From: Escherichia phage vB_vPM_PD114
Direction: 5' to 3' (one strand)
Length of the DNA: 64,000 nucleotides
Sequence record: MH675927.1
Shown here: piece by piece, positions 1-64,000 of the stretch
Layout of the letters: every line of letters starts with the position of its first letter
Position numbering within the stretch: the stretch's first letter is position 1
The notes under the pieces: generated by a model
What the model saw: the letters and a program-made list of their open reading frames with translations, nothing else
Database searches by the model: none
What the model was told of the DNA's origin: nothing
Program-made: the position numbers and the translations under genes

Positions 1-837
1 TGGATCTTAAACAATATTGGGTCTTGGATTCGCTATATGCAAGATGAATTCTTCCCAACATTGCCTACGACATATCTTCCTATAGTCGGTACTAAAATTA
101 CAATGGCAGGTGATGCTACAGGTGAAGTTACATGGAATGGTAATGCTGCTGTAACATTATCTATTCAAGTCGTAGATAACAGTCACAATCACTTATCAGC
201 TAACATTACAGACGCAACATCAAGCCAAGTTGTAGGGAATGTCCTTGTTAAGCGTGATAATGGTGGTGCTATCTATGCAGGTGATATTTACACTTGTGGT
301 ACAGGTGCTACAGATCCTGCAACATTATTTTTTAGAAACTATAATGGACAAACAGTAGGCAATATGTCTTCTGAACCAGGTGCAGGTGATCAACTCTATA
401 TTTATAGAATAAATCCATCTACTGGAGGAACATCTTGTGGAGTCCGTTTGTATGATGCAGGTTATGTTTTAATAGACAATCCTCGTTCTAATTCTGGTCA
501 AGATACTGGCAATGGTAATGCTCTTGTAAGATTAGATTATCTTAACTCAAGACTAAACTCATTGCAAAGTACACTGCAAAATAATATTAACAACGTTAAT
601 AGCAACTTGCAAGGCCAAATTAATAACATTAACAATAGAGTTTCTTCTGTTGTGTCTTCTATCCGTCTAGGAGCACGTATCCAAGCTGGTGTGTCCGAGT
701 CTCGTTTCTATGCTGGTCACGTGATCACAGGTTGGGGCTTTGGTGATAAGAAAGAACTTCGTGGTGCTTGGTATTGGTCAGCCCCGCTACAATATTATAT
801 TAATGGTAGCTGGATAACAGTAACCAACGTTTCATAA
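1..837 (+). CDS. tail fiber protein, C-terminal part (5-prime partial)
   Basis: Frame 1 is open from nt 1 to TAA at 835-837; G/S/T/N-rich fibre-like composition; directly followed by a fibre assembly chaperone gene. Confidence 0.55.
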   Translation, partial: WILNNIGSWIRYMQDEFFPTLPTTYLPIVGTKITMAGDATGEVTWNGNAAVTLSIQVVDNSHNHLSANITDATSSQVVGNVLVKRDNGGAIYAGDIYTCGTGATDPATLFFRNYNGQTVGNMSSEPGAGDQLYIYRINPSTGGTSCGVRLYDAGYVLIDNPRSNSGQDTGNGNALVRLDYLNSRLNSLQSTLQNNINNVNSNLQGQINNINNRVSSVVSSIRLGARIQAGVSESRFYAGHVITGWGFGDKKELRGAWYWSAPLQYYINGSWITVTNVS

Positions 838-846
838 GGAGAGTCT

Positions 847-1398
847 ATGAAAAAAGATGTTATTTTTACAGGTTTTGAATTGTACGAACCGGAATTAACA
901 GAGGAGAACATTCTTTATCTTTCTGTTGGCGGTGGTTTTTTGCAAGACAAGGATGGTAATGATTGGTATCAACTTCAAAAAACTTTGATGGCTGAATATC
1001 CCGACGCTTATTTCATTACCTTAGATGATAATAATATTGTACGTGGTGCTACTAAAGATGTTACTACCTATTTCCCTGCCGGACAATCTATTTTAGTTAC
1101 ATATAATGCACCAGATAAAATAGAAGATGAAAGTAATATTGGCTCTTGGCAATATGTTGAAGGTAAATTTGTTCCTCACAATAGTCTTGCTATTGAAGAT
1201 GCTACTCTTAAGTTAGAAAAGGAGTTAACTTGGGCTACGAATCAAGTGTCTGCGATTCAAGATTTAGAGGAATTACAAGGTTTATCTCAAGAACAAAAAG
1301 ATTGGTTAGGAAAAGTTAAACTATATCGTGCAACACTGATTCAAATTAACGTTGAAGATGCACCTAATATAACTTGGCCTACAAGACCTAAGAAATAG
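847..1398 (+). CDS. tail fiber assembly protein (chaperone)
   Basis: GGAG RBS before ATG 847; C-terminal QKDWLGKVKLYRATLIQINVEDAPNITWP resembles the conserved C-terminus of caudoviral tail fibre assembly proteins; sits after a fibre gene. Confidence 0.55.
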   Translation: MKKDVIFTGFELYEPELTEENILYLSVGGGFLQDKDGNDWYQLQKTLMAEYPDAYFITLDDNNIVRGATKDVTTYFPAGQSILVTYNAPDKIEDESNIGSWQYVEGKFVPHNSLAIEDATLKLEKELTWATNQVSAIQDLEELQGLSQEQKDWLGKVKLYRATLIQINVEDAPNITWPTRPKK

Positions 1399-1407
1399 GG
1401 GTAATGT

Positions 1408-1749
1408 ATGGAGCTAACAGAAGTATGGGATATCGCTAAAGAGGCGATTATCCCTCTTATTGGTGTAATCTGGGTGGTCTTCAAACAGAAGATAGATGAT
1501 ATGGCAAGTGATTTGGACAAAATGGAAGAGAAATACCGTGAACTAGAAAAGAAGTTGGTGTTTGTTGAATCCACTTATGCTACCAAAGCAGAACTTGCTC
1601 AAATGCTTAACCAGATCAACTCTACATTAATGGCAAATAATACTGCCTTAGAACAGAAGATTGAAAAAATAATGGATTTAAAAAATGCTCCTGTTCAATT
1701 AATGCTAGAGGAGATTACGAAGCGCACACAAAGTAAGGACAAAAATTAA
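1408..1749 (+). CDS. hypothetical protein, N-terminal membrane anchor plus coiled coil
   Basis: 113-aa ORF; hydrophobic AIIPLIGVIWVVF then charged heptad-like region; no recognisable catalytic motif. Confidence 0.45.
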   Translation: MELTEVWDIAKEAIIPLIGVIWVVFKQKIDDMASDLDKMEEKYRELEKKLVFVESTYATKAELAQMLNQINSTLMANNTALEQKIEKIMDLKNAPVQLMLEEITKRTQSKDKN

Positions 1750-4163
1750 TGGCGAATTTTCCAACATATCCTGCTACGACACTAGAACAAGGTGTTGATC
1801 TGGTTATATTCTCGTCTAACCAGATGCATGATGTTATTAACGGGGATGCTACAGCAACTGTAGAAACCGAAACAGGTTTAATACCTACACTGCGTAAAGC
1901 ACTTGTTGATAACTTCTTCTTTAAGAGTCCTGTTGCTTGGTCAGCAGGATCAACTGAAACTGTATTTAACCAGTTACGTTATTTTGAAAACGGCATCTTG
2001 AGTGGGTACTACTATGCCCCATCTGCCACTACTGCGAACCCTGTACCTATGCAGGGTACACCTGTAGGAGACAGTAACTGGACTCTGTACGCTCTTAAAA
2101 CTGAACAGTTAGCTTCAGATGTGTATCCTTGGTATTTTAAAGGTGCTACAGGATATGAAACAGAAATCAGTCCTCCTTATATCTTTGATAATGCTATTGT
2201 CACCATTAACGGTGTAATTCAGATTCAAGGTGAAGCATTTACTATCAAAGATAGTAAAATTATTCTGGCAGAACCATTAGGTTTAGATCCGTCTACTGGT
2301 CTACCTAACAAATTGTTTGCTTTTATTGGTAAAACAACAGCCTCTACTTCTTATGTAGAGAAAAACCTTTTGTCATCTACCACTGGTGCAGCAATGGTTG
2401 GTCTTCCATCTGGAGGCAACCTGTTACAAGCTCAATACTTTGTAACGCCTGAACAGTTTGGTGCAATTGGTGATGGAGTTACCGATGATACTCAAGCAAT
2501 TCTAAAAACCATTACTTTCGCTAACACGAATAACATTCAAGTACGTGCAGATAAGAATTATAGATTCACAAGCTCAATTGCTATGTCTGGTATTCGTTGG
2601 TATGGTGGTACATTCACTGGTAACGGTGGAACAATGATTTCTACTGTGTCCTGTTGGATTGAAAACGTTCGCTTTGAAAAATGTTATGTTAAGATGTTAG
2701 GTGGTGATTGTCGATTCTATCGTAATATCTTCTCCAACGCAACATCTACAGCAGCATTTTTAATGCAAGCAATGACAAGTGAAGGTACGTTGGACTTCAG
2801 TTACAACGAAATGTATGGTTGTAAATATGCGATCCTGCAACAAGGTACTGGAGAAGTAATGACCTATGGGCGTTACTCTAACAACTACATTCACGATATC
2901 AAAGGTGATGCTATTGAACTTAACGTAGTTCAAAGACACTACACTGAAGGTTTGATCATCGAGAATAACCACATTGCTAACGTAGATGCTTCTGGACAAG
3001 GTGCAAACTGGGGTATTGGTATTGGTGTAGCAGGTAGTGGCCCATATGGTGTTGATGCTCCTGATTCACAATATGTACGTAACTTCAGTATCGTTGGAAA
3101 TAGGGTTTACAATTGCCGTCAATGTCTACACGTTGAAATGGGTAAAAACTTCACAATACGTGATAACGAAGTTTATCCTAACACAGCAGTTTCAACAGGT
3201 ACAGGTTTAACTACTTGTGGTGTTGCATTATACGGATGCCAAGACTTTGAAGTTGATGGTTTAACTGGTTATCTGCTTAATGATCCGTCTGTTTCAACAC
3301 GCATGGTCTTTATTGACTGGGGTGTTAACGGTGGAAGATATGCGGGGCCACCAATTAACTTTACAATTAAGAATTTGGATATTCCAGAATCTTCGATTGA
3401 GATTGCAACTGCTGGATCAGACGACTGGGAAAACTCTACAATTGTTAGTAACATCAATTGTAATGATTTTAAATGGCGTGGGCTACCATCTAGCTCTACT
3501 TTTAATAATATTCGTTGCCGTAGTATTGACTTTATTGGTCAACACGGAAGCGGAGAAGGAAGTGGTGGCGGTTTCTATGCTCGCAGCCAATTCACGTATA
3601 TGAAGTGGGTAGGATGTACAGCACTTAGCGGAGATGAAACAACAGTTTCTTTTGCTAAAATCTACACGGATCGTTGCGATCAGGTTGGAAATAACTTTGG
3701 TGTTCCAACTGCTGTTGATGGTACAGGTCATCGTGGGCCAGTCTTAACCACTATTTCTGAACAATATTTTACAGATTATGATGAATTCCCAGGTGGGCGT
3801 GACTTCCCTACTGGAACAGTTATTCATTGTGCAAGCGGTAAAAAACACGTTGTTACAGCAGGTGGTGCTTTCTTTAGTGATAATGAGAAAATAAAAGCAA
3901 CTGTTACAGGTCAAACCTATCTACAGTCTAATGCTTTAAACTGGGCTAGTAATGGCTACGCTAAAGCAGCAGGTACTAAGATTGTTATTCCAGGTGCAGG
4001 AGCAAATGGTGGCGATCTTGTGACAACTATAGCACGTGCTACATATGTGACAAATAGTTTGTACACAATAGATATTGCAGATCCAATTGTAACACCTACA
4101 GCAGAGAATACACAAATTAAAGCTCTGAACCCTGTTACTTTTGTTACTGTCAATAATGCTTAA
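1749..4163 (+). CDS. tailspike / tail fiber protein with right-handed beta-helix (pectin-lyase-like) domain, possible depolymerase
   Basis: 804-aa ORF; repeated Asn/Gly-rich beta-helix rungs (NNHIANVDASGQG, VGNRVYNCRQCLHVEMGKNFTIRDNEVY); ATG overlaps upstream stop. Confidence 0.6.
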   Translation: MANFPTYPATTLEQGVDLVIFSSNQMHDVINGDATATVETETGLIPTLRKALVDNFFFKSPVAWSAGSTETVFNQLRYFENGILSGYYYAPSATTANPVPMQGTPVGDSNWTLYALKTEQLASDVYPWYFKGATGYETEISPPYIFDNAIVTINGVIQIQGEAFTIKDSKIILAEPLGLDPSTGLPNKLFAFIGKTTASTSYVEKNLLSSTTGAAMVGLPSGGNLLQAQYFVTPEQFGAIGDGVTDDTQAILKTITFANTNNIQVRADKNYRFTSSIAMSGIRWYGGTFTGNGGTMISTVSCWIENVRFEKCYVKMLGGDCRFYRNIFSNATSTAAFLMQAMTSEGTLDFSYNEMYGCKYAILQQGTGEVMTYGRYSNNYIHDIKGDAIELNVVQRHYTEGLIIENNHIANVDASGQGANWGIGIGVAGSGPYGVDAPDSQYVRNFSIVGNRVYNCRQCLHVEMGKNFTIRDNEVYPNTAVSTGTGLTTCGVALYGCQDFEVDGLTGYLLNDPSVSTRMVFIDWGVNGGRYAGPPINFTIKNLDIPESSIEIATAGSDDWENSTIVSNINCNDFKWRGLPSSSTFNNIRCRSIDFIGQHGSGEGSGGGFYARSQFTYMKWVGCTALSGDETTVSFAKIYTDRCDQVGNNFGVPTAVDGTGHRGPVLTTISEQYFTDYDEFPGGRDFPTGTVIHCASGKKHVVTAGGAFFSDNEKIKATVTGQTYLQSNALNWASNGYAKAAGTKIVIPGAGANGGDLVTTIARATYVTNSLYTIDIADPIVTPTAENTQIKALNPVTFVTVNNA

Positions 4164-4165
4164 TT

Positions 4166-4189
4166 AAAAGGGGCTTTCGCCCCTTTATA
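4166..4189 (+). terminator. rho-independent terminator (GGGGC-TTTC-GCCCC hairpin plus T-run)
   Basis: Stem GGGGC/GCCCC followed by TTTAT, just after stop of 1749-4163; same hairpin recurs at 15324-15337. Confidence 0.6.
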
Positions 4190-4203
4190 AAAGGAGTAGT
4201 AAA

Positions 4204-6165
4204 GTGATTTTAACACGTCCAAATAGTGCCATTGCAGACATGGTAGAGTCTCGCTATAGAAAGCGTAGAAGTTTTGCAAGTGGTTTTACCTTAAGAGATG
4301 CTCGTGAAGCATTGCTCTTTGAAGCTGACGGTAACTACTATCAGTGGAAAGGTTCTCTACCTAAAGTTGTACCTGCTAACTCTACTCCTACATCTACTGG
4401 AGGGATTTCAGATACAGCTTGGAAAAATGTGGGTAATGCAGATGACATTGCTCAAATAGAATCAGAATTAGATGCTATTGAAGCTGAAATTGAAGATCTT
4501 AGAGAATCCATCCCAGAAGCTGGTAAATCAGCTTACCAGATGGCCGTAGACAATGGTTTCCAAGGTACTGAGACACAGTGGTTGGCTTCTTTAAAAGGTG
4601 ATCCAGGTGCTCCATTAAAGCTATTAGGGACACTATCTAATACCAACCAATTACCTACAAGTGGAAACAATGCAGGGGATGCATGGATTGTAGGCGAGAA
4701 TATGTATGCTTGGGATGGTACTGCTTGGAGAAAAGTAAACTCACAGGGGCCAGAAGGTAAATCTGCTTATGAAGTATGGCTTGCAGCAGGAAACGAAGGT
4801 ACAGAACTAGATTATCTTGCCGCAATTAAAGGTGATAAAGGGGAGCCTGGCCCAGAGGGGCCACAAGGTGTGCCAGGTAACAATGCTAATGGTTTTGATT
4901 ACCAAGGTGCAGCTAATTCCGTTTCAGATCTTCCTTCTGCATCTCATGGAAACACATCTCAAGCATGGAGTGTTGGTACATATCTATACGTGTCAAACGG
5001 TGTAGAATGGATCAATATGGGCGCTATAGTGGGGCCAAAAGGAGATAAAGGCGACAAAGGAGATAAGGGTAACACTGGTGATTCAGCTTATCAAGTCTGG
5101 TTAAATGCTGGTAACGTTGGTACTATTGACGAATATATTGCCTCTCTGAAAGGAGAAAAAGGTGATAAGGGAGACAAGGGTGATCAAGGTGAACAGGGTA
5201 TACAAGGCTTGACGGGGCCAACTGGTGCAGGGTTGACCATTATTGACATTCTGACTAGCACTTCTGAACTGCCACAAACTGGAGAAGAGGGTGATGGTTA
5301 TCTGATCAATAATGAACTTTGGGTCTGGTTGCAAGGAGCCACAGAGTGGACAAATGTTGGTCGTTTAGCTGGTACTCCAATCACTGCAAAAGGACACGTT
5401 GCGTCTGCAAGTGCACTTCCTCCTACAGCTAATTACGGTGATGCTTATCTGACGGAAGATACAGGTCATCTTTACATTTACACCTATGATGAACAAACTC
5501 AAACTGCTGAATATGTAGATATGGGTAGTTTGAAAGGTGATAAGGGTGAAAAAGGTGACGCTGGTACTAACGGTACAGACGGTGCAACTTGGATTGTTAA
5601 AACAACAGATCCAATCTCTAGTGATGGTAAACAAGGTGATTATGCCTTTAATATCTCCACTGGCGAGGTGTTCTTAAAAACATCTGCAACTGTCTGGACT
5701 TCTCAAGGTACACTACCTAGTATCACAGATGCACCTAGTGATGGTAAGACTTATGCTCGTAAAGATGGAGCATGGGAAGAACTCACTAGTTCTGTAGATG
5801 GTCAAGATATAGTTCCAACAAAAGTAACAACTAATTTTATAGAGGTTACAGCATATACCAACAATTCTGTTACAGGGGACTGGACACCTCCAGGAACACA
5901 TAACATGAATGTGTTGAATCTTACTGGTAACTCTACTATAAAAGCATGGCCTGGTGTCGAAGATAGCACAAAACCTAAACCATTCTCTGCAATAGTTTAT
6001 CTTATCCAAGATGCCACTGGAGGTCATACTGTTACTTTAGATCCATCTTACAAAGTAATTGGTTCTAGTGATATTAATACAGATCCTAACGGAGTAACAA
6101 TACTACAACTAACATATTGTGGTGTTGGCGATTACGTGGATGCTATTGTTGCTAAACGCACATAA
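4204..6165 (+). CDS. tail fiber protein with collagen-like Gly-X-Y repeats
   Basis: GTG start with GGAG RBS; GDKGDKGDKG and GEKGDKGDKGDQGEQGIQGLTGPTGAG runs; 653 aa. Confidence 0.65.
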   Translation: MILTRPNSAIADMVESRYRKRRSFASGFTLRDAREALLFEADGNYYQWKGSLPKVVPANSTPTSTGGISDTAWKNVGNADDIAQIESELDAIEAEIEDLRESIPEAGKSAYQMAVDNGFQGTETQWLASLKGDPGAPLKLLGTLSNTNQLPTSGNNAGDAWIVGENMYAWDGTAWRKVNSQGPEGKSAYEVWLAAGNEGTELDYLAAIKGDKGEPGPEGPQGVPGNNANGFDYQGAANSVSDLPSASHGNTSQAWSVGTYLYVSNGVEWINMGAIVGPKGDKGDKGDKGNTGDSAYQVWLNAGNVGTIDEYIASLKGEKGDKGDKGDQGEQGIQGLTGPTGAGLTIIDILTSTSELPQTGEEGDGYLINNELWVWLQGATEWTNVGRLAGTPITAKGHVASASALPPTANYGDAYLTEDTGHLYIYTYDEQTQTAEYVDMGSLKGDKGEKGDAGTNGTDGATWIVKTTDPISSDGKQGDYAFNISTGEVFLKTSATVWTSQGTLPSITDAPSDGKTYARKDGAWEELTSSVDGQDIVPTKVTTNFIEVTAYTNNSVTGDWTPPGTHNMNVLNLTGNSTIKAWPGVEDSTKPKPFSAIVYLIQDATGGHTVTLDPSYKVIGSSDINTDPNGVTILQLTYCGVGDYVDAIVAKRT

Positions 6166-6167
6166 TC

Positions 6168-6193
6168 AAAGCCCCTTCGGGGGCTTATTATTT
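6168..6193 (+). terminator. rho-independent terminator
   Basis: GCCCC-TTCG-GGGGC hairpin followed by TTATTATTT, immediately after stop at 6165. Confidence 0.65.
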
Positions 6194-6204
6194 AAGGAGA
6201 TTAA

Positions 6205-8091
6205 ATGTATCCTATTCCTTTATTTATGTCAACAACATCAGCTTCAGTAGTAACAGCTACGTCTATAACCACTTCCTCTATTGGTATTGCAATAGTTGGT
6301 AGTAAAAAGCAACTGACATACACAGTTTCACCAGAAGATGGTGCGTTATTTGATATAGCTTTTTCATCTTCAGATAATACCAAAATGGTTATAGATAATA
6401 ACGGTATGATGGAGTTTGTTGCTGAAGGCGGTTTTGATGCAATAATGACAGCTAAAAATAATTTAGGTGCTGTCTTAACTGATCAATCTGGTGGCTATGC
6501 TTCAGAATTAAGTGTGTACACTGAAAGTCTGTCTGCTATGGATGCAGGAACTACTCAACAATTGGTTGCTACAATCAGTCCAGAAGGTGCTAAAGACCTT
6601 CCAGACATGGTAATTACGTACACCACAACAGATCCAGAAGTAGCTACTGTAAGCCCTACAGGATTAATAACTGCTCTTAAAGATGGCAGTTGCCGTATAG
6701 GTTGTACTGCAACTTATCAAGGAACAGTGGTGGCCTCTGATAGTTCTTATTTAGGTGTTAATGCTATTCCTGTTATTTCTAATGTAACAGCCGTGGCAAA
6801 CAGCTATGGAGACATTCGTGTTGCTTGGGATGTAGCTGATCCGCTAGATGGTGATACTTATACTGTAGAAGTATTAGATTTAAGTAATAACAGTGTCCAG
6901 TGGACTACAACAACCACGAATACTTACGCTTACTTTGATATCTCTGACTCTATTCCTCTTTATGGGTTTGCTCCAACATACCTTAAAATTAGCGTTAAGA
7001 GCACCAAAGCAGCACCCGTTATCTTTAATAACTCAATAGCTACAGATGATTCATTCATTAAAGAAGTTATTGTCTTTGCTGGACAAGATAACGTAAATGC
7101 ACACTTTACAGAATTATCTGGTGCAAATAAAGCAGCAATGAGTAGCACAACAGCCCGTAACGCATATGCTACGCAACGTGGTTTAGCAAATGCTGAAGTT
7201 CTTCCGTTAAATGCAGCTTCTGGATCATCAGCAGCAGATAAATATGCAGATGATAAAGCCGGAACAGGTACACCAGACAACTACTGGTATGATCTGGATA
7301 ACGCAGCAGATGGGCCATGCTTAACTAATTTTATCACTAAAGTCACACCTTATGCAAGTAAGGTTAAAGCAATTATTTGGGGACAAGGTGAAAACGATGC
7401 TGTATCAGCATCTTCGACTGTTGCAGGTAGGTACAGTAACACTACACGTTACCATGATGCTACGATAGCTATCTTTGATAAGATGCGTACAATAGTTCCT
7501 GCTTCTCAAGCAAAAATTGTTTGGCAGATCCTAGGACGTTCTTATCTATATGGTGTAGAAGTTAATGGTGTGGATTGGCAGAAATACAGAAATGTACAAA
7601 GAACCATCTCTACAGCACGTGACGATGTTATCATTGGTTCTTGGGTGGATGGTGCTGAACGCTACAGTGGTTATGTTTATGAAGAAGGTATTGATGGTCG
7701 TATCCATTATGTTTCTTCTGTATATCAAACAGCAGCTACAAAACTTGCTAAATCAGCAGCAGACGGTACAGACTTAACATCAACACCGCCTGTTTGGGTT
7801 GATATGTCTGTTCCAACAGGAGGAGCCGCTGTAAGACAAGCTAACCAAGATGCAATTATTTCTTGGGAACCAGCAGGATATACCAAACATTACTTCCGAA
7901 ATGTAAACGTCCTCACAGCAGCAATTCTTACAGAACAAACTCTTGATACTAACACTTACACATTTACTTATGCAGATCAGGTTGAACAATACGGGTTTGC
8001 AGCAGGTACAACAGTGTTTGATGTTGCACACTATGATGCTGATAATGACGTGTTATCACCTCTTGTCAGATTTACAGTTAATATTACATAA
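6205..8091 (+). CDS. tail fiber / receptor-binding protein with Ig-like (Big_2-type) domain and C-terminal SASA/SGNH-like esterase-like domain
   Basis: RBS AAGGAG; Big_2-like segment ATVSPTGLITALKDGSCRI; C-terminal blocks VIVFAGQDNV and KAIIWGQGENDA resemble sialate O-acetylesterase (SASA) blocks GQSN and WxQGESD. Confidence 0.55.
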   Translation: MYPIPLFMSTTSASVVTATSITTSSIGIAIVGSKKQLTYTVSPEDGALFDIAFSSSDNTKMVIDNNGMMEFVAEGGFDAIMTAKNNLGAVLTDQSGGYASELSVYTESLSAMDAGTTQQLVATISPEGAKDLPDMVITYTTTDPEVATVSPTGLITALKDGSCRIGCTATYQGTVVASDSSYLGVNAIPVISNVTAVANSYGDIRVAWDVADPLDGDTYTVEVLDLSNNSVQWTTTTTNTYAYFDISDSIPLYGFAPTYLKISVKSTKAAPVIFNNSIATDDSFIKEVIVFAGQDNVNAHFTELSGANKAAMSSTTARNAYATQRGLANAEVLPLNAASGSSAADKYADDKAGTGTPDNYWYDLDNAADGPCLTNFITKVTPYASKVKAIIWGQGENDAVSASSTVAGRYSNTTRYHDATIAIFDKMRTIVPASQAKIVWQILGRSYLYGVEVNGVDWQKYRNVQRTISTARDDVIIGSWVDGAERYSGYVYEEGIDGRIHYVSSVYQTAATKLAKSAADGTDLTSTPPVWVDMSVPTGGAAVRQANQDAIISWEPAGYTKHYFRNVNVLTAAILTEQTLDTNTYTFTYADQVEQYGFAAGTTVFDVAHYDADNDVLSPLVRFTVNIT

Positions 8092-8092
8092 A

Positions 8093-8124
8093 CAAAAAGG
8101 AGCCATTAGGCTCCTTTTCTTTTA
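8093..8124. terminator. bidirectional rho-independent terminator between converging modules
   Basis: GGAGCC-ATTA-GGCTCC hairpin flanked by an A-run upstream and a T-run downstream; lies between the plus-strand fibre genes and the minus-strand genes. Confidence 0.65.
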
Positions 8125-8126
8125 TC

Positions 8127-8558
8127 TTAATCAGTGAAAATTACGCTTACATCTTCTTTAGAGAAGAGTTTATGATCTTCACCTTTTGTCTCAAGAGTTT
8201 CATACAGGTTAAGAAGTTCTGAAACATCTTTCTCTACTAGTTTCTTCAATGTTGCAATTTTCTGTTTGCGATTTTTAATACGTTCAGCTACAACCTTACG
8301 TTGGTATCCAGCAGTACGATAACCTGAGAAAGTTACACCAGTAAGACTTGCAGTTACAGGATCGTAGTGACGTTCAATCTGAAATTTATTAAAAGGTACA
8401 GCGTCATCACGAATAATCTTACCGCCATTACTTACTTGACGAAGACCAGTAACTTGTTCCAGTCGTGCCATAGAAATCTTTGGAGACAGACCAGAGTCCA
8501 GGTTCATACCGTTGTTAATCAGTGCTTTCAGGGTGATTTTGCTGTTCAGTGTACTCAT
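8127..8558 (-). CDS. hypothetical protein
   Basis: 143-aa ORF directly downstream of the methyltransferase gene with 44-nt overlap; no recognisable motif. Confidence 0.4.
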   Translation of the reverse strand: MSTLNSKITLKALINNGMNLDSGLSPKISMARLEQVTGLRQVSNGGKIIRDDAVPFNKFQIERHYDPVTASLTGVTFSGYRTAGYQRKVVAERIKNRKQKIATLKKLVEKDVSELLNLYETLETKGEDHKLFSKEDVSVIFTD

Positions 8559-9246
8559 TTAGTCGTTCCTCCGCTTGCTTAAAAATATTTACATCGGCTT
8601 CACAGCCTAAGTATTCTCTACCTGTTAAAAGTGCCGCAACTTGTGTTGTTGCACTTCCAGAGAAGAAGTCTAAGACTACATCTCCTTCGTTGGTATGTAT
8701 ATTAATAAGGTCACAAAACAAAGTCAAGTGTTTTTGTGTTGGATGAAAACGATCTGCTCCTTGATAGATAGGATACTCAAACACACCCTTATGGTAGGAA
8801 GCATTGAAGGTTGGCTTCGAACCTTTAACACAAACAATAGCCATCTCTTTAGCGTTACTAAGGTAGTTAACACCACTGTTGATGGGTACAGGGTTTGTTT
8901 TAATCCATTCAATAGTACGGAACATACGAAAACCAAGTGGTTCAAGGATCTCACGTAGCTCCTGGATCTTCCAGATATCATACCAAACTATGCAAGTACC
9001 ACCTTTTCTAAGCACCCTATAGGCTTCTTTGAATACTTCTTTAAAGTAAGGAATATCTACAACATCCCAGTCACCAAAGTTGTAAGATACACGGAATCTA
9101 TCCGTATCTTTTCCAGTAGGCTCTCCAGATTGAAAATTTGTGTCACGAGAAATAGCATATGGTGGGTCAGTAAGAATCAAATCTACACTATTGCTTTCGA
9201 GGGTTTGCAGGTAGTTTAATGCAGTGTTGTTTACAAATTCGCTCAT
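8515..9246 (-). CDS. DNA methyltransferase (N6-adenine/N4-cytosine type, DPPY motif)
   Basis: Motif IV LILTDPPYA precedes motif I-like VVLDFFSGSATT (beta-class order); GGAG RBS; no adjacent restriction endonuclease recognised. Confidence 0.75.
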   Translation of the reverse strand: MSEFVNNTALNYLQTLESNSVDLILTDPPYAISRDTNFQSGEPTGKDTDRFRVSYNFGDWDVVDIPYFKEVFKEAYRVLRKGGTCIVWYDIWKIQELREILEPLGFRMFRTIEWIKTNPVPINSGVNYLSNAKEMAIVCVKGSKPTFNASYHKGVFEYPIYQGADRFHPTQKHLTLFCDLINIHTNEGDVVLDFFSGSATTQVAALLTGREYLGCEADVNIFKQAEERLNEYTEQQNHPESTD

Positions 9247-9253
9247 TATATCT

Positions 9254-9285
9254 CCTTCAAAGAAAAGGAGCCGTTAGGCTCCTTA
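9254..9285 (-). terminator. stem-loop, putative terminator or attenuator
   Basis: AAGGAGCC-GTTA-GGCTCCTT hairpin between stop of 9307-10254 and start of the methyltransferase; followed on the minus strand by TTCTTT. Confidence 0.4.
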
Positions 9286-9306
9286 TATTCACACAATATT
9301 TAATTA

Positions 9307-10254
9307 TTAGAAACAGTGCAGGAAGTTTCGACCATATTGCAAACCAATAGGAGCAAATGGGATATCATCATCGAAATCTTGAACAACAGGTTCTGGTTCT
9401 TTCGGTGCTGGCTCTTTCTTCTCTACTTTTTTAGTTTCTTTCTTAACTTCTTGTACTGGAATAGACATTCCACGGATAGCAGCAGCTACTTTATCAGACA
9501 AAGCAAGAACTTCACGAGCAGCTTCAATAATCTCTTCTGCCGTTACAGTTTTACCTGTATGATCACGACAAGCGTTAAGAATTGCGTGTCCAACTGAAGC
9601 ACCAAGATCATAGTCAGTCACATCAACGCCACGATCTTTAGCAATTTCAGCTTTCAGAGTAACAGTTGCAGATTGTACCACACCAGCCAAGTCGAAAGCA
9701 TCACCTTTCACACCAGCACGTAGAAGCTCCAGAGCGCCGTTTACAGCGTGTCCTGTTTCAATCCCTACGGTATCACGTTTTTTGTAGTTAGGCTTGCTAC
9801 CGTCATTATTAGATGGCTTATTTCCACCTTTTGAAGAGGATTGTGCTTGCTGAACACCTTCTGTTGAAAGAATAGTGATTTTACCTTTAGAGGAGTTGTA
9901 GTATGTTTTGCCATTCCATTCGGAAGGTTTAACATCCATAGTTAGTTCTACGCCTTTTTCGATAGTAACCCACTTATCACCATCTTTAACTTGCAGGTTT
10001 TCATGTTCTGGGTGCAGTTTAACTTCACCTAGGCTAACCCAAACACCTTTATCATCAGCACCAGCACCTTTCTCTTTAATAAGCAGAGATGCTTTGTGAG
10101 TTGATTCAATTTTCTTATCTGGTTGACCTGCAACCTTAATATAAGAGACTTTCATTTCATCAAACTTATCTAGTTTGACATATTCGACAATACCTTCAGC
10201 CCAGAATGCTTCTTTTTTAGTACGACGGTCGATTTCAGAATTAATTACTGGCAT
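9307..10254 (-). CDS. putative ssDNA-binding protein (SSB-like acidic motif DFDDDIPF near C-terminus)
   Basis: GAGGAG RBS; 315 aa; contains DFDDDIPF, identical to the E. coli SSB C-terminal tip, but followed by 15 extra residues (APIGLQYGRNFLHCF); adjacent to replication genes. Confidence 0.4.
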   Translation of the reverse strand: MPVINSEIDRRTKKEAFWAEGIVEYVKLDKFDEMKVSYIKVAGQPDKKIESTHKASLLIKEKGAGADDKGVWVSLGEVKLHPEHENLQVKDGDKWVTIEKGVELTMDVKPSEWNGKTYYNSSKGKITILSTEGVQQAQSSSKGGNKPSNNDGSKPNYKKRDTVGIETGHAVNGALELLRAGVKGDAFDLAGVVQSATVTLKAEIAKDRGVDVTDYDLGASVGHAILNACRDHTGKTVTAEEIIEAAREVLALSDKVAAAIRGMSIPVQEVKKETKKVEKKEPAPKEPEPVVQDFDDDIPFAPIGLQYGRNFLHCF

Positions 10255-10270
10255 AAATTCTCCTCTATAA

Positions 10271-10669
10271 TTACATTACTTTAACACAAAACTCTCGTAA
10301 AAGAGTAGCGTCAGTTTCTTCCAACAGGTATTTACCAAGACCAATACCAAATCCTATTTCACCACTTTCAAAATGGAGAATTTGTATCTTTTCTCCACCA
10401 AGGTTAATTACTTTTGCTTTTCCAGGATTGTCCAAAACATCTCGTATTGTGTCCTGTAGTAGCATTAGTTCACGTTTTGTGATAGTGGTTTCAGATATCT
10501 CTTTGTCTTCTACCCGCACTGTTAAACGGTTGTATCCACCAAAGAGACATAGTATTTGAATAAAAAAGGTATTATCTTGAGGTTCAACATCTTTTTTAGT
10601 TAGTTCAAGACGATTAGTTTCTCTACTGTAGAACGTCTCGACTAAGATTTTAGAACGATTGTCTGTCAT
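10271..10669 (-). CDS. hypothetical protein
   Basis: 132-aa ORF with GAGGA RBS; no recognisable motif. Confidence 0.45.
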   Translation of the reverse strand: MTDNRSKILVETFYSRETNRLELTKKDVEPQDNTFFIQILCLFGGYNRLTVRVEDKEISETTITKRELMLLQDTIRDVLDNPGKAKVINLGGEKIQILHFESGEIGFGIGLGKYLLEETDATLLREFCVKVM

Positions 10670-10712
10670 TCAAGTCCTCATAATAACACATAATTGTAAG
10701 GTTTGTCAACAC

Positions 10713-11306
10713 TTAAATCTTAAATTCTTCGTTGTTAAATGAATCCAGTGTACGTACTTCTGGTTCTTTGGGAATGAAAACGTCTTTTACAAAGCGGAAC
10801 ATAGGGAAACGTTCTGCCATTTTACGGACGTGTGCTTCTTTACCTGTGTATCGGTGATTAATAGTGCAAATATTAGTTTTCAATGCAAACTCAAAATCTG
10901 GATGATATACATAATTTTGACCATCCCAGTAACACAGGCAAATAGCTACGTCAAAGTTCCATACGATTTCACTGCGTACACCCTCTTCCATGATCATAAA
11001 GTTAAACTTAAGGTCTTTATAGTATGCTTCAAATACCCATTTCAAATGTGGTAGTTCGGCATAAGTGTGTTCTGTTTGCTTAGTAAGTTGTTTAACATTA
11101 CGTGCACCAACACCCAACATCAAAAACTTCTCTACTAGCACGAGTGTATTGTGGTTAGGCATACGCAAGTAAATGTCAATGTCTTGTGCAGGTTTCTCTA
11201 ATCGCCAATCACGTACAGCGCCGCCAGCTACAATTGCAAACGGATCTACCAGTTGGCACATACGTAATACTTCTAAAGCGCGTACTTTTTGATCTTCAAT
11301 ATTCAT
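10713..11306 (-). CDS. nucleotidyltransferase of the poly(A) polymerase / tRNA CCA-adding head-domain family
   Basis: Motif VAGGAVRDWRL...DIDIY matches the GGxVRD...DxD signature of PolyA_pol/CCA-adding enzymes; start placed at ATG 11306 (RBS AGGAGA) rather than the upstream GTG. Confidence 0.6.
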   Translation of the reverse strand: MNIEDQKVRALEVLRMCQLVDPFAIVAGGAVRDWRLEKPAQDIDIYLRMPNHNTLVLVEKFLMLGVGARNVKQLTKQTEHTYAELPHLKWVFEAYYKDLKFNFMIMEEGVRSEIVWNFDVAICLCYWDGQNYVYHPDFEFALKTNICTINHRYTGKEAHVRKMAERFPMFRFVKDVFIPKEPEVRTLDSFNNEEFKI

Positions 11307-11314
11307 ATTTTCTC

Positions 11315-11911
11315 CTATCGTTTCCACTCTTTGTGTTGTTCTACATGCTCAAGCATTTCATTATATAGTGCTTTAAGATGTGGAACAACTCTTTCATCTT
11401 CAGTTTCAAAGAATTTTGTAAGCTGCTCTGCCTTAGCTTTCAACCAGCAAAGATGCGCTTCAATTTCAGTATTAAAACGTCCCAGCGTTTTCATGCGACT
11501 GCCTACTTTTATGTTGGCTTTATACTTTTTACGATCTTTCTCGTAACTACAGCCTACCATAGTCCCATGAGATCTTTTACTTACTCTATAAGCTAAGAAC
11601 TTATTAAGATCTCCTGTTACTAAAAGACAGGTATCGGGAGAGTAAACTCTCCCTCCTATAATATCTTTATCAAGTTCTAAGTTTTCCCAGTTATCCCAAG
11701 TTTGCAACCAGGAATAGAAATTGGAGAACAACTTCCATTCTTCACAAACCGTCACCCCCTTATAACAAGGATCACGTTCTTGTTGACAAGGGGAGTAACA
11801 CCTCCCCAACATAGCCATCCATTTCATATAATGCGGCGTTAGTTTCTTACTACCAGGTAGTGTACTCTCGCCTTCCAAATCATTAATACCTTCACTATAC
11901 ACGGTAAGCAT
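11315..11911 (-). CDS. putative homing endonuclease-like protein with AP2-type DNA-binding domain
   Basis: N-terminal WMAMLGRCYSP...YKGVTVCEEW block typical of phage HNH/AP2 endonuclease families; C-terminal YEKDRKKYKANIKVGSRMKTLGRFNTEIEA is AP2-like; adjacent to the DNA polymerase gene. Confidence 0.5.
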   Translation of the reverse strand: MLTVYSEGINDLEGESTLPGSKKLTPHYMKWMAMLGRCYSPCQQERDPCYKGVTVCEEWKLFSNFYSWLQTWDNWENLELDKDIIGGRVYSPDTCLLVTGDLNKFLAYRVSKRSHGTMVGCSYEKDRKKYKANIKVGSRMKTLGRFNTEIEAHLCWLKAKAEQLTKFFETEDERVVPHLKALYNEMLEHVEQHKEWKR

Positions 11912-11938
11912 AAAAACTCCTTTAAAATCAAAGAGATG

Positions 11939-14900
11939 TCAGTGACAAGTTGACCATGAACTACCAACATCGTAACCAGCAGTTAGAGGTACATTAAGAT
12001 TGTAATACTCACCAGCTTTATTAACAGCGATAGATGCTAATTCTCCAGCACGACTGTAGGCTGTAAACCAACCACCTTTCGGAGATTCATGTACGTTAGC
12101 CCAAATCTTGCCAGTACGTTTCTCTTCCTCTTCTTTCCAGGTATTAACTTTATCCAAACATTCTTTATCAATTTTCTTTTGTTCTTCTGGATCATCAACT
12201 TGAGTCCAACCTAAAGATTCTTTAGAGAACCATTTAAAATGCACGAGATCACGAGTTACTTCAAGCTGTGCTTCATCGTGATATGCAATCATTTGTTGAA
12301 CGAATGACTTATTTTTCCAGTCATCAACAAAAAAGTCAACAGCTAATCCTTCTTCTTCGATAAGATCGTCGTAGATAACCATTGCTCTTTTTGCACAAAT
12401 AACACCACCACTCTGGAACAGAGAGTTAAGTATTGCGTGTGCAGATCGTGTAGGTACTTTCCTACCATCAATACCAAGAATGTATTTCTTACCTGTTTTA
12501 ACCCAAAAATCATGCAGACGTTCTTTAAGAAGTGCAAGAGGTTTTGCAGCTTCCCAGAAAGCATCGTATACAAGCTGTCCTGTATACATATCACTACCAA
12601 TAGTTTTTGCTACTTTTGCAGCTTGAGCACCATAAGTAATACCATACTTAACAGATTTAGCAGGGCTTCGTTCAAACTTACGACCAATAGTGTCAGAAAT
12701 ACGTCGAGCCATCATTGTATGAACATCATTAGGTTTTTCCAACAATAGAGCATTACAATATTCGTGTGGTTCCTGCTCGTACCGCCAACAATTCCCTGTA
12801 ATCGTGATGCAGTCTTTCTGACGCATAACCCATGTACCGAGTTCTGTTTGTGGACACCAAACATCTTCTACACCCCATTCTTCAATAGTCAGACTTTGAA
12901 CAGGGATGTGAGAGCGGTTAGCCAACGTTGCCACTTTTACTTTCTGGTCTTTCGTATTGAAGGCTACAGAAATATTACCCCCATGAACCAGGTATGAGGC
13001 AGTTAAGGCTGCTTCAAAAAGTTCTCCTGGGTTCTGCGCCCAGCGCCAAACAGGTTTTTGTTTATGTTTGTGCCAGTAACCATCCGCAATCAAAAAACCT
13101 TCCAAGAAAGCCACACGCTCGGCATGAGACATATTAACTACACGTTCTACCCACGGAACATCCCATTTACCTTGTTGAACAGAAGTTAAACTATTTACTT
13201 GATCTTGTTCCATGTTAAATGGAGCATTACAAATAATGTTATCTCCTGTGCAAAGCTCGGCAGTTGTTCTGACTTTAGGCACATAAGTATTCCCTGTACT
13301 ACGAGTATTAACATACCAACGGTGATCTGCTGTTGCACGATAAGTATGGGATTTTCCTTTAATCTCAAACGTCTTACTATTTTTATAGAAGACCTTACCT
13401 TTTACTTTAGTCCATTCTTTAAGTCCTGTTTCTGGGTTATATCCTAAGATTTCATCCCCTTCTTGTAGATCGTGATAACCAACCCAACCTTTACGGGTTA
13501 GTGCTTGTGCATCCATAGGTACACAGTAATGTGATTCTATTTTTGCCTCAAGAGAATCAAAGTCATAACCAATTTGGAAGTATTTTGGAACTTCTACACC
13601 AAATAAGTTACGCATTTCATATCCGTACAGAGATGTTACACGTGGGATGTTTGCTACTAACCTATGTTTCATACGAGACGTAGCTGCATCGCACGTTGCA
13701 GCAGGGGTTGGTATACGACCATCAGCCCTTACTGCCGCCAGATAACCTTTATCGTAATCCTCTTCATCCTCTTCCCAATCAGCGCCACCCCCTAGAATAG
13801 AGTTCCTACGATGTTTATACGTAAGATACTGCACAATCTGCGTAGCATAAGGAAACTTTTCACCTAGTGCTTCCAAGTTAGGACAAATATCCTTCTCTTG
13901 CCCTTTTGTAAAGGAAGGGTTAGTAAGCACTTTAACACCACGGCCTTTAGCTTTAGCAATACGATCTCTTAGTTTCCATTCCAAAGTTTCTGGTGTGCAC
14001 TCCAGATGATCACATCTATCCTGGCAGAAGTTAGATGCTAACGTTTGATCAACATAGTCACGAATAGCTTTCTCCATTTGTGCTTCATCTTTCTTAATCT
14101 TAGTGCCAGATTTAAGAGTGATATCTTTATCTTTATATTCAGATGGACTCCAACCTAAACCAACTAACCAATTTTTAATATGTGTAGTGTCGTCTAAAGT
14201 AGCAGGTACTGTAGGATCACAAATAGGTTCTTCTGCTGGAATAGGTAGTTTAAACTCCTTACCTAATGCAAATAACCACCAACCATCTTCTTTTTGTACA
14301 AGTTCACCAGAATGTTTCTCTGCAAACTTTATCATGTTACTTGAAGGTTCACCATTCTTTTTAAACTGTAGTTTAGGTGGAATGAATGATTTCAAATAAC
14401 CTTTAGTAGCAGGTTTAGGAGGTAGTACAGGTTCTGCCTCTAAACGACATGCTTCCATTCGAGCATCCAGATCACGAATATTATCTTCTGCTTGTTTCAT
14501 ATTGAAAGCAAAGCCACGGTGCTCTTGACGTGTAATAATATCAGCTACACGTTGTTCTAAGTTAAATGGTTCAGACCACTTATTATAATCACCCCACTCT
14601 TCCATCAAATAACGGAACACTGCGGTGTTAGCTTTGTTATCGTAAATACAGTAATACAGCATATCTGCTGCAAATGTTCTAAATCTTTCAGTTTCAGGGA
14701 TGTTTTTTCTAAAATCAATTTTAACATCCCCTCCAGCTTTCTTAGATAACTCTGCCAGACTATGACCACCGAAGCGATCAGGGTTTAGTGTCTTACTTAA
14801 GATCATAGTATCACAAATTTCAATGTTACTATTACCCCAAGTATTGTACTTAATACTGTAGTTGAGTTTAAAAAATAATTTAATTGCCAGTAAGTCGAAG

Positions 14901-15253
14901 TTAATGATGTTGTGTCCAACTACTTTGGTAATTTTATAGTTTGAATTACCTTTAAATTTACCTGTTCCATTTACAAAATCAGGAAAATCTTTAAGAGGGA
15001 AATGGGTATATTCTAAATGCTCATATTCCTCCAGTCGGTATTCATACTTTCCGTCAGTCTCAATATACGGACGACCATCGAAAAGATATTTATCACCATC
15101 ATGGAAAGCAATAATCTCTCCAGTATCATGACTTTCGCACACAATACAGTGCATTGCAAAACTATCTTTTAAACGATATGGACTTGCCAAGTAATCTACA
15201 CTTTCGTCATTAAGCAAGTTGTTACTTTCAATGTCGAAAGTAAAAGCTCCCAT
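11939..15253 (-). CDS. DNA polymerase, family A (T7 gp5-like), with 3-prime-5-prime exonuclease domain; contains an intein
   Basis: N-terminal exo motifs (FDIES, HCIVCESHD, GGHSLAEL) and C-terminal motifs (KSVKYGITYG, GIDGRKVPTRSAHAILNSLFQSGGVICAK, AYHDEAQLEV) colinear with T7-type polymerases; RBS AGGAGGGAGA. Confidence 0.9.
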   Translation of the reverse strand: MGAFTFDIESNNLLNDESVDYLASPYRLKDSFAMHCIVCESHDTGEIIAFHDGDKYLFDGRPYIETDGKYEYRLEEYEHLEYTHFPLKDFPDFVNGTGKFKGNSNYKITKVVGHNIINFDLLAIKLFFKLNYSIKYNTWGNSNIEICDTMILSKTLNPDRFGGHSLAELSKKAGGDVKIDFRKNIPETERFRTFAADMLYYCIYDNKANTAVFRYLMEEWGDYNKWSEPFNLEQRVADIITRQEHRGFAFNMKQAEDNIRDLDARMEACRLEAEPVLPPKPATKGYLKSFIPPKLQFKKNGEPSSNMIKFAEKHSGELVQKEDGWWLFALGKEFKLPIPAEEPICDPTVPATLDDTTHIKNWLVGLGWSPSEYKDKDITLKSGTKIKKDEAQMEKAIRDYVDQTLASNFCQDRCDHLECTPETLEWKLRDRIAKAKGRGVKVLTNPSFTKGQEKDICPNLEALGEKFPYATQIVQYLTYKHRRNSILGGGADWEEDEEDYDKGYLAAVRADGRIPTPAATCDAATSRMKHRLVANIPRVTSLYGYEMRNLFGVEVPKYFQIGYDFDSLEAKIESHYCVPMDAQALTRKGWVGYHDLQEGDEILGYNPETGLKEWTKVKGKVFYKNSKTFEIKGKSHTYRATADHRWYVNTRSTGNTYVPKVRTTAELCTGDNIICNAPFNMEQDQVNSLTSVQQGKWDVPWVERVVNMSHAERVAFLEGFLIADGYWHKHKQKPVWRWAQNPGELFEAALTASYLVHGGNISVAFNTKDQKVKVATLANRSHIPVQSLTIEEWGVEDVWCPQTELGTWVMRQKDCITITGNCWRYEQEPHEYCNALLLEKPNDVHTMMARRISDTIGRKFERSPAKSVKYGITYGAQAAKVAKTIGSDMYTGQLVYDAFWEAAKPLALLKERLHDFWVKTGKKYILGIDGRKVPTRSAHAILNSLFQSGGVICAKRAMVIYDDLIEEEGLAVDFFVDDWKNKSFVQQMIAYHDEAQLEVTRDLVHFKWFSKESLGWTQVDDPEEQKKIDKECLDKVNTWKEEEEKRTGKIWANVHESPKGGWFTAYSRAGELASIAVNKAGEYYNLNVPLTAGYDVGSSWSTCH
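12791..13525 (-). mobile_element. intein inserted after polymerase motif A (about 245 codons, LAGLIDADG-type endonuclease motif)
   Basis: In-frame block CVPMDAQALT...ITITGN followed by Cys; contains VAFLEGFLIADGYW; flanking extein ...LEAKIESHY|CWRYEQEPHEY... is contiguous relative to T7-type polymerases; terminal dipeptide is GN rather than HN. Confidence 0.7.
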
Positions 15254-15320
15254 TCTCCCTCCTTAAAATATTTCTAAAGTCTTAATTTGTTAATACTGTA
15301 CCATAAATTAATTGTTTTGT

Positions 15321-15340
15321 AAAGGGGCTTTCGCCCCTTC
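15321..15340 (-). terminator. stem-loop, putative terminator (GGGGC-TTTC-GCCCC)
   Basis: Same hairpin as at 4170-4183; 7 nt downstream of stop of 15344-15739 on the minus strand; weak U-tract. Confidence 0.35.
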
Positions 15341-15343
15341 TTG

Positions 15344-15739
15344 TTATTTATTGTCAGCACTTAATTGTACTTTAATAAGGCAATTAGGGACACCATTGGT
15401 ATTTCTCAAGCCTACACGTTCAATTTTAACTGTTCCTGTTAAGCCACTAAAAGTGGAAACAATGTTATTAATGTTTTCATCCTTACTGGCGATATCAAGA
15501 ACAACTTTATCACTAACATTTTTCAGCATACGATCTACAAGCTCTCCCACAAAACCACTGGTAGTTTGAATGAGAAGGTATAGGCAACCATCCTCAAACC
15601 ACAAATGTTCGCCATAAGCATAACCGTATGGTTCTAACTCCGATCCATCTTGAAATTTAAACTTGGCAATAGTTTTCGTATAATCATACCCTAACGCAGA
15701 AGGGGATACCCCATAAAGGATATTTTCGTTGTCTTTCAT
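15344..15739 (-). CDS. hypothetical protein
   Basis: Start trimmed to ATG 15739 (RBS AAGGAGAGAAAT), just downstream of the primase-helicase stop; the longer track ORF would overlap the primase. Confidence 0.45.
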   Translation of the reverse strand: MKDNENILYGVSPSALGYDYTKTIAKFKFQDGSELEPYGYAYGEHLWFEDGCLYLLIQTTSGFVGELVDRMLKNVSDKVVLDIASKDENINNIVSTFSGLTGTVKIERVGLRNTNGVPNCLIKVQLSADNK

Positions 15740-15749
15740 ATTTCTCTCC

Positions 15750-17522
15750 TTAATAAGAACCATCAGGAATATTCTCTGGGTTACTTGTGTATTGATCGTA
15801 ATCGTGAAGTGTAGCTGTTTTAATCTCATAGAAGAAACTACCTGCTGCACCAGTCTCTGAGAACTCACGGTTCTTTAGGATGTAGCAATATGTGCGGTTA
15901 CGTTCCATAGGATCTTCAGCTTGTTTATCACGCTCCAGCGCAATTGTGATACCAGCACCTTTAGCAAGGAAGCTACTACCCATTGCATCATCTTCTACAA
16001 TATGTTCATTACTATTGTTAGAAGACTTTTTAACGTGTGAAATTACAACAATGGTAATTGCGTACTCTTTCATAATGCGTTTGAGCCACGTCGCAAGTTC
16101 CTCTTGTTGTGACACGTCCATACCAGAAAGCAAGTCAGAATAAGGGTCGATAACAAGAATGGTTACTCCGAAATAAATAATCATTTCCAGAACCTTCTCT
16201 TTAATCACATCTACGTTAGCTCCACGATCATCACAAACATAGAAACGTGGTGTTCCATCTTCTCGTTCGTAAAAATCCCGAATCTTTTCTTCATTATCTT
16301 TTAAAATCTTTTCCTTCTCTTCTTTTGTTTTACGGTGAAGAGGGATGTGTAAGAATGAAGACAGTAAGTTACGAGAATACTTCTTATACGTTGCCTCCAA
16401 AGATAAAATACCAAGAGTATGTTCTGGGTGTGCAAGAATAATGTGCTTCGTAATCTCGTTAACCAACAGTGTTTTACCGATACTTGTTTTTGCAAGTATA
16501 ACAGTAATTTCTTCTTCTACCAAACCTCCACCTAACATATTAGAAGCAACACGCATGAATGGAGGAAGGGTGATCATTTTAGCTTCCAGGCATTCCAAGG
16601 CTGCTTCATACAGTACGTTAGAAGCATAAACACCAGCAGGTGTGTACAGTTTAGCTTTGAAAAAGCGATCAAGAAAATGATCAATTTTTCCTTCTACTAG
16701 TGCCTGGTTAGGATCTTTAACATCTGTTAGTTCCATCACGTAAACTTTATTACGTGGTAAGATTTTAACACATTTCTCAACTGCTGCACGTCCAGCTTCA
16801 TCATTATCCATACACAGAACAATCTTTTTAAATTGATCTAAGAATTTATAACGATGTTGAAGCTGCTTATGCAGAGATGTTTCGCCACAAGTACCAGACA
16901 CTACAGCAGGAACAGGATATTTACCGCCCTTGTTATAATCTTTTAGCATCTGTGTTGCAGCCAGCATATCGTGTTCACCACCAACGATTAGAATAGTACC
17001 ACTGTGGTTACGATATTTAAACTCCCCAAAAAGATCACAATCCTTTCCTGTTTCACCGATAGGATGCGAAAAATCTTTTGGATCGATACGTTGTTTATAC
17101 CCAGCAATATTGTAATCTTTAGTTGTAGGGTATAATGTTGAAATTACTTCGCCAGTAGCTTCATCGTACATATAGCGTACACCGAAAGGTTTAGAGATAT
17201 CTTCACGAATACCGCGATAACCTTTTGGATTAGTTCCAGTGCTGGCTTTTAGTTTATCATGTACTTCTGGATTAAACTCACTACCCAAGATATCCTCCTC
17301 TTCAATTTCTTCGCCGTGTGCATTTAACCATTTTTGATCAGGGATAGTAAAGCCACAAGAAAAACAATGTGCGCCTCGATGGTCTTCATCGGCATCTAAG
17401 CCATATACCATCAAATTGTTTTGTGATCGATCACGCCCTCCTTTCATACAACGAGGACACCCAGTATGTCCTTCTTGACTTAGATCAATGTTATACCCAT
17501 ATTTATTTACAACATAAGACAC
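15750..17522 (-). CDS. DNA primase-helicase (T7 gp4-like: Zn-ribbon, TOPRIM, DnaB-type helicase)
   Basis: N-terminal CPRC...CFSCG zinc ribbon, central TOPRIM-like region, Walker A ILAKTSIGKT and Walker B-like ILVIDPYSD; GTG start with AGGAGA RBS. Confidence 0.85.
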   Translation of the reverse strand: MSYVVNKYGYNIDLSQEGHTGCPRCMKGGRDRSQNNLMVYGLDADEDHRGAHCFSCGFTIPDQKWLNAHGEEIEEEDILGSEFNPEVHDKLKASTGTNPKGYRGIREDISKPFGVRYMYDEATGEVISTLYPTTKDYNIAGYKQRIDPKDFSHPIGETGKDCDLFGEFKYRNHSGTILIVGGEHDMLAATQMLKDYNKGGKYPVPAVVSGTCGETSLHKQLQHRYKFLDQFKKIVLCMDNDEAGRAAVEKCVKILPRNKVYVMELTDVKDPNQALVEGKIDHFLDRFFKAKLYTPAGVYASNVLYEAALECLEAKMITLPPFMRVASNMLGGGLVEEEITVILAKTSIGKTLLVNEITKHIILAHPEHTLGILSLEATYKKYSRNLLSSFLHIPLHRKTKEEKEKILKDNEEKIRDFYEREDGTPRFYVCDDRGANVDVIKEKVLEMIIYFGVTILVIDPYSDLLSGMDVSQQEELATWLKRIMKEYAITIVVISHVKKSSNNSNEHIVEDDAMGSSFLAKGAGITIALERDKQAEDPMERNRTYCYILKNREFSETGAAGSFFYEIKTATLHDYDQYTSNPENIPDGSY

Positions 17523-17534
17523 ATGATTCTCCTA

Positions 17535-17804
17535 CTAAAATGATTCGTTTGTCTCCATAATATATTGCATTTCCAAATCTTCCATATGTTTCTTAAATTG
17601 GTAAACAATTTCCGATGGGGAAATATCTATATCAAAAAGTTCTTTTGTACCAGAATAAAACCTAATACCATCAACAATAAGACCACCATAATAATCCCAA
17701 TCACTTTCTCGTGAGAAAGGATTAGGTTCTTCATAATAGTAATCTACTTCAACAATAATAGGTTCTTTATTATCTTGTTTATACTCAAAATCAAAAGTGT
17801 TCAT
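17535..17804 (-). CDS. hypothetical acidic protein
   Basis: 89-aa ORF abutting the next gene; no motif. Confidence 0.4.
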   Translation of the reverse strand: MNTFDFEYKQDNKEPIIVEVDYYYEEPNPFSRESDWDYYGGLIVDGIRFYSGTKELFDIDISPSEIVYQFKKHMEDLEMQYIMETNESF

Positions 17805-18748
17805 TATAAATCCTCGATAAGCAGTCTGCGGGTTTCATTTAAATCATCAATATTGTAGTTATCTCTTACATACTTAGCAAGAGCCAATCCTTTCTCAATA
17901 CAAACATCAGGAGATTCGATTAAGTATTCTACAATATCTTTCCACTCTTTAACTGAATCAGCAAAGAAGATTAGATCTTTAAACTCTTCAGTATAATAGT
18001 TCTCTCTTGGTGAACAAACGAGTGGCAAACCTTTAGCACCAGCTTCAAGAATTTTTAAATTACTTTTGGCATTATTAAAATGATTATTTACTAATGGAGC
18101 TATGGAGATTTGATGACCATCGTATGCTTCCATATAACACTCATAAGGACGAATACCTTCATAAACACAATCTGGTTGAATATCTTCTTTAATTTGCAAC
18201 CATTGAGCACTACTTAACTCTTCATGATCTCTACGAAATCCACATAAAGTTAAATCTTTACCAAAACTAGGAAGAATAGCTAAATCATGTTTATGTGTTT
18301 CACTTCCCGCCCAAACCAGTGGACTTTTAGAATAACGATCTTTCGTAAGAACAAACTGTCCTTCATCAAAAGGTAGTCCGTTAGGCACAATATGTACATT
18401 ATCATTGTATTGGCTTAATTCAACCTTTAATGCTGGAGTTGTTGTAGTTACAAGATCGCTTCTTTCAAGGAACCATTTTAGGTCATCTCGGATTTGATTT
18501 TCAAATAATCCTTCAAGCATATGCCCTTCAGGAATAATTAAAGAATCATCCAGATCCATTACCAATTTAAACCCAAGTTGTTTAAGAGCCAGGAAACCTG
18601 GCTTTCCACGGGTTGGTACTCCATTGAACACAAAAATATTATGCTTAGGATTAATGGTCAGTTTGCGTTTATATGGCAAAATGATTCTATGAAAATCACA
18701 TACACTATACTTTTCATTTCCGCGTGTGTCAAGAATAATATTAGGCAT
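17804..18748 (-). CDS. glycosyltransferase (GT-B-like), paralog 1
   Basis: C-terminal SNLKILEAGAKGLPLVCSP resembles the GT1/GT4 nucleotide-sugar binding motif; clear paralog of 18760-19734 (shared LPxDEGQFxLTKDRYS, YDGHxIxIAPLVxNxFNNxKSNLKILEAGAKGLP). Confidence 0.5.
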   Translation of the reverse strand: MPNIILDTRGNEKYSVCDFHRIILPYKRKLTINPKHNIFVFNGVPTRGKPGFLALKQLGFKLVMDLDDSLIIPEGHMLEGLFENQIRDDLKWFLERSDLVTTTTPALKVELSQYNDNVHIVPNGLPFDEGQFVLTKDRYSKSPLVWAGSETHKHDLAILPSFGKDLTLCGFRRDHEELSSAQWLQIKEDIQPDCVYEGIRPYECYMEAYDGHQISIAPLVNNHFNNAKSNLKILEAGAKGLPLVCSPRENYYTEEFKDLIFFADSVKEWKDIVEYLIESPDVCIEKGLALAKYVRDNYNIDDLNETRRLLIEDL

Positions 18749-18759
18749 ATGGCTCCTTG

Positions 18760-19734
18760 TTAAAGACTTTCAATAACTTGACGACGCAGTTCATTGGCAT
18801 CTGCAAGATTATAATTAAGACGAACGTGTTCTGCAAGCATCATACCACGATCTTCTGTGTATCTAGGGTTCCTCATTAGCTTGACAACTTCATAATGCCA
18901 AGATGCTTTAGAATCTGCATAGATAACAGCCTTTGCATCTACCGGATTGAAGTACGGCAGCACAGGAGAACAGATAATAGGAAGACCCTTTGCACCTGCT
19001 TCCAAAATCTTCAAATTGCTTTTACAGTTGTTGAAGTCATTGTCTACCAGAGGAGCAATTGCAATACTATGACCGTCATACACAGACATATACTCACCTA
19101 AATTTTTAATAGCTGGTTTATACTGTGCATTTGGAATTTTACGTTTTACTTTAACCCACTCCGCAGTAGTTAGATACTGACTATTATTTCCAACAGGTGC
19201 AGAAGGATACACTTCATAACCTGCAATTGTCAATAGCGTATCATCAAATGTATTAGCTACAAGAGATAAATCAGGTTCATGGCTTGCTCCTCCAGCCCAG
19301 ATAATAGGCGTGTCAGAATAACGGTCTTTTGTCAAAGTAAATTGACCTTCATCGTAAGGCAGTGCGTTTCTAATAACGACAACATTACGATTTAAATGAC
19401 GAATTTTGTAAGCCAGGTATTCTGTTGTTACTGTAACAACATCTGCTAACTTAACCATCTCTACAATAGTCTTTGAATGATTAGTAAATACGCCAGCCAT
19501 ATAATGTTCAGGATTAAGTGAATAAAAGTCATCTAAATCAACAATAATCTTAACACCTTGTGCCTTCAGGCGTTTAACTTCGTCTGCTCCATGAGAATAC
19601 ACTCTATTAAAAACTAAAACGTCTTTCTTAGGTTTAAACGTATTTCCAGCAAATGGCATTACAATACGATGGTAATCACAACCACTGCCTAACTTATTAT
19701 CACACTTAAGTACAGGAGTATTAGGATTTACCAT
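18760..19734 (-). CDS. glycosyltransferase (GT-B-like), paralog 2
   Basis: Same motifs as paralog 1; start placed at ATG 19734 (RBS AGGAGG) by alignment with paralog 1. Confidence 0.5.
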   Translation of the reverse strand: MVNPNTPVLKCDNKLGSGCDYHRIVMPFAGNTFKPKKDVLVFNRVYSHGADEVKRLKAQGVKIIVDLDDFYSLNPEHYMAGVFTNHSKTIVEMVKLADVVTVTTEYLAYKIRHLNRNVVVIRNALPYDEGQFTLTKDRYSDTPIIWAGGASHEPDLSLVANTFDDTLLTIAGYEVYPSAPVGNNSQYLTTAEWVKVKRKIPNAQYKPAIKNLGEYMSVYDGHSIAIAPLVDNDFNNCKSNLKILEAGAKGLPIICSPVLPYFNPVDAKAVIYADSKASWHYEVVKLMRNPRYTEDRGMMLAEHVRLNYNLADANELRRQVIESL

Positions 19735-20407
19735 ATTTTTGAGCCTCCTCATAAGAGATAAAAGTTTTACCATTGCGAAGATCCTCCAGTGATTGTTTAT
19801 ATTGTTCCCAGTTTACACCAATCCCCTGTTCTTTCTCTTCTTTTGACAGATTCGCAAAAGGTAAAGGATTGTCTCCAAACACATCGTCAGGATGGATAAA
19901 CGCCATAATTCGAATAGGACATGGTACGCCTGGAATACCTCGGTTCAAACCTGCCAGCGGAACGCGCTGAATCCACTCTGCATCTTCATATCCATAACCG
20001 TGGGTGTATGAGCGGAAATAGCCAGCTTTCTCAATAACTGCACGGGAATACATACCAAACTGGCACATCCCTAGTTCCCAAATAACCACTTCCCCTTCAA
20101 TACCTTTTACTTTATCTTTAAAGTATTCAGGCATACCAAAGAAATCCCAACCATTTTCCTTCGCCTGTTTTACAAAATATGTTTCCCAACCTTGAACAAC
20201 AGGATAACAATCATCATCAAAAATAAACCAGTAATCATACCCTTCATCATAAAACTTTTTCATCAATTCATTACGAGCATATGCAACACCTTTTCGTTCC
20301 CGATCATACTGTACAACAAAAGTAGCATTAGGATCAGTCACAAGATAGTCTTTAAGAGGACGCTTACCTACAGTAATAACACCAACACCAATTTTTGTAT
20401 TTTCCAA
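19721..20407 (-). CDS. glycosyltransferase, family 2-like (GT-A fold)
   Basis: GVAYARNE...YDYWFIFDDDCYP (DxD-type) and GYGYEDAEW motifs typical of GT2 enzymes. Confidence 0.55.
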   Translation of the reverse strand: MENTKIGVGVITVGKRPLKDYLVTDPNATFVVQYDRERKGVAYARNELMKKFYDEGYDYWFIFDDDCYPVVQGWETYFVKQAKENGWDFFGMPEYFKDKVKGIEGEVVIWELGMCQFGMYSRAVIEKAGYFRSYTHGYGYEDAEWIQRVPLAGLNRGIPGVPCPIRIMAFIHPDDVFGDNPLPFANLSKEEKEQGIGVNWEQYKQSLEDLRNGKTFISYEEAQKYGKS

Positions 20408-20416
20408 AATAACTCC

Positions 20417-20980
20417 TTAAATAATTTTATTCATGTCTTGACAATGTAAAAGGTGTGAAACAGCTTTTCTAGGATCATCGTTACCTAAACGATACGTGTG
20501 AAATAAATATAACCCACGTAGTAAACCTAGCCTTTTATTATTAGCATGTAATGCTTTAGAGAAAATTATATCAAACTGTATTGATCTTTCCTCAAAAGGG
20601 ATTTCATTCCACAGACTCTTACGAAAGAGAAGAAAGAATCCTGCTAAGATAGCATCTGTAGGTACTTCCTCTATTGAGTTTCCCCATTCTAGATGTGCTC
20701 TTTTTGCAATCTCAATGTGGTGTAATATATTTGGATCTTCACTTCTTTCATTATTAAATAATTGATATGTTGATCCTAATCTATTACAAGATGCACCAAG
20801 AACATCAAAATCAGGATTTGAACGGACTATTGATTCCAACCAAGCAGGTTGTTCTGGAAGAAGAAACATTGTATCAATGTCTCTTAGGCAAATCCAACTA
20901 TCTTCTGGTAAGACACTTATTGTGTCATTGATACCTTTTCCAATATCTCCAGAAAGATAGGGAGTTATGTGAAATATCAT
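20417..20980 (-). CDS. putative nucleotide-sugar transferase-like protein (tentative)
   Basis: ICLRDIDTMF DxD-like motif; fourth member of a contiguous glycosyltransferase cluster. Confidence 0.35.
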   Translation of the reverse strand: MIFHITPYLSGDIGKGINDTISVLPEDSWICLRDIDTMFLLPEQPAWLESIVRSNPDFDVLGASCNRLGSTYQLFNNERSEDPNILHHIEIAKRAHLEWGNSIEEVPTDAILAGFFLLFRKSLWNEIPFEERSIQFDIIFSKALHANNKRLGLLRGLYLFHTYRLGNDDPRKAVSHLLHCQDMNKII

Positions 20981-21037
20981 ACTCCCTCCGTATTATTACT
21001 TTAGCATTTTTAGACTAAAAAGTCCAAATGGTTTTAC

Positions 21038-21232
21038 CTATTGATTACGTTTTGCGAGTTCCATTTGGATAGCTAAACTGTGATCTCGTGCTTCCATATA
21101 CTCTTTATATGTTTCATTAAGATGATCACGACAAACATCACGCAGTTTAATCAGTTTATCTGTAGGGATACCACTAAGATCATCCCAAGATTTTACAACT
21201 TCACCAGTATCATTGATCCCAATGGTTTTCAT
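21038..21232 (-). CDS. hypothetical protein
   Basis: 64-aa ORF with AAGGAGG RBS. Confidence 0.4.
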   Translation of the reverse strand: MKTIGINDTGEVVKSWDDLSGIPTDKLIKLRDVCRDHLNETYKEYMEARDHSLAIQMELAKRNQ

Positions 21233-21440
21233 CTACAACCTCCTTAATTGCTACAGCACAGTTTTTGCAGATACACTGCCCTTTACCTTTAGAAATCTGG
21301 ATGTAAGGTTCATTTTCATCTTCGCCCTTACGTGAGTCATATATTACAGAATTGAAGCACACAACGCAAATATTTTTTAAGATTGTATACTTATCAACTT
21401 TCTTTTTTGTTTTAAAGTTAACTTCAATAACATCAGCCAT
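21210..21440 (-). CDS. hypothetical zinc-ribbon protein
   Basis: Start trimmed to ATG 21440, coupled to the upstream stop (TGATG); two CxxC pairs (CVVC, CKNC). Confidence 0.4.
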   Translation of the reverse strand: MADVIEVNFKTKKKVDKYTILKNICVVCFNSVIYDSRKGEDENEPYIQISKGKGQCICKNCAVAIKEVVDENHWDQ

Positions 21441-21718
21441 CAGTGTAACACTCCCAGTATGTTGTTTTGTGACATAACCATAGAACATTCAACAGTATCG
21501 TGACTACGTGAAAAACGTTCCCAAACATCTTCATCGACTCGTAAAGCTATACAAGGATAGACGTTATCATTGATCATTTCAATTGAATAAACATCCATAT
21601 TGTCTTCGTCTTCGATGAACATCATTGCAAACTGTTCTAAATGTTTCCTAATGTAATGTACATCCTCTTCTGTAAGACCAATAACAAGATAACTTGCAAC
21701 GATAACGCCATCTTTCAT
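21440..21718 (-). CDS. hypothetical protein
   Basis: 92-aa ORF. Confidence 0.4.
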   Translation of the reverse strand: MKDGVIVASYLVIGLTEEDVHYIRKHLEQFAMMFIEDEDNMDVYSIEMINDNVYPCIALRVDEDVWERFSRSHDTVECSMVMSQNNILGVLH

Positions 21719-21728
21719 CTATATCTCC

Positions 21729-22238
21729 TTAGCGATAGAATTGATGTTCTTTGTAGCGGTACACTAGAACCATATCTTTTTCCCAGTGTGCTCTTATTGT
21801 AGATTTTTTAAAGTATAATGCTCCTTTAGTAATATCTAGTGCAATTCGTAGTTCTGGAAAATGGTCATCGAGATAAAGCAGACGTTCTGCTATAGCCTTA
21901 GCTTCCTTCCACTTATCGTGTTCCATAACGTTGAATGTCTTTGTGTAAGAGAATTGTCCTTTTTGAAACAAAACTTCTTTTATAGTATCAGGGAAATATG
22001 AATCTCTCGCCCTATTCAATACTACATTACCAACAGCAGACATACCGCGCTTTCCTTGATTACGACTTTCTGCATAGATTGCACAAGCTAATAGATTTTC
22101 TTTACTATCACGCTTTGTACACTTGTGAACTACTTTAGCAGTTTTTACGTTTGCAGCTTCGGCTTGCGCCACAACAGGTGTAAATGTAAAAGCAGTTAAG
22201 GATAGTAACGCAATTGCGACAAAGGTTTTTATTGACAA
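21729..22238 (-). CDS. secreted cell-wall hydrolase, SleB/Hydrolase_2-like
   Basis: N-terminal signal peptide (IALLSLTAFTFTPVVAQA); CAIYAESRNQG...GMSAVGNVVLNRAR matches the SleB-type cell wall hydrolase signature. Confidence 0.6.
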   Translation of the reverse strand: MSIKTFVAIALLSLTAFTFTPVVAQAEAANVKTAKVVHKCTKRDSKENLLACAIYAESRNQGKRGMSAVGNVVLNRARDSYFPDTIKEVLFQKGQFSYTKTFNVMEHDKWKEAKAIAERLLYLDDHFPELRIALDITKGALYFKKSTIRAHWEKDMVLVYRYKEHQFYR

Positions 22239-22301
22239 ACTTGCCTCCTATTTTGTTAAACGAACTTTTATTGTAACACAGAAGAGGCTGTTTTGCAAGT
22301 G

Positions 22302-22320
22302 GAGGGGGATAATCCCCCTC
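22302..22320 (-). other. intergenic stem-loop (GAGGGGGAT-A-ATCCCCCTC)
   Basis: Perfect 9-bp inverted repeat downstream of 22331-22936; no clear U-tract. Confidence 0.3.
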
Positions 22321-22330
22321 TTAGACTCTG

Positions 22331-22936
22331 TTAGATATTGTAAACCTTTGTATGAGTTACTACACCATCTTCTACAAAATCAATACGTTCTTGATCCGTA
22401 ACCAGTGCAGACAACACTTTAAATTTAATTTTTACACGTTCAAAAGCTGGTTGACCATCTTTAAGATAATTATGTTCGGTTGTCACTGTCTTGTTTACAA
22501 AATCAACTTTCGCTTTACCGTTTTCGCGTAGGTGGAATGTTTTTCCTGCTTTGTACACAATTTCAACATTACCTTCGAGAATAATTCCTTCAAAAAGTTC
22601 ACCATCTTCTTCTTCATTTTCTTCACTTTTGAACAGACGACGAAACTCTTCCATATCAAGATAAACAACATCTTCAGAATGACTATCAGTAAGGTATGTC
22701 CTACCATCCATTAACCCGAAATATTGCCAGATTGCAGAATAAACATCACAAGTTGATCCTGCGGTTTCCTCTAGTTTAGTTCCACGGATTACTTCATAAA
22801 CTTCAAAATTAAAACCAGACTGCAAAGCATTAAACAGTACATCACTAACTTCTAAAGCATAATCTTCATTGTTGTCAATATCTACAAGAAAATTGCCGCT
22901 ACGAATAAGTTTTTGACCTTCTAAAGTAATACTCAT
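22331..22936 (-). CDS. hypothetical acidic protein
   Basis: 201-aa ORF with RBS. Confidence 0.45.
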   Translation of the reverse strand: MSITLEGQKLIRSGNFLVDIDNNEDYALEVSDVLFNALQSGFNFEVYEVIRGTKLEETAGSTCDVYSAIWQYFGLMDGRTYLTDSHSEDVVYLDMEEFRRLFKSEENEEEDGELFEGIILEGNVEIVYKAGKTFHLRENGKAKVDFVNKTVTTEHNYLKDGQPAFERVKIKFKVLSALVTDQERIDFVEDGVVTHTKVYNI

Positions 22937-22961
22937 TGTTTTCTCCTCTTTTATTTTAAAT

Positions 22962-22981
22962 ATGCGCCCCGAAGGGCGCTA
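22962..22981 (-). other. intergenic stem-loop (GCGCCC-CGAA-GGGCGC)
   Basis: GC hairpin between TerD stop and the next gene start. Confidence 0.3.
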
Positions 22982-23000
22982 TGATTTATTACCTGACTTA

Positions 23001-23597
23001 TTACTCGAACCAATCGTCGCCAGCGCCAAACGCTTTAACTACATCGTAAATATCAAGCCCAGCTTTACCTACACCATATGCTTTCAGTTTCCATTCACTA
23101 TCTTCCCGTACCAGGGAGGCAACGTGGCAAATGGTGTTACCTGCAAGTTCTGGAGCCAAGAAATCAAAGTCCAGCAGTTCAACATTACGTTCATCATCGA
23201 AGATTTTAAGGAAACCTTCGGTAGCATGACCAAGGCGTTTCTTACCCGTTTCGTCATCAATAGTAATTACGAATGCAATTTCCTGTGCTTCAGCAGAGAT
23301 ATTATCCAGTGTAACATCAATCTGCTCCATTTGTCCTACACCGTCACGAACATCTTCACCTGCAAAAGTAGAACGTTCAGGATCAAATTTCTGTGCGTAG
23401 CATACCAGGTGGCGAGGAGACAACAGTTCCGGCAGACCAGATGCATTGTGTCGGCAAATCAGAGCACTAACATCCAGATCCAGTTTTTCGTTAGATTTCC
23501 AAGAGAATTCCAGACGAATACGTTTCAGTGCTGGTGCGATCTTTTTCAGAGAAACTTTTTCGCTAGAACCTTTTTTCAGGGAAATTTTCTGAGTCAT
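23001..23597 (-). CDS. TerD-domain protein (tellurium-resistance TerD/TerZ family)
   Basis: N-terminal ISLKKGSSEKVSLKK and C-terminal ...WKLKAYGVGKAGLDIYDVVKAFGAGDDWFE follow the TerD pattern (acidic core, C-terminal W-K-F-x-A-x-G-x-G); RBS AAGGAGA. Confidence 0.75.
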   Translation of the reverse strand: MTQKISLKKGSSEKVSLKKIAPALKRIRLEFSWKSNEKLDLDVSALICRHNASGLPELLSPRHLVCYAQKFDPERSTFAGEDVRDGVGQMEQIDVTLDNISAEAQEIAFVITIDDETGKKRLGHATEGFLKIFDDERNVELLDFDFLAPELAGNTICHVASLVREDSEWKLKAYGVGKAGLDIYDVVKAFGAGDDWFE

Positions 23598-23670
23598 AAT
23601 TTATTATCTCCTTTGTTGTTAATTTACGTTGTCTATTTTACTAATCTTTTCTACAAAGTCAAGCGTTTTT

Positions 23671-24465
23671 TTACGCTTTTGCTCCGAATTTTTTAACCCA
23701 CTCGCCAAACTCTTCGGATAACAGTTTATCGTAGAGTTCTTCATCAGACAAGGACAAATCTGCAATACCGATAAAATCAACATTATCGTATTCTTTTGCC
23801 AAGTCTTTCAGGAATTTAAAGTTTGCATTACCTACACCAACCATAAACCAGTAAACAGGCGTATTGCGGTGTTTGTTCAGTAAGCTACGTACTGCTGAAG
23901 TATCCATGTTCTCCCCGTCAGTTTGGAAGAAAATCATTGCAGGAGTACGATCAACTTGTGCATCAGTATCTACAACCTGTTCTACAACAGTACGTGTTAC
24001 TTCTACAAGTTCTTTTTTACCAGTTAATTTAGCAAGGAAACCCTTAGCCGGAACTTCTTCATACTCAACGACTTCGCGTGTAATATTTTTCATAGGTACA
24101 CTACCGAAGTATGTATCATAGATCTCTTGCATTACTGGAGCATAAGCAGTACCACCGTTGATGCAAACATTAGACATGCAAGAGCCGACATAATCATCAT
24201 ACACATCAGCCGTTGCAGGAGGCAGTTCAAAAGAAGAACTATTGAAAGCCCACATGTCAATCTGTGCATTGTCATCAAACTTCATACCAAACGGCAGCAG
24301 TTTACCTACAAAATCACTAACAGTGCCATCACGATACAGCTCACACATACTACCCGAAATATCTAAGGCGCTACCGACACGAAGAACAACATCGTTAATC
24401 TTTTTCTTACGCAGAGATACAGTAAGAGTTTCTTGACGTTTTTTAAGACTGATTTTATTGGACAT
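23671..24465 (-). CDS. von Willebrand factor A (vWA) domain protein, TerF/TerY-like
   Basis: MIDAS motif LDISGSM, downstream GGTAYAPV and IFFQTDGEN; short TerD-like N-terminal ISLKK segment; adjacent to TerD. Confidence 0.65.
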   Translation of the reverse strand: MSNKISLKKRQETLTVSLRKKKINDVVLRVGSALDISGSMCELYRDGTVSDFVGKLLPFGMKFDDNAQIDMWAFNSSSFELPPATADVYDDYVGSCMSNVCINGGTAYAPVMQEIYDTYFGSVPMKNITREVVEYEEVPAKGFLAKLTGKKELVEVTRTVVEQVVDTDAQVDRTPAMIFFQTDGENMDTSAVRSLLNKHRNTPVYWFMVGVGNANFKFLKDLAKEYDNVDFIGIADLSLSDEELYDKLLSEEFGEWVKKFGAKA

Positions 24466-24466
24466 A

Positions 24467-24736
24467 TTATTTCTCCTTTCTGAGTGTAATGTTAGTAACT
24501 TCTAAATCCACTTCTACCATTTCTGTATCATATGAAATACAGCTAAGTTGACCTCTTTGTGAACCGTTCAGACACATTGCTTGGTTTGTATTAACTTTAA
24601 TAAACACTAAGTTTCTGAACGTATCTAAACCAGAATCTTGATACGCAACATAATATACGAATGTATCACCTGCGTCAAGTTCTCCAAAACATTTAGGTTC
24701 ATCTGATTTATCGTCTTTGATATTAAATTTAAGCAC
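24467..24736 (-). CDS. hypothetical protein
   Basis: 89-aa ORF tightly packed in operon. Confidence 0.4.
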   Translation of the reverse strand: MLKFNIKDDKSDEPKCFGELDAGDTFVYYVAYQDSGLDTFRNLVFIKVNTNQAMCLNGSQRGQLSCISYDTEMVEVDLEVTNITLRKEK

Positions 24737-25292
24737 TGTCTTCTCCTTTACCTGCTCTCAAACCTAAATAGAAAGCCTCTCTGGTGATCTTTTGCAACTC
24801 GTTTAAAGAGATAGTTACAACTAAATCATCTTCAATTTCTAGCTTTGAGTCTTCTTCTGTCTCAATGCAAGTATTATGCACTTTGTGGTAAGGATTGTCA
24901 ACACGTTTAAATTTATTATTTTCAGTGCTGAAGAAGCAATCTGGATCTTCTTCTCCATCACCCCAGCCCTGGTTAGGGTCTTCTTCAGATCTTTCTGTTG
25001 GGATCTCACCTGTAAAGTGCTCTTCTAATACCATAGCGATACCATCTCCAAGATCGGAAGAGAACATCAAATTACAAACTTCTTCCCAAGGCGTAGACCA
25101 CTTAAAACTTTTACGATTGCCATGTTTATCTTCTTCGTTAGAGAAAACACTACCATAGCTATCATAATTGCCATACATCTCTTCAACAACTTTACCACCT
25201 TTCAAAAGAAATAGGTAGCAAGGAGAGCCATCGAAAGAGGTAGAAAGAGCAGCATTACCAGACTCTTTGCACAAGAAACTAAAACACCCCAT
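24729..25292 (-). CDS. hypothetical acidic protein
   Basis: 187-aa ORF. Confidence 0.4.
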   Translation of the reverse strand: MGCFSFLCKESGNAALSTSFDGSPCYLFLLKGGKVVEEMYGNYDSYGSVFSNEEDKHGNRKSFKWSTPWEEVCNLMFSSDLGDGIAMVLEEHFTGEIPTERSEEDPNQGWGDGEEDPDCFFSTENNKFKRVDNPYHKVHNTCIETEEDSKLEIEDDLVVTISLNELQKITREAFYLGLRAGKGEDSA

Positions 25293-25492
25293 TATACACC
25301 AGCCTTAAGATCAATTAAAGCCAAAGTTGTTTCAGAATGTGTTTGCTCGTCTACAGGTGCAGTCATATGATAGTACAAAAAGTCTTCGGCATCATACCAA
25401 TCTGACTCTTGACCTTGTTTCCAACCATCAATGAAAGCATCTTCCATAATGGTTTGTAATTCTTCACGAGTTAAGTGAATATCTTTATTCAT
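25292..25492 (-). CDS. hypothetical protein
   Basis: 66-aa ORF, abutting neighbours. Confidence 0.35.
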   Translation of the reverse strand: MNKDIHLTREELQTIMEDAFIDGWKQGQESDWYDAEDFLYYHMTAPVDEQTHSETTLALIDLKAGV

Positions 25493-25725
25493 TACACATT
25501 CTCCTCTTTTACCAATCCCATCGTTGAACTATCAAAACCATCTTTAGAAGAATAGGTATAGACAGAACGTAGTTCTCGCAGGACAGTAAACACATTAGGA
25601 TCATCTAACCAAGCATCCTGGAGGAGAACATAACGATCTTCATTGTCGTACTGGACAGCGATCATAGAACCAGACAGTTTGTAAATTTTAATATTCATAA
25701 TATATTTCTCCTTAAAGTAGACCAC
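25492..25725 (-). CDS. hypothetical protein
   Basis: 77-aa ORF. Confidence 0.35.
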   Translation of the reverse strand: MVYFKEKYIMNIKIYKLSGSMIAVQYDNEDRYVLLQDAWLDDPNVFTVLRELRSVYTYSSKDGFDSSTMGLVKEENV

Positions 25726-26815
25726 GTTTAACAGTTTGAATCATACCATCTTCAAGAGATTGTACTTCTTGAATGTAATCAATACGAGCAGCACGGGCTT
25801 CAGTGTTGATTCGGTTAGTTTCTTCCAACATTTTAACTAAGTTTTCTTGATCGCGACGTAATGTTTCAATATCCAATACTTGACGATTAGCAAGTTGCGT
25901 AGCTTCAATTTGGTTTTGTGCAGCCAGATCACTACCCATTGCAATAGCCGCATTAAATTCATTCAGTACATTGTTCTGTGTATCGGCTGCTTTCTTCTGG
26001 CGTAGACTTTCAATATACATAGAAAAGTTTGCAGAGTAAGCAGGAATAACATTATTCACAATATTACGGGCTGATCGCATCAAACTTGCAGATACTTTCT
26101 GCATACTTTGTACACGTGGCCCCATCTGAACACACAGTAAACGCAAGGCTTTCAGGTCTGCAATACGAATTTCAAGCAGATCCATAGTATCACGAGTACG
26201 TTGACGCTCTTCTACTTCATTTTCAGGTAGTGTATTAAGGCGAACTTCTTCTTTTTCATAAGTAGCTGTTAGAAGCTCTATATCCCTGTTTAAGCTAAGA
26301 GCATATTTTGCAATAGCCTCTTCTAAACGTTGCAGATATCGTAAAGAATCTTCTTCTTTTTTCAAGTCTGTTTGGAGTGTCTTTACCAAACCTTCAATAC
26401 GATTATTGATGGTGTCAAATTCACCAAACAAATCTTCTTTCATACCTAATACTTTCTTAACTAGTTTACCTAAGCCTTTAGATTGTTTAATAGAGTTAGG
26501 ATCAAGTTGCTTTGCTTGCTTAATAAGTGCAGTTAAACGTTCACTCATTTCATCTCCCTGGGATGAACGCTGGTGTTTAAGCACTTCAGCATTAAGGTTA
26601 CGAAGAGTAAGTCCTGCATCAGCACCAACCTGTTCAATCTCTTCACGAGACATTGGAGGCAGCATTTGTACAGGTCGTGCAACAGCAGGGGCATATACAG
26701 GGCTTGCATCCATAGCACTTGGAGCAAACAAAGACTTACTTTTTTCTGTTGTTGCCGTGAATACACTCATTTCAGACGGTTTGCTTTTTACGGCACTAAT
26801 AAAAGGACTGGACAT
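25712..26815 (-). CDS. TelA-like (toxic anion resistance / KlaB family) protein, tentative
   Basis: 367-aa, strongly coiled-coil protein of TelA-like size and composition; GGAGG RBS; sits among TerD/vWA/TerC genes. Confidence 0.5.
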   Translation of the reverse strand: MSSPFISAVKSKPSEMSVFTATTEKSKSLFAPSAMDASPVYAPAVARPVQMLPPMSREEIEQVGADAGLTLRNLNAEVLKHQRSSQGDEMSERLTALIKQAKQLDPNSIKQSKGLGKLVKKVLGMKEDLFGEFDTINNRIEGLVKTLQTDLKKEEDSLRYLQRLEEAIAKYALSLNRDIELLTATYEKEEVRLNTLPENEVEERQRTRDTMDLLEIRIADLKALRLLCVQMGPRVQSMQKVSASLMRSARNIVNNVIPAYSANFSMYIESLRQKKAADTQNNVLNEFNAAIAMGSDLAAQNQIEATQLANRQVLDIETLRRDQENLVKMLEETNRINTEARAARIDYIQEVQSLEDGMIQTVKRGLL

Positions 26816-26883
26816 TCAATTTCCTCCATATTCTTTAGTAGATGGTGATACCTCTGTACCACCATCATAACACAAATTAAGTA

Positions 26884-27735
26884 TTAAACAAACATATCTA
26901 AATAATTTGTAGTAATAAATGCTCCATCTGCTTCCAGATTAACATAACCAGTAGCATTAGTGGTTAAGAAATCCAGATCGAAGGACTCTTTAACACCCCG
27001 TACCTCAACACGAGAGATATCGAATACAGGTAGTGTAACAGCCTCTTCGTGCAATACCGTACCTTTGTAGGTTGCCTTAATGATAAACTTGATATTACCC
27101 GTTCCCGCATCATACAAAACACTTTCAAAGCCTTTGAGAGTATACTTATCACCAGAGGTGAAGTGCAAAGTTGCTTTGTTTACAGTACGTTTTTTACGAG
27201 GAGTTCCTTTCACACGTTTATGATCACTACGTTTTTTGTATTTAGGAATGAATACAAACGATACACTCTCAAGAAAAGTATCAACATCAAGGATTTTAAT
27301 ATCCTCTGTTTCAGCAAATTTTGAAGTCGTTGCATCAAAATGCTTTGCCCTGCGATCATACATAAAGATATCAAACCGATCTTCTAAATCAAACAAATTG
27401 TGTATCTTAATTTCAGAATGCTTGCACATTGCAGCAACCTTAAACTCTTCAAAACGTGGGTGTTCTACAAGCTCTTCAAGTTTTACACCAAAGACAGTAT
27501 ATTGTTTCGAAGTTTTTTCTGGCGTTGGCATTACAGAAGCATAATCACCGATTGCGCTTTTAAAGCAAAATTGTTCTTGACCTGTATTTTTACCAACGAA
27601 TTTACAGTATTCGTCATCGTGCATACTTTCTTTGGTAGTACCAACAAACTCAAAACCATCTTTATTCTTCTCAAGAATTTCTTGATTAAAGATCAAACCT
27701 TCCAGGCGATACACTTTACCAACTTCTAGTTTCAT
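26884..27735 (-). CDS. hypothetical protein
   Basis: 283-aa ORF; no motif recognised. Confidence 0.45.
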   Translation of the reverse strand: MKLEVGKVYRLEGLIFNQEILEKNKDGFEFVGTTKESMHDDEYCKFVGKNTGQEQFCFKSAIGDYASVMPTPEKTSKQYTVFGVKLEELVEHPRFEEFKVAAMCKHSEIKIHNLFDLEDRFDIFMYDRRAKHFDATTSKFAETEDIKILDVDTFLESVSFVFIPKYKKRSDHKRVKGTPRKKRTVNKATLHFTSGDKYTLKGFESVLYDAGTGNIKFIIKATYKGTVLHEEAVTLPVFDISRVEVRGVKESFDLDFLTTNATGYVNLEADGAFITTNYLDMFV

Positions 27736-27770
27736 CTGTTTCTCCTTCTTATTTAATCTGTATTAAATTA

Positions 27771-28361
27771 TTAACGACGACGTGAGCTACTAAAACTACG
27801 TTTCGACGAAGAATAACTTTTCGAAGACTTACTATAAGAGCTAATAGGGCTTGAGTAAGACTTACGAGCAGAGTAATCACTATTCACTTTTGTTGTTGAT
27901 GGGCGTGAATACGTTTGTACACTTTGCTGCTTAATTGTGTTTTGTTTAGTGGTTGTATATGTATTCCCTTGTTTATCATAAAAACTATGCTTTTGTGTTG
28001 TATATGCTTTACTATTAGTTGTAGGAGCAGCGTTGTTATTGATAATTGTTGTATTGCTACCGCCATCTCTATAACCACCACCGCCACTATTACCACTCAA
28101 CATATGACCAAGAAGCATACCTGTAGCAAACTCACCTACGCCAGAAGAACCACTGCCGCCTCCTTGCACAACAACTGTTGAAGGTTGTGCAGGTGCTGCT
28201 TGAACAACTTGAGGTGCAGGTTGATTTACATATTGTTCATCTACCATCTGATTTGGTGTTTGTTGGTAACGTTGGTTTTGTACACTTTCAGAATCATCAC
28301 AACCTACCAGCAATGCACTGCCTAAAACAACTGCAACAATAAAAGATTTAATGTTTTTCAT
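27771..28361 (-). CDS. lipoprotein with Gly/Ser-rich low-complexity region
   Basis: Start at ATG 28361 (RBS GAGGG); signal peptide ending in lipobox LLVGC; GGGSGSSG and S/Y/K-rich tail. Confidence 0.5.
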   Translation of the reverse strand: MKNIKSFIVAVVLGSALLVGCDDSESVQNQRYQQTPNQMVDEQYVNQPAPQVVQAAPAQPSTVVVQGGGSGSSGVGEFATGMLLGHMLSGNSGGGGYRDGGSNTTIINNNAAPTTNSKAYTTQKHSFYDKQGNTYTTTKQNTIKQQSVQTYSRPSTTKVNSDYSARKSYSSPISSYSKSSKSYSSSKRSFSSSRRR

Positions 28362-28554
28362 CTGTAACCCTCTCATTTAAAGTCTCGACACAATTTTTAA
28401 AATCTCTAGAGAAACAATACATCTGTTCTCCGTTCCTGTTGATAGTAATTGTATGGTTATCAACATATGTTGTCAAGATAAAAATCAAACAAAATAACCC
28501 TAAAGCAAAACAAATATTTTCAAACAGAATCCAAAGAACACGTAAAACCACCAT
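28348..28554 (-). CDS. small membrane protein
   Basis: 68 aa with one hydrophobic helix. Confidence 0.3.
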   Translation of the reverse strand: MVVLRVLWILFENICFALGLFCLIFILTTYVDNHTITINRNGEQMYCFSRDFKNCVETLNERVTDEKH

Positions 28555-28565
28555 CAGATCACCTC

Positions 28566-28590
28566 AATAAAGCCCCCGAAGGGGCTTAAT
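28566..28590 (-). terminator. rho-independent terminator after the TerC gene
   Basis: AGCCCC-CGAA-GGGGCT hairpin followed on the minus strand by TTATTGAGG. Confidence 0.5.
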
Positions 28591-28593
28591 GAA

Positions 28594-29571
28594 TTAAGCA
28601 ACAGCCTGGTCTTCTTTTTCAGGGAAGATTAAACTTGCAATAACACCCAGCCCCAGAGTACCTAACACAATATACATACTGATCGTCGGATCAATGTGTG
28701 CTGGCAGGAAACTCACTTTTGCGTGCAGAGTTTCTGCAAACGGGTGATACATCAGTTTTACACCCACAAATACCAGGACTACGATAACTGCTTTCTCCAG
28801 ATGAACCAAATATTTCAGTGCAACACTAAGGACAAAGAACAGAGCACGTAGACCTAAAATTGCACACAGCATTGAAGAAAATACAAGCAGAGGTTCTTGT
28901 GTCACTGCAATTACTGCTGGAACAGAGTCTACTGCAAAGATTACGTCAACCATTTCCATTACAAACACACAAACCAATGCAGGAGTTGCTACACGAACAC
29001 CATTTTTGATTGTGAAGAACTTCTCACCATCCATCTGATCAGATACAGGGAACAGCTTACGAACAATGCGAGTAGCCCAATGTTTAGAGTAATCAACTTC
29101 TGCGTCATTATCTCCAGCAAATACCATTTTAGCTGCACAGAAAAGGATGACCGCACCGAAGAAGATATTAACATACCAGCCCAAACTCAACAAGTAAGTA
29201 CCTACTGCTACAAACACACCTCGGAAGACAATCGCACCTGCAATACCCCAAAGTAGAATCTTATGCTGCAAGTGTGTGCTTTTAATACCAAAACTTGCGA
29301 ATACTGCCACAAATACTACTAAGTTATCTACAGAAAGAGATTTCTCCAACACATACCCACTCAAGAACAAGCTCGCAAAATCAGCACCGTGTTGGAAGTA
29401 TACAAAACCATAGTAGGCTAACGATACCCCAATCCAGAAGATTGACCAGCCAATTGCAGATTTAAATGAAATTTCTTTGTTTTCTCTGTGTCCAAAGAAA
29501 TCAATACAAATCGACAAGACTAAAATACCCACTAAAACAACCACATCAATAATTGGGAAACCCAGTTGCAT
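28594..29571 (-). CDS. TerC-family integral membrane protein
   Basis: Multiple TM helices; hallmark EKSLSVDNLVVFVAVF and second repeat DVIFAVDSVPAVIAV (TerC/Alx signature). Confidence 0.8.
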   Translation of the reverse strand: MQLGFPIIDVVVLVGILVLSICIDFFGHRENKEISFKSAIGWSIFWIGVSLAYYGFVYFQHGADFASLFLSGYVLEKSLSVDNLVVFVAVFASFGIKSTHLQHKILLWGIAGAIVFRGVFVAVGTYLLSLGWYVNIFFGAVILFCAAKMVFAGDNDAEVDYSKHWATRIVRKLFPVSDQMDGEKFFTIKNGVRVATPALVCVFVMEMVDVIFAVDSVPAVIAVTQEPLLVFSSMLCAILGLRALFFVLSVALKYLVHLEKAVIVVLVFVGVKLMYHPFAETLHAKVSFLPAHIDPTISMYIVLGTLGLGVIASLIFPEKEDQAVA

Positions 29572-29589
29572 TCTTTTCTCCTCTTTAAT

Positions 29590-29608
29590 GCGGAGGACAA
29601 TCCTCCGC
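29590..29608 (-). other. intergenic stem-loop (GCGGAGGA-CAA-TCCTCCGC)
   Basis: 8-bp GC stem immediately upstream of the TerC RBS. Confidence 0.3.
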
Positions 29609-29648
29609 TCTATGTCGTATACTATAAACTGTTTTTAAAGAAAGTCAA

Positions 29649-29897
29649 CTAGTTCAGTTCTGTAATTTTAAGTTTATCTTCTTTGTTAATGATAGGGAAA
29701 GCTACAGCATCACCTACATCATCAATAAAGCAAATAGCAAGACCACCTTCCACTTTGCTAACCTGACCATTAAAGGCGTGATACGGGGTAGGAACAATAT
29801 CTCCATCTTCAAGGAGAATAGCCTCATAAACCTTACCAACAGTACAATCACGAGTGTTTATAAATTTTTCAAGCACTTCAACATTTACTTTACGCAT
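29649..29897 (-). CDS. hypothetical protein
   Basis: 82-aa ORF. Confidence 0.4.
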   Translation of the reverse strand: MRKVNVEVLEKFINTRDCTVGKVYEAILLEDGDIVPTPYHAFNGQVSKVEGGLAICFIDDVGDAVAFPIINKEDKLKITELN

Positions 29898-29911
29898 ATA
29901 AAGATCCTCTC

Positions 29912-30118
29912 TTATTTGTTAGATTGAAAGATACCACGAAGTACCGCAAGAATGAACGTCACACAGACTACACTCCAAAACGTTACAGGAACATGATGCC
30001 AGTCTAAGCCGATAATGTCAATCATATAGTTGTATGCTAAAAGCAGTAGCCAACTAGGGATTAACACAATCAAGAACACAACAATAAAACAACCTAATAC
30101 TGCTAAAACACCTGCCAT
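29912..30118 (-). CDS. small membrane protein (two TM helices)
   Basis: 68 aa, hydrophobic. Confidence 0.4.
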   Translation of the reverse strand: MAGVLAVLGCFIVVFLIVLIPSWLLLLAYNYMIDIIGLDWHHVPVTFWSVVCVTFILAVLRGIFQSNK

Positions 30119-30127
30119 ACTTTCTCC

Positions 30128-30844
30128 TTATTTCAGTTTGTAAACAATTACATTTAAACCTTTGTTCACTAGAGTTTCTTCGATCATAAGTTTTACAATA
30201 TTCCAAGAACCTCCAGCCAAACCACAACCAAGCATTGGTAAACCTACAATTTTACCGCCTGAAGATACAACATCGTCTCCCATACTATCTAACGCATTGT
30301 AGATAGCTTCATAATTCAGGTCACGCTTACCTTCCTCACGACGACTATAACCATATTGTCCATATAAATTATAAATTGTCAAATTGTTTTCTGTATACTT
30401 AGTAAACGTACCTAATTTTTTATAATCACCACGTTTAGTGGCACAATCTGCTTTAAACGCACCAGGCCACTTGCTTTTAATTTTTGGTGCAATACCACTA
30501 CCCATAGTGCAAAAACAGTTACAGCAGTGTGCTATAGCGTCTATATCGCCTCTCTCGGCTGCTGCTAAAAGATCACCGTATACCTCAATGATACCTGCTG
30601 GATAACTTGTTACAATTTCATCTTCCCAGTACATTTGCTCTACACCACCGATTAGTGCAAAGTTTTGTGTAATGCGATCATCAATATAATTAAGACCTGA
30701 AACATACACAGCATATTCATCCTGTGCTGTAATGCCTTGTACACGAATTCTTAAGACACCATCTTTATCTGTTGCTACACGCCCAAAATCTTTTTCTGTA
30801 ATACTGGTGATAGGATCTCCGAAAGTCGTCACTTTATTAGACAT
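30128..30844 (-). CDS. Macro-domain protein (ADP-ribose binding/processing) with N-terminal extension
   Basis: Start at ATG 30844 (RBS AAAGGGGA); C-terminal half GDIDAIAHCCNCFCTMGSGIAPKIK ... GLPMLGCGLAGGSW matches macro-domain blocks. Confidence 0.6.
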   Translation of the reverse strand: MSNKVTTFGDPITSITEKDFGRVATDKDGVLRIRVQGITAQDEYAVYVSGLNYIDDRITQNFALIGGVEQMYWEDEIVTSYPAGIIEVYGDLLAAAERGDIDAIAHCCNCFCTMGSGIAPKIKSKWPGAFKADCATKRGDYKKLGTFTKYTENNLTIYNLYGQYGYSRREEGKRDLNYEAIYNALDSMGDDVVSSGGKIVGLPMLGCGLAGGSWNIVKLMIEETLVNKGLNVIVYKLK

Positions 30845-31694
30845 AATAATCCCCTTTAACATTAGATTTGTTGATAATGTTGCTTTCAAAAAATTGATGC
30901 AGGAAATCAAAGTTCTCTTTGTATTTTTCAATATTATTGTAACCTTCTGCAAGGCAACCAAAGAACAGTTGTTCTACATAATACAAAGGAAGTTGTGAAA
31001 GTGCAATTTTAAAATCAACTTCGCTTTGACTCATTAGATACTTAATAGGACGAACCAAACATTTAGCATCAGTTTCTTGCTTAATCATTTTAATAAAAGC
31101 TGCCAGGTTATTGATATAGTTGAAGTTAAGTGCAGCTTCGGTGTTGGCTTCTGTACCTTCATACTTTGCAAAGTACAGGAAAAACGTATCGTTTTCAACA
31201 CCTTCTTTGTCTAAAATTTCAATAAGTTTTTCTTCGTGTGTTCCTGTAATATTAACATCATCAATGAAAATCAGAGTTTTATTACCCCAGAAATCACGAT
31301 TGATAGAGAAAGTGTCACCATCGATCAAAGCCTTACGATCTTCTTTGCTAAGAAATCCATAATCATTGATATAACTCACTTTACGATGAACGATATCCCA
31401 CTCTACTGCTTTACCTCCTTTGATAGAGATTAGGTAGTTGAGGTGATCTACAAAATGTTCAGATAACACTGTAGCTGCATTTTTCACATAGTTATATGGA
31501 GATGGAATAACAACAAAACTTTCATTTACTAGTCGTTCTTCATATTTAAAAAAGAAACTTTCAGCCAGAATGCGTCCCATTCTTTTTGCTGCCTGGTTAC
31601 TACCAAACTTTAGTTTGGAATAATCTGCAATGTTAAATTTTGCTTCCTTCAGGTTAGTAAAAGTATTAGCAAAATGTTGAATTTGATTACGCAT
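30837..31694 (-). CDS. phosphoribosyltransferase (type I PRTase) domain protein
   Basis: PRPP-binding motif TLIFIDDVNITGTHEEK (hydrophobic-DD-hydrophobic-x-TG-T); RBS GAGG; overlaps the HAD stop by 8 nt. Confidence 0.6.
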   Translation of the reverse strand: MRNQIQHFANTFTNLKEAKFNIADYSKLKFGSNQAAKRMGRILAESFFFKYEERLVNESFVVIPSPYNYVKNAATVLSEHFVDHLNYLISIKGGKAVEWDIVHRKVSYINDYGFLSKEDRKALIDGDTFSINRDFWGNKTLIFIDDVNITGTHEEKLIEILDKEGVENDTFFLYFAKYEGTEANTEAALNFNYINNLAAFIKMIKQETDAKCLVRPIKYLMSQSEVDFKIALSQLPLYYVEQLFFGCLAEGYNNIEKYKENFDFLHQFFESNIINKSNVKGDYYV

Positions 31695-32343
31695 TAATAA
31701 GTTCCTCTTTTTTAAGTTTAGCCAACAAGTCTTCTGGATTAATAATATGACAGAACTTCATCCCTATGTCAACAGCTTTTCCATCATAAATCAAACTATC
31801 CCCAACGTGTAAAATCTCCTCTGGTGCGAGATCAAACGTTACCATTTCATCAAAAGAGAGTTTAAAAAACCTAGGATCTGGTTTACACAAGCAAAACTCA
31901 TCAGAAAAATGCATAAAGTCAAATGGTAATTTTGTTAAGCCAGAATATACAGCTAAGAAACTACCTGGTACAAAATTAGTATTGCTCTTAATACTCAAAG
32001 AATAGGTTGAACTTAGCTCTTCCAACTTCTTGCAAAGCTCAGGGTTCAATATTGGAGGATGTTTTATAAACATTGCTAAACAGTCTCTTTTTAACCCATC
32101 CACTTTATCAAGATCAATGTTGAAACGAGTAGAAAGTGTTTCCCAAGCGTTCCTAGACGTTCCACAAATGCCTTTTTCTGCTTTTAAATCCAGGAGAGTT
32201 TTTACCTCTTTATATACGGTAGCTGCTTCTGCCTCAGAACAAGAGGCATACTCGGCAATAACCTTGTTGCGTTCTTCTGCATACAAAGGATTAGCAGTAA
32301 TAAGAGTATTCCATACATCAAAAGAAATATGCTTAACAGTCAT
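31687..32343 (-). CDS. HAD-superfamily hydrolase (phosphatase-like)
   Basis: Start at ATG 32343 (RBS GGAGG); motif I ISFDVWNTL and motif IV HVGDSLIYD (GDxxxD). Confidence 0.55.
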   Translation of the reverse strand: MTVKHISFDVWNTLITANPLYAEERNKVIAEYASCSEAEAATVYKEVKTLLDLKAEKGICGTSRNAWETLSTRFNIDLDKVDGLKRDCLAMFIKHPPILNPELCKKLEELSSTYSLSIKSNTNFVPGSFLAVYSGLTKLPFDFMHFSDEFCLCKPDPRFFKLSFDEMVTFDLAPEEILHVGDSLIYDGKAVDIGMKFCHIINPEDLLAKLKKEELINA

Positions 32344-32345
32344 TT

Positions 32346-32501
32346 TTAATCCTCCGTCCAAAAGAATATCATCTGCTTAATTTTATTGATCTCTTGATGT
32401 AGTAACTTTCCAGCATGTGATTGATCTTTAATATTGACAGCAAGAATTTCAAGCTCCGTTAGTTTTTCCTGGATAGCTTTATATTCATCATCTGTAAGCA
32501 T
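32346..32501 (-). CDS. small hypothetical coiled-coil protein (not in supplied ORF track)
   Basis: ATG 32501 with RBS AAGGGG; 51 codons; fills the gap before the HAD gene. Confidence 0.3.
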   Translation of the reverse strand: MLTDDEYKAIQEKLTELEILAVNIKDQSHAGKLLHQEINKIKQMIFFWTED

Positions 32502-32512
32502 TTTCTTCCCCT

Positions 32513-32704
32513 TTAGAATGGTAATCTTTGTATGTCACTTAGCCCCACACCCAGAAGTCTAGCAATATCCTTATCTAAAAGCAACTCTTTTTGTTCTAAA
32601 ATGTTAATCAAATCTCCTAATACTTCTTTAATGTCACGATCATTTTTAGCAACGTGACCACCTGCGGTATCAACTTTATCTTTAAAAACAAAATAATGAT
32701 CCAT
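32513..32704 (-). CDS. hypothetical protein
   Basis: Start trimmed to ATG 32704 (RBS GGAGG). Confidence 0.35.
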   Translation of the reverse strand: MDHYFVFKDKVDTAGGHVAKNDRDIKEVLGDLINILEQKELLLDKDIARLLGVGLSDIQRLPF

Positions 32705-32721
32705 AATACCCTCCATATAAA

Positions 32722-32747
32722 TAAAGGAGGCTTTCGCCTCCTTTTAT
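32722..32747. terminator. rho-independent terminator (GGAGGC-TTTC-GCCTCC)
   Basis: Hairpin with T-tracts on both strands; downstream of the AAA ATPase gene on the minus strand. Confidence 0.5.
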
Positions 32748-32750
32748 CAC

Positions 32751-33911
32751 TTAGTAAGAACGACCACCAAACACATACTCTGTGTAGTTTTTACGTTCTT
32801 TGTTTTTAATAACAACTTCAATGTTGTTACCTTTATCATCGGTGAACATAAAGTGATAGCCGTCACCACCCATTGTACGAATGTGTTTTTCATCATACGT
32901 TAGCAAGATACGGTCTACACCCCAGTAGTAGTCACCTTCTTCATCTTTATCTTCTACGGTAACAATCCCTTCCATTTCAGGAAGATGCTCTTCTCCTGAC
33001 TTATGATCTACAGCTACAACATAACGATTACCGCTAAACAAACCTTGTGCTGTCATACCGTCAATATCGGTATCTGACGAAACATCTCCTGTACGATCTA
33101 CACCGTTAACTTTCAGAAGTTTAACTTCTTTTGCAGCATAGCCGTGTTCAGTAATACTGATACCCATTAATGCAAGTGCATCAGAGAATTTGTCATTAGG
33201 ATAACGGTTAAGTTCTTCTACTAATGACTGAACAATATCAAAGTTCAAATCCACGGAGAGATTATAAAGCGTTTCAAAATCTGGTAAGAAGGCTTTGTTC
33301 TCCAGATTTTTAGCCAGATAATCATCCATAGTAGCTTTAGGTAGTTTCTTATAGCTAAAACTGTAGAAAATACGGCTAGGACGATTACGCAAAAATTCTG
33401 ATACATAACCATCATTTTTAGTCAATACAAACAGCTTGTCATAACCACCAACACCATCCAGCAGGGTAAGCAAACCATCTTGTGCATCTTTTTCAGCATA
33501 CAGTTTATCAAATTCATCGATCATAATCATCACAGGTTGTGTGATTTTAGACATAAAATTGATAAAGCCTTCACCATTAAAAGCACTACCGATAGAAATA
33601 GTAGGAATACCCATTTCACGAAGAGCAGAAGACAGCATTTTAGCTTGCAAAGTTTTACCGCTACCTTTCGTACCCTCAAGGAGAACACCTGTGTTTTTAC
33701 CTTTGCGGCTAAGGAACGTCTTGATAATACGTTCTGATTTATCATCAGTATCACCGTATGTTACTGAAGGGACTTCCATATCATTTTTAGGATACAGGAA
33801 GAACTCGCCACTTTGAGTAACACCTACACCAAAAGTTCCTGCTGGAATTTCTTCAATATCTGTACCAGACTTCTGACGCAGGAAGATTTGATTGCCGAAT
33901 ACTGTAAACAT
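32751..33911 (-). CDS. AAA-type ATPase, paralog A
   Basis: Walker A GTKGSGKT, Walker B IMIDEFDK, sensor-like RPSRIFY; paralog of 49472-50599 with a divergent C-terminal half. Confidence 0.65.
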   Translation of the reverse strand: MFTVFGNQIFLRQKSGTDIEEIPAGTFGVGVTQSGEFFLYPKNDMEVPSVTYGDTDDKSERIIKTFLSRKGKNTGVLLEGTKGSGKTLQAKMLSSALREMGIPTISIGSAFNGEGFINFMSKITQPVMIMIDEFDKLYAEKDAQDGLLTLLDGVGGYDKLFVLTKNDGYVSEFLRNRPSRIFYSFSYKKLPKATMDDYLAKNLENKAFLPDFETLYNLSVDLNFDIVQSLVEELNRYPNDKFSDALALMGISITEHGYAAKEVKLLKVNGVDRTGDVSSDTDIDGMTAQGLFSGNRYVVAVDHKSGEEHLPEMEGIVTVEDKDEEGDYYWGVDRILLTYDEKHIRTMGGDGYHFMFTDDKGNNIEVVIKNKERKNYTEYVFGGRSY

Positions 33912-33931
33912 AGTTTTCTCCTCTATTTAAT

Positions 33932-34402
33932 TTAGTCAGATTCCCAAATGTTGTCTTTCTTAACCCACATTCGTTGATTATCTGAACCTCTATAACGTTT
34001 CGTTGTTGGTTGATTCATATCATACTTACCATCTATCACTATGTCAACCAGTTTTTTAATTTTCTCTGGAATTTCTTCAAAAAGATATCCTGTATATAAG
34101 ACAATATCTTTTTTGTTTCCAAAACAATCTCTTACCTTCTCAAGAACATACTCTACAGTGTCAATGTTCTCTTTGTCAAGAGGTTCACCACCTAAAACTG
34201 TTAATCCTTTAATGAAAGGTCGAGATAAATCTTCCAAGATAAGATCTAATGTTTCAGCAGTGAACTCTTGTCCGTAATTATACGACCAGGCTTTCTGGTT
34301 AAAGCAGCCACGGCAACCGTGGCTACAACCGCTCACCCACAAAGAGCATCTTACACCGTCACCGTTGAGCATGTCAACAGGTTCATATCCGGCGTAATTC
34401 AA
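33932..34402 (-). CDS. nrdG: anaerobic ribonucleotide reductase activating protein NrdG (radical SAM)
   Basis: MNYAGYEPVDMLNGDGVRCSLWVSGCSHGCRGCFNQ follows the NrdG N-terminus including the CxxxCxxC radical-SAM cluster; TTG start; 4-nt overlap with nrdD stop. Confidence 0.85.
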   Translation of the reverse strand: MNYAGYEPVDMLNGDGVRCSLWVSGCSHGCRGCFNQKAWSYNYGQEFTAETLDLILEDLSRPFIKGLTVLGGEPLDKENIDTVEYVLEKVRDCFGNKKDIVLYTGYLFEEIPEKIKKLVDIVIDGKYDMNQPTTKRYRGSDNQRMWVKKDNIWESD

Positions 34403-35340
34403 AAATGTTTCTCCCTTTCTAGTACCTCTTGCATTTTACCTTTATTATAAGGGCGAGAGTTAGGAGCAGAAAGGTATCCTGACACTCTTCTGATCACAGA
34501 TATGGATTCTTCTTCATGATTACCGCAACTTGGACACTCGAAGCCTTTAGCCGTTGCTTTAAACTCACCATGAAAACCACATTTGAAACACTGATCTACA
34601 GGTTGGTTCACGCCAAAATAAGGAATTTTGTTGTAGGCATAATCTACAAGAGTTTCCAGTGCTTGCAAGTTATTTTTAAGGTTTGGTGTTTCTACATAAC
34701 CTATGTTCCCACCGTTACTAATTTGTGCAAAACCTTCCTCATAATCCCACTTTTGGAACGGGGTAGTGTGCATCCATACAGGTTGATGGAAAGAGTTTGT
34801 CAAGTAGTCACGATCAATAGAACCAGGATAGCGATCATTTAATGCTTTGGCAAATTTATAGCACAAGGATTCTGCTGGTGTTCCATACAAACTAAAAGCT
34901 AAACCAGAACGTTCTTTAAATGTGCCACAGATATCCTTCATATATTGAAGGATGTTTTTACCCATTGCTTTTGGATTGGTGTTACCTGGGTATAAAATCT
35001 CCATAGCTTCTGCTAAACCTACATAACCGATACTAATAGAGGCATAACCACCTTCGAATAGTTTACCAATCTCTTCATTAGCTTCTAGTCGAGCTAAAGC
35101 CCCTTCCATAAACAATGTAGGGTTTTGAGATGCTTTGGTATGTCTAATACGGTTAACACGTAGCATATGTGCCTTATACGCCATCTCCATATGTTGTTCC
35201 AACAGTTCAGTAAATAAGATGCCCTTTTCACGGGACTCTGCTGCAATGATAGGTAAGTTTAAAGAAACTACGCCTAAGTTGAAACGACCATCATATTTTT
35301 CACCTTGCTCTGTTGCATAGTATGACAAGAAACTTCTACA
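34399..35340 (-). CDS. nrdD: anaerobic ribonucleotide reductase NrdD, exon 2
   Basis: C-terminal zinc ribbon CFKCGFHG...CPSCG and glycyl-radical motif RRVSGYL; exon starts TGT AGA (CRSFLSYY) right after the predicted 3-prime splice site. Confidence 0.8.
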   Translation of the reverse strand, partial: CRSFLSYYATEQGEKYDGRFNLGVVSLNLPIIAAESREKGILFTELLEQHMEMAYKAHMLRVNRIRHTKASQNPTLFMEGALARLEANEEIGKLFEGGYASISIGYVGLAEAMEILYPGNTNPKAMGKNILQYMKDICGTFKERSGLAFSLYGTPAESLCYKFAKALNDRYPGSIDRDYLTNSFHQPVWMHTTPFQKWDYEEGFAQISNGGNIGYVETPNLKNNLQALETLVDYAYNKIPYFGVNQPVDQCFKCGFHGEFKATAKGFECPSCGNHEEESISVIRRVSGYLSAPNSRPYNKGKMQEVLEREKHF

Positions 35341-35619
35341 CATTATGTTCAAAGTGGCTCGCAAGGCCACTCCCGCACCATTACGTGCTGCTGCATGTCA
35401 CCATGCAGATCAGACTATATCTTCATGCTTAAAGCATGTCTACCATTTGGGGTGTCATAGGCTTACACCCTACGCTGCTACATTCATCACAGCTAGTCGT
35501 TAGGCATTTCGTAATAGTACCCCCTTCTTCTGTGTTGGGAGTTCTGTTACGTTTAGCACGGGATTGTCTCGTTGAGAGTTCCCCCGTTTAGGCAGATTTT
35601 ACATGAGCAGTTATAGTTT
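35341..35619 (-). ncRNA. group I self-splicing intron (td-like, no internal ORF) interrupting nrdD
   Basis: 279 nt between the two nrdD reading frames; core-like TAAACGGGGGAACTCTCAACGAGACAATCCCGTGCTAAAC and P7 3-prime element AAGATATAGTC; CTGCATG-GTGA-CATGCAG hairpin near the 3-prime end; ends GAACATAATG; exon 1 ends ...ATGGGT. Confidence 0.75.
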
Positions 35620-36477
35620 ACCCATGCTTGTGACGCGACCATCTGAAGATCCTGTAACTTCTTTGTTTAAAGGTACAGAGATAAAATCAGGATAAATGCG
35701 TTCAGCACAACACTCCATTGCCAGTTGCTTCAAATCATAGTTTGGATCGCCAGCTTTCATGTTAACACCATCTTCCAAGAAGAAGATAACTTTAGGAAAC
35801 ACAGGAGTTACCCTATCTTTTCCTAATCCTTGTTTGTGCACCATTAGGTAGTTTTTAGTGATCATTCTACCAAAAGCAGAGGTATCCAAACCTAAACTAA
35901 TTGTTATAAAAGGTGACTGACCATTTACACTCATTAGAGTGTTCACCTGGTAGATTAAAGTTTGCATTGCATCATAGACCTGTTTATCTACCATACGCAT
36001 AGCAATATCATAATCGCCAACATCGGCATATATTTTATTAAAACTTGCTTTAACGTATTGACTAAGCCCAGTATCAACATGTGCACAAGTTTGTCCACCA
36101 TATTGGCTAGAGGCTACTGCTTGAATAATTTGAGTTAGGACAGTAGTTGCTACACCGATAGATTTTGGTTTTTCAATATGTGCATTACCAATACGGAAAC
36201 CGTTCTCAAGCATATCTTGGTAATTTACCAGGCAACAATTAGTTAGAGGTGAGAGTAAATAATCTAAATCGTGAATGTGACCATACCCGCTTTTATGCCA
36301 TTCTGCCAGATCTTCCGGTAAAATATGGGTCATTGCCATGTGCTTGCTCAGAATACCTGCTAGTAAGTCTCGGTGAGTATTAACAATCATTGCAGGTTTG
36401 TTTGCATTTTCACGAGTAAATTCTTCGGATGTTTGTTCGAGGAATCCGATTACATCCTCATATAGTTTTTGGGTCAT
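35620..36477 (-). CDS. nrdD: anaerobic ribonucleotide reductase NrdD, exon 1
   Basis: Start ATG 36477 (RBS GGAGG); reading frame stops 9 nt into the intron; splicing predicted to join ...RVTSMG to CRSFLSYY..., giving a 599-aa product. Confidence 0.8.
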
Positions 36478-36494
36478 TAATCCTCCGTGGAAAA

Positions 36495-36520
36495 TAAAAG
36501 CCAGCATTAAGCTGGCTTTA
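36495..36520 (-). terminator. rho-independent terminator
   Basis: AAAGCCAGC-TTAATG-CTGGCTTT hairpin followed on the minus strand by TATTTTCC; between 36567-37517 and nrdD. Confidence 0.5.
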
Positions 36521-36566
36521 GGGTGGATCTTTATTTTAAATCTTTTTCGTAAGATTGTCCTTGATC

Positions 36567-37517
36567 TTAGTCAAGGTTTTTGGTAATACGTGTACAACCG
36601 TCAGAAGTCAAACCGTCAACTTGAGTTTCCCAAGTACCATGAATATTTCGGAACAATGTTGTTACACCTTTTGGTTCATTAATAATGATTGCCATAACAA
36701 GTTTAGGATCGATAACAGACATAATCTTTTCCTCAATACCCTCTGTAATAACATTATTGCGCACAATATTAATTGCATCTTCTTGTACAGTAAGAACACT
36801 TACGTTCTTAAGAGTATATACCTGCTGTGTAGTGTAAATGATACGAACATAACTTACAGAACGAGTAGGCACAGGTTTACGCGGTCGGCGAAAACGTGGT
36901 TTTGGTGAAGATTCAGTTTTACTTTCATCTTTTGAATAATACTCCTCAAACAGTTTAGTAAATGTTTTTACATCAACTACAAACCGATCTTTCCGATATG
37001 GAGAATTCTTATGTGCACCATTAATACCACTGTTTTCATCGAAGAAAGTAATGTTTTCTTCATTTGAATACATTAGATAATGATCTGCATTTTTCCAATG
37101 TGGTTGTGGACAACGAGGATTACAAACGGAAAGCAGATAACTAATATCTTCTTCCGTGGCATCAGTATCCACGAAACACGTATTATGCACAGTCAGTTGT
37201 ACTTTTTCAGCCATATCTTTTTCTTTATCCTCTTTAGCAAGATATTCAGTACGAATAATCTCCAGAAAATTTTCAGGTGTTACTTCCATAAATGTATATT
37301 CAGGATGAAGTTCCATATATTCAAATCCACAACCATCTAACTGCTGTAGAAAGTTAGGGTAGAAGAACAAATCATTAACACTGTGAATCAGATCATTGAT
37401 TTCTGCTTCAGTTGTGTAACCAAAACTCTTGTGAATTGCTTCGTTAAGAATATGCAGGATACCCATCTCTTCTGCTGCTTTTTTAACTTCCAGTTTATTA
37501 GCGTAAAATGCAATCAT
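36567..37517 (-). CDS. hypothetical protein
   Basis: 316-aa ORF with AAGGAG RBS. Confidence 0.45.
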   Translation of the reverse strand: MIAFYANKLEVKKAAEEMGILHILNEAIHKSFGYTTEAEINDLIHSVNDLFFYPNFLQQLDGCGFEYMELHPEYTFMEVTPENFLEIIRTEYLAKEDKEKDMAEKVQLTVHNTCFVDTDATEEDISYLLSVCNPRCPQPHWKNADHYLMYSNEENITFFDENSGINGAHKNSPYRKDRFVVDVKTFTKLFEEYYSKDESKTESSPKPRFRRPRKPVPTRSVSYVRIIYTTQQVYTLKNVSVLTVQEDAINIVRNNVITEGIEEKIMSVIDPKLVMAIIINEPKGVTTLFRNIHGTWETQVDGLTSDGCTRITKNLD

Positions 37518-37534
37518 TATGTTCTCCTTCTAAA

Positions 37535-37969
37535 TTAGTTTAAAATTTCTTTTGCAATGGTAGAAGCAAGTTTTCCATCATATTGATTCGGATACTCTGC
37601 TTTAAGGTGTTTCATCATATCTGGCATTTTCTTGCCTGTCAAGGCAAATTCTTCAGCAATAGCTCGAAGATCATCTTCAGATAGCATTTCTGGCAAATAT
37701 TTTTCCAGAGTGGTGATATCACGCATAGCTCGCTCACATTTGCTAATGGAGGCATTAACTTTCTTAAGTGAGTCTAGTTCCTCTTTAGCGTGTGCAATAC
37801 CAATCTTAACAATGTTAATCATAATATCGTCTTCTGATTTGTTTAGATTTGCCTTTTGAGTACGAGCAAGGTCAAACTCACCAATAATATTAGTTAACAA
37901 AGCAAAAGCACCCTTATCGGTTGTACGTGCTAAGATACGATCTGCTTTCATTTGTGTCACAATAGACAT
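37535..37969 (-). CDS. GatB/YqeY-domain protein
   Basis: Pattern ...LEKYLPEMLSEDDLRAIAEEFALTGKKMPDMMKHLKAEYPNQYDGKLASTIAKEIL matches the YqeY/GatB C-terminal domain (YLPxxLSEEEL...MGxVMKxLK...GRADGKxVS). Confidence 0.55.
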   Translation of the reverse strand: MSIVTQMKADRILARTTDKGAFALLTNIIGEFDLARTQKANLNKSEDDIMINIVKIGIAHAKEELDSLKKVNASISKCERAMRDITTLEKYLPEMLSEDDLRAIAEEFALTGKKMPDMMKHLKAEYPNQYDGKLASTIAKEILN

Positions 37970-37981
37970 TCTATTCTCCTC

Positions 37982-38554
37982 TTATTTGCTAATGCTTTGA
38001 ATGTTATTTACAACACGGTTTATTGCCAGTGAAGCCCTAGGCTCCGCAATACCTGTTGCATAGATATAAGGATGACCTTTTGGAGACTCCCTCATACCGA
38101 ATGAACCTAATTCTAAACCATATTCATCCTCTACGTCAACCCCAATATTAGTGGGTACTAAATATGTTTTAACTCCATAATAAGTAGAGAAGAAACAGCG
38201 CATAGCGTTAGCATACTCTTCAATTGTAGCATCAGGGTAGAACTCAATCAACTCCAATTTCAAGAAAATATTAAAATGGGTATCATCTAAATTTTCTTCT
38301 GTACGGTAACATGGCGTTAGTGCCATATACGGATTACCTGCTGCAAATTCAAAACCATCCTTCTCCATTTGCAGGAAAGATTGTTCTGCACTAGCTACAT
38401 AGTATTTACCGTTAGGATGCCCTAATGGGCGATCCTCTTTATTTTCTGGTAGTGTGTACGCCAGTATATCAGCATCCACGAGATATGGAACTTCTAACAT
38501 TTGTGCAAATCGACCATAGTAATCAATAGCTTGAGCTATTACTGCAACATTCAT
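37982..38554 (-). CDS. hypothetical protein; weak class II aminoacyl-tRNA-synthetase-like core resemblance (tentative)
   Basis: Possible motif-2-like TPCYRTEEN...FNIFLKLELIEF and motif-3-like ATGIAEPRASLAI; too short for a full synthetase; start ATG coupled to upstream stop (ATGA). Confidence 0.3.
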   Translation of the reverse strand: MNVAVIAQAIDYYGRFAQMLEVPYLVDADILAYTLPENKEDRPLGHPNGKYYVASAEQSFLQMEKDGFEFAAGNPYMALTPCYRTEENLDDTHFNIFLKLELIEFYPDATIEEYANAMRCFFSTYYGVKTYLVPTNIGVDVEDEYGLELGSFGMRESPKGHPYIYATGIAEPRASLAINRVVNNIQSISK

Positions 38555-38802
38555 GATCGACCTCCGCTACGGAATGCACGTTTAGTAATGTTTGACATAG
38601 TGATCAAATCTTGAAGCGTCATCTCAGGAAAATGCTGTTCAAGAACACCTTCAACAGCGCCTACAATATCTGATAACTCAATAAGTTGCATCAGCTTGCA
38701 ATCTTGATCAATAGCATCTTGAAGTTCATAAAGCTCTTCTTGAATCTTAGCAACAGAACCATATTCCTCTTTGCTAATCTCCTTCAAATGATACCCTGCC
38801 AC
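38551..38802 (-). CDS. MazG-like all-alpha NTP pyrophosphohydrolase (tentative)
   Basis: EExxExxD-type motif (IQEELYELQDAI) and downstream acidic helix typical of short phage MazG proteins; GTG start with AAGGGGGG RBS. Confidence 0.4.
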   Translation of the reverse strand: MAGYHLKEISKEEYGSVAKIQEELYELQDAIDQDCKLMQLIELSDIVGAVEGVLEQHFPEMTLQDLITMSNITKRAFRSGGRS

Positions 38803-38813
38803 TTTAACCCCCC

Positions 38814-41588
38814 TTAGTTTACCAGTTTATTTATGTCTGGTAAAAGATTTATTTCACCTAAGAAATCACCTTCACCTTCCTCTAGCCAACTCTCATATGC
38901 TTGTGCATGATTATAGTTACCATCAAAAGAATCTGCAACAAATTTTTCTACAGTTTTTCGAGATGTGCCAGCGCCAAATACACCAAGTTTAATACCATTG
39001 ATCGGTAAAGTGGTGCTTGTGGGTACTTTCTCTGTTGCAACACGGTTGATATCTATAATCTCCTGTACGGTTGTGTTCCATTGTAAGCATTTAACACAAC
39101 GGGTATGCGCTACATACAGTAGGTTTCGCTCTGCCTCTTCTAGTCCTACCCACTCACCAGTCTTTTTATCATAGTTGGAAGGAAAATCATTAGCAACAAT
39201 AACCTGATCCCACTCCAAACCTTTAGACTTGTGTGCTGTAGTCAATGTGACTTTTGCTGTAGGAGAATTTCTATGCGTTCTAAGTGTATGTGCTATAGTG
39301 TTTGCCTTACCAGAAACTACAATGTTTAACAAGCGTTTAGCATCTGGATCAGCCTCTGCACACTCAACAAATTCATTCCAGTCTGCGTAAGGTAATACAG
39401 TTTCATGTTTTACTTTCTCAATATCTCCTCTCCGAAGAGCATTAACACTATCTACCATAGAGATAAAATCCCTGGTATCTACGTTAATAATAATTTCTTC
39501 CCCATCTGCAATACGATCCATTGCCTCCATAAGCAAGGTTAAATTCTTGCGAAAGATGATAGTGTAAGGTTTTGTATAGTCTACAACATCTGATTTGTAG
39601 CTACCTACTACAGTATCAAAGCCTTTACCAACCAAAGGATGACGCAAAGGTTCTTTATCACTTAAAATCATATTTGCAATGTTTGCCACTTTGGGGCCAA
39701 AACGGAAGCAAGCAGTTAATGGAAGCTCTGCCCCATACTTAGCTGTTTCAATCATCATATTAGAGCTACCTCTAAATTGATAAATGCAGTTGTGGCTAAG
39801 AATTTCATTGCCAAAAAAGTTAGCAGTATCTTCTACTTCAATATCATAATAGATACCCTCACTATCTACAATGTCCACTATCTCTTCTGCCGTTACAGTA
39901 TCACCATCTTTTACTAACACAGACATGCCTTTAAACAAACCCGCTGCCGGAATTAAATTATATTTGGCAGTGTTCACAGAGGACATGCATTCTTTTAAAG
40001 ATGCAAACGGAACTATTTCAAGGATCTTTTGTGCAAAACTCAATGCTTCACGATAAGAATTGAAATATTTACGTACACGGTAACGACCTTCCAATTTAGC
40101 AACACTTACGCTTACACCTGCTTCAATGAGTGAGGCATAGATTGGCATTTCACTTTCTGTCCACTCAAAGCTAACTTGTGTTCCTTTACAACCTTGTGCT
40201 CGCAAAGTCACTGTTAACATTTTTCTTGCATCTACTGCACAATTGATGCTGTGCCAATGTGGATAAGCAAAATGATAGTCTTTATCCTCTAAAAGTTTAA
40301 AACCATTTTGTCCGAATTGTTCAAAGATATTGTTGATCCTTTCTTGATTAATACCGCGTGAACTTGCTTCAAATACACAAGTAGGAATGCCATATTGTAA
40401 ACTGTATGCCATTTCTTTTTCCATAGCAGCTTCACGGTTTTCAACAATATCCAACACCCACAACTTCTGTGCTTTTTCAGAACGTGTACGTTGCCCCAGT
40501 TTAGAAAAACCTTCTTTATCATCGAATTTGTTAGTGATCCCTACTCGGAAACCTAAATCTTTTCTCCACATTAGGTATACCACCATCTGATCATCTTTCA
40601 GAACATAAGGTGAAGCCCAAATACGATGGTTATGTGTCATATCTAAAGTCTTACCTTTAGCAGTAATAATATTCCTACCTTTTGTACGTGTAGATAAAGT
40701 CTTATTTGTTACTTTTCTAAATGTAACTTTACCGTTAGAATAAGACTCTACCTTATCACCGATTTGCAGGTCTTTCATTGTAACCTGACCATTTTCGGTA
40801 TTAAGTACCGTGTTTTCTGACACACATTGGAATTCATCACCAACTACCACAATTTGTTTGGCAGATTTAGCATTCCGCAGAATAGACAAGAATGCAGGGT
40901 TAACATCCTGGAATTCATCCCCAAAAATAATGTCATAACCAAGATCAGCACCAGACAATTCAAACAATTTTACATAGGTGTCATGCGTCATCAAAGTATC
41001 TGTGTTAGGGTCAATGCGCTCTCGCCACAATTGTTTTGCATACTTAACTACTTCTGTAATTAGTTTGTGTTCGTTAATACCTTTTCTTTTAATATCTGCA
41101 AGATGTACACTAGGAAAATGTTTACGGCTGATAAAAGGATCATCCGAAAATTCAAACTTACCTACGGTTTGCTTGATCATTAAACCAATCATAGCACGAG
41201 TTAAAAGTGTTTTCCCTCGTTTATCAATAAGATTATTAATCTTAAATTTCTTTGCTATCTCACTACCTGTACCTGCAACGTTAACATACTGTCCTTCTGG
41301 TCGTGACAGTTTTGCACGTAAACGATGATCCAGGAATTGATAGCAAATGGAATGCAATGTACGGCATTCTACATTTGGTGGCATCTTACGCCGTGCTTCT
41401 TCTGCCATGCTTTTATTGAAAGCTAAGTAAAGAATGCGATCTTCTGTACTGTTAGCCAGCAAATAAAGTGTTGACGTTTTTCCTGATCCAGATTTAGCTT
41501 GGATAGTTAAAAACCGATGATCTGGAAAAGCCTCCTTAATAGCTGTTTGCTCTTCTGTTGGAGTAAAACTCAACTCTTTCTTAGCCAT
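38814..41588 (-). CDS. UvrD/PcrA-like superfamily 1 DNA helicase; contains an intein
   Basis: Walker A AKSGSGKTS, motif II IIFGDEFQD, motif III VVVGDEFQ|...|CIYQFRGSS split by the intein; start at ATG 41588 (RBS AGAGAGG). Confidence 0.85.
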   Translation of the reverse strand: MAKKELSFTPTEEQTAIKEAFPDHRFLTIQAKSGSGKTSTLYLLANSTEDRILYLAFNKSMAEEARRKMPPNVECRTLHSICYQFLDHRLRAKLSRPEGQYVNVAGTGSEIAKKFKINNLIDKRGKTLLTRAMIGLMIKQTVGKFEFSDDPFISRKHFPSVHLADIKRKGINEHKLITEVVKYAKQLWRERIDPNTDTLMTHDTYVKLFELSGADLGYDIIFGDEFQDVNPAFLSILRNAKSAKQIVVVGDEFQCVSENTVLNTENGQVTMKDLQIGDKVESYSNGKVTFRKVTNKTLSTRTKGRNIITAKGKTLDMTHNHRIWASPYVLKDDQMVVYLMWRKDLGFRVGITNKFDDKEGFSKLGQRTRSEKAQKLWVLDIVENREAAMEKEMAYSLQYGIPTCVFEASSRGINQERINNIFEQFGQNGFKLLEDKDYHFAYPHWHSINCAVDARKMLTVTLRAQGCKGTQVSFEWTESEMPIYASLIEAGVSVSVAKLEGRYRVRKYFNSYREALSFAQKILEIVPFASLKECMSSVNTAKYNLIPAAGLFKGMSVLVKDGDTVTAEEIVDIVDSEGIYYDIEVEDTANFFGNEILSHNCIYQFRGSSNMMIETAKYGAELPLTACFRFGPKVANIANMILSDKEPLRHPLVGKGFDTVVGSYKSDVVDYTKPYTIIFRKNLTLLMEAMDRIADGEEIIINVDTRDFISMVDSVNALRRGDIEKVKHETVLPYADWNEFVECAEADPDAKRLLNIVVSGKANTIAHTLRTHRNSPTAKVTLTTAHKSKGLEWDQVIVANDFPSNYDKKTGEWVGLEEAERNLLYVAHTRCVKCLQWNTTVQEIIDINRVATEKVPTSTTLPINGIKLGVFGAGTSRKTVEKFVADSFDGNYNHAQAYESWLEEGEGDFLGEINLLPDINKLVN
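39789..40826 (-). mobile_element. intein in helicase motif III (346 codons)
   Basis: Starts CVSENTVLNTENGQVTMKDLQIGDKV (canonical intein N-terminal block), ends FFGNEILSHN followed by Cys; removal restores VVVGDEFQ-CIYQFRGSS. Confidence 0.75.
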
Positions 41589-41589
41589 T

Positions 41590-42066
41590 TCAACCTCTCT
41601 TAATTTGTTTAACAAGCATAGGAACAAAATCTCGTTTTAAAATTTGTTCAATAATATGATCAGGTAGCTGTTGGAAATTATAATTAAACGCTACTGTCTC
41701 ACCTTTAGGTGTTTCTACCCGCACATATAGCATGTTACGAAGTTTATCCACTTGTGCTGTATATTCTAAACCACGTAATTGATGCATTGCAAACATCAAA
41801 TCCTCAGTTTCAGTTTGGAATCTATCCCTTGTTTGCATCAAGGATAAGGCAAAAGGTAGATTTTCCCTAAGAGCCACCTTCTTAGGCACTAATGAAGGGA
41901 AATACTCCCCAATAACTTCCTGTGTAAGCTGAATACACTCTTTTTCAAGCTGGTTTTGTTCCTTGAGTTCACAAACACTTTTTTGTAAAGTGTTAACCTC
42001 TTTTTGCAAAGCTGCTAGTTGAGCACTTAACTTTCTTTTTTGATTACGACCAAAACGTTTAGACAT
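41590..42066 (-). CDS. hypothetical coiled-coil protein
   Basis: 158-aa ORF. Confidence 0.4.
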   Translation of the reverse strand: MSKRFGRNQKRKLSAQLAALQKEVNTLQKSVCELKEQNQLEKECIQLTQEVIGEYFPSLVPKKVALRENLPFALSLMQTRDRFQTETEDLMFAMHQLRGLEYTAQVDKLRNMLYVRVETPKGETVAFNYNFQQLPDHIIEQILKRDFVPMLVKQIKRG

Positions 42067-42074
42067 ATTTCCCC

Positions 42075-42590
42075 CTAGTAAAACCCCTTAACAATTTGTA
42101 TTAACTCGGCACAACGGTTGACCAACTTTTCATCGTACAATACACGTTGTGGCATATGTTGTATAATATACTCCATTTGCTCATGCCATGTCCACTTTTC
42201 TTTTTTGTCTGGGATAACATCACTAGCACGAGAATTATCTTTTAATGTTTGTATAATCCAATTGCTTGGAAAGTGCTCTCCACCTTTCTTAAATGGTTTA
42301 TAGTGGCCTAGAGTGAATTGAGAATCCCCTGTTAGAGCACCCAATTTATTTAGATGGATAATCAAACTACGAAACACATAATATTCATAGATGTTATCCA
42401 CCGTATAGCAAGCATAATATTTCAAGATGCCCTTATCTCGCGGATACTTACCAACATCCAGATTACACCAGTTGACATTTTCTGGATCATAGTGGTGTTC
42501 CTTAAGCCATATTTCTCTTTCATCAAAGTCTGGATATATTACCGCCCTGCTTACAGAGTCAACAAGTGGAGATTGAGCATCAAAAAACAT
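42075..42590 (-). CDS. hypothetical protein
   Basis: 171-aa ORF. Confidence 0.45.
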   Translation of the reverse strand: MFFDAQSPLVDSVSRAVIYPDFDEREIWLKEHHYDPENVNWCNLDVGKYPRDKGILKYYACYTVDNIYEYYVFRSLIIHLNKLGALTGDSQFTLGHYKPFKKGGEHFPSNWIIQTLKDNSRASDVIPDKKEKWTWHEQMEYIIQHMPQRVLYDEKLVNRCAELIQIVKGFY

Positions 42591-42612
42591 TATATTTTTC
42601 CTTATTGGTTTA

Positions 42613-42978
42613 TTAAACGTTTTCTAAATCTTTTAAGGCATTACCCAACGTTAGAACAATAACATCGTTTGCTGCCTCTTCCCCATTGATATTGGTGAAA
42701 TTTGGTGTGACAAAAGTAACCATATAAAACTCGTCCACCTGGAAGACAGCAATAACACCGTCCATCTTAACATCTTGACGAAAGGAAAAACCAAGCATCT
42801 TCTCTTGCAAAGGCATATCCCCTTCCTTCATTACTGCCAGGGAGTTTTCAGGAATGTTATATTTATCTGCTCCGATGTAGATGTACGTAATGTTATCTTT
42901 ATCGTGATGATACAGGGTTGCTTTTTCCATATCTAAACCTGACAGATCAAATACGTTAATTTCTTGTGTAGTCTTCAT
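42613..42978 (-). CDS. hypothetical protein
   Basis: Start trimmed to ATG 42978 (RBS GGGAGG). Confidence 0.4.
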   Translation of the reverse strand: MKTTQEINVFDLSGLDMEKATLYHHDKDNITYIYIGADKYNIPENSLAVMKEGDMPLQEKMLGFSFRQDVKMDGVIAVFQVDEFYMVTFVTPNFTNINGEEAANDVIVLTLGNALKDLENV

Positions 42979-43342
42979 AAATATCCTCCCAAATCCAATA
43001 ATCATCTGTGTAAGTAGGATGCCTTTTATCCCACTCTGTTCTAGCCCAAGCAACCGCTGCTACCAACACATCACCATGACAAGGTTGAGGTGCGCAGAAG
43101 CAAACTAAGTCTTTCCCTTCTAATTCTAACAAATCCTCAAGAGTGATTTTACCACAACGAATTTGTTCCCACAACCACTCTTTATATCTTTGTATAGTTG
43201 ACCCTCGTGGTTCATCATCCTTTAACTTAAAAGGATTTGCAAACTTTGAGGCTTTTAACCCCATATGAGGCATAGCTCTGCCAATGTACACTGCACCTTC
43301 AGGTATTACTTTACCTAAGTGGTAAAAATTTAATACTTTCAT
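42956..43342 (-). CDS. DUF4326-family protein (predicted ADP-ribose-processing domain)
   Basis: AVYIGR...GSKFANPF...YKEWLWEQI...LEGKDLVCFCAPQPCHGDVL matches the DUF4326 signature; start ATG 43342 coupled to upstream stop. Confidence 0.6.
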   Translation of the reverse strand: MKVLNFYHLGKVIPEGAVYIGRAMPHMGLKASKFANPFKLKDDEPRGSTIQRYKEWLWEQIRCGKITLEDLLELEGKDLVCFCAPQPCHGDVLVAAVAWARTEWDKRHPTYTDDYWIWEDIYEDYTRN

Positions 43343-43343
43343 A

Positions 43344-43694
43344 TTAACCCAAACACATCTGTGCAATCAAGCCCTGTATAAATTTATTAGCTTCTTTACT
43401 GTCGTAATCAGTTTCTTCTGGATATCCATCTTCATCGTACACAACTGTACCTTCAATATACCCTGCCTCAATTAAGGCGCGGATCATATCAAATTGCCAG
43501 CATGAATTACCAAATGGACGTTTACCATTAAAACACTCTTCTTCTCTCCATAACGTAGAGAGTAGTTGTCGGAAATATTCCCGTACAGTGACAGTACCAA
43601 GATCTGAATCCTCAAACATAACATCCAGGGCATCAGGATTGCTTTTCTCTACATAAGGAATATATTTAACACCATTAATAGTTACATCAAGCAT
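43344..43694 (-). CDS. hypothetical protein
   Basis: 116-aa ORF. Confidence 0.4.
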   Translation of the reverse strand: MLDVTINGVKYIPYVEKSNPDALDVMFEDSDLGTVTVREYFRQLLSTLWREEECFNGKRPFGNSCWQFDMIRALIEAGYIEGTVVYDEDGYPEETDYDSKEANKFIQGLIAQMCLG

Positions 43695-44057
43695 TTATTT
43701 CTCCTTATCATCATATTCTAGGAACATATCTGCACGATATGCTTTACGCTCTTCAAACTTAGCAGGATCTACAACAATAAGCAATACAAGGTTAACATCT
43801 AAATACTTCTTAACAAATAGAAATAAATCTTTTCCACAGTTAAAACCTACACCAGTATAGGCATCCCCATATTGATCTACTGATTTAATCTTCTTACTAA
43901 CCGTACATTCTATGCTATTCTTTTCTTCTTGGTATAAGGCTTTCCCACCCCAATATGTAAAGAATTTAGTACCGTCAGCACCAAGTTTAAAACCCTCTGT
44001 TGCATGTCCCGCAAATGAAAGTAAACATAACCAAGTGATCATCAGGTACTTTAGCAT
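43695..44057 (-). CDS. hypothetical secreted protein
   Basis: Start at ATG 44057 (RBS GGGTGG); signal peptide MLKYLMITWLCLLSFAGHA. Confidence 0.4.
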   Translation of the reverse strand: MLKYLMITWLCLLSFAGHATEGFKLGADGTKFFTYWGGKALYQEEKNSIECTVSKKIKSVDQYGDAYTGVGFNCGKDLFLFVKKYLDVNLVLLIVVDPAKFEERKAYRADMFLEYDDKEK

Positions 44058-44058
44058 T

Positions 44059-44541
44059 TTAACCACCCAATTGCAAATGTTTAGAAAGAACAATATCCCA
44101 CTGATCACCACAACCGTTATCTATGCGGAACATAATGTACGTATCATCTTCTTCTACGACATACCGTACCTCATAGGAGTTACAACAGCCTTCCCAATTT
44201 TTAACGGCTTCTGGTGTATGATGTGTAAGAATTTCATTACCATCATATGACCAAAACAAAGGGGTAAGGTTTTCGAAGGTCAGTGAAGTAGGGTTTACTT
44301 CATCTTTAACTGCTTCCTCATATTCTTTATGTGTTTGTACTGCTTTAGTTAGTGTACTCATGTCTATCTCCTTTTCTCCTTCTTGACTATGAAGGATAGC
44401 GAACTCTCTAAACTCCACCTCACGCCATGTTTTCAGGTAGTGCTTTATAATTTGATCAACATCTGCCTGTTCAACGTTACTTTTCAAGCAATAGTAGTCA
44501 TGGTCTTCACCCATTCTACCCCATATGCTATACATTGTCAT
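44059..44541 (-). CDS. hypothetical protein
   Basis: 160-aa ORF. Confidence 0.4.
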   Translation of the reverse strand: MTMYSIWGRMGEDHDYYCLKSNVEQADVDQIIKHYLKTWREVEFREFAILHSQEGEKEIDMSTLTKAVQTHKEYEEAVKDEVNPTSLTFENLTPLFWSYDGNEILTHHTPEAVKNWEGCCNSYEVRYVVEEDDTYIMFRIDNGCGDQWDIVLSKHLQLGG

Positions 44542-44809
44542 CTGATTGATCCTTCACATTGTTCTTGGCATACACAGGAATAACATCATGGTGATCTTTA
44601 TTACTTTCGTCTGTTAAAGCCCAAAACAACTTACCTGCCGGATGTTTAAAGATGTAAGCAATAGGTTCCTCTTCCTGTGCTTCTTTGCTACGGATGCCAT
44701 CCCGCCAGGCAAGCCAAGTGTAAATCATCACTTCTTGACGTTCTTCTTCATTAGGCCACAGATGGGGTAGAAAGTTTTTATCAAACCATTGCTTAAATTC
44801 TTCAGTCAT
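44528..44809 (-). CDS. hypothetical protein
   Basis: 93-aa ORF. Confidence 0.4.
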   Translation of the reverse strand: MTEEFKQWFDKNFLPHLWPNEEERQEVMIYTWLAWRDGIRSKEAQEEEPIAYIFKHPAGKLFWALTDESNKDHHDVIPVYAKNNVKDQSDDNV

Positions 44810-44819
44810 AGTCTACTCC

Positions 44820-44984
44820 TTAGCGTACAAAGTTAACTTCTGCTTCTTTCAGCTTTGACACTTCTACATAACCACCATGATCATCTTTAATCCATTCTTT
44901 TCCTTTACGGATGATAACAGGATACGTAGAGTGAGTAAGTTTAGGTACAGATCTTTTTGTTTTAGTGATAGAAATGTTTTGCAT
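44820..44984 (-). CDS. small hypothetical protein (not in supplied ORF track)
   Basis: ATG 44984 with RBS AAGGAA; 54 aa. Confidence 0.3.
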   Translation of the reverse strand: MQNISITKTKRSVPKLTHSTYPVIIRKGKEWIKDDHGGYVEVSKLKEAEVNFVR

Positions 44985-45044
44985 AGTAGTTTCCTTAGTA
45001 AATTTTACATAGAGTTTAGATTATTTAGTAGGTAGAGTCAATAA

Positions 45045-45311
45045 TTAATTACTGTTAGATCTGTACTCTGTCTTCCATTCGCAATGGTAAACTTCAACAG
45101 GTTCTAACTTCCAGTGTTCAGGAACTAGTTCAGGACAATATCTACAAAAGAGAAATAGATAGATAACTAAGACAGGTATTAAATAGTAAAATGGTATACG
45201 ATCATAACCATACTTACGAGATAACATGTAGACATATAGATAGGGTATAACAATTAAACCTATAACTATAAGTAAGAAGAGAAGTATAAACCTCAGTGTA
45301 GTAACATCCAT
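45045..45311 (-). CDS. small membrane protein
   Basis: 88 aa, two hydrophobic helices. Confidence 0.4.
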   Translation of the reverse strand: MDVTTLRFILLFLLIVIGLIVIPYLYVYMLSRKYGYDRIPFYYLIPVLVIYLFLFCRYCPELVPEHWKLEPVEVYHCEWKTEYRSNSN

Positions 45312-45475
45312 AGTATTCTCCTATACAGTAATATACTCTGTTCCTGCCCCTCCATGAGTGACAGGAACAATATCTATAGAGAATACTAACTCGCTTCGCT
45401 CGTCACCTTTCAGGTTTAGGGTAGCATGTTTTTCTGAAAAAGTCAATACTCTCCACAAAACTTTACAAAATGTTT

Positions 45476-45748
45476 TTACATAGGTACAACAGAGTCTGTT
45501 TTGAAGTCGTACATATGATTTACACCTGTGATTTTTGACATAGAGATTGCACGTTTAGCACCTGCAATTACCTGGTCTGTCTTCTTAATCTCTTCACGGA
45601 ACTTACGTACAGTTAGAGAGAAGAAACGATGATCCATCCATTGACGATTCACACGATCACGCTTGAAGTGACGGAAATCTTCAATCTGTTTATTGCGCAA
45701 TCGGCGCAGTACATGCAATAATTTATAGTAAGGGTGTTTACTTTTCAT
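45476..45748 (-). CDS. hypothetical basic protein
   Basis: 90-aa ORF rich in K/R. Confidence 0.4.
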   Translation of the reverse strand: MKSKHPYYKLLHVLRRLRNKQIEDFRHFKRDRVNRQWMDHRFFSLTVRKFREEIKKTDQVIAGAKRAISMSKITGVNHMYDFKTDSVVPM

Positions 45749-45751
45749 AAT

Positions 45752-46180
45752 TTATTCTCCAAATCGAAAATCGTCAATATCATCAAACCATACACAATGG
45801 CGAGTCCTTTCTTTTTCTGTTGCAGACATTGTTTCAACAGCTTTAGGACTAAGCACAACAGGAATGTAACGAACAGGTCGTTCATAATAGTAGCCATACT
45901 TTTCTGTATTAGCTGCCTCAAAGACTTTACGGCGTTCTTCAAGATCTTCTATGGTGAATCCTACCATATAACCATCATGTTTGCTACCCCATCCTTCCTC
46001 ACTTTCAACAATCGGGATATAAAAGCCGTTACGCGTTCCTGACGCTGGTTCTTCTTGAGCCTGAAGGCAAGCCTCCCATCCTGCTTTAAAGACGTTATAG
46101 AGCGATTTACGCACGTTATGAGTGCCGCTTTCGCTTGCTGGATAGAGTTCATTAAATTTGTCTTGGATTTGTTGTGTCAT
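45752..46180 (-). CDS. hypothetical protein
   Basis: 142-aa ORF; RBS AAGGGG. Confidence 0.45.
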   Translation of the reverse strand: MTQQIQDKFNELYPASESGTHNVRKSLYNVFKAGWEACLQAQEEPASGTRNGFYIPIVESEEGWGSKHDGYMVGFTIEDLEERRKVFEAANTEKYGYYYERPVRYIPVVLSPKAVETMSATEKERTRHCVWFDDIDDFRFGE

Positions 46181-46323
46181 ACTCGCCCCTTAGTGATTAT
46201 TTGACCAGCTAAACAAATAGCTTGTAGTACAATAAAGAAGTAGCCTAATTTTACACTACCCAATACCCAGAATGCAATGTTTGCAAACAAACAAAAAGCA
46301 ATATTAAGTCTAAAGAATAACAT
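46177..46323 (-). CDS. small membrane protein (not in supplied ORF track)
   Basis: 48 aa (MLFFRLNIAFCLFANIAFWVLGSVKLGYFFIVLQAICLAGQIITKGRV); translationally coupled on both sides (TAAATG upstream, ATGA downstream). Confidence 0.4.
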   Translation of the reverse strand: MLFFRLNIAFCLFANIAFWVLGSVKLGYFFIVLQAICLAGQIITKGRV

Positions 46324-46590
46324 TTAATCCCCTTCATATTTAGGTAAAGGCATATATGCCACAATAGGAGGGTAATCAAAGTGAAAATGATGGTTCACCA
46401 CAATAATCTTACCAGACATACTTTTATGCACTTCACAATACCCTTTTCCACCATCTTCCATTACCACCACATACTCACCTAGTGGGATATCGTATGGATC
46501 TTCTACTTTTACCCATCCTGTCATTTTGTAAACTCCTCGTAGTAAGGTAAAGCCTTGATCAGTTGTTCTGAAGTGCCATTTTGCACCCAC
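46324..46590 (-). CDS. hypothetical protein
   Basis: 88-aa ORF. Confidence 0.4.
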   Translation of the reverse strand: MGAKWHFRTTDQGFTLLRGVYKMTGWVKVEDPYDIPLGEYVVVMEDGGKGYCEVHKSMSGKIIVVNHHFHFDYPPIVAYMPLPKYEGD

Positions 46591-46656
46591 GTAACACCAT
46601 TGTCAACAGAAACATACCCTTTTTTGTCAATAAATTTACGCAGACAGCCAGTGAAC

Positions 46657-46836
46657 TTATTTTTGTAGATCATTTCTTCTTTCCTTTTTGATTACAGCCC
46701 CATCACTCCCTTGCCAAACTTCCGATCTGAATTCCATCTCAAACCACTCACCACCGCAAAAACGGCTATGTTCAACACGTCTATCTTCCTTCATTGCTTC
46801 TTTAGCTTCGATAGAAGTTAGTTCGATGTTTTGCAT
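46657..46836 (-). CDS. hypothetical protein (first gene of the minus-strand block)
   Basis: Start trimmed to ATG 46836 with strong RBS GAAAGGAGA; the longer track ORF lacks an RBS. Confidence 0.4.
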   Translation of the reverse strand: MQNIELTSIEAKEAMKEDRRVEHSRFCGGEWFEMEFRSEVWQGSDGAVIKKERRNDLQK

Positions 46837-46954
46837 TTGTTTTTCTCCTTTCATTTGGTATGCGCTAATCTTAACAAAATAAAAATGTATGTCAATACTT
46901 GATTTGAAATTAGTTTCTGGTACTCTGTGTGTATCGTAACAAAAGAGGTTAGAT

Positions 46955-47245
46955 ATGAACATCACACTAGCAACTAAGAATATTACAGAAACTTTTGATG
47001 GTTTTGGCATTATTATTGCTGTTCATGGGCATAACGAAAAATGGTTAGCCTCTTTTGAAGAGGACAAAGAACGCAATGTACGTTTGAATGCACCAATCAA
47101 AGTTTTACACCAGGTAGGTGAGAATAAGAAACAATGGAGATCATACAAAGAGTGGAACATTACGAACGAGTTAATACACAAACTTGACAAAGTGATAAAC
47201 ATGTTCGACAATGCACCAAGCAGTGCAAAACGTGTCTTAATGTGA
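46955..47245 (+). CDS. hypothetical protein
   Basis: 96-aa ORF; RBS AAAGAGG; first gene of the divergent plus-strand block. Confidence 0.45.
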   Translation: MNITLATKNITETFDGFGIIIAVHGHNEKWLASFEEDKERNVRLNAPIKVLHQVGENKKQWRSYKEWNITNELIHKLDKVINMFDNAPSSAKRVLM

Positions 47246-47257
47246 GAGGAGAACCAA

Positions 47258-47545
47258 ATGTATTATTCACAAAATGAAGTAGCAAACATTAAACTGGCAG
47301 TGGGCGATCTTATTGTGTCACCTAACTACTATTGGGATAACACAGATTTGGTTGAAGTAGTAACCTATGTTGGAGTTGAAGGTATTGTGCTCTACACACT
47401 AGGTGGAGGTGTTGTTGGGGAAATGGAACGTTATACGACAACGAAGAAACTGGTAAGCTCTTATCGCATGTTTTTACACCAAGGTTCGGAAGAGTATACA
47501 GCTTTCTTGTTGAAATTAGATGCAGATCGGGAGAAGGCACGATGA
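47258..47545 (+). CDS. hypothetical protein
   Basis: 95-aa ORF with RBS GAGAGGAG. Confidence 0.45.
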   Translation: MYYSQNEVANIKLAVGDLIVSPNYYWDNTDLVEVVTYVGVEGIVLYTLGGGVVGEMERYTTTKKLVSSYRMFLHQGSEEYTAFLLKLDADREKAR

Positions 47546-47895
47546 AAATTGTACACGATGAAATTCAATTTGAAGAGAGTGATCTTCTTGATCTGGATGT
47601 GACACTAAGTAAACTGATCTACAACGCACTTTCTGCATATCGTGCAAAAGTGATAGCCACAAACAATGTTGAAATTCCTAGCGGGTTACTTCGTCGGATG
47701 TACCCACACGCTAAAGGTGACTATCTACCTTATATGGAAGAACGAGCAGCAGAACACTGGTTAGAAATTCTTGAAAAAATGGAGTCCTCTTTTAAAGATT
47801 CAACTCCACCGGAAGAAGTTAATGAAAAACAACGGCAAGAGCGTTTAGAAGGTCGTATTTTGTTTGCTAAGTATTTCCATAATTTGTGGAGCTAA
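47542..47895 (+). CDS. hypothetical protein
   Basis: 117-aa ORF, ATGA overlap with upstream gene. Confidence 0.45.
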   Translation: MKIVHDEIQFEESDLLDLDVTLSKLIYNALSAYRAKVIATNNVEIPSGLLRRMYPHAKGDYLPYMEERAAEHWLEILEKMESSFKDSTPPEEVNEKQRQERLEGRILFAKYFHNLWS

Positions 47896-47971
47896 ACATA
47901 TCTGGTAAAATCACTTATATGTTCTTAGTATACTTGTGTAAAGAAGTTATCGGTCTAATTAAGGGGAAGAT

Positions 47972-48223
47972 ATGATTCAGTTTCAAAAAGGTCAAAAGAT
48001 GACGGTATACGACGCAAAAGATATGGAATTTGCACTTGAACTTCTCGAAGATGCAGGTTTTGTGTGGATCAACGGCGGAGAGAAGCCTACGGCTTGGCTT
48101 CCACATGAAAAAATAGCCAACCACACCTTTCCTGATAGTATCAATTGGCATTCTGATGGTAAGATTTGCCGTGGAAGTTACCCAACAGGTGTTGAGTGGA
48201 CTATTAAATTAGGAGGACTTTAA
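47972..48223 (+). CDS. hypothetical protein
   Basis: 83-aa ORF with RBS AAGGGGAAG. Confidence 0.45.
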   Translation: MIQFQKGQKMTVYDAKDMEFALELLEDAGFVWINGGEKPTAWLPHEKIANHTFPDSINWHSDGKICRGSYPTGVEWTIKLGGL

Positions 48224-48224
48224 T

Positions 48225-48563
48225 ATGTTTAGTAAAGAAATGAGAGAAGTAATTGCCACTTTGGTAGTTGATCATGGTGTTGAAGTTGAGCGTCACGTTT
48301 GGAACGATGAACCTCCTTTCTTCGATTTGGCATCACGAGCTAAAAGTCATATGTACCTGCTGGAAGACGGTAATGAGTTTGTTCTCCGTATGCGTTATGA
48401 TCGAGAGTTTCGAATTCCGCTTGACACTGAACCAGATGGTGTAGTAATGTGGTTGGCAGAACATTTCGCATACGATGCACTACATGGAAGAAGTTTTGGT
48501 AATGAGCGTTGGGATGCCATTTGTCGTAAGCATAATATTGAACCAGAGTACGGGAGTATGTAA
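48225..48563 (+). CDS. hypothetical protein
   Basis: 112-aa ORF with RBS AGGAGG. Confidence 0.45.
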   Translation: MFSKEMREVIATLVVDHGVEVERHVWNDEPPFFDLASRAKSHMYLLEDGNEFVLRMRYDREFRIPLDTEPDGVVMWLAEHFAYDALHGRSFGNERWDAICRKHNIEPEYGSM

Positions 48564-48814
48564 TGTTAAGTATCAAACCTAAAATGATAACGGAAGATGA
48601 AGCAGACTTTATTTTCAAATGTGGACGTGTATGGAGAGAATTCACAAAAGGAAATGAAGTGGTTGTTGTTGTCGAACACAAGATATCTATCCAGGATCTG
48701 TTTGGACAATATGTTGATGTTATTAAATTAGGTATTGACAAGGGTTTAGTTGAGGTGTTAACATTAGATCAAGTTGAAGCAGAGCACCTCGATAAAGTAG
48801 TGGTTGAATTTTAA
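48563..48814 (+). CDS. hypothetical protein
   Basis: 83-aa ORF overlapping upstream stop. Confidence 0.45.
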   Translation: MLSIKPKMITEDEADFIFKCGRVWREFTKGNEVVVVVEHKISIQDLFGQYVDVIKLGIDKGLVEVLTLDQVEAEHLDKVVVEF

Positions 48815-48834
48815 AATACAGACGGGAGAAAGGT

Positions 48835-49008
48835 ATGAGTTTCTTTGTTACAGTATTTATGGCTATCTGGATTGTAGTCTCACTCGTTCTTTTCCTGGTG
48901 GGTTGTCTGGAAGAGATTAAGAAAGCGGTTATTTGCGGTTTCTTTGGCTTTATTATCTCTCCTGCCTGGATGTGGTTCTTCATTATGATTGGTTTCCTTA
49001 AAAGGTAA
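48835..49008 (+). CDS. small membrane protein (not in supplied ORF track)
   Basis: 57 aa, two hydrophobic helices; RBS GGGAGAAAGG. Confidence 0.35.
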   Translation: MSFFVTVFMAIWIVVSLVLFLVGCLEEIKKAVICGFFGFIISPAWMWFFIMIGFLKR

Positions 49009-49022
49009 GTGAGGAATAAAGA

Positions 49023-49460
49023 ATGAGTAAAACAAACGCAATTGCAGATAAAGCAACGGATGTACTTCTGAATATGGTTAACGTCACTATTCAAACAATG
49101 AGTGATGTTGTAGAGTTTGGAAAACAACAAATTCCAGAAGTAATCCATCAATTACTAGTGTGGAAAGCAGTATCCGCAGGTTTATGGCAACTTTTTAGTA
49201 TTTGCTTTATGTTTATTACTTTTATTGCTGTGCGGAACCTCGTAAAAGCAATTAAAGATAAAGAATGCCTGTGGTCACGAGATCGCTATGGTGAAGTATC
49301 TGCTTTACCTATTGTTGGTCTTGTTGTCTGTGCTTTCTTTTTCTTTTTAGGATTTGTTATTTTCTTTTCGAATTTTGATTGGCTAAAAATCATTATTGCA
49401 CCAAAAGTGTATCTGATTGAATTTGCTGCTGATTTAATTCGTTCATCTCAACAAAAATAA
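49023..49460 (+). CDS. membrane protein
   Basis: 145 aa with hydrophobic helices; RBS GAGGAA. Confidence 0.45.
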   Translation: MSKTNAIADKATDVLLNMVNVTIQTMSDVVEFGKQQIPEVIHQLLVWKAVSAGLWQLFSICFMFITFIAVRNLVKAIKDKECLWSRDRYGEVSALPIVGLVVCAFFFFLGFVIFFSNFDWLKIIIAPKVYLIEFAADLIRSSQQK

Positions 49461-49471
49461 AAGGGGTTAAA

Positions 49472-50599
49472 ATGAAATACACGATTTATGGTGATATTGT
49501 AAGTGTAAATAAAGATATGGGTGTGGAATCTAATTATCTTCCACCTGGATTCTATACTGTTAGTCGTGATCCCCTTGGCAATTATTTTTTAAGCCGTGGT
49601 AATCTAACAGGTGTACCGGATGTTCTGTATGGTGAAACAGAAAAACGAGCAAATCACGTTATCCGTACATTCCATCGCCGGAGTGCACAAGGTAAAAATA
49701 CAGGTTTGCTTCTGACAGGAACTAAGGGCAGTGGTAAAACTATGTTAGCCAAGCTCATTAGTCGTGACCTTGTAGAAGAAGGTATTCCAACTATTATGGT
49801 TACTCAAGCCTACAGTGATGCTAATTTCATTGAACTTATTAGCAAGATCACCGACAAAGCAGTGATTATTTTTGACGAGTTTGATAAAGTATATGAGAAG
49901 AAACAAGATCAAGAAGCACTTCTCACTTTGTTAGATGGTACTGGCAGTGGTAATAAACTGTTTATTCTAACTAAAAACAGTGGCTTTATCTCTGAATTCT
50001 TTCTAAATCGTCCTAGTCGTGTGTTTTATAATTTTAATTATGATAAAATCTCACTAGAAACTATGATTGACTATTTAGATAAAAACCTGGATAACAAAGC
50101 ACACTTTGATAATTTCCAAAGACTTTGGGATGTAAGTTTAGAGTTGTCCTTTGATGTGATCCAAGGTATAGTAGAAGAACTTAATTTCTACCCTGATTTA
50201 TCCTTTAAAGAATGCATCTCTATGATGGGCGTTTCTTTGGGTGGTGGTAATAAATGGGATATCAGCAGCGTTGTTATTAATGGAAAACTTCAGAAAGTTA
50301 GCTGGGTATCTAGTTGGCATAACTTTACACCTGCAATCTTTTTAGGTGGCTCGTGCACACTAGACGTGTACTTGTCATCTCCAAGTGATGCAGACTCTAA
50401 AGAAGCCCTTGCTAATAGCTCTTACGTGGTTTTTGATGATGAAGGCGATGCTCGAATTCCATTGAATGCGACAAAAATGAAAGCAGATCTTATTACAGGC
50501 GGTAAAATCGTTGTGTTTAGTGATGATCCAGAAGATTCTTTCCGTATTGTTCTGGAACCAACTATCACCAATGGTGCAACTTTGGCAAGTGTGTTTTAA
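49472..50599 (+). CDS. AAA-type ATPase, paralog B
   Basis: Walker A GTKGSGKT, Walker B IIFDEFDK, RPSRVFY; N-terminal 230 aa colinear with 32751-33911, C-terminal half unrelated. Confidence 0.65.
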   Translation: MKYTIYGDIVSVNKDMGVESNYLPPGFYTVSRDPLGNYFLSRGNLTGVPDVLYGETEKRANHVIRTFHRRSAQGKNTGLLLTGTKGSGKTMLAKLISRDLVEEGIPTIMVTQAYSDANFIELISKITDKAVIIFDEFDKVYEKKQDQEALLTLLDGTGSGNKLFILTKNSGFISEFFLNRPSRVFYNFNYDKISLETMIDYLDKNLDNKAHFDNFQRLWDVSLELSFDVIQGIVEELNFYPDLSFKECISMMGVSLGGGNKWDISSVVINGKLQKVSWVSSWHNFTPAIFLGGSCTLDVYLSSPSDADSKEALANSSYVVFDDEGDARIPLNATKMKADLITGGKIVVFSDDPEDSFRIVLEPTITNGATLASVF

Positions 50600-50612
50600 G
50601 TAAGCCAGCAAA

Positions 50613-50640
50613 TAAAAACCCGCTTCGGCGGGTTTTCTTG
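50613..50640 (+). terminator. rho-independent terminator
   Basis: AAAACCCGC-TTCG-GCGGGTTTT followed by CTTG. Confidence 0.7.
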
Positions 50641-50673
50641 TATTGATGCCAGATTTAATAAAAGGAGCAGTAG

Positions 50674-51864
50674 ATGCCAGCACCAAAATCATGGGAACAA
50701 TATAAAGAAGAGTGTCAACTTCTTGCGAATAAGAAGGGGATTGAGATCCTAGGGTATGTTGAACCGTTTATAGGGGGTAGTACAAAAATGATCCTACGCT
50801 GTAGACAGAAACATGAATGGAATACTTGTAGTATTAAGAATTTCAAGCGCGGTAGAAGTTGTCCTATCTGTGCTGGTAAAAGCAAGACGTTAGAAGATTA
50901 CCTTGCAGAATGCCAGCCATTAGCTGTTGAAAGAGGGATAGAGATTTTAGGTATCAATGGTGAGTTTATAGGTTGTGATACGAAAATGATGCTACGTTGT
51001 AGGCATGGTCACGAATGGAACACATGTAGCTTTGATAATTTTAAACGTGGCAATGGTTGTCTTGTATGTAGGTATGAGAATACAAGGAAGTTACAAACAA
51101 TATCCGACGATCAACACGTTGCAGACTTCTTTTCTACTGGTGTCTTCCCTGAAGGCACTATCTTCACTAACACAGGAAGAAGTAACAAATTTGGAAAAAG
51201 TATTTGGATGATTGAGTGTCCTGTTTGTTCTCACGATGAATATGTGAAAGCTGGTGTATGTAATGGTAAATTTTATTCTAGAGGGTGTCACCTAAAACAA
51301 GGGAGTATCCCTTGCCGTTGTTCTACAAACTACCGTTATACAAAAGATCAGATCACCTACAGGGTAAAAAAGACAGTAGAAAGGAAAGGGTATGTTTGGG
51401 TAGGTTGGATCGGTAAACCGTCTATAAGACCAGGTAAGTTTAAATATCTTTGTCTTATGCATGGGGAACAGATAGGGCGTGCTGATTCCTTATTAAATCA
51501 GGATAGTGGTTGTCCACAATGTGCTGGTCATAGTCAACAGCAATTATATATTAATATTGTTAAAGATAATGATATTATAGTTGCTCTTAAGTTTGGCATA
51601 GCTAAAGATAGCGATAGACGATTAAACAGTCAAAATAGCCGTAATCTGTTTTTTATGGAGCGTATTTGTTTATATGATTTTAGCACAGTGAAACAGTGTA
51701 AGGCTGCTGAAAGAGCTATAAAGAAAAAATTAAAAACTGGTATTTTAACAGCAAGAGAGTTGAAAGACGGTCATACAGAAACAGTAAGTGTTTCTGATTT
51801 GGAAAATCTTCAAAAAATTATTACACAATGTGGTGGCAAATTAGTATACAATAAGGAGGTGTAA
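50674..51864 (+). CDS. zinc-ribbon repeat protein with C-terminal T5orf172/GIY-YIG-like domain (putative DNA-binding or nuclease)
   Basis: Repeated units ...HEWNTCS..NFKRG..CP.C...; C-terminal LYINIVKDNDIIVALKFGIAKDSDRRLNSQNS resembles the T5orf172 motif. Confidence 0.4.
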   Translation: MPAPKSWEQYKEECQLLANKKGIEILGYVEPFIGGSTKMILRCRQKHEWNTCSIKNFKRGRSCPICAGKSKTLEDYLAECQPLAVERGIEILGINGEFIGCDTKMMLRCRHGHEWNTCSFDNFKRGNGCLVCRYENTRKLQTISDDQHVADFFSTGVFPEGTIFTNTGRSNKFGKSIWMIECPVCSHDEYVKAGVCNGKFYSRGCHLKQGSIPCRCSTNYRYTKDQITYRVKKTVERKGYVWVGWIGKPSIRPGKFKYLCLMHGEQIGRADSLLNQDSGCPQCAGHSQQQLYINIVKDNDIIVALKFGIAKDSDRRLNSQNSRNLFFMERICLYDFSTVKQCKAAERAIKKKLKTGILTARELKDGHTETVSVSDLENLQKIITQCGGKLVYNKEV

Positions 51865-52416
51865 ATGCGGATTACTGACAAGTATGTGTTCTTCTTCTCG
51901 GCAAAAGATGAATTTAGCAACTGGTATCTATCATCTTTTATTGAACCTTTAGCTCCCAAGTATAATAATTCTATTACAAGTTCTGTCGAATTTACTTGTG
52001 TGGAACAATATATGATGTGGAGAAAAGCATGTTTGTTTTATGATTACAATATTGCATCTTCTATTTTAACCGGAGATCTAAGATATACAGGAGAAAAAGA
52101 ACAAGCATATTATAAACGACTAGGCAGATCAGTTAAAGATTATGATGAAGATACTTGGACTTCTTTACGGGAGAAGATTGTCAAGCGTGGTTTGTATCTT
52201 AAATACACACAAAATGAAGATCTCAAAAATAAACTTATCGCTTACGCAGATAAGGAGTTCGTAGAGGCAAGCCCCTATGATTCTATTTATGGTATCAAAA
52301 TGGGGATGTGGGATCGTGATGTTGAAAACAAGGATTGTTGGAAAGGACAAAATCTTTTAGGAAAATGGCATACAGACCTTGCTGTTTATCTAAAAACACA
52401 ATCTGATATTTCCTGA
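51865..52416 (+). CDS. NADAR (YbiA/DUF1768) family protein, predicted ADP-ribosyl N-glycosidase
   Basis: VFFFSAKDEFSNW...FTCVEQYMMWRKA...RLGRSV...ASPYDSIYGIKMG...GQNLLGK colinear with the YbiA/NADAR signature; RBS AAGGAGG. Confidence 0.75.
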   Translation: MRITDKYVFFFSAKDEFSNWYLSSFIEPLAPKYNNSITSSVEFTCVEQYMMWRKACLFYDYNIASSILTGDLRYTGEKEQAYYKRLGRSVKDYDEDTWTSLREKIVKRGLYLKYTQNEDLKNKLIAYADKEFVEASPYDSIYGIKMGMWDRDVENKDCWKGQNLLGKWHTDLAVYLKTQSDIS

Positions 52417-52634
52417 TATTTTGAAAATTTTTATTTTTATAAAAAGGGGTGTGGGTTTCATGTACGGAAATCCACCCTCTGAATAATATATCCAGAGTAA
52501 GTAGTATTCTGTACTCTGTTAATAAAGTATTTAATTTGTTTGTTGGACTATGATATCTGATCTTTAAAAGGCATACTATCTCTTAACTACTACTTATAAC
52601 AAAACAGTAAAATCCTTTTTATAAAAAGTACAAA

Positions 52635-52840
52635 ATTATTTAAAGTTTTTACAGATTTTCGGGTACAAATTTTGAAAATGAAAAGTTCAAGTTTGGTCAA
52701 AATTATTTAAAGTTTTTGTACGTATTTCTATCCAGATTTTGAAAATGAAAACTTCAATTTTTTAAAAATTCCCCAGTTTATTTAAAGTTTTTTTGCCTTT
52801 TTCCGTAGAAAAATCAAAAATGAAAAGTTCAATTTCGTGT
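52635..52840. repeat. three tandem direct repeats of about 66-76 bp
   Basis: Each unit has TTATTTAAAGTTTTT (52635, 52701, 52777) and TTTTGAAAATGAAAAGTTCAA (52671, 52737, 52811). Confidence 0.7.
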
Positions 52841-52855
52841 TTTTATAGGTGTGTT

Positions 52856-52967
52856 AATGAGAATCATTTTCGTTTGTAAATGAGAATCATTATCATTTAA
52901 CTATGTAAGTGATAATCATTCTCAGTAAGAGAATGAGAATCATTAGCAAATGAGAATTTTTCTCATT
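52856..52967. promoter_or_regulatory. cluster of Fur-box-like palindromic sites (AATGAGAATCATT family)
   Basis: At least five copies; AATGAGAATCATTATC (52879-52894) matches 15/16 positions of the E. coli Fur consensus; perfect palindrome AATGAGAA-TTT-TTCTCATT at 52948-52966. Confidence 0.45.
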
Positions 52968-53229
52968 TACAGAATAACGCGCAGGGGCGGTGTTTGTCTC
53001 GCGCTCCCGTGTCCCCTCGCCATACAATAAGAATAGCATAACCAACAACAAAAGCAAGCGATTATTTTTATCTTTACATTTCTTTACAAATTTATTTTAG
53101 ACGAGCTACCGGCGATCAACCTTCCAACCAGTGCCCCCTGGTATGTTAGCCCCGCCTTTACGCCGTGGGGGTGGCGTTTCCTCTTCTGTATGTAAAACAG
53201 TATAAGCCCGATCCCTGGGCTTGTCAAGA

Positions 53230-53496
53230 TTATTTTTTGTTTTCTTGCCAGGATAGGACACCTAACCAAAAATACATGTCGCCCCGCGCCCCTGGTGGGA
53301 TCTTGCTTTCCCCGCCGCCACTGCAAGCCCATAGATAACCATTTACGAACGTATCAAAGTGATCTATCTCTTCCACCTTATGATCGCCCAGGTTGAGAAC
53401 GGTTTCAACCTTTAAGCCCGTTGCGCTTGCTACCTGGTGCACCGTGCCGCCTTGCCAGCCCAGTGAGTGCATGAGATGTAAAGGAGTATTTGTCAT
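53230..53496 (-). CDS. hypothetical protein in a G+C-rich island
   Basis: 88-aa ORF with RBS AAAGGG; region is visibly more G+C-rich than its surroundings; no motif recognised. Confidence 0.35.
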   Translation of the reverse strand: MTNTPLHLMHSLGWQGGTVHQVASATGLKVETVLNLGDHKVEEIDHFDTFVNGYLWACSGGGESKIPPGARGDMYFWLGVLSWQENKK

Positions 53497-53607
53497 GGTA
53501 TCGCCCTTTCTTTGTTGTGCGCCCTGGTTGGCGCGGTAGAAAGATGATAGCCGTTTCCTTTATAGATAGCAAGCAAAAAAGAAATGAAAAAAGATTAAAA
53601 AAAATGG

Positions 53608-53636
53608 TTGACGTTCCTCACCTGGTAGCGTAGTAT
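53608..53636 (+). promoter_or_regulatory. sigma70-like promoter (TTGACG-17-TAGTAT), first of the rightward early-gene array
   Basis: Near-consensus hexamers with 17-bp spacer about 130 nt upstream of 53765. Confidence 0.5.
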
Positions 53637-53764
53637 TCATCTTGTCGAGGGGCGGCAAGGCACAACGACAATAAACAATAGGCGGGTGCAATGCAAGACG
53701 GGCAAAGGTGAGGATCTCCACAATCCACCGTCACAATAACATTACTTATAAAAGGTTGATAACA

Positions 53765-53869
53765 ATGATCAAGAAAGAAAATAGCTTGACGGTTGGAACG
53801 ATTAACGCTATCATTCTTGCCGTTCCCTTTTGGATTGTAGTGTCAGTTATTATTTCAATCATTCTATAA
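53765..53869 (+). CDS. small membrane peptide (34 aa; not in ORF track)
   Basis: ATG with AAAGG RBS; hydrophobic. Confidence 0.3.
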   Translation: MIKKENSLTVGTINAIILAVPFWIVVSVIISIIL

Positions 53870-53879
53870 GGCGCACACT

Positions 53880-54161
53880 ATGAGCAAGGTAATTAGTCAT
53901 AAAGAGTTAAGCCCTACTCTTTCAATGAGTGAGTGCACCGATGGCTTTTGGCTGTATGATGATACGCGCGGCATGAATTTAGCTATGCGTGAAAAAACAG
54001 AAGAGGCGGCGTATATTGAAGCCCTGGAATACTACCAGGAACGACTAAAGGAAGTAGAAAACAATTATAATAACCTAAAAACAAAGGTAGATCATTTTAT
54101 CAGCCAGGTGGCAGATGACGACGATGATCACTATTGCGAGCGGTGCGGATCATACAGCTAA
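53880..54161 (+). CDS. hypothetical protein
   Basis: 93 aa; acidic DDDDD tract and C-terminal CERCG. Confidence 0.45.
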   Translation: MSKVISHKELSPTLSMSECTDGFWLYDDTRGMNLAMREKTEEAAYIEALEYYQERLKEVENNYNNLKTKVDHFISQVADDDDDHYCERCGSYS

Positions 54162-54181
54162 AATTATTTTTAAAAATATTC

Positions 54182-54242
54182 TTGACAACGTTTTTTAAAC
54201 TGATAAGATGTATCACATAGGGCGGCGGAATACTTCCCCGCC
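54182..54242 (+). promoter_or_regulatory. sigma70 promoter (TTGACA-16-TAAGAT, extended TG) plus GC-rich leader hairpin
   Basis: TTGACA 54182-54187, TAAGAT 54204-54209, hairpin GGGCGGCGGAATACTTCCCCGCC 54220-54242, then RBS and ATG 54265; 40-nt promoter sequence repeated at 56520. Confidence 0.6.
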
Positions 54243-54264
54243 AAAACAAAAAAAGGGTAATGCA

Positions 54265-54627
54265 ATGAGCAAGCAAATCAATACTATCATGTTTAATCTG
54301 GTATCTTTCCGCGACGATATGAAAAATTTACCACGTGAAACGGTTGATATTCATGTTTCAGCTTATCGCGCCCTTATTGATATGTTACCGCTAAAACGTG
54401 ATCAACATGCCGCTAATATGATGCTTAATGCTATGCTTAAAAAGATGATTCAAACGGATCTCACCCTGGCGTATGAGTATCAAGGGCGCTTATATGCAAC
54501 TTACAACAAGGCGGTACCTGGTCTGGGAAGTACCGAAGAGTTGCACGGCTTAAACCTGGATCAAAACACTTGGGATAGTATGCGCCGCGTTATGGTATGG
54601 GCCGAAAGCGGTAAAATTTACGAATAA
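54265..54627 (+). CDS. hypothetical protein
   Basis: Start at ATG 54265 (RBS AAGGG) downstream of promoter and hairpin; the longer track ORF begins inside the promoter. Confidence 0.5.
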   Translation: MSKQINTIMFNLVSFRDDMKNLPRETVDIHVSAYRALIDMLPLKRDQHAANMMLNAMLKKMIQTDLTLAYEYQGRLYATYNKAVPGLGSTEELHGLNLDQNTWDSMRRVMVWAESGKIYE

Positions 54628-54633
54628 AAACGG

Positions 54634-54686
54634 TTGACATTGCACTAAAACCTGATAAGCTATCTTAAAGCGGGAACTATTCCCGC
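54634..54686 (+). promoter_or_regulatory. sigma70 promoter (TTGACA-16-TAAGCT) plus leader hairpin GCGGGAA-CTA-TTCCCGC
   Basis: TTGACA 54634-54639; hairpin 54670-54686. Confidence 0.55.
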
Positions 54687-54705
54687 TTACATAGGATAAA
54701 ACTTT

Positions 54706-54852
54706 ATGAAACAATATGTAATGAGTATTCATACCAAAAACGGCGCTACTGTTACGACTCCGGCACGGTTTGCACTTGTAAACCGTTGCAACAGACTAAA
54801 ACGAGAGCTAAAAAATAACCGTGCAACGGGCTTTAAACGCTGGGGAGGATAA
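54706..54852 (+). CDS. small hypothetical basic protein (48 aa; not in ORF track)
   Basis: ATG 54706 after promoter and hairpin; stop 2 nt before the next gene start. Confidence 0.35.
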   Translation: MKQYVMSIHTKNGATVTTPARFALVNRCNRLKRELKNNRATGFKRWGG

Positions 54853-54854
54853 TC

Positions 54855-55115
54855 TTGTTTTTTCTAAAAGTTTTTGATAATGTGATCGCTTTTGAACATG
54901 CTACAACGTTCGACCTGGCGAGATATGCTATCAGGTTTAAAGATAATGTTTATCCCCGTGCTGGCGGCGGTTACACTATTTTTAATCATCGCAACGCGCA
55001 ACTGACTGATGTAACTAATCCAGATCCTGGAGTGTATCGGATAGGCTGGCTACCGTCAAAAGACGCTGCAAGCATGTTTAAGGTATGTAAACTACTAACA
55101 GAAGAGGCGAACTAG
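54855..55115 (+). CDS. hypothetical protein
   Basis: TTG start with RBS GGAGGAT; 86 aa. Confidence 0.45.
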   Translation: MFFLKVFDNVIAFEHATTFDLARYAIRFKDNVYPRAGGGYTIFNHRNAQLTDVTNPDPGVYRIGWLPSKDAASMFKVCKLLTEEAN

Positions 55116-55116
55116 C

Positions 55117-55671
55117 ATGGGGCGTGAATATGTGATCCAGTCCTGGGTAAAGCATGACGCAAATGATCCGCGCATAATACCAGATGACATGATCGATCAC
55201 ATGGTAGGGTATAGCGGGGAGCAGATAGGAAATCGAGCGGCAAAGAGCAACGGCAATACCAGGACGAGATCCGTTCGCCCTGGATGGCTGGCGAATGGTA
55301 ACGCTGACATTGCAAGCGCCGCAGATCCAAGCGATGACGCTAAAAATAATCCCTTGTACAGCATTGATCCGGCTTTTAAGGTGTTGGAAGAGTATCCCGC
55401 TAAATTAGCCGCACTAGATAAGGCATACGCAGAAAAGCGCATGGCATGGACTGTATACAACACCGCTAAAATGGTGCTAGATGCAAAACTAATTAAAGCC
55501 CAGGAGAAGATCAATAAACTTGTTACCATAGCGCAAAAGGAAGACCAGGGCGACCAGGAGGAAGAGGAAGAAATCATGCCTATCCTGGAAGAGGAAGAGA
55601 TCCAGCCATACATGCCGACGGAAGAGGAAAAAAGACAAGCCTTAAAAAATTATGAAAATTGTGTTGTGTAA
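55117..55671 (+). CDS. hypothetical protein with acidic C-terminal tail
   Basis: 184 aa; EEEEE-rich C-terminus. Confidence 0.45.
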   Translation: MGREYVIQSWVKHDANDPRIIPDDMIDHMVGYSGEQIGNRAAKSNGNTRTRSVRPGWLANGNADIASAADPSDDAKNNPLYSIDPAFKVLEEYPAKLAALDKAYAEKRMAWTVYNTAKMVLDAKLIKAQEKINKLVTIAQKEDQGDQEEEEEIMPILEEEEIQPYMPTEEEKRQALKNYENCVV

Positions 55672-55674
55672 GGC

Positions 55675-55729
55675 TTGACATATGCAAACAAGCCCCGTAA
55701 TATATACCACATAGAGCGGGGCAACGCCT
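55675..55729 (+). promoter_or_regulatory. sigma70 promoter (TTGACA-17-TAATAT) with degenerate GC leader element
   Basis: TTGACA 55675-55680, TAATAT 55698-55703, CATAGAGCGGGGCAACGCC downstream. Confidence 0.45.
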
Positions 55730-55751
55730 CAAAGGTGAAATAAAAAATCAC

Positions 55752-55779
55752 TTGACACCTGAAATCAGTAAGCTATAAT
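55752..55779 (+). promoter_or_regulatory. consensus sigma70 promoter (TTGACA-16-TATAAT)
   Basis: Perfect -35 and -10 hexamers at 55752-55757 and 55774-55779, upstream of ATG 55817. Confidence 0.65.
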
Positions 55780-55816
55780 GCTTATATAAATTAAAGCGTT
55801 ACTAAGGAATAAAATC

Positions 55817-56182
55817 ATGGCTAAAAATATCAATGTTTCTGCTTATGCTACCCTGGCTAACACTGCTAAAATTGAACTATCCAGCATTGAAGCGGTACAT
55901 ATTAGCGCCCGTCGCTGGTTTCAAAAGTCTTATGGTAATACTTATTTCTCTTTGATGGTTGACGTTGAGATCGGCGGTAAACTGATTGAAGTCGTTAACG
56001 TTCCGTTTCAATATGGTTATGGTGATCATTTTGATACCGTTGCCCTAGAAGAGTTTAGCAAGGTTATCAACCTGGAAGGTAAAGACTTTTCAAATTATGC
56101 TTACCTTTCCCGTTTTTGCCGTGACAATGGGATCGCTGTATACAGTCATGCAAGCGATGTTAAACGTAAAAAAGATTTATAA
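55817..56182 (+). CDS. hypothetical protein
   Basis: 121 aa. Confidence 0.5.
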   Translation: MAKNINVSAYATLANTAKIELSSIEAVHISARRWFQKSYGNTYFSLMVDVEIGGKLIEVVNVPFQYGYGDHFDTVALEEFSKVINLEGKDFSNYAYLSRFCRDNGIAVYSHASDVKRKKDL

Positions 56183-56188
56183 AAAGCA

Positions 56189-56246
56189 TTGACAGCACGA
56201 ATAAAAAGCATATAATACTTATATCGAGAGCGGGAATAGTTCCCGC
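56189..56246 (+). promoter_or_regulatory. consensus sigma70 promoter (TTGACA-16-TATAAT) plus leader hairpin GCGGGAA-TAG-TTCCCGC
   Basis: TTGACA 56189-56194, TATAAT 56211-56216, hairpin 56230-56246. Confidence 0.65.
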
Positions 56247-56270
56247 CTCACTGAAAAAGAGATTAACATC

Positions 56271-56510
56271 ATGGCTAAATCTAAAATGTACAACGGTCAC
56301 AAAAATAAAACTCATTGGAATGTAAGCCTTTGGATTAATAACGATCCAGGTTTTTATAATATGGCAAAAGAATTTATAGCCGTGAACAACAATAAAGATA
56401 ACGCCGCGCGTGAAATGATGTCACTACTTAACGAAATGGGCCAAACTACTACGCCAGATGGCTATAAATTCAGTAAAACCAGTATCCGCGCCGCTATGGT
56501 AGGAATGTAA
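56271..56510 (+). CDS. hypothetical protein
   Basis: 79 aa. Confidence 0.5.
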   Translation: MAKSKMYNGHKNKTHWNVSLWINNDPGFYNMAKEFIAVNNNKDNAAREMMSLLNEMGQTTTPDGYKFSKTSIRAAMVGM

Positions 56511-56519
56511 TAAAAACAG

Positions 56520-56579
56520 TTGACAACGTTTTTTAAACTGATAAGATGTATCACATAGGGCGGGAAATGGTTTCCCGCC
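56520..56579 (+). promoter_or_regulatory. sigma70 promoter (TTGACA-16-TAAGAT) plus 21-bp palindrome GGCGGGAAATGGTTTCCCGCC
   Basis: Promoter nearly identical over 40 nt to the one at 54182; palindrome 56559-56579. Confidence 0.6.
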
Positions 56580-56601
56580 AAATCAAAGAAAGGTTAACAT
56601 T

Positions 56602-56829
56602 ATGGCTATCGTTATTGTTCGCGTATCCGGTACGGTTGGGATCTCCCAGGTAGTAGCAGTTATCACCGAGAAGAAAGGGGATGATCTTCACTCCTCTTTG
56701 AATAGCTGGGCGGTCGCTAACTTTGGGCAATGGTCGAGCGTTGAGTACATCGAAGCATACCAGGTGCCAACGATTAGCCTAACCGATCTAAATGTTGATC
56801 GCTTGTTGTGCCTGGATCAATTAAACTAA
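56602..56829 (+). CDS. hypothetical protein
   Basis: 75 aa. Confidence 0.5.
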   Translation: MAIVIVRVSGTVGISQVVAVITEKKGDDLHSSLNSWAVANFGQWSSVEYIEAYQVPTISLTDLNVDRLLCLDQLN

Positions 56830-56837
56830 AAATAATA

Positions 56838-56895
56838 TTGACAAGATAACTAAAATCAGTAAAATGTAATGCATAGGGCGGCACTATTGCCGCCC
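56838..56895 (+). promoter_or_regulatory. sigma70 promoter (TTGACA-16-TAAAAT) plus leader hairpin GGGCGGCA-CTAT-TGCCGCCC
   Basis: TTGACA 56838-56843; hairpin 56876-56895. Confidence 0.55.
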
Positions 56896-56916
56896 CTAGT
56901 GAGAGAGATTATCAAA

Positions 56917-57132
56917 ATGGCTAATATCCGCACACTGTTAAAAAATGCAAGTCAAGTTTTATTTTCAGATGACGAGTATTTCAACAAAGACATTACAGGC
57001 GTGAAAAATTTAAAAGACGTGAAGGATGTTATCGGTATCCGTGGATCTTTACGTAAAGATGACATATACGGTAACAAGGTGCAATATAAATTGTCAAAAG
57101 ATTATGATTTTACTTTGACAATTATTTCATAA
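56917..57132 (+). CDS. hypothetical protein
   Basis: Start at ATG 56917 after the leader hairpin; the longer track ORF would start inside the hairpin. Confidence 0.5.
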   Translation: MANIRTLLKNASQVLFSDDEYFNKDITGVKNLKDVKDVIGIRGSLRKDDIYGNKVQYKLSKDYDFTLTIIS

Positions 57133-57138
57133 AACTAC

Positions 57139-57199
57139 TTGCAAACCTGGTAAAATAAAGTAAACTATATTCATTAAGGCGGTAGAATAGCCCACCGCC
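57139..57199 (+). promoter_or_regulatory. sigma70-like promoter (TTGCAA-16-TAAACT) plus leader hairpin GGCGGT...ACCGCC
   Basis: TTGCAA 57139-57144; hairpin 57178-57199. Confidence 0.45.
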
Positions 57200-57222
57200 T
57201 AACAAAGAGAAGAGGAAACATC

Positions 57223-57393
57223 ATGATTACTTTCGCCACCCGTGAAGCCGCTCGCAACGTTGCACGTAAAGTTAACGCCGCCAACCTGGGCGCTACGCTT
57301 AAAGCACCGGTTAAAGATGAATCAGGAAAATGGATCTTTCCTGGTCTGCGTCACGCTGATAAGCTGGGAACATTAACGTTAAAAAATAAATAA
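57223..57393 (+). CDS. small hypothetical basic protein (56 aa; not in ORF track)
   Basis: ATG 57223 with RBS AGAGGAAA after promoter and hairpin. Confidence 0.4.
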   Translation: MITFATREAARNVARKVNAANLGATLKAPVKDESGKWIFPGLRHADKLGTLTLKNK

Positions 57394-57400
57394 TATTCGC

Positions 57401-57459
57401 TTGACAGTAGCATCATTTATAAGTAAAGTAACAACAACGGCGGGAAATGGTTTCCCGCC
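57401..57459 (+). promoter_or_regulatory. sigma70 promoter (TTGACA-17-TAAAGT) plus palindrome GGCGGGAAATGGTTTCCCGCC
   Basis: TTGACA 57401-57406; palindrome 57439-57459. Confidence 0.55.
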
Positions 57460-57479
57460 ATCAATAAAGAGATAAGATT

Positions 57480-57839
57480 ATGAAATCAGCAAAAGCAATT
57501 AAAACTTACATTTTATCGGCTATTTCTTTTGATGGTACTACAACCGAAAAAGAAAAGATCACCGAACTGATGCGCCGTTTTAACTCTGAATACTGGTATC
57601 CCGATAATCAAAAACGTTACAATCATAACATGACCAAGGCGATAGCCTCATGGTTACAAGGTTTACCGTCAGAAGTCAATATTGCTTTTGATTATAATGA
57701 GATCGATCACTTGTTAATTGAATGGAAGTGCATAAAAGAAACAAGCAAAGAAACAACCGTTACCCGTGAGCGGGAAAATTATTGGTTATATATTGCAAGC
57801 ATGATCGTAATCCTGGCAAAACAGCATAACGTGGCGTAA
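57480..57839 (+). CDS. hypothetical protein
   Basis: 119 aa. Confidence 0.5.
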   Translation: MKSAKAIKTYILSAISFDGTTTEKEKITELMRRFNSEYWYPDNQKRYNHNMTKAIASWLQGLPSEVNIAFDYNEIDHLLIEWKCIKETSKETTVTRERENYWLYIASMIVILAKQHNVA

Positions 57840-57854
57840 TTAAGAGGAAGAAAC

Positions 57855-57992
57855 ATGAACGCATCACAGCAGATCGAAAAATTCAACCGCAGCAAGGCGC
57901 GTAAAGATTGGAACGAAGAGATCACCAAAAAAGGCGATAAGCGGAACAAAACAAAAAGAGATCGCAGCACAAAAAGACACTGGAACGAATAA
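57855..57992 (+). CDS. small hypothetical basic protein (45 aa; not in ORF track)
   Basis: ATG 57855 with RBS GAGGAAG; K/R-rich; followed by a terminator. Confidence 0.35.
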   Translation: MNASQQIEKFNRSKARKDWNEEITKKGDKRNKTKRDRSTKRHWNE

Positions 57993-57994
57993 CA

Positions 57995-58021
57995 AAAAGG
58001 GCGCAATAAGCGCCCTTTTAG
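57995..58021 (+). terminator. rho-independent terminator (GGGCGC-AATA-GCGCCC)
   Basis: Hairpin with A-run before and T-run after; same hairpin at 62880. Confidence 0.7.
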
Positions 58022-58110
58022 CTTATATAGAGGCTTGTTACCCATAGGCAATGGTAACGCCAGGGCAAGCCTATAAATCAACGTTAGACGGCTTTACAGG
58101 AGCTTTAAAA

Positions 58111-58293
58111 ATGAGATTAGAAGAAATAAGCAAGGCACTAGCCCAGGGGCAAAGGTTATGCGCCCGATATCGTGATCAATATGGCTTCATAACTAGCGGC
58201 GTGATCCTGGGGATTGAAGGCAATAAAATTTTTATTGACACGTTGAAAAACGTTGTATATAGTGACAATATAATCTCAATAAAACATATATGA
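58111..58293 (+). CDS. hypothetical protein
   Basis: Start at ATG 58111 (RBS CAGGAG); 60 aa. Confidence 0.4.
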   Translation: MRLEEISKALAQGQRLCARYRDQYGFITSGVILGIEGNKIFIDTLKNVVYSDNIISIKHI

Positions 58294-58301
58294 GGCAAGA
58301 A

Positions 58302-58703
58302 ATGAAAAAATTATTGATCGCTGGTTTAATCTCTTTTGGCATGGTTGGAACATCTAGCGCGGCGATATCCTCCACAATAGCAGAATTAAGCGCCGTTGAT
58401 GCAATGGAAAACGTCATGATCATTAATAACGCGATCCCCGATGAAATCATGGAGGATTCTCACATGATCGCTTATGGTGCTGTTACACAATTAACGGCAA
58501 AAATAGATAAATCTATTGTTAATGGCTTAAATGAAGATGTACCATGTGAAATTATTACCAGTGTGCTAACGACTCAAAATTTTACGCCGTGGCTAAAAAG
58601 TATTCAAAAGGTACACAGCACCGCCGCAGATCGTAGCAATGAAAAACTAGTGTCAGCACTTGCAACGTATACCCTAGCAAAATGTACCGAAATAAAAGAT
58701 TGA
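58302..58703 (+). CDS. hypothetical secreted protein
   Basis: Signal peptide MKKLLIAGLISFGMVGTSSAA; start ATG 58302 (RBS GAGG). Confidence 0.5.
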   Translation: MKKLLIAGLISFGMVGTSSAAISSTIAELSAVDAMENVMIINNAIPDEIMEDSHMIAYGAVTQLTAKIDKSIVNGLNEDVPCEIITSVLTTQNFTPWLKSIQKVHSTAADRSNEKLVSALATYTLAKCTEIKD

Positions 58704-58728
58704 CAACATAGAAAGCACGTTATAAGAT
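58700..58728 (+). promoter_or_regulatory. sigma70 promoter (TTGACA-17-TAAGAT)
   Basis: TTGACA 58700-58705, TAAGAT 58723-58728, followed by RBS AAAGGAGA and ATG 58751. Confidence 0.55.
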
Positions 58729-58750
58729 ACACACAACAAAGGAGAACTAC

Positions 58751-59053
58751 ATGAACGGCATAGCTAAAACGTTTTTTCTTTTTTCTGGTGTAAATGATCC
58801 ATCAATAAAAGTCGATAGTGTAAAAGAAAACAACACTATCACCGCTAAATTGTTTCAAGATGAAACAAATAACGTGCTAATCATTAATCTTAAAGAAATA
58901 ACGAAAGGTTATTATACTATTGCTTACCATGCGATCTATCATGCGGGTACTAGTGAGGAAGTGCAAACAAGCAACAACGAAAGCGCGGCGCTACCTGGTG
59001 ATCTGGTGCTGGGCGTTATCAGTTTAATTGTCAATGATTTTTTTAAGGAGTAA
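58751..59053 (+). CDS. hypothetical protein
   Basis: 100 aa. Confidence 0.5.
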   Translation: MNGIAKTFFLFSGVNDPSIKVDSVKENNTITAKLFQDETNNVLIINLKEITKGYYTIAYHAIYHAGTSEEVQTSNNESAALPGDLVLGVISLIVNDFFKE

Positions 59054-59057
59054 AACC

Positions 59058-59153
59058 ATGCCCTATTTACATTTATTTTTCGGTATCTTATTGACAGGAT
59101 CTTTTTTCTTCTGTATGCTTGTTTCTATTGTAAACCACGTTTTAAGACATTAA
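59058..59153 (+). CDS. small hydrophobic peptide (31 aa; not in ORF track)
   Basis: ATG with RBS AAGGAG; single TM helix. Confidence 0.25.
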   Translation: MPYLHLFFGILLTGSFFFCMLVSIVNHVLRH

Positions 59154-59162
59154 GGAAACAGC

Positions 59163-59282
59163 ATGAAAATTATTCCCGTACAGTATAGCGTAATAAATCC
59201 AGCATATGAGGAAGGAAGGAAAACAAGCATGGTTTTATGTTGTATTGCTACTATAGCCATGTTATTATACATTGTGTTTTAA
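59163..59282 (+). CDS. small hydrophobic peptide (39 aa; not in ORF track)
   Basis: ATG with RBS AAGGAAA; C-terminal TM helix. Confidence 0.25.
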   Translation: MKIIPVQYSVINPAYEEGRKTSMVLCCIATIAMLLYIVF

Positions 59283-59311
59283 TAGGTTTTATAGTTGTAC
59301 GCTTTAAAGGC

Positions 59312-59363
59312 TTGACAATTTTTTGTTATGCTTTAAACTATATCTTGAAAACGGCAAAGGCCG
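59312..59363 (+). promoter_or_regulatory. sigma70-like promoter (TTGACA-16-TAAACT) plus short leader hairpin CGGC-AAAG-GCCG
   Basis: TTGACA 59312-59317; hairpin 59352-59363. Confidence 0.45.
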
Positions 59364-59382
59364 CAAACAAAAGGGTAAAATT

Positions 59383-59706
59383 ATGAAATCTGTGATCGGT
59401 GTTTATTTGGATAACTCTGATTTTTTCTATCATCGTGCGCGTTTCCTTGATGCGATTGAAATGATAGAATCAGGCTTTAAAGAATACCGCCTTGCACATG
59501 ATGACCTGGAAGCATTACAGGGCAATAGTGTTTTTACATTGCAAGCGAAAGCACTATGCAAAAGCCGGATCGACATTGCGAGCAAAAAGATAGAACGCGG
59601 CATGTCCTGGTTGCGCACCGCAGAAATCAACATGGGGCAATGGTACGGCGAAAACTTAGAAAATAAACGCCCTTTTGTAAATGTAGAAAATCTTAAAGAT
59701 TATTGA
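59383..59706 (+). CDS. hypothetical protein
   Basis: Start at ATG 59383 (RBS AAAAGGG); 107 aa. Confidence 0.5.
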   Translation: MKSVIGVYLDNSDFFYHRARFLDAIEMIESGFKEYRLAHDDLEALQGNSVFTLQAKALCKSRIDIASKKIERGMSWLRTAEINMGQWYGENLENKRPFVNVENLKDY

Positions 59707-59768
59707 TTGACAGCACACCTGATAAGTAATATATTGTATCTCATAGAGCGGGGAAATGGTTTCCCCGC
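59706..59768 (+). promoter_or_regulatory. sigma70 promoter (TTGACA-17-TATATT) plus leader hairpin GCGGGGAAA-TGGT-TTTCCCCGC
   Basis: TTGACA 59706-59711, TATATT 59729-59734, hairpin 59747-59768. Confidence 0.55.
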
Positions 59769-59789
59769 CTAACAGAAGAGAGAAAAATC

Positions 59790-60074
59790 ATGAAAATCAC
59801 AAAAAGCCTAACTAATTATGCAGCACGTCGCGGATTATGTTTAACCGTTGAAAACTTAGGGAAAGAAGACTTTTTGTGTTTTTGGGAGCTTGAAAATGAT
59901 TGCGAGTGGATGTTTTCTTATTCTATCTGCGAAGATCAAAACGGTTGTTTGTTAACCTGGCGCGGTAATATCTATTTACCGGAAGAAATTAAAGAAGAGT
60001 TACCAGGTACGATCATGACAGAGAGACAGCTTAAGGAAGTGATCAATTTTGTAGGGCAAAACATTAAAAAATAA
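59790..60074 (+). CDS. hypothetical protein
   Basis: 94 aa. Confidence 0.5.
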   Translation: MKITKSLTNYAARRGLCLTVENLGKEDFLCFWELENDCEWMFSYSICEDQNGCLLTWRGNIYLPEEIKEELPGTIMTERQLKEVINFVGQNIKK

Positions 60075-60075
60075 T

Positions 60076-60136
60076 TTGACAGCACGCAAACAACGTAGTA
60101 AAGTTTATTACATAGAGCGGTGGACCATTCCGCCGC
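60076..60136 (+). promoter_or_regulatory. sigma70 promoter (TTGACA-17-TAAAGT) plus leader hairpin GCGGTGGA-CCAT-TCCGCCGC
   Basis: TTGACA 60076-60081, TAAAGT 60099-60104, hairpin 60117-60136 (one mismatch in stem). Confidence 0.5.
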
Positions 60137-60159
60137 TCACAACAGAAGAGAAACAAATC

Positions 60160-60330
60160 ATGATCCCGACTATGTTTTATGTATCGCGCAAAGGTCACAA
60201 TATTTTTTGGTCTGAAGATTTAAATGAAGCCATGACGTTTGCCCGTAATCGTGTTGCTATCGGTGGCGTTAACATCACCGTAACCGATGAAAACGGCATT
60301 GAATACTATAACGGCGACGATGAAGAATAA
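60160..60330 (+). CDS. hypothetical protein
   Basis: Start at ATG 60160 after the hairpin; 56 aa. Confidence 0.45.
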   Translation: MIPTMFYVSRKGHNIFWSEDLNEAMTFARNRVAIGGVNITVTDENGIEYYNGDDEE

Positions 60331-60337
60331 TTAATGA

Positions 60338-60357
60338 GGCGGGGGAGTATTCCCGCC
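60338..60357 (+). promoter_or_regulatory. intergenic GC hairpin without an obvious promoter (GGCGGG-GGAGTATT-CCCGCC)
   Basis: Same hairpin family as the leader elements, but directly between two genes of one transcription unit. Confidence 0.4.
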
Positions 60358-60376
60358 ATTAATAAAGAGGTAAATC

Positions 60377-60652
60377 ATGAAAATATCATTGGACGTTGCA
60401 ATCAAGGCCATCGAATCCGGTTACACCCTGGTAAAAGATGATAAGGCTAAAATAGTGCATCATGTTAACAAGGAAACAGGCGAAAGCATGATCACATATA
60501 AAGCCGCCTACTTTCTCCAATCAGTAGCAGATCCGCGCGTACAACGCCAGGTTACGGCGGCTATTGCTAAAAAATTATGTGCTTTACAGGGTACAAGTTT
60601 TAACGAGATCGCCCCGTGTTTTGACTGGTCGAGCTTGAAAAAATTAGTTTGA
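60377..60652 (+). CDS. hypothetical protein
   Basis: 91 aa; RBS AAAGAGG. Confidence 0.5.
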   Translation: MKISLDVAIKAIESGYTLVKDDKAKIVHHVNKETGESMITYKAAYFLQSVADPRVQRQVTAAIAKKLCALQGTSFNEIAPCFDWSSLKKLV

Positions 60653-60710
60653 CAACAGTCAACAATCTGGTAAAGTGTACTACATAGGGCGGGGCAATAA
60701 GGCAACGCCC
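60649..60710 (+). promoter_or_regulatory. sigma70 promoter (TTGACA-16-TAAAGT) plus GC-rich leader element
   Basis: TTGACA 60649-60654, TAAAGT 60671-60676, GGGCGGGGCAATAAGGCAACGCCC 60687-60710. Confidence 0.5.
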
Positions 60711-60728
60711 ATTAATGATGGTAGAATC

Positions 60729-60833
60729 ATGTTAGAGAAAATTTTCACGGTTGTAATAGTGGGCCTGGCGTTATCGGTTGGAGTGGTTGCAACTATGGCT
60801 AATATGATCCTATCTTCCCACGGTATCGGTTAA
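60729..60833 (+). CDS. small hydrophobic peptide (34 aa; not in ORF track)
   Basis: ATG 60729; single TM helix. Confidence 0.3.
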   Translation: MLEKIFTVVIVGLALSVGVVATMANMILSSHGIG

Positions 60834-60847
60834 AAGAGAGACACAGC

Positions 60848-61234
60848 ATGAAAACAGAAATCATTATTGAAATCATCAACGGTTATAAAGAAGCCTTTAT
60901 TTTTGCTGAATCAGCAAGGGATCATGAAGGTAATTTTATTGAAAACTTAGACGATTATGATTTTTCTCCTAGCGCGGATCAACGGATCGCCCAGGATGTA
61001 ACAGCCTTTATTAATGCTAATCTTGCCGCTATCTCTGAGGCAATGAGCGACGGCGCAACAGCCAACCAGATCGGGAATGATTTACATTTTACTCGTAACG
61101 ATCATGGCGTTGGTTTTTGGGATCGCCCTGAAATATACACTACTAACACAGCAAACCGTTTAACTAATGCAGCTAAATTAATGCCATCGGTGCATGCTTA
61201 CATTGGTGAAGATAATTTGATTTATATTGAATAA
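60848..61234 (+). CDS. hypothetical protein
   Basis: 128 aa; RBS AAAGAGAGA. Confidence 0.5.
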   Translation: MKTEIIIEIINGYKEAFIFAESARDHEGNFIENLDDYDFSPSADQRIAQDVTAFINANLAAISEAMSDGATANQIGNDLHFTRNDHGVGFWDRPEIYTTNTANRLTNAAKLMPSVHAYIGEDNLIYIE

Positions 61235-61240
61235 AAAGTG

Positions 61241-61299
61241 TTGACACCGATCCCCAATATGGTATTATTTACCACGTAGGCGGGAAATGGTTTCCCGCC
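61241..61299 (+). promoter_or_regulatory. sigma70 promoter (TTGACA-16-TATTAT) plus palindrome GGCGGGAAATGGTTTCCCGCC
   Basis: TTGACA 61241-61246; palindrome 61279-61299 (third identical copy). Confidence 0.55.
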
Positions 61300-61322
61300 A
61301 GGTAATCAAAAAGGTAAATACT

Positions 61323-61712
61323 ATGCGCAACCTGGTTTCTGTTTCTAACGTTGAAAAATTCCAATCCTTGCAGGGTATCGTTAACAACGTAGCGCCTTTT
61401 TTAGTCAATGGCTTGATTGCAAAGATGAAAAATAAACATCATGCGGCATGGTCTGCTTACTGCTTTGATAATGATGAAAAAGCGGCTGAAATGATGTTAA
61501 ATATGCTGCTAGACAGTGTAGAATCATCTTTACCGGAAAACATCGCAGAAGAGATCACCTATCGTTATAATATGGCGATCACTTACCAGGAAGTAGCACA
61601 GTTTAACATGATGGATGAAGATGACCAACAGGATCAGGAAATGTTTTGGGAGTATGCTGATCGTCAATCGGCTTTTGATGAAAAATTAGCGATGTATTAT
61701 AACGAATATTAA
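61323..61712 (+). CDS. hypothetical protein
   Basis: Start at ATG 61323 (RBS AAAAAGG) after the palindrome; 129 aa. Confidence 0.5.
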   Translation: MRNLVSVSNVEKFQSLQGIVNNVAPFLVNGLIAKMKNKHHAAWSAYCFDNDEKAAEMMLNMLLDSVESSLPENIAEEITYRYNMAITYQEVAQFNMMDEDDQQDQEMFWEYADRQSAFDEKLAMYYNEY

Positions 61713-61724
61713 TACACGGTAAAA

Positions 61725-61754
61725 GAAAGGGGCGCACTAAGCGCCCTTTTTTGT
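61725..61754 (+). terminator. rho-independent terminator (GGGGCGC-ACTA-AGCGCCC)
   Basis: Hairpin followed by TTTTTTG. Confidence 0.7.
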
Positions 61755-62097
61755 ATTCTTTTTTCACGATAGAAACAACACGTAAAGAATAGGCGTAAAG
61801 GTGGCGTAAAACCATCTAAAACCGATTGTAACCGCTTAAACAAGGTAGGGATGATTAATCACCTTACCAGGACGAAAAAGCCGTTATAAAGCTATCTAGA
61901 GCGTTTAAAGCACATAGGAAATAATTTGCTTTTTATCTTGCCTTTTATTCTGCTTTTGATTATTATTATGGAACGGGCGGCACCTGGGGACAGGGGAAGA
62001 TAATCACCGGAAGATCCCGCTATATATTGATAGCTAACATCTATCAAACAACAAAACATCAAAGGAATAAACTATCAAATCTTTACAATCTCACCTA

Positions 62098-62156
62098 TTG
62101 ACACCGGATCGCCCTTATACTAAGATGTATCACGTAGGCGGGAAGTGGTTTCCCGC
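62098..62156 (+). promoter_or_regulatory. sigma70 promoter (TTGACA-17-TAAGAT) plus leader hairpin GCGGGAA-GTGG-TTCCCGC
   Basis: TTGACA 62098-62103, TAAGAT 62121-62126, hairpin 62138-62156. Confidence 0.6.
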
Positions 62157-62175
62157 TCAATATAGGAATCATATC

Positions 62176-62406
62176 ATGATCGAACAAATTAAACGCGCTG
62201 AGGCTATTAACGGCAATGTGATCTATTCTGTCAGCAATAACGAAAAAGGCGTACCTTATGCAGCGGTGATAGTACAGCCTGACGGTGATTATTGGTTTAC
62301 TGTATACGGATCTTATTCTTTTGGGCGTCCAGTACATGATAAAATTTTGAAAGTAGCTAATCCCACCGGCAAGAATATCACAGTAGAAAAATTCTATGAA
62401 AAATAA
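62176..62406 (+). CDS. hypothetical protein
   Basis: Start at ATG 62176 after the hairpin; 76 aa. Confidence 0.5.
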   Translation: MIEQIKRAEAINGNVIYSVSNNEKGVPYAAVIVQPDGDYWFTVYGSYSFGRPVHDKILKVANPTGKNITVEKFYEK

Positions 62407-62407
62407 C

Positions 62408-62436
62408 TTGCTTTATAGCCTCTGTTAATTTATAGT
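62408..62436 (+). promoter_or_regulatory. sigma70-like promoter (TTGCTT-17-TATAGT)
   Basis: Hexamers at 62408-62413 and 62431-62436 upstream of ATG 62482. Confidence 0.45.
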
Positions 62437-62481
62437 TATCGTGTAGGGCAAGCAATTTTAAACGGTAAACGAGGAATCTCC

Positions 62482-62865
62482 ATGAGCAATATCATCAACC
62501 TGGCGGCTACTGTAAACGGTAAAGATTTTAATGGCGCTGTAGATCGTGATCCTATGTGGTGCTTATCCGTATTCAAAGGTGACTTGGTTGAAGTTAGAAC
62601 AACCGAAGGTTATAGCGACGATTATAAATGTGAGATTCATTTGCACAACTGGTACACGGGTAAAACTTATGCGCTGAATCATGCGTTTATCGGGAAAATT
62701 GAATATCGCGAGATGATCGACGAGGAAACCGGGCAAGATTTTAGCGATTATGTTTATATTCGTTCAGAAACATTAGCCGAACGTTTGATCGAGAAAATGA
62801 AAGCAAAAAATAAAATTAATTTAGCTCATTGGCTTGATATAACAAACGATCCGGCTTATAAGTAA
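62482..62865 (+). CDS. hypothetical protein
   Basis: 127 aa; RBS GAGGAA; last gene before the terminator and AT-rich region. Confidence 0.5.
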   Translation: MSNIINLAATVNGKDFNGAVDRDPMWCLSVFKGDLVEVRTTEGYSDDYKCEIHLHNWYTGKTYALNHAFIGKIEYREMIDEETGQDFSDYVYIRSETLAERLIEKMKAKNKINLAHWLDITNDPAYK

Positions 62866-62877
62866 ATAACATTTCAC

Positions 62878-62907
62878 ACAAGGGCGCAATAAGCGCCCTT
62901 TCTTTTT
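62878..62907 (+). terminator. rho-independent terminator (GGGCGC-AATA-GCGCCC)
   Basis: Same hairpin as at 57997; followed by TTTCTTTTT. Confidence 0.7.
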
Positions 62908-63111
62908 ACCTCAATAAAGATGATATCTTTTACCTATCAAAAACGTTCACCGAAAAAGTGAATAGATCGCGGTATCGAGCTAATCAAGGAGCAGATGAAC
63001 AACCATACCATGAAGATCATAAGGCGCTTACAACGTGTTTTAGACCGCTTATTTTTAATTTCTTCATGCAACTATCTGGCAAAAACAGCCTTTTTCTTGT
63101 CTTTCCTCTTA

Positions 63112-63184
63112 AATGATAATCATTCTTATTTATAGCTGATTATTTATGCAATAAACTGAATAATGTAATAATGATAATCATTCT
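63112..63184. promoter_or_regulatory. two Fur-box-like sites (AATGATAATCATTCTTA)
   Basis: ATAATGATAATCATTCT (63168-63184) matches 16/17 positions of the E. coli Fur consensus; second copy at 63112-63128. Confidence 0.45.
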
Positions 63185-63911
63185 TAACTTAAGACCATCT
63201 AACCTATAAAATAATAAGTTATCTAACTAAATTAAAACTAATTATCTCACCTTTATTTATAACTTACTGTTACTATGTCATTGATAACCTTATATTAAAC
63301 AACAATAACTAATATAAATCATTACTAAGCTAAATATAATATATCTAACCTTTAAAACTATAACTATAATCTATTGAATTATTGCACAAAGTAACTATTA
63401 AATCGTTAGTAACATTACTAAATAATTCATATCCTATCTATTTATAATCTAACCTTTATCTTCCTATCTATTACCTAAGTAATCATTTCATACAATAATT
63501 ATAACAAGAAATATAATTAGCAAGCGTATCATTAGCAGCCTATGCCGGACACATAGGCGGCTAATAATAACGCAACTACACACCTCACATAATAACCATC
63601 ACCGATAGTTATTATCTGTGCTTATGTAGCTTGCAACAACTGCAAGCGCAACAATATACATGGTATATTGTATTCCCTTACATTGTTGCGGTGCGTTATT
63701 ATTAGCTAATGTTTGGAACATTGGCTATAATATAAGCTATCCAATAATAAACATAGTGAATAATGACCCTGATGATCATAATGCGCCACCTTCCAGGGGG
63801 CGCTATGTGAACACAAAGAAATCTTTCTTGTCAAGAAAAATATTACCATTATTGCGCAAAATTATTTACATCTGAATAGATGGTTTTTCATACTATTGCC
63901 CCCAATACTAT

Positions 63912-64000
63912 CCCTATTTGTTGTTATTTGTTGGATAAAATTATCCCTATTTGTTGCAGTATAAACTATTATTTGTTGCCCTAACTATTGCTATTTGTTG
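63912..64000. repeat. iteron-like direct repeats (C)TATTTGTTG, at least five copies, running to the window edge
   Basis: CCCTATTTGTTG at 63912 and 63945; TTATTTGTTG at 63924 and 63969; CTATTTGTTG at 63991. Confidence 0.6.

Follow-up and report, generated by a model that had tools for sequence, protein, structure and literature searches.

The HAD, phosphoribosyltransferase (PRTase) and Macro genes of this phi92-like phage (Justusliebigvirus) look like two modules within one operon-like string, neighbours rather than one pathway. They lie in the window, by which we mean the whole 64,000-nucleotide stretch of Escherichia phage vB_vPM_PD114 (MH675927.1) that was analysed. On balance, we consider it probable that the locus comprises two functionally separate modules in an early/middle gene block. 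The first, the HAD protein together with a PRTase_3 enzyme, would be the biosynthetic pair of a phage Ter-type system with TerC, TelA, a TerF-like vWA protein and TerD. The second, Macro, would be an ADP-ribose-1''-X hydrolase of a widespread phage macro family. The first-pass annotation had proposed instead that all three proteins form one ADP-ribose/PRPP pathway. Because the HAD-PRTase_3 pair is fixed without Macro elsewhere and travels with Ter genes, that proposal is not supported. The domain identities, intact motifs and conservation patterns given below are observed features, as is the finding that relatives carry NARP1.

HAD, PRTase and Macro are consecutive on the minus strand, joined by two 8-nt ORF overlaps of the form ATGnnTAA. 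The HAD ORF (31687-32343) encodes 218 aa from the ATG at 32343, the PRTase ORF (30837-31694) encodes 285 aa, and the Macro ORF (30128-30844) encodes 238 aa. As the first-pass annotation had read them, the HAD stop overlaps the PRTase start and the PRTase stop lies close to the Macro start. The former overlap is ATGCGTAA at 31694-31687, and AAGAGGAA stands before the PRTase ATG. The geometry of the PRTase/Macro junction is the same: the PRTase stop codon is the TAA at 30839-30837, the best Macro start is the ATG at 30844-30842, preceded by AAAGGGGATTATT, and the 5′ end of the Macro gene on the coding strand reads ATGTCTAA, so that these two ORFs also overlap by 8 nt. An alternative Macro start at ATG 30862, chosen by some GenBank records, has no Shine-Dalgarno sequence.

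The three genes belong to a tight string (32716-29649) that runs, in order, p67, p51, HAD, PRTase, Macro, p68 and p82. Its upstream edge is a terminator-like hairpin followed by a T-rich tail (32744-32723, minus strand), a pattern match only; promoter and terminator scans gave the same counts as shuffled sequence, and this hairpin alone was noteworthy. Both the gene overlap and the domain content are ordinary for the genome. The annotated 28 kb of EmilieFrey, a 98%-identical phage, has 47 junctions between adjacent genes; 16 are overlaps, of which three measure exactly 8 nt, and the spacing is 15 nt or less at 32 of the 47. A special meaning for the 8-nt overlaps was rejected for this reason.

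The domain calls of the earlier reading were right for all three proteins (PF01661 for Macro, PF15610 for PRTase, PF00702/phrog_14393 for HAD). PRTase (30837..31694, minus strand) is a type I phosphoribosyltransferase of the PRTase_3, or 'ComF-like', family with a C-terminal helical extension. It matches PF15610 at E 5.8e-41 and 141 bits, well above the 28.7-bit cut-off, has the acidic PRPP motif followed by T-G-T, and adopts the type I fold in an AF2 model with a pLDDT of 92. The PRPP-binding motif LIFIDDVNITGTHE is intact. Many PRTase residues are invariant among 52 homologues, including D145, D146, V147, I149, T150, G151, T152, H153 and E154. Foldseek aligned the model with the cores of HGXPRT, ComF and PyrR (E about 1e-6, TM 0.35-0.5), and a PDB sequence search with PRTase found no relatives. 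Membership of NARP1, NARP2 or NARP3 was rejected: the fold of PRTase is type I, and its sequence shows no similarity to Nampt, Prs, NadR or PnuC.

HAD (31687..32343, minus strand) is a HAD-superfamily hydrolase and the fixed upstream partner of PRTase_3. It matches phrog_14393 strongly (E 2.8e-119), scores just below the 26.4-bit cut-off of the Pfam Hydrolase family PF00702 (25.4 bits, E 2.2e-5), and has weak NCBIfam matches to HAD-IA and haloacid dehalogenase type II. The nucleophile Asp of motif I is retained, as are motif II S-N-T, motif III K-P and motif IV G-D-x(4)-D. Motif I itself reads D-x-W-x-T, with Trp replacing the usual second Asp, and this position is Trp or Tyr in all phage and bacterial members aligned. 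Since no member has the second Asp, the term 'phosphatase' may misdescribe the chemistry of this family.

The HAD gene lies immediately upstream of PRTase_3 at every phage locus fetched and at 20 of the 21 bacterial ones, and the couple is about 50% identical between very different phages. Macro does not accompany the pair at any of the distant phage loci or of the 21 bacterial loci. Across 14 loci from distant phages, TerD (6), TerC/DUF475 (3), TelA (3) and vWA-TerF (3) were the Pfam families seen most often among the 140 nearest neighbours of the pair. TerB and R2K ATP-grasp genes also occur there (the latter 2 of the 140), and Macro is absent from the 25 families listed. No family recurs directly 3′ of PRTase_3 in the distant phages, where we found a single Nudix gene and a single weak match to DSPc. 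The pair is flanked by TerD paralogues in Bacteroidales, Peribacteria and Pedococcus.

The window has the same company. Downstream of the three genes on the same strand, at 0.5 to 7 kb and within 9 kb, are genes for a TerC/Alx-family integral membrane protein (28594..29571; PF03741 E 1.2e-38; TIGR03718 E 2.4e-96, above cut-off), a TelA-like protein (25712..26815; PF05816 E 5.1e-34), a vWA protein of the TerF C-terminal type (23671..24465; PF10138 E 1.2e-38) and a TerD-like protein (23001..23597). The last is annotated as a 'putative stress protein' in ECGD1; its orthologue at locus L007 carries PF02342 TerD, and as a query it detects the TerD genes at the distant loci. This Ter cluster, the natural partner for PRTase and HAD, had been missed in the first reading of this DNA. 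TerC/Alx genes are often under riboswitch control, and an Rfam gathering scan found no riboswitch before TerC here. PADLOC matched none of the Ter, PRTase and HAD proteins.

Anantharaman, Iyer and Aravind reportedly described, in 2012, a Ter-associated PRTase and HAD module for a 'nucleoside-like metabolite'. The locus here likewise sets a PF15610 PRTase_3 and a HAD protein beside TerC, TelA, vWA-TerF and TerD. It differs from the full bacterial Ter module in that an ATP-grasp amidoligase, a TIM-barrel C-C lyase and TerB were not found among the window genes scanned (17.8-33.9 kb), and in that a Macro gene is inserted between PRTase and TerC. Phages are known to carry this signal-biosynthesis pair, with Acinetobacter phage ME3 and 'related smaller tailed phages' as examples (Iyer et al. 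2021, PMC7824862). The link to Ter is one of guilt by association. In the predicted mechanism, the type I PRTase would couple PRPP to a base-like nucleophile, after which HAD would act on the phosphoribosyl compound, nominally as a phosphatase, to yield a nucleoside-like metabolite that works together with the membrane-associated Ter proteins. We infer the substrates, products and phenotypes of this module and of Macro alike. Comparative-genomics papers have proposed a role for the Ter metabolite in superinfection or stress control, and a search of papers on Ter systems published since 2022 turned up no experiments with the Ter PRTase-HAD pair.

Macro is a different case. Its macro domain (30128..30589, minus strand; residues about 86-238) is of the TARG1/BT1257/Poa1p-like class and belongs to the phage Adpp/AdfM family. 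It scores 31.3 bits against PF01661, above the 22-bit gathering cut-off (E 2.2e-7, residues 106-217), matches phrog_335 at E 6e-65, and has a macro fold, modelled by AF2 with a pLDDT of about 90 or higher over residues 90-238. Sequence profiles matched PDB entries for BT1257 (E 4e-22), SCO6735, TARG1, DarG and Poa1p, all with the same fold, and Foldseek aligned the model with TARG1 (E 3e-12, TM 0.87), BT1257 (TM 0.82), Thermus aquaticus DarG (TM 0.80) and Poa1p (TM about 0.7). The catalytic Lys84 and Asp125 of TARG1 align with Gln163 and Ala210 of Macro. The TARG1-type catalytic pair is absent, and Gln163 is invariant within the family.

Two phage proteins are the nearest characterised relatives of the macro domain. 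Adpp of Vibrio phage Gary (KNV71_gp137) is an experimentally validated ADPR-1''-phosphate phosphatase that feeds NARP1 NAD+ rebuilding (Osterman et al., preprint, 10.64898/2026.01.28.702374), and T4 Tk.4, or AdfM, is an anti-DarTG2 factor (HIDEN-SEQ preprint, 10.1101/2025.11.20.689424). The data on both come from preprints. The Macro domain is 41% identical to Adpp (154 aa, 113 bits, E 1e-36), with which it shares a macro subfamily, the His and NxYGQ motifs, and a loop and GCGLAGGxW motif. It is also 48% identical to a macro protein that adjoins Adps and Namat in phage EPA1 (Pakpunavirus). By analogy with Adpp, the most likely activity of Macro would be conversion of ADPR-1''-phosphate to ADPR. 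This would turn the product of RES-type NAD+ phosphorolysis into a form usable for NARP1 (Adps and Namat).

The lineage of the window phage, like Gary, carries Adps and Namat. These NARP1 genes occur in 55 phage records, phi92 included, at 95% or greater nucleotide identity to the NARP1 region of EmilieFrey. Adpp lies within the NARP1 operon of Gary, whereas Macro is unlinked: in near-identical relatives NARP1 lies about 64-82 kb from Macro, beyond the region matching the window (in EmilieFrey, NARP1 at 139.3-142.0 kb and Macro at 56.9-57.6 kb). Adpp has been defined operationally as a gene within two of Adps and Namat (10.64898/2026.01.28.702374). By location Macro falls outside that definition, as it adjoins PRTase_3, HAD and a small membrane protein, and no Adps-like/Prs-like kinase or Nampt-like transferase was found in the window gene string. 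Unlike those of Adpp, its neighbours are PRTase_3-HAD and Ter genes, and its Adpp-like activity is a prediction. Among near relatives of Macro, those of Pakpunavirus and Thalassavirus lie beside NARP1, whereas the one in phiTE is surrounded by unrelated genes. The earlier link to NAD-linked host defences survives in part. A role against NAD+/ADP-ribose-based defences is plausible for Macro alone of the three proteins, given its likeness to Adpp and AdfM.

A second possible activity of Macro, by analogy with T4 AdfM, would be removal of ADP-ribose from DNA. Macro might then be mainly a DNA ADP-ribosylglycohydrolase acting on DarT2-type thymidine ADP-ribosylation and complementing NADAR, with PRTase and HAD as unrelated neighbours; we regard this as possible but unlikely. 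AdfM is a homologous stand-alone phage macro protein of the same PHROG-level family, BT1257 is the best solved relative of both proteins, and a tblastn search with Macro falls on the T4 tk.4 locus. T4 requires Tk.4 for growth on DarTG2 hosts. DarG models are the sole NCBIfam and PADLOC matches of Macro, and its fold matches DarG macrodomains at a TM of about 0.8. T4 and the window phage both encode a NADAR anti-DarT1 factor alongside a macro protein. The window NADAR protein, of the AdfN type (51865-52416), is 99% identical to that of Bas61 and would target DarT1-type guanine ADP-ribosylation; published work has found that Bas60-62 share this NADAR (AdfN-Bas60), which neutralises DarT1.

The match to Tk.4 is only 30% identity, however (139 aa, 64 bits, E 1e-17). 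Macro is clearly nearer Adpp, with which it shares the indel, while Tk.4 lacks the loop and has GAGIGKG in place of GCGLAGG. Gln163 takes the position of the TARG1 catalytic Lys, but Tk.4 has Gln there as well, and so this residue does not separate the Adpp and AdfM readings. The DarG match likewise falls far short, at 48.9 bits against a cut-off of 250 bits (NF048014), and covers the macro part only. DarG identity was rejected for Macro, which has neither the C-terminal DarT-binding domain nor an adjacent DarT-like gene.

If HAD, PRTase and Macro did act in one pathway on ADP-ribose- or PRPP-derived molecules, it might serve as a further route of NAD+ reconstitution or degrade ADPR-based immune signals. 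Their two overlaps and single tight gene string are consistent with this, but overlaps are common in the genome. Macro and PRTase remain adjacent in Justusliebigvirus, in Phapecoctavirus and in Klebsiella-type phages related to them. This adjacency is found only in Stephanstirmvirinae-like phages whose PRTases are at least 65% identical, and some Macro-bearing relatives have extra genes between the two. There is also a formal parallel in NARP1-AP, where a macro phosphatase and an enzyme of the PRPP type occur together, and NARP1 itself is present in near-identical relatives. However, the window PRTase is type I and ComF/HGPRT-like, with no detectable relation to the Nampt-like Namat, and the string has no Adps-like or Prs-like kinase. 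A further point in favour of a single pathway is that XaC1-like jumbo phages and a Rhizobium phage have a Nudix gene close to PRTase_3. Against it, the pair occurs without Macro at all distant loci, and the macro family, present in 2,933 phage records as against 156 for PRTase_3, is about 19 times more widespread and mostly unlinked to it. We consider a single pathway quite unlikely.

The first 85 or so residues of Macro (30590..30844, minus strand) match no known family in Pfam, in agreement with the first-pass annotation, which had left them unassigned. Neither Adpp nor AdfM has anything corresponding to this extra N-terminal domain. The domain is beta-rich, with five strands in the AF2 model at a pLDDT of 53-72, a confidence that does not allow its fold to be assigned, and Foldseek with the Macro model aligned the macro part only. 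A search of 1.84 billion representative proteins returned only five matches to it, one of which, a repetitive 4,335-aa protein, is probably spurious. A 184-aa protein encoded between PRTase and Macro at locus L007 has an N-terminus that is 27% identical to this domain (E 4e-7). Sister phages have the domain joined to a MazG-like pyrophosphatase instead, with MazG-like motifs present in L007, L012, L013 and P0243. Even where PRTase identity falls to about 65%, either Macro or the MazG-like protein holds the place between PRTase and TerC. This kept position speaks against two separate modules; shared ancestry explains it, although a functional link may exist.

HAD-PRTase_3 and Macro or the MazG-like protein, tied together by the rare N-terminal domain, might be an unrecognised nucleotide pathway connecting Ter to NAD+/ADP-ribose warfare, an idea we hold to be very unlikely. 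Such a pathway might, for example, produce or regenerate a small molecule derived from ribosyl or ADP-ribosyl groups, which would either feed NARP1 or serve the Ter membrane complex as a signal or decoy. It is highly improbable that Macro and the MazG-like protein are lineage-specific Ter accessories that trim or turn over the nucleotide-like product of PRTase-HAD, with the N-terminal domain docking either enzyme to the same partner: the rare domain does sit at the same genomic position on Macro (phi92 group and L008) or on the MazG-like protein (L007, L012 and L013), but its model is of low confidence, Phapecoctavirus-type phages have a plain 157-aa macro protein without it, simple deletion of the MazG half could explain the fusion, and Ter-linked PRTase_3 elsewhere is never accompanied by Macro.

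There are several consequences if Macro is an unlinked Adpp. First, phi92-like phages, including Bas60-62 of the BASEL collection, would carry a split NARP1-AP and should resist RES-type NAD+ phosphorolysis. Second, censuses based on operons, which look no more than two genes from NARP1, would under-count this counter-defence. For the other module, E. coli phages with PRTase_3-HAD offer a tractable model for the identity of the Ter 'nucleoside-like metabolite'.

Finally, Macro has a constant neighbour on its other side. A small 68-aa protein with two hydrophobic stretches (29912..30118, minus strand) is encoded immediately 3′ of Macro, a position conserved throughout the phage subfamily (L007, L008, L010-L013 and L015).

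The HAD (32343 to 31687), PRTase (31694 to 30837) and Macro (30844 to 30128) ORFs follow one another on the minus strand, and each pair overlaps by 8 nt because both junctions, HAD/PRTase (ATGCGTAA) and PRTase/Macro (ATGTCTAA), read ATGnnTAA. This confirms the arrangement described in the first-pass annotation, whose domain calls were all reproduced: a Macro (here PF01661), a PRTase (here PRTase_3, PF15610) and a HAD hydrolase. Good Shine-Dalgarno sequences precede the PRTase (AAGAGGAA) and Macro (AAGGGG) starts; no such sequence stands before the alternative Macro start at 30862 that some GenBank records use. The 8-nt overlap is nothing special for such genomes: in the annotated 28 kb of the close relative EmilieFrey (Bas61, MZ501063.1), overlaps occur at 16 of 47 adjacent junctions, and three of these measure exactly 8 nt. 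The trio stands at the middle of a longer run of closely packed genes (p67, p51, HAD, PRTase, Macro, p68, p82) that starts after a terminator-like hairpin (32744-32723). Directly 3′ of Macro, Stephanstirmvirinae-type loci always encode a 68-aa protein (here at 29912-30118, minus strand) that contains two hydrophobic stretches and may belong to the membrane part of the Ter block.

PRTase_3 loci were gathered from metagenomes, IMG/VR, GenBank phages and GTDB genomes, and relatives of the window proteins were marked in each. A HAD of the same subfamily lies directly 5′ of PRTase_3, usually overlapping it, in every phage locus fetched, with PRTase identities ranging between 99% and 38%; such loci include those of Xanthomonas phage XaC1, Rhizobium phages and Caulobacter phage CcrColossus. 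Of the 21 bacterial loci, 20 show the same order (Rhizobium/Ensifer, Bacteroidales MAGs, Peribacteria, Pedococcus). Ter genes are close by in many loci of distant phages, as they are in those of Bacteroidales, Peribacteria and Pedococcus. A Pfam census covered the 140 nearest neighbours of PRTase_3 in 14 loci of distant phages. TerD (6) led the count, followed by TerC/DUF475 (3), TelA (3) and vWA-TerF (3), with TerB and R2K ATP-grasp also present; Macro is absent from the list of 25 families. Macro adjoins the PRTase only where the latter is at least 65% identical to that of the window, in Justusliebigvirus, Phapecoctavirus and Klebsiella/Citrobacter relatives. Among phage records the macro family counts 2,933 and PRTase_3 156. 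These co-occurrence patterns identify HAD-PRTase_3 as a conserved unit that belongs with Ter, and Macro as a lineage-specific neighbour. With moderate confidence, we favor a picture of two modules: HAD-PRTase_3 would work with Ter, and Macro would act separately.

Four Ter-type genes, absent from the first-pass annotation, lie 3′ of the trio on its own strand: TerC (28594-29571), TelA (25712-26815), a TerF-type vWA protein (23671-24465) and a TerD-like protein (23001-23597). The 77-nt gap before TerC contains a perfect 8-bp hairpin, GCGGAGGA-CAA-TCCTCCGC (29590-29608), adjoined by a promoter-like site (29648-29621). This hairpin has no match in Rfam, including the riboswitches that are usual for TerC/Alx genes. 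PF15610 is one of the PRTase families defined by the Aravind group in its Ter-system analysis. The same group's 2021 jumbo-phage survey describes this Ter signal-biosynthesis pair in phages, and counts TerD/TerB, TerC, TelA and TerF in the Ter system (PMC7824862).

The catalytic motifs of the PRTase are intact. Homologues from very different phages share about 50% identity and many invariant residues, among them the classical PRPP motif, which reads LIFIDDVNITGTHE here. With a pLDDT of 92 the AlphaFold model is confident, and its core resembles type I PRTases (HGXPRT, ComF, PyrR), with a low TM-score because of a C-terminal helical extension; no sequence-related solved structure was found. In the HAD partner, motifs II to IV and the nucleophilic Asp of motif I are kept. 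HAD phosphatases use the second motif I Asp as general acid/base; in all phage and bacterial PRTase_3 partners (loci L003-L045) this residue is replaced by Trp, occasionally Tyr, to give D-x-W-x-T. Weak NCBIfam matches include haloacid dehalogenase type II. Because of this replacement and these matches, the label of phosphatase is an assumption rather than a result, and the HAD may not be a simple phosphatase. We infer that PRTase_3 would join a base to PRPP and that the HAD would process the product on behalf of the Ter proteins. E. coli phages of the phi92 kind could serve to find what the pair makes.

The macro domain itself (residues ~86-238) is of the TARG1/BT1257/SCO6735/DarG/Poa1p class, with a profile match to BT1257 at an E-value of 4e-22 and Foldseek TM-scores of 0.87 to TARG1, 0.80 to Thermus DarG and about 0.7 to Poa1p. 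In an alignment with TARG1, Gln163 and Ala210 stand opposite the catalytic Lys84 and Asp125. Macro was rejected as a DarG (48.9 bits against a 250-bit cut-off), having neither a DarT-binding domain nor a DarT neighbor. In Vibrio phage Gary, the Macro protein Adpp is encoded between Adps and Namat, the NARP1 enzymes for rebuilding NAD+; purified Adpp converts ADPR-1''-phosphate to ADPR, and the three-gene operon lets NARP1 overcome the RES-domain defense aRES (preprint 10.64898/2026.01.28.702374). The window macro domain is 41% identical to Adpp (113 bits) and shares with it a loop and a GCGLAGGxW motif; it is 30% identical (64 bits) to AdfM, T4 Tk.4, which lacks the loop. Macro is thus closer to Adpp than to AdfM. 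A macro of Pseudomonas phage EPA1, 48% identical to that of the window, also lies beside Adps and Namat.

Close relatives carry the NARP1 pair, a Prs-like Adps and a Nampt-like Namat, outside the window. In EmilieFrey it is found at 139.3-142.0 kb (139344-142042), its two proteins being 43% and 39% identical to the Gary enzymes, and 55 phage records, including phi92 (gp107/gp108), have the pair at 95% nucleotide identity or more. The most economical reading of these likenesses is that Macro would be an Adpp-like ADPR-1''-phosphate phosphatase working with an unlinked NARP1. EmilieFrey also encodes a SIR2-family protein (MZ501063.1, 103822-104634), outside the window. NARP1, SIR2, Macro and NADAR make up a large NAD/ADP-ribose toolkit of the genus.

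The main alternative is that Macro is chiefly an anti-DarT2 enzyme acting on modified DNA, as AdfM may do. That T4 needs AdfM on DarTG2 hosts was shown by transposon screening and then with a clean deletion mutant (preprint 10.1101/2025.11.20.689424). In support of this alternative, the window also encodes a NADAR-domain protein (51865-52416, plus strand; PF08719, E 1e-36), about 21 kb from Macro and 99% identical to the Bas61 protein. Bas60-62 are reported to share this NADAR (AdfN-Bas60), which was shown by experiment to neutralize DarT1 (PMC11825919); by that identity the window phage carries a validated anti-DarTG1 factor. Directly 5′ of the NADAR gene, a 396-aa protein (50674-51864, plus strand) combines CapR-homology repeats with a treble-clef zinc finger and a T5orf172 domain. 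We regard a chiefly anti-DarT2 role as possible though doubtful, and both roles could apply together: Macro would hydrolyze ADPR-1''-phosphate, ADP-ribosylated DNA, or both. These rankings are rough, and the readings are not strictly exclusive.

The first-pass annotation had proposed that the three genes could act together on ADP-ribose-derived molecules, a single pathway relevant to NAD-linked defenses. HAD-PRTase_3 pairs occur without Macro in bacteria, no macro gene being detected in the 21 bacterial PRTase_3 loci, and Macro adjacency is lineage-restricted; such a pathway is improbable. That Macro genuinely serves the Ter module, near which it lies here, as an accessory is very improbable. 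A role for Macro as an O-acetyl-ADPR deacetylase serving the phage's own sirtuin is unlikely.

As the first-pass annotation had noted, the beginning of Macro is unassigned: its first ~85 residues match no family. A small five-stranded beta domain is predicted there with modest confidence, and it is rare, with 5 matches among 1.84 billion representative proteins. In three sister-phage loci (L007, 8457-9011; L012, 9227-9793; L013, 4027-4590) and in the related sequence P0243, the same domain heads a protein (184-188 aa in the three loci) between the PRTase and a plain Macro of 152-162 aa. Its C-terminal half has MazG-like ExxE/ExxD motifs (ETGECADW...LGECADVI) and a weak Pfam MazG match (E 0.016). 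Phapecoctavirus-type phages have a plain macro only. From this domain arrangement, the phi92 fusion would most simply have arisen by loss of the MazG half. The shared domain might dock both kinds of nucleotide hydrolase to one partner. Macro and PRTase_3-HAD both belong to kinds already described, and GenBank records already label the genes macrodomain, phosphoribosyltransferase and HAD. The swap of the N-terminal domain and the conserved Trp of the HAD motif are new here, as is the likely separation of an Adpp-like macro from its NARP1 genes.

The source is an Escherichia phage of the phi92 group (Justusliebigvirus, Stephanstirmvirinae). Over the 4 kb that surround HAD-PRTase-Macro, it shares 99.3% identity with phages EC.P2 and ECGD1 and 98% with phi92 and EmilieFrey/Bas61. 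Four GenBank records carry the label 'Campylobacter phage' with C. jejuni as host (MG065639, MG065645, MG065656, MG065689); they are 98% identical over this query and are probably mislabelled or contaminant genomes.

Elsewhere in the window, the gene for anaerobic ribonucleotide reductase, nrdD, is interrupted by a group I intron (35391-35665, minus strand; Rfam RF00028, 72.5 bits), with exons at 35611-36507 and 34399-35343; nrdD of EmilieFrey is continuous. A UvrD-type helicase (38814-41588, minus strand) has 924 aa against 578 in EmilieFrey and contains an intein/Hint-like insertion at residues ~254-600, where the Pfam families Intein_splicing and Hint both score slightly below their cut-offs. 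The family A DNA polymerase ORF (11939-15253, minus strand) encodes 1,104 aa against 859 annotated in EmilieFrey, a difference that suggests a further insertion or an alternative start.

Follow-up and report, generated by a model that had tools for sequence, protein, structure and literature searches.

Macro, DUF4326 and NADAR proteins encoded at three separate loci of a phi92-like Escherichia phage, and their likely roles on ADP-ribose linkages

Phage proteins that counter DarT toxins have been described in two of the families considered here. AdfN^Bas60, a NADAR protein encoded by bas60_0111 of phage PaulScherrer (Bas60), both neutralises DarT1 and protects phages against DarTG1 (Johannesman, Carlson & LeRoux, Nat Commun 2025; PMC11825919). 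It restores RB69, T5 and Bas25 in the presence of DarTG1 and leaves DarTG2 unaffected (PMC11825919); Bas60-62 are phi92-like phages. T4 confronted with DarTG2 needs tk.4/adfM, which encodes a stand-alone macrodomain, and the phenotype is specific for DarTG2 (HIDEN-SEQ preprint 10.1101/2025.11.20.689424). The macrodomain protein SCO6735 of the bacterium Streptomyces coelicolor removes thymidine-linked ADP-ribose from single-stranded DNA and rescues cells from DarT toxicity, an activity that depends on Q85, N27, G128 and a mobile loop; removal of ADP-ribose from thymidine is common to SCO6735, DarG (the DarTG2 antitoxin) and human TARG1. DUF4326, the family of T4 NrdA.1, was described by Iyer, Burroughs, Aravind and co-workers (Viruses 2021, 2022) as a small stand-alone protein of large phages that also occurs fused to Macro, NADAR and SLOG domains. 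In large DNA viruses, Macro, NADAR and DUF4326 co-occur above chance (PMC9503650).

All three families are represented in the window, a stretch of 64,000 nucleotides from Escherichia phage vB_vPM_PD114 (MH675927.1), which is a phi92-like E. coli myophage of the genus Justusliebigvirus with 98-99% identity to phi92/ECGD1. The open reading frames and their translations bear out the initial annotation in placing a Macro gene at 30128-30844 (minus strand, 238 aa), a DUF4326 gene at 42956-43342 (minus strand, 128 aa) and a NADAR gene at 51865-52416 (plus strand, 183 aa). HMM searches put each protein above its Pfam gathering threshold (GA), PHROGs 335, 464 and 1017 agree with the Pfam calls, and the domain assignments are far above chance. 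The description of three such domains in 22 kb is literally correct, but the genes are separated by gaps of ~12 and ~8.5 kb, lie on both strands and belong to three separate operons. Thus, the proposed dedicated toolkit does not hold as a locus. The three genes sit in three distinct contexts of transcription and translation, each translationally coupled to unrelated neighbours, and one can speak of a toolkit only for the genome as a whole. The three are best viewed as independent, stand-alone accessory proteins from families predicted to act on ADP-ribose linkages.

The NADAR protein is the closest to a characterised enzyme. It matches Pfam NADAR (PF08719) with 126.9 bits (GA 35.1), and it is an ortholog of phi92 gp223 and of AdfN^Bas60, with which it shares 181 of 183 residues as well as gene neighbourhood and phage genus. 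The two substitutions (N62S and S89L) both fall at non-conserved positions. Its E47, K54, K84, R88, E134 and D139, counterparts of the ADP-ribose-contacting and catalytic residues of P. nicotianae NADAR, are all invariant (alignment A2). Both this protein and AdfN^Bas60 are stand-alone members of the Glu type, whereas T4 AdfN belongs to the His-type and DarG1 to the Asp-type subfamily. The ATG directly abuts the upstream stop codon and is preceded by AAGGAGGT. The gene upstream (50674-51864, plus strand) encodes a CapR/treble-clef/T5orf172 "endonuclease"-family protein of 396 aa, compared with 467 aa at the AdfN^Bas60 locus; before it lie a terminator-like hairpin (50615-50636) and an AAA ATPase gene (49472-50599, plus strand), both neighbours being identified by Pfam/PHROG matches. 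Together, these similarities indicate that the protein is a predicted guanine-ADP-ribose DNA glycohydrolase and anti-DarTG1 factor. It would cleave the N-glycosidic bond that joins ADP-ribose to guanine N2 in single-stranded DNA, and so would erase the marks of the DarT1 toxin and allow phage DNA to replicate.

The Macro protein, an ortholog of phi92 gp185, consists of the macrodomain proper (residues 86 to 238 and the stop codon; 30128-30589, minus strand) and an N-terminal extension. The start at ATG 30844 agrees with the phi92 annotation; in principle, a TTG at 30961 could give a longer product. The Pfam match (PF01661, 31.3 bits, GA 22, E 2e-7) covers only residues 106 to 217. The domain belongs to the ALC1/TARG1/DarG/SCO6735 class. 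It matches the PADLOC DarG model with an E value of 1e-13, its best PDB sequence matches are SCO6735 and BT1257 (E 3e-15), TARG1 and DarG, and its AF2 model (pLDDT >93) superimposes with TM scores of 0.91 on TARG1, 0.81 on DarG and 0.77 on SCO6735. Within this class, the active site is that of the SCO6735/BT1257 subclass. H106, N109, Q163, G206-G212 (GCGLAGG) and a basic loop at residues 165 to 174 correspond to functionally important residues of SCO6735 (H24, N27, Q85, G128 and the long mobile loop), and these positions are invariant or nearly so across 52 homologs. The two proteins, one from a phage and the other from a bacterial SOS-regulated gene, are ~29% identical; SCO6735 V25 is replaced by Cys, K34 and K89 are replaced by Ser, and the phage loop contains RR..GKR. 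DarG and TARG1 share class and fold with the Macro protein, but it has Gln in place of their catalytic Lys and lacks the TARG1 Asp. It also lacks the C-terminal DarT-binding domain of DarG, and no DarT gene adjoins it.

The phage counterpart with a known phenotype, Tk.4/AdfM, falls in the same PHROG (335) and is ~30% identical over the macrodomain (30%, E 9e-18, for T2 Tk.4). Both are orphan stand-alone phage macrodomains without a DarT partner, and both have Gln at the TARG1-K84/DarG-K80 position and a G-rich diphosphate loop. T4 Tk.4, encoded in the tk-vs region, differs in having neither the long basic mobile loop nor the 85-residue extension. Homology and conservation of the active site thus point to an AdfM-like thymidine-ADP-ribose DNA hydrolase, which would most likely strip ADP-ribose from thymidine in single-stranded DNA and counter DarT2 of DarTG2. 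The proposed reversal of DarT modification is borne out for the NADAR protein, which is 99% identical to AdfN^Bas60, and well motivated for the Macro protein. For DUF4326, the connection to ADP-ribose is one of context alone.

The surroundings of the Macro gene allow another reading. As in the phage-borne Ter systems described previously (Anantharaman, Iyer & Aravind 2012; Iyer et al. 2021), the minus strand carries Pfam-identified TerD (23001-23597), vWA-TerF (23671-24465), TelA (25712-26815) and TerC (28594-29571), together with the "nucleoside-like metabolite" pair of a PRTase_3 (30837-31694, PF15610, 141 bits) and a HAD-like hydrolase (31687-32361, 25.4 bits, just below the GA of 26.4). 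The latter two, adjacent in 17 of 17 loci examined, are a conserved biosynthetic pair of the phage Ter-like cluster. Conceivably, then, the Macro protein is part of this module (PRTase_3 and HAD, with a MazG-like protein in relatives, beside TerC, TerD, TelA and vWA-TerF) rather than an enzyme of DNA repair or DarT evasion, and acts on a small molecule that the module makes, phosphoribosyl or ADP-ribose-like in nature, for instance by taking off a 1''-phosphate, the activity implied by the legacy "phosphatase" annotation. The Macro gene is translationally coupled to the PRTase_3/HAD module, its ATG overlapping the PRTase_3 stop codon (ATGTCTAA), and every Stephanstirmvirinae-like locus, down to a Macro identity of ~48-53%, preserves the order HAD-PRTase_3-(MazG-like)-Macro-x-TerC-TelA. 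The extension (residues 1 to 85; 30590-30844, minus strand) also speaks for this reading as a gene fusion from the neighbouring MazG-like reading frame. It is lineage-specific, being carried only by phi92-like proteins and P0124 (53% identical), and is modelled with low confidence (pLDDT 33-60). It is homologous to the N-terminal part of a separate 184-aa MazG-like reading frame, which related phages carry between their PRTase_3 and Macro genes (for L008 reading frame 5457-6008, 27% identity, E 3e-7), and local HMM matches find it fused or separate, depending on the locus. The 184-aa frame itself matches phrog_1247, "MazG-like"; its matches to Pfam MazG are sub-threshold.

However, only Stephanstirmvirinae-like phages carry a Macro gene at this place, between PRTase_3 and TerC, and other phage-borne Ter systems lack it. 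In the three viral PRTase_3 loci that have diverged most (42-50% identity), HAD-PRTase_3 persists with no Macro within 6 kb, so that the adjacency of Macro is lineage-specific. Members of this macro clade also turn up in other, unrelated settings (the T-even tk/vs region, Vequintavirus, and beside Prs/Nampt or NAMPT/Nudix/SIR2), and the active site, including the DNA-clamping basic loop, matches that of the DNA-ADP-ribose hydrolase SCO6735. Membership in the Ter-like module is therefore an unlikely account of the Macro protein. Still, its ~30% identity to AdfM, its extra N-terminal region, its coupling to PRTase_3/HAD/Ter genes and the position of its clade near NAD+ salvage genes elsewhere mean that it may have small-molecule substrates.

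DUF4326 is an ortholog of phi92 gp202 ("NrdA.1-like") and scores 77.3 bits against Pfam DUF4326 (PF14216, GA 25), compared with 78.7 bits for T4 NrdA.1. Its ATG (43342) sits 1 nt past the upstream stop codon, and the MKVLNFY start is the same in homologs. The motifs quoted in the initial annotation, AVYIGR, ANPF and CFCAPQPCHGDVL, are present and contain the invariant residues of the family (G21, R22, N36, L74, C81, C83, C88 and H89), whose signature is GR...NP...CxCx4CH followed by an acidic, aromatic C-terminal tail. CxCx(3-5)CH is found in 145 of 147 representative matches. Besides a conserved Arg/Asn pocket, the protein thus has a CxCx4CH motif that could either act in catalysis as a Cys loop or bind Zn. 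The AF2 model (pLDDT 89.6) has no significant fold match in the PDB; the published assignment to a rhodanese-phosphatase fold was not confirmed, nor was a fold like that of NADAR. In transposon screens with DarTG1 and DarTG2, T4 nrdA.1 was not among the hits; thus DUF4326 is probably dispensable against these two systems. Most probably it would handle another ADP-ribose linkage or the released ADP-ribose product, an assignment of low specificity.

What ties DUF4326 to the same process as NADAR and Macro is recurrent gene fusion. Among 31 multidomain members, NADAR fusions number 7 (+1), SLOG-type fusions 8 and Macro fusions 1-2, which reproduces the published combinations. One polypeptide carries Macro, NADAR and DUF4326 in that order, with 40, 30 and 50% identity to the three window proteins, in support of the functional link proposed among the families. 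The fusions also suit a view preferred by Iyer et al. 2022 for phage Macro, NADAR, SLOG and DUF4326 proteins, in which Macro and DUF4326, and perhaps NADAR as an additional function, serve chiefly to break down or recycle ADP-ribose derivatives of low molecular weight instead of repairing DNA. Candidates are immune signals (cyclic ADP-ribose isomers, ADPr-1''P, ADPr>P) and NADase defence products. SLOG and NADAR occur with similar frequency as fusion partners of DUF4326, one partner scores as a ThsA-type Macro, and Macro orthologs have Prs and Nampt-like neighbours in Pakpunavirus and, in a jumbo phage, NAMPT, Nudix and SIR2 as neighbours. Against this, AdfN^Bas60 is proven against a DNA-modifying toxin, T4 AdfM has a DarTG2-specific phenotype, and the window ORFs scanned include no gene for NAD+ salvage and none for a Nudix, SLOG or ART protein. 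As the main role of the trio, small-molecule turnover seems improbable.

It is more doubtful still that these are three functionally unrelated, common accessory genes of large myophages that were acquired independently and share one 64-kb window by chance. Their dispersal over both strands and different operons would fit, as would the frequency of each family (2908, 980 and 716 phage records matched) and the single-gene, defence-specific phenotypes in T4. A stand-alone DUF4326 gene also seldom adjoins the others: only 2 of 80 viral loci have NADAR or Macro within 2 kb, NADAR in both. Yet the triple fusion and the several NADAR-DUF4326 fusions argue for a relationship, as do the retention of the trio across Justusliebigvirus and Phapecoctavirus, its recurrence in T4 and the published co-occurrence. 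Least probable, and very unlikely, is a role of DUF4326 in nucleotide metabolism with ribonucleotide reductase, unrelated to ADP-ribose: the T4 gene overlaps nrdA and many records are named accordingly, PHROG 24867 has the label "NrdA.1-like", and NrdD/NrdG are encoded ~6-9 kb away in the window, but the name is purely positional, a UvrD-like helicase and other genes intervene, and a ribonucleotide reductase domain is absent from all 31 multidomain members, about half of which have NADAR, SLOG or Macro as fusion partners.

The trio is real, yet largely explained already, its co-occurrence and the function of a 99%-identical NADAR protein having been published; the novelty is less than it first seemed. 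Overall, the best explanation, which we consider reasonably probable, is that this phi92-like phage carries a NADAR protein that would counter DarT1, a Macro protein that would counter DarT2 and a DUF4326 protein that may serve the same process.

The three genes assigned by the initial annotation to ADP-ribose-processing families are all present as described: Macro (30128-30844, - strand), DUF4326 (42956-43342, - strand), and NADAR (51865-52416, + strand). Each product scores above the Pfam gathering cut-off for its family (Macro, PF01661, 31.3 bits against a cut-off of 22; DUF4326, PF14216, 77.3 bits against 25; NADAR, PF08719, 126.9 bits against 35.1), and PHROG assignments concur. The start codons chosen earlier are also the best supported. 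The Macro ATG (30844) overlaps the stop codon of the upstream PRTase gene (ATGTCTAA); the DUF4326 ATG (43342) lies 1 base past the upstream stop and matches the conserved N-terminus of its family; and the NADAR ATG (51865) abuts the upstream stop and is preceded by a Shine-Dalgarno sequence, AAGGAGGT. Over their whole length, bases 30000-44000 of the window share 98-99% identity with phi92, ECGD1, PD06, and some 50 further Justusliebigvirus (Stephanstirmvirinae) genomes. Gene order in the phi92 RefSeq record agrees with that of the window, and the three genes correspond to phi92 gp185 (labeled 'phosphatase / Tk.4-like'), gp202 ('ribonucleotide reductase NrdA-like'), and gp223 (hypothetical), respectively.

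The junctions place the three genes in three different operons. Macro and DUF4326 lie 12 kb apart within a long leftward gene array, while NADAR belongs to a rightward array; a promoter scan was uninformative (31 sites, 30.3 expected). Thus, the idea of a "dedicated toolkit" is not borne out if the term is taken to mean a locus or operon. The trio is nevertheless conserved across Justusliebigvirus, and Phapecoctavirus has orthologs of it. Vequintavirinae-like phages such as 4MG also carry orthologs of NADAR and DUF4326, and the trio recurs independently in T4. Together with the gene fusions discussed later, this conservation and recurrence argue for a real functional relationship at the level of the genome. 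The initial interpretation is partly supported, by this genome-level relationship and by the reversal of DarT modification demonstrated for a characterised NADAR ortholog. Among about 60 window ORFs searched with Pfam (those below about 80 aa were partly scanned), there is no ART, sirtuin, Nudix, SLOG, or NAMPT domain. No ART domain that could pair with them as a DarTG system occurs in the neighbouring genes or in the scanned ORFs, and Macro and NADAR are orphan enzymes.

Of the three proteins, NADAR is the one whose function is already known. Its gene is 97.3% identical at the DNA level to bas60_0111 of PaulScherrer (BASEL phage Bas60), and 181 of the 183 residues of the protein are the same; within the BASEL collection, the phi92-like phages are Bas60-62 (PMC8594841). 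The bas60_0111 product was given the name AdfN^Bas60 by Johannesman, Carlson, and LeRoux (PMC11257639, PMC11825919). This protein has been demonstrated to hydrolyse guanine-linked ADP-ribose on ssDNA and to rescue from DarT1/DarTG1 (PMC11825919), and it allows RB69, T5, and Bas25 to plate again on DarTG1 hosts while leaving DarTG2 unaffected (PMC11257639, PMC11825919). The two substitutions in the window protein, N62S and S89L, both fall at variable alignment positions. Residues E47, K54, K84, R88, E134, and D139 are invariant among 48 homologs and correspond to E43, K50, K75, R79, E125, and D130 of P. nicotianae NADAR, which contact ADP-ribose or are catalytic in the structure of that protein. 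We infer that the window NADAR would likewise hydrolyse the N2 bond of ADP-ribosylated guanine on ssDNA, reversing DarT1 modification. It is of the Glu type (...FVEASPYD...) and is therefore distinct from T4 AdfN, which is of the His type, and from DarG1, which is of the Asp type.

The gene translationally coupled to NADAR (50674-51864, + strand) encodes a CapR-homology/treble-clef Zn-finger/T5orf172 protein (phrog_681, 'endonuclease'). It has 396 aa in the window and 467 aa in Bas60, making it a variable partner of NADAR, and a strong terminator-like hairpin (50615-50636) lies ahead of it. On the other side, the roughly 1.4 kb located 3' of NADAR (52417-53880) contains only short ORFs of at most 88 aa, together with several terminator-like hairpins at the switch in transcription direction. 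A region of about 2 kb that is free of insertions and lies between oppositely transcribed genes has been reported for Bas54, a related Vequintavirinae phage (HIDEN-SEQ preprint, 10.1101/2025.11.20.689424).

The macrodomain of the Macro protein spans only residues ~86-238. By tblastn, this domain is found in about 2,900 phage records, including the tk.4 genes of T-even phages; Macro is 30% identical to T2 Tk.4 (E 9e-18), and PHROG 335 is common to Macro and T4 Tk.4/AdfM. In T4, tk.4 was the sole significant gene required on DarTG2 hosts and was renamed adfM (2025 HIDEN-SEQ preprint). The nearest solved relatives by sequence are SCO6735, BT1257, TARG1, and DarG, and the PADLOC DarG model matches Macro with an E of 1e-13, covering only positions 6-144 of its 329, a span that leaves out the C-terminal DarT-binding domain of DarG. 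An AF2 model, with pLDDT >93 across the macrodomain, superimposes on TARG1 with a TM score of 0.91, on BT1257 with 0.84, on DarG with 0.81, and on SCO6735 with 0.77.

The active site of Macro differs from the TARG1/DarG mechanistic type. The position of the catalytic Lys (TARG1 K84, DarG K80) is occupied by Gln163, and that of TARG1 Asp125 by an Ala/Gly within the GCGLAGG motif. The residues present are instead those of the SCO6735 type: His106, Asn109, Gln163, GCGLAGG (206-212), and a long loop, YSRREEGKR, provide counterparts of SCO6735 His24, Asn27, Gln85, Gly128, and the long basic mobile loop. Across 52 Macro homologs, N109, Q163, G206, and G212 show no variation, and H106 almost none. 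SCO6735 K34 and K89 are not conserved in Macro, and the T-even Tk.4 proteins have the Gln in common with Macro, but their loop is short. SCO6735 itself lacks the TARG1/DarG lysine and uses Gln85, Asn27, and Gly128 along with a longer basic 'mobile loop', and the same work independently puts Q85 at the Lys position (PMC9411070). Each of the three enzymes SCO6735, DarG, and TARG1 can take thymidine-linked ADP-ribose off ssDNA (PMC9411070). Taken together, the homology, the fold, and the SCO6735-type active site make it reasonably probable that Macro hydrolyses thymidine-linked ADP-ribose and counters DarT2.

Macro lies within a fairly complete phage Ter-like cluster (23001-32361, - strand). Besides Macro, the window contains on this strand TerD (23001-23597), vWA-TerF (23671-24465), TelA (25712-26815), TerC (28594-29571), PRTase_3 (PF15610; 30837-31694), and a HAD-like hydrolase (31687-32361) whose match falls just below its gathering cut-off. 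With the PRTase_3 and HAD pair accompanying TerC, TerD, TelA, and vWA-TerF, the window thus carries the Ter-associated biosynthetic module. The order HAD-PRTase_3-(184-aa ORF)-Macro-x-TerC-TelA also occurs in Phapecoctavirus and metagenomic relatives, down to about 50% Macro identity. However, the three viral PRTase_3 loci that have diverged most (42-50% identity, from jumbo-phage contigs with genomes of 153-292 kb) retain the HAD-PRTase_3 pair and have no Macro within 6 kb of PRTase_3. Macro is therefore not a core component of the Ter module. The same macro clade is found in unrelated contexts: amid small ORFs in Vequintavirus, in the T-even tk-vs region, beside Prs, Nampt-like, and DprA/SLOG-like genes in Pakpunavirus (MAG1, 951-5520), and beside Nudix, NAMPT, a second Macro, and SIR2 on a jumbo-phage contig (1997-12000). 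Given these contexts and the diverged loci without Macro, we conclude that the adjacency of Macro to the Ter genes reflects synteny within a lineage rather than a conserved module. The Prs and Nampt-like pair of Pakpunavirus is arranged in a way that resembles an NAD+ reconstitution pathway. Macro may nonetheless have a small-molecule role.

The 85 residues preceding the macrodomain (30590-30844) are restricted to phi92-like phages plus a single relative of 53% identity. They are homologous (27% identity, E 3e-7) to the N-terminal part of the 184-aa ORF, which is a separate gene in other relatives. This ORF, of 184-191 aa at loci of relatives (L008, 5457-6008; L014, 7215-7787; and L015, 4024-4584), matches phrog_1247, 'MazG-like pyrophosphatase', and three of its homologs have consistent, sub-threshold Pfam MazG matches in their C-terminal halves. 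Thus, the extension looks like the product of a fusion that lost the MazG half, an arrangement seen in phi92-like phages and at a further locus, L007; the ORF is absent from Phapecoctavirus DE16 and from another locus, L019. The AF2 model of the extension has a pLDDT of 33-60, from a shallow alignment. Overall, Macro appears to be a new protein of the AdfM/SCO6735 kind, set apart by its lineage-specific fusion and by the unusual Ter genes around it.

DUF4326 belongs to a very large family, with 20,696 representative clusters (50% identity) at E ≤ 1e-3. Its phage matches comprise 980 records, for the most part large myophages, and T4 NrdA.1 is a member (78.7 bits with the PF14216 model). The 'NrdA-like' name is only positional. 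Residues G21, R22, N36, L74, C81, C83, C88, and H89 are invariant, and all but two of 147 representative matches (145) contain a CxCx(3-5)CH motif. DUF4326 has been assigned to the rhodanese-phosphatase superfamily (PMC9503650), which would entail a rhodanese/PTP alpha-beta fold and a CX5R active-site loop. With an AF2 model of good quality (pLDDT 89.6), Foldseek returned no match with an E below 1. The DUF4326 profile found no match among PDB sequences, and hhalign of the DUF4326 and NADAR alignments gave a probability of 0.2%. Thus, neither a rhodanese-phosphatase nor a NADAR-like fold is confirmed for this family.

Domain fusions confirm a contextual link between DUF4326 and NADAR, SLOG, and Macro domains. 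Among the 150 best DUF4326 representatives, 119 (about 79%) have ≤200 aa; the 31 that are longer than 200 aa were surveyed for Pfam partners. NADAR is the partner in 7 of these 31, followed by YAcAr SLOG (4) and DprA-like (3), with one instance each of a DarT1-type NADAR, LDcluster4 SLOG, Macro, ThsA-Macro, ASCH, and DUF488. The single Macro and ThsA-Macro matches are both in P0375, a 472-aa protein. Local HMM architectures yielded five NADAR-DUF4326 proteins and one Macro-NADAR-DUF4326 protein, again P0375, whose triple architecture agrees with precomputed Pfam annotation. It is encoded at 6001-7419 on virus-like metagenomic contigs of 29% GC (L020/L021), and its Macro, NADAR, and DUF4326 parts share 40%, 30%, and 50% identity with the window proteins, with motifs intact. 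Tandem DUF4326 domains, two or three per protein, occur in P0361 (three), P0376, P0380, P0397, P0398, P0408, P0461, and P0499. The ORF downstream of P0487, the fusion of a DarT1-type NADAR with DUF4326, was considered as a DarT toxin and rejected, having no match to DarT structures.

An enrichment of NADAR or Macro genes around stand-alone viral DUF4326 genes was considered and rejected: a NADAR gene lies within 2 kb at only 2 of 80 loci, a count made with clade-specific HMMs that may miss divergent members of either family. T4 carries the trio as well, and there screens on DarTG1 and DarTG2 hosts recovered adfN and tk.4, respectively, and not nrdA.1 (HIDEN-SEQ preprint). The rarity of NADAR adjacency, the predominance of short stand-alone proteins, and the absence of nrdA.1 from the screen results suggest that DUF4326 probably serves another substrate or step. 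A bolder proposal, which we regard as tentative and rather unlikely, is that DUF4326 represents a third enzyme class in conflicts over nucleic-acid ADP-ribosylation, either erasing a linkage or processing released ADP-ribose. As an eraser, it might depend on Cys/His or Zn and hydrolyse a linkage beyond those handled by NADAR (guanine) and the macrodomain (thymidine); candidates may include ADP-ribose attached to RNA, to a phosphate end, or to cytosine, adenine, or uracil.

Several other features of the window were noted. A group I intron (Rfam RF00028, 72.5 bits; 35391-35665, - strand) splits the anaerobic ribonucleotide reductase gene nrdD into exons at approximately 34399-35370 and 35611-36507, which fits the 'spliced variant' label in the phi92 annotation. 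ARAGORN gives no support in the window for the 'hypothetical tRNA' that is placed within phi92 gp190. Genes for an N6/N4 DNA methylase and for three glycosyltransferase-like proteins, one of which matches TET-associated glycosyltransferase (TAGT) weakly and below threshold, are located at 8515-9246 and 17804-20407 (- strand) and may constitute a locus for modification of DNA or surface glycans.

Public names for the trio are misleading: Macro is called a 'phosphatase', DUF4326 'ribonucleotide reductase NrdA-like', and NADAR, depending on the record, 'GTP cyclohydrolase II' or 'DNA methyltransferase'. Naming the three proteins thus corrects database annotations. Many enterobacteria carry DarTG or another ADP-ribosyltransferase defence, and phi92-like phages, with their broad host range, are candidates for therapy; the presence in this lineage of one enzyme proven to act against DarTG1 and of another that probably acts against DarTG2 aids the prediction of host range. 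The value for discovery rests with DUF4326, a very large family that is recurrently fused to ADP-ribose erasers and is present in T4 as nrdA.1; its function could be worked out in phages amenable to genetics, such as Bas60 or T4. If DUF4326 did prove to have a third specificity, this would be of clear interest to the field, with Bas60 as a tractable discovery system, and the trio of phi92-like phages would constitute an eraser set of three specificities, as the Macro-NADAR-DUF4326 fusion suggests.

Follow-up and report, generated by a model that had tools for sequence, protein, structure and literature searches.

The DNA analysed here, referred to as the window, is a 64,000-nucleotide stretch of Escherichia phage vB_vPM_PD114 (MH675927.1). 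Phages W22, ECGD1 and PHB05 were 99% identical to the window DNA, which is that of a Justusliebigvirus-type coliphage, and a tRNA scan of the window found no tRNA. Three open reading frames lie exactly where an initial annotation of this DNA had placed two AAA ATPases and a vWA protein, and the identity of the vWA protein was borne out by its match to a TerF-like vWA model. The genes and their parts are as follows.

32751-33911, minus strand: ATPase 1, 386 aa, an extra paralog carried by Justusliebigvirus and a small number of relatives
33777-33911, minus strand: N-terminal beta-domain of ATPase 1 (aa 1-45)
33342-33704, minus strand: AAA core of ATPase 1 (aa 70-190)
33156-33341, minus strand: four-helix lid of ATPase 1 (aa 191-252)
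32787-33143, minus strand: C-terminal beta-domain of ATPase 1 (aa 257-375)
32754-32786, minus strand: aromatic tail of ATPase 1 (aa 376-386)
49472-50599, plus strand: ATPase 2, 375 aa, the copy common to single-copy Phapecoctavirus phages
49472-49609, plus strand: N-domain of ATPase 2 (aa 1-46)
49688-50050, plus strand: AAA core of ATPase 2 (aa 73-193)
50051-50236, plus strand: lid of ATPase 2 (aa 194-255)
50246-50566, plus strand: C-terminal beta-domain of ATPase 2 (aa 259-365)
50567-50596, plus strand: tail of ATPase 2 (aa 366-375)
23671-24465, minus strand: TerF-type vWA protein, 264 aa (PF10138 vWA-TerF-like, E 1.2e-38, 133.8 bits; phrog_5359)

ATPase 1 and ATPase 2 were 47% identical by BLASTP (aa 2-253 against aa 3-256, E 1e-81). 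The shared N-terminal region, previously put at about 230 residues, extends over about 253 residues, and the motifs GTKGSGKT, (I/F)DEFDK and NRPSR were found in both proteins, as had been noted. Both matched the PHROG 2376 'ATPase' profile (ATPase 1 over aa 1-376, E 5.3e-104; ATPase 2 over aa 1-367, E 6.6e-108), and coverage of 357-358 of the 363 profile positions indicated full-length membership. By these alignments the two proteins are assigned as true paralogs of one already catalogued phage family. Identity between them was 57.5% in the AAA core and 24.5% in the first 50 residues, and these first ~50 residues are, like the C-terminal part, poorly conserved between the two.

The C-terminal halves had been described as unrelated. 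The diverged stretch is smaller than this, comprising the last 120-135 residues or about one third of each protein, and the absence of relationship was not upheld, since the PHROG 2376 profile runs end to end, an intermediate group links the two parts, and strand and helix order in the AlphaFold models of ATPase 1 and ATPase 2 is identical beyond residue 260. In profile-profile comparison (hhalign), C-domain group 1 matched group 3 with 95% probability (3.9e-8), and group 2 matched group 3 with 92% probability (5.3e-7). An intermediate-group protein, P0025, aligned to ATPase 1 over 98% of length. The argument for homology of the C-domains runs through the intermediate group because direct profile comparison of the C-domains of ATPase 1 and ATPase 2 was weak, at just 14% probability. 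Both C-terminal parts are interpreted as fast-evolving versions of one beta-rich domain.

Within both orthologue groups the C-terminal domain evolves far faster than the conserved AAA core, with core versus C-domain identities of, for example, 90% versus 50% and 88% versus 35%. ATPase 2 shares 64.5% identity over its full length with the single Phapecoctavirus copy. A recent duplication within the genome was considered and rejected because the paralogs are about as far from each other as each is from a third metagenomic group, with which ATPase 1 clustered in 50 of 60 bootstraps. Of the two, ATPase 2 is the older, and ATPase 1 is an additional diverged copy. The suggestion of the initial annotation that one motor was adapted to two substrates agrees with a conserved AAA core and a far faster C-domain, an agreement that falls short of proof.

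Clade membership was assigned by profiles and two fold searches, along the lines that the initial annotation had proposed. PF00004 was the best Pfam match of both proteins (29.4 bits for ATPase 1 and 38.9 bits for ATPase 2; cut-off 21.2). When the family profile was compared with the PDB, the best 60 matches were all p97/Cdc48, NSF, VAT, Afg2, Rix7/NVL or Bcs1, with E values down to 3e-13. A Foldseek search of the PDB with the ATPase 2 AF2 model (pLDDT 90.2) returned only Bcs1, Rpt, FtsH, NSF, Cdc48, Mpa or YjoB among the top 50. These profiles and models place both ATPases in the classical AAA clade, alongside p97/Cdc48, NSF, Rix7, proteasomal Rpt, FtsH and Bcs1, and not among the clamp loaders or other standard replication factors that had been named as the contrary outcome. 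No AAA_3 (MoxR-type) Pfam match was found for either protein, and AAA_5 scored well under PF00004 in both (14.5 bits for ATPase 1 and 22.4 bits for ATPase 2; cut-off 22). By these scores neither carries a MoxR-type helix-2-insert ATPase domain; the structural neighbours were classical-clade AAA proteins.

Motif conservation was counted in 108 family members, with ATPase 1 numbering. Walker A residues G80, G83, G85 and K86 were invariant and are present in both paralogs, as were Walker B residues D132 and E133 (E136 in ATPase 2) and the sensor 1 residue N166 across the 108 members. R177 and R180 of the SRH motif 'NRP[GS]R' were also invariant, and HMMER pairs this motif with 'RPGR' of p97 D2. 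The family segment 'QxxLLTLLDG' resembles the p97 helix 'QLLTLMDG', and by-eye alignment places an invariant F224-D225 at the position of the classical AAA 'GAD'. No invariant or nearly invariant Arg that could act as sensor 2 occurs past R180 in the 108-member alignment. An aromatic residue (F/W/Y) occupied the pore-loop position in 90 of 108 members, with x-Gly after this position in 81; the residue is F111 in ATPase 1 and Y114 in ATPase 2. The catalytic motifs and the aromatic pore loop are thus complete in both paralogs. In the AF2 models of ATPase 1 and ATPase 2, respectively, beta2 (aa 104-107 and 107-110) is joined to alpha2 (aa 114-121 and 117-125) by a 6-residue loop, and the beta2-alpha2 helix insert typical of the classical clade is absent from both predicted structures. 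Pore loop 2 is 11-13 residues shorter in the phage family than in p97. The short pore loop 2 and the missing beta2-alpha2 helix suggest that threading may differ from that of canonical unfoldases.

The C-domain is beta-rich and forms no helical collar in either AF2 model. Its profile gave nothing significant against the PDB (best E 0.45) and no Pfam relative, and against 1.84 billion representative proteins it recovered only the ATPase family, fragments of that family and long repetitive proteins. The last of these matched through many weak stretches and were rejected as relatives, the likeness being judged compositional or at most that of a distant beta-sandwich; P0133, the sole such protein read, is built of Ig-like repeats. 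As judged from these searches, the C-domain appears confined to the PHROG 2376 family. In 98 of 108 members the protein ended in a hydrophobic or aromatic residue. The common tail motif is [FY][ND][WY]xxAF, with Ala as the usual penultimate residue, and ATPase 1 carries it internally (YTEYVF-GGRSY). Low pLDDT of the tail in both AF2 models suggests that it is probably flexible.

The two genes differ in their surroundings. ATPase 1 lies at the 3' end of the nrd cluster, surrounded by genes for nucleotide metabolism and replication. ATPase 2 comes last in a rightward run of small, closely spaced ORFs (from near 46955 to 50599), genes which are presumably early, a timing read from gene context. 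A consensus scan placed a terminator-like hairpin just past each ATPase gene.

32723-32744, minus strand: terminator-like hairpin 7 nt past the ATPase 1 stop (9-bp stem with 5 GC pairs, T-rich tail)
50615-50636, plus strand: terminator-like hairpin 16 nt past the ATPase 2 stop

The first hairpin stands between ATPase 1 and the downstream Ter module. It was the sole such site in 5 kb and is suggestive only, because the count of such sites was not above shuffle expectation. The second closes the ATPase 2 block. Homologues in phage 7-11, Bcp1 and Phapecoctavirus are located among small early-looking genes. Across 87 loci from 21 lineages no conserved partner gene was found, and neither vWA, peptidase, helicase nor clamp genes were conserved neighbours. 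No neighbour family occurred in more than 5 of the 21 lineages, the best clusters being HNH endonucleases and a metallophosphatase in 4-5 lineages. A candidate membrane partner, the ORF at 49023-49460 with three hydrophobic segments, was rejected since it is not kept even in Phapecoctavirus, and upstream membrane proteins were not enriched across the family (4/76 against a background of 13.6%). The ATPases stand alone, without a conserved neighbour gene.

The vWA gene lies within a Ter module that was delimited by Pfam matches and the PHB05 annotation, and that occurs without ATPase 1 in phage ESCO25.

23001-32361, minus strand: Ter module
23001-23597, minus strand: TerD (98.2 bits)
25712-26815, minus strand: TelA (118.3 bits)
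28594-29571, minus strand: TerC (133.1 bits)
30128-30844, minus strand: macro-domain 'phosphatase' (Macro, 30.8 bits)
30837-31694, minus strand: PRTase_3 (141.1 bits)
31687-32361, minus strand: HAD hydrolase (25.4 bits)

A TerF-type vWA protein beside TerD, together with TelA, TerC and PRTase/HAD proteins, is the composition of a Ter system. Modules of this kind have been described for phages, and the Ter components given there include no AAA ATPase (PMC7824862). The match to Ter systems (TerD, TerF-vWA, TelA, TerC, PRTase, HAD) extends only to the vWA part of the locus. Its domain matches and neighbours show that the vWA protein belongs to a separate Ter cluster, of the stress or exclusion kind, and is not a partner of the ATPases. 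ATPase 1 abuts the Ter module in one phage genus.

We consider it probable, though well short of certain, that both proteins are stand-alone ring-forming ATPases that remodel proteins, that the variable C-domain sets client specificity, and that neither is paired with the vWA protein. In each, a small beta-domain at the N terminus is followed by the compact AAA module and the four-helix lid, then by the fast-evolving C-terminal beta-domain and lastly by a short tail that is aromatic throughout the family. The predicted monomers may assemble into rings, most likely hexamers, in which the two SRH arginines would couple ATP hydrolysis between subunits. The pore-loop aromatics could then pull a client, probably protein rather than DNA, so that it is unfolded or a complex is dismantled. 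The client or an adaptor would be chosen by the variable C-domain, perhaps with a contribution from the tail. The clients of ATPase 1 and ATPase 2 are probably not the same, since it is mainly in the accessory domains that the two proteins diverge.

The initial annotation had instead raised an AAA-vWA pair, in which one or both ATPases act with the vWA protein as MoxR ATPases do with vWA partners. Such pairs are known from RavA-ViaA, from group 2.2 jumbo phages, and from Acidianus two-tailed virus (PMC7824862), and here too AAA and vWA genes share one viral genome, with ATPase 1 adjoining the vWA-holding Ter module on the same strand. In addition, a faint VWA_CoxE protein lies 2.4 kb downstream of one distant ATPase homologue. 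We nevertheless judge this pairing very unlikely. MoxR proteins belong to another AAA+ clade (AAA_3/AAA_5) and have an adjacent vWA gene, whereas the present ATPases are classical AAA proteins and the vWA gene, of TerF type, is separated from ATPase 1 by 8.3 kb and from ATPase 2 by 25 kb, with a terminator-like hairpin between ATPase 1 and the Ter genes. The genes are also not inherited together. Phapecoctavirus ESCO25 keeps the Ter module with its vWA gene and has an unrelated 201-aa ORF at the ATPase 1 site, and in Acinetobacter phage ME3 the vWA and ATPase genes are 39 kb apart. Phages of Enterococcus, Bacillus, Staphylococcus, Lactococcus and Lactobacillus lead the organism counts for the ATPase family and are not among the leading organisms for vWA; the reverse holds for phages of Caulobacter, Rhizobium and Brevundimonas. 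The two distributions are largely disjoint, and most phages with the ATPase family have no vWA. A role as a replication factor, that is, a clamp loader, DnaC-like helicase loader or initiator acting on DNA or on the phage primase-helicase, is better placed and still quite improbable. It draws on secondary PHROG matches to 'clamp loader' (E 1e-8) and 'DnaC-like helicase loader' (E 1e-6), on weak NCBIfam matches to Hda and DnaC-like models, on homologues that some databases call 'DnaC' or 'DNA replication protein', on the nrd/helicase region in which ATPase 1 sits, and on a Macrococcus homologue 1.7 kb upstream of a DnaB-like helicase gene. The NCBIfam scores, however, were far under the family cut-offs (Hda 29.8 against 194.8, PRK08116 27.5 against 189, IstB 19.9 against 200, DnaI 14.7 against 228, and RFC and DnaX 12-13 against 250-303), and classical AAA proteins came first in profile and fold searches. 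The paired arginines of 'RPxR' and the 'LLTLLDG' helix are marks of the classical clade. The likeness to T4 gp44/62-type clamp loaders and DnaC/IstB loaders is that of generic AAA+ P-loop similarity only; unlike these loaders, the phage ATPases have a beta-rich C-domain in place of a helical collar, they lack both an SRC or box VII context and a conserved lid Arg, and neither a clamp nor a helicase partner is encoded nearby. Small genes outside replication also surround ATPase 2 and most homologues.

Two further possibilities concern the ring itself. AAA rings are docked on peptidases by their C-terminal tails in PAN/Rpt (through HbYX), Mpa and HslU, and the aromatic tail might similarly dock the phage ring on ClpP, HslV or the like, so that selected host proteins are degraded. 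The hydrophobic or aromatic last residue, the common motif, the probable flexibility of the tail and the structural matches to Rpt, Mpa and FtsH are in keeping with such an unfoldase. The motif is not HbYX, however, given its penultimate Ala and its internal position in ATPase 1; the hosts span phyla with differing peptidases, and a peptidase is not a conserved neighbour. The tail of p97 binds an adaptor, and those of katanin and Vps4 pack against the neighbouring subunit; the phage tail could equally do either, and we regard peptidase docking as rather improbable. A mixed ring of ATPase 1 and ATPase 2, like Pex1/Pex6 or Yta10/Yta12, would accord with the conservation of the subunit-interface motifs (SRH arginines, Walker motifs) in both paralogs and with the retention of both copies together in Justusliebigvirus, a Klebsiella phage and a 151.5-kb metagenomic phage contig. 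Against it, the two genes occupy separate blocks on opposite strands, a terminator-like hairpin follows each of them, and Phapecoctavirus and most other phages have one copy only, which means that homo-oligomers must be functional. We hold out little prospect for the mixed ring.

The favoured reading, of stand-alone protein-remodelling rings, can be set beside characterised AAA proteins. Like p97/Cdc48 D2, NSF, VAT, Rix7/NVL, Afg2, Rpt/PAN/Mpa and FtsH, the phage ATPases have Walker A and B, a sensor-1 Asn, 'RPxR' and no sensor-2 Arg, and they share with classical AAA unfoldases the 'QxxLLTLLDG' helix, the aromatic pore-loop-1 residue and a PF00004 score above threshold. They differ in their single compact AAA module, their shortened pore loop 2, an N-terminal beta-domain that is no known N-domain, an extra C-domain without PDB or Pfam relatives, and their being encoded by phages and mobile elements. 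Bcs1, a mitochondrial AAA translocase that passes the folded Rieske protein through a heptamer, was the best structural match, at a sequence identity of just 15-18%. Bcs1 is eukaryotic and has a transmembrane anchor and a Bcs1-specific N-domain, whereas the phage ATPases lack a transmembrane segment and possess a C-terminal domain. Bacillus subtilis YjoB (PDB 7w42), a stand-alone bacterial protein, is also of the classical AAA type, with one AAA module and an accessory domain; it is comparable in size and ranked 6 and 11 in the two fold searches at about 15% identity. It is a cellular protein, its accessory domain is N-terminal, and it has neither the C-terminal beta-domain nor the tail of the phage ATPases.

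PHROG 2376-type ATPases were found in hundreds of sequenced large phages, including Stephanstirmvirinae, Herelleviridae, lactococcal and staphylococcal siphoviruses, 7-11-like, jumbo and crAss-like phages, and in elements within bacterial genomes. A full-text literature search for a characterised phage AAA protein of this type, which included the exact GenBank product name and the CRISPRi-ART paper, returned nothing relevant and no described function for the family, and PADLOC defence models gave only insignificant P-loop matches to the ATPases. The practical outcome is a correction, by which the vWA protein goes to the Ter module and both ATPases become ordinary paralogs within a catalogued family.

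One homologue carries a LAGLIDADG intein-like insertion within Walker A, which suggests selection on the P-loop. Together with the conserved motor, the fast accessory domains and the repeated duplication, this points to an important host-facing activity. It is conceivable, though on balance unlikely, that the C-domain recognises host proteins such as defence or stress complexes, which would then be dismantled or passed to a peptidase through the aromatic tail, and that two copies widen the range of targets. If that reading were true, the family would represent a new class of ATP-driven factors for host takeover or counter-defence, and one carried by many large virulent phages that infect Gram-negative and Gram-positive bacteria. 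Phages related to this one are candidates for therapeutic use.

Two paralogous AAA ATPases, here called ATPase 1 and ATPase 2, are encoded on opposite strands of the window, which is 98-99% identical to the Escherichia phages W22, ECGD1, PHB05 and their relatives (Stephanstirmvirinae, genus Justusliebigvirus).

32751-33911, minus strand: ATPase 1, 386 aa; counterpart in PHB05, gp184
49472-50599, plus strand: ATPase 2, 375 aa; counterpart in PHB05, gp214

The initial annotation had located both genes and a vWA protein (23671-24465, minus strand, 264 aa) correctly, and its motifs GTKGSGKT, hDEFDK and RPSR were found in both ATPases. The shared N-terminal region of about 230 residues was likewise recovered by BLASTP, with 47% identity over residues 2-253 of ATPase 1 and 3-256 of ATPase 2 (E 1e-81); identity was 24.5% in the first 50 residues and 57.5% in the AAA core. 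Judged by sequence, the two are real paralogs, with similarity far above chance. Many GenBank records already label the two genes 'ATPase' or 'putative ATPase or Zn metalloprotease'. Their family has its own entry, PHROG 2376, whose 'ATPase' profile spans the whole of ATPase 1 (E 5e-104) and of ATPase 2 (E 7e-108).

BLASTP between the paralogs gave no significant match in the final 120-135 residues, and the C-terminal halves had been described as unrelated. That description did not hold. The AlphaFold models were confident (pLDDT 88.7 for ATPase 1 and 90.2 for ATPase 2), and past residue 260 both showed strands, a short helix, more strands and a terminal helix in the same order. For profile-profile comparison, the C-terminal beta-domains (C-domains) were divided into group 1 (ATPase 1 orthologues), group 2 (ATPase 2 orthologues) and group 3 (368-aa proteins from metagenomic contigs only). 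Groups 1 and 2 compared directly gave a probability of only 14%, whereas group 3 matched both group 1 (95%, 3.9e-8) and group 2 (92%, 5.3e-7), and group 2 matched the remaining family (95%). ATPase 1 was also 46% identical to one group 3 protein in an alignment over 98% of its length. Alignment of 47 C-domains revealed a common layout, in which a first strand and an 'NP' motif precede a variable acidic loop and paired strands with 'GGxxxF...VVV'. Orthologue pairs in the ATPase 1 group were 82-91% identical in the AAA core vs 42-51% in the C-domain, and one ATPase 2 pair was 88% vs 35% identical. The end-to-end profile match, the shared model layout, the links through group 3 and the common alignment indicated that the two C-domains are one quickly evolving domain, a homology that this analysis adds.

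No relatives of the C-domain were found in Pfam or among PDB sequences, and when 1.84 billion representative proteins were searched with its profile, the domain turned up only in the PHROG 2376 family: in complete proteins, in gene fragments and in a single member of 727 aa. Five very long repetitive proteins (P0133, P0175, P0200, P0249 and P0264) each contained 10-12 stretches with weak matches to the profile; the one inspected, P0133, is composed of Ig-like repeats. These matches may be compositional, reflecting the acidic loop and beta strands, or may reflect a distant beta-sandwich resemblance.

The Walker A glycines and lysine, the Walker B D-E, the sensor-1 Asn and the two arginines of 'NRP[GS]R' are invariant in the family. 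HMMER aligned the 'NRP[GS]R' segment to 'RPGR' of p97, whose 'QLLTLMDG' helix resembles the family's 'QxxLLTLLDG'. Of 108 members, 90 have an aromatic residue at the pore-loop-1 position, and x-Gly comes next in 81. The lid contains no conserved arginine, so the family lacks sensor 2. Unlike the canonical classical clade, the family has a pore loop 2 shorter by 11-13 residues (seen as alignment gaps), and the short beta2-alpha2 helix of that clade was not seen in the two AlphaFold models. The clamp-loader, DnaC/IstB, Hda and RuvB family models scored the ATPases far under their cut-offs, and PHROG 'clamp loader' matches trailed the match to PHROG 2376 by about 100 orders of magnitude; thus neither protein was classified as a clamp loader or another standard replication factor, the alternative raised by the initial annotation. 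The family architecture is a distinct variant of classical AAA proteins, a clade assignment that is new here.

Also new is a conserved tail, compared with that of 106 homologues.

32754-32786: C-terminal tail of ATPase 1
50567-50596: C-terminal tail of ATPase 2

Of 108 members, 98 end in a hydrophobic or aromatic residue, the common motif being [FY][ND][WY]xxAF-COOH. ATPase 2 ends in ATLASVF, and ATPase 1 has YTEYVF followed by five additional residues, GGRSY. Model confidence for the tail was low in both proteins, so it is probably flexible. The 727-aa member, a metagenomic homologue (P0243), carries an intein-like LAGLIDADG/Hom_end insertion of about 370 aa within the Walker A loop (GEKGSGK, insertion, T). 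Such homing-endonuclease insertions usually persist at conserved, functionally critical sites.

The main functional suggestion of the initial annotation, an AAA-vWA pair, found no support, and its finding as written is a modest one. The vWA protein is of the TerF type (PF10138, 133.8 bits), is encoded directly upstream of a TerD protein, and is here reassigned to a Ter module.

23001-32361, minus strand: Ter module (TerD, TerF-type vWA, TelA, TerC, macro-domain 'phosphatase', ComF-like PRTase, HAD hydrolase)

All of these genes share the strand of the vWA and TerD genes, and the module matches every component of the phage Ter system reviewed by Iyer et al. 2021 (PMC7824862), who treat MoxR-vWA chaperone pairs apart from Ter systems and propose that the latter serve to exclude superinfecting phages. 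Phapecoctavirus has an intact Ter module and vWA gene (vWA identity about 66%) without ATPase 1. Caulobacter, Rhizobium and Brevundimonas phages carry the vWA protein and are not among the ATPase-bearing groups, while Enterococcus, Bacillus, Staphylococcus, Lactococcus and Lactobacillus phages lead the ATPase counts and are absent from the leading vWA organisms. Acinetobacter phage ME3 has both genes, 39 kb apart. Nor was any other partner evident, an absence likewise newly recorded here: no neighbouring gene family was common to more than five lineages (87 loci, 21 lineages), and membrane proteins were not enriched upstream of the ATPase genes. GenBank records list the Ter genes mostly as 'hypothetical proteins'. 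The mechanical call of the macro-domain ORF (30128-30961, minus strand) uses a TTG start at 30961 and overlaps the PRTase gene (30837-31694, minus strand) by 125 nt. The probable true start is the internal one annotated in PHB05, at a position corresponding to about 30844.

ATPase 2 closes a rightward block of small, tightly packed ORFs that starts near 46955, right past a strand switch, and ATPase 1 comes after nrdD-nrdG on the minus strand. Each is followed by a terminator-like hairpin.

50615-50636: good terminator-like hairpin after the ATPase 2 block
32744-32723: terminator-like hairpin after ATPase 1

Phapecoctavirus has an ATPase 2 orthologue in the same position (64.5% full-length identity) as its sole copy, with an unrelated 201-aa ORF in the ATPase 1 slot of phage ESCO25. 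The homologues of Salmonella phage 7-11 and Bacillus phage Bcp1 likewise lie amid small genes of early-gene appearance. The ATPase 1 position is maintained in a metagenomic orthologue (68% identical) and in a Klebsiella phage that carries both copies. Neighbour joining on the conserved region of 250 residues yielded three well-supported groups, separated by distances of 0.64-0.90 vs about 1.2 to the remaining family. A recent in-genome copy was rejected, since 50 of 60 bootstraps placed ATPase 1 with the third, metagenomic group; together with the distances, this sequence-based grouping indicates an old duplication or an exchange among related enterobacterial myoviruses.

The family is also represented in bacterial genome assemblies (among them loci L025, L069, L080 and L090), in contexts that resemble mobile elements; because isolates are included, its range extends beyond virulent phages. 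The member adjoins RtcB in a Magnetospirillum isolate, lies between infB and a DnaB-like helicase gene in a Macrococcus isolate, is flanked by a ResIII helicase with a methyltransferase and by RadC in Lachnospiraceae A4, and is on a 1.79-Mb contig in a Microbacterium isolate.

The ATPases combine a conserved core, with a complete classical-type ATPase site, trans-acting arginines and an aromatic pore loop, with fast-evolving accessory domains and no fixed genomic partner. We consider it fairly probable that they are ring-forming, protein-remodelling ATPases. By analogy with classical AAA proteins, they would assemble as rings, most likely hexamers, although Bcs1, their best structural match, is a heptamer; the pore loops would hold a protein client, and ATP would be spent on remodelling or unfolding it. 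The rate differences and the duplication suggest that the C-domain, perhaps together with the tail and N-terminal beta-domain, sets client or adaptor specificity, in which case the paralogs would act on different clients. The tail may dock a peptidase, bind an adaptor or pack on the adjacent subunit. Gene context suggests that ATPase 2 is active early in infection.

Two neighbouring genes were also examined.

35391-35665, minus strand: group I intron in nrdD (Rfam RF00028, 72.5 bits, E 2.8e-18)
50674-51864, plus strand: gene right downstream of ATPase 2, annotated 'endonuclease'

In nrdD (34399-36507), which encodes the anaerobic ribonucleotide reductase, the intron separates two ORFs (34399-35370 and 35611-36507). 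PHB05 lacks the insertion, and its alignment is interrupted near 35345; phage T4 likewise has an nrdD intron. The product of 50674-51864 has a C-terminal T5orf172 domain in addition to three CapR-homology repeats, which bear zinc-ribbon-like CxxC pairs, and a CapR-repeat/T5orf172 gene likewise follows the ATPase in Phapecoctavirus.
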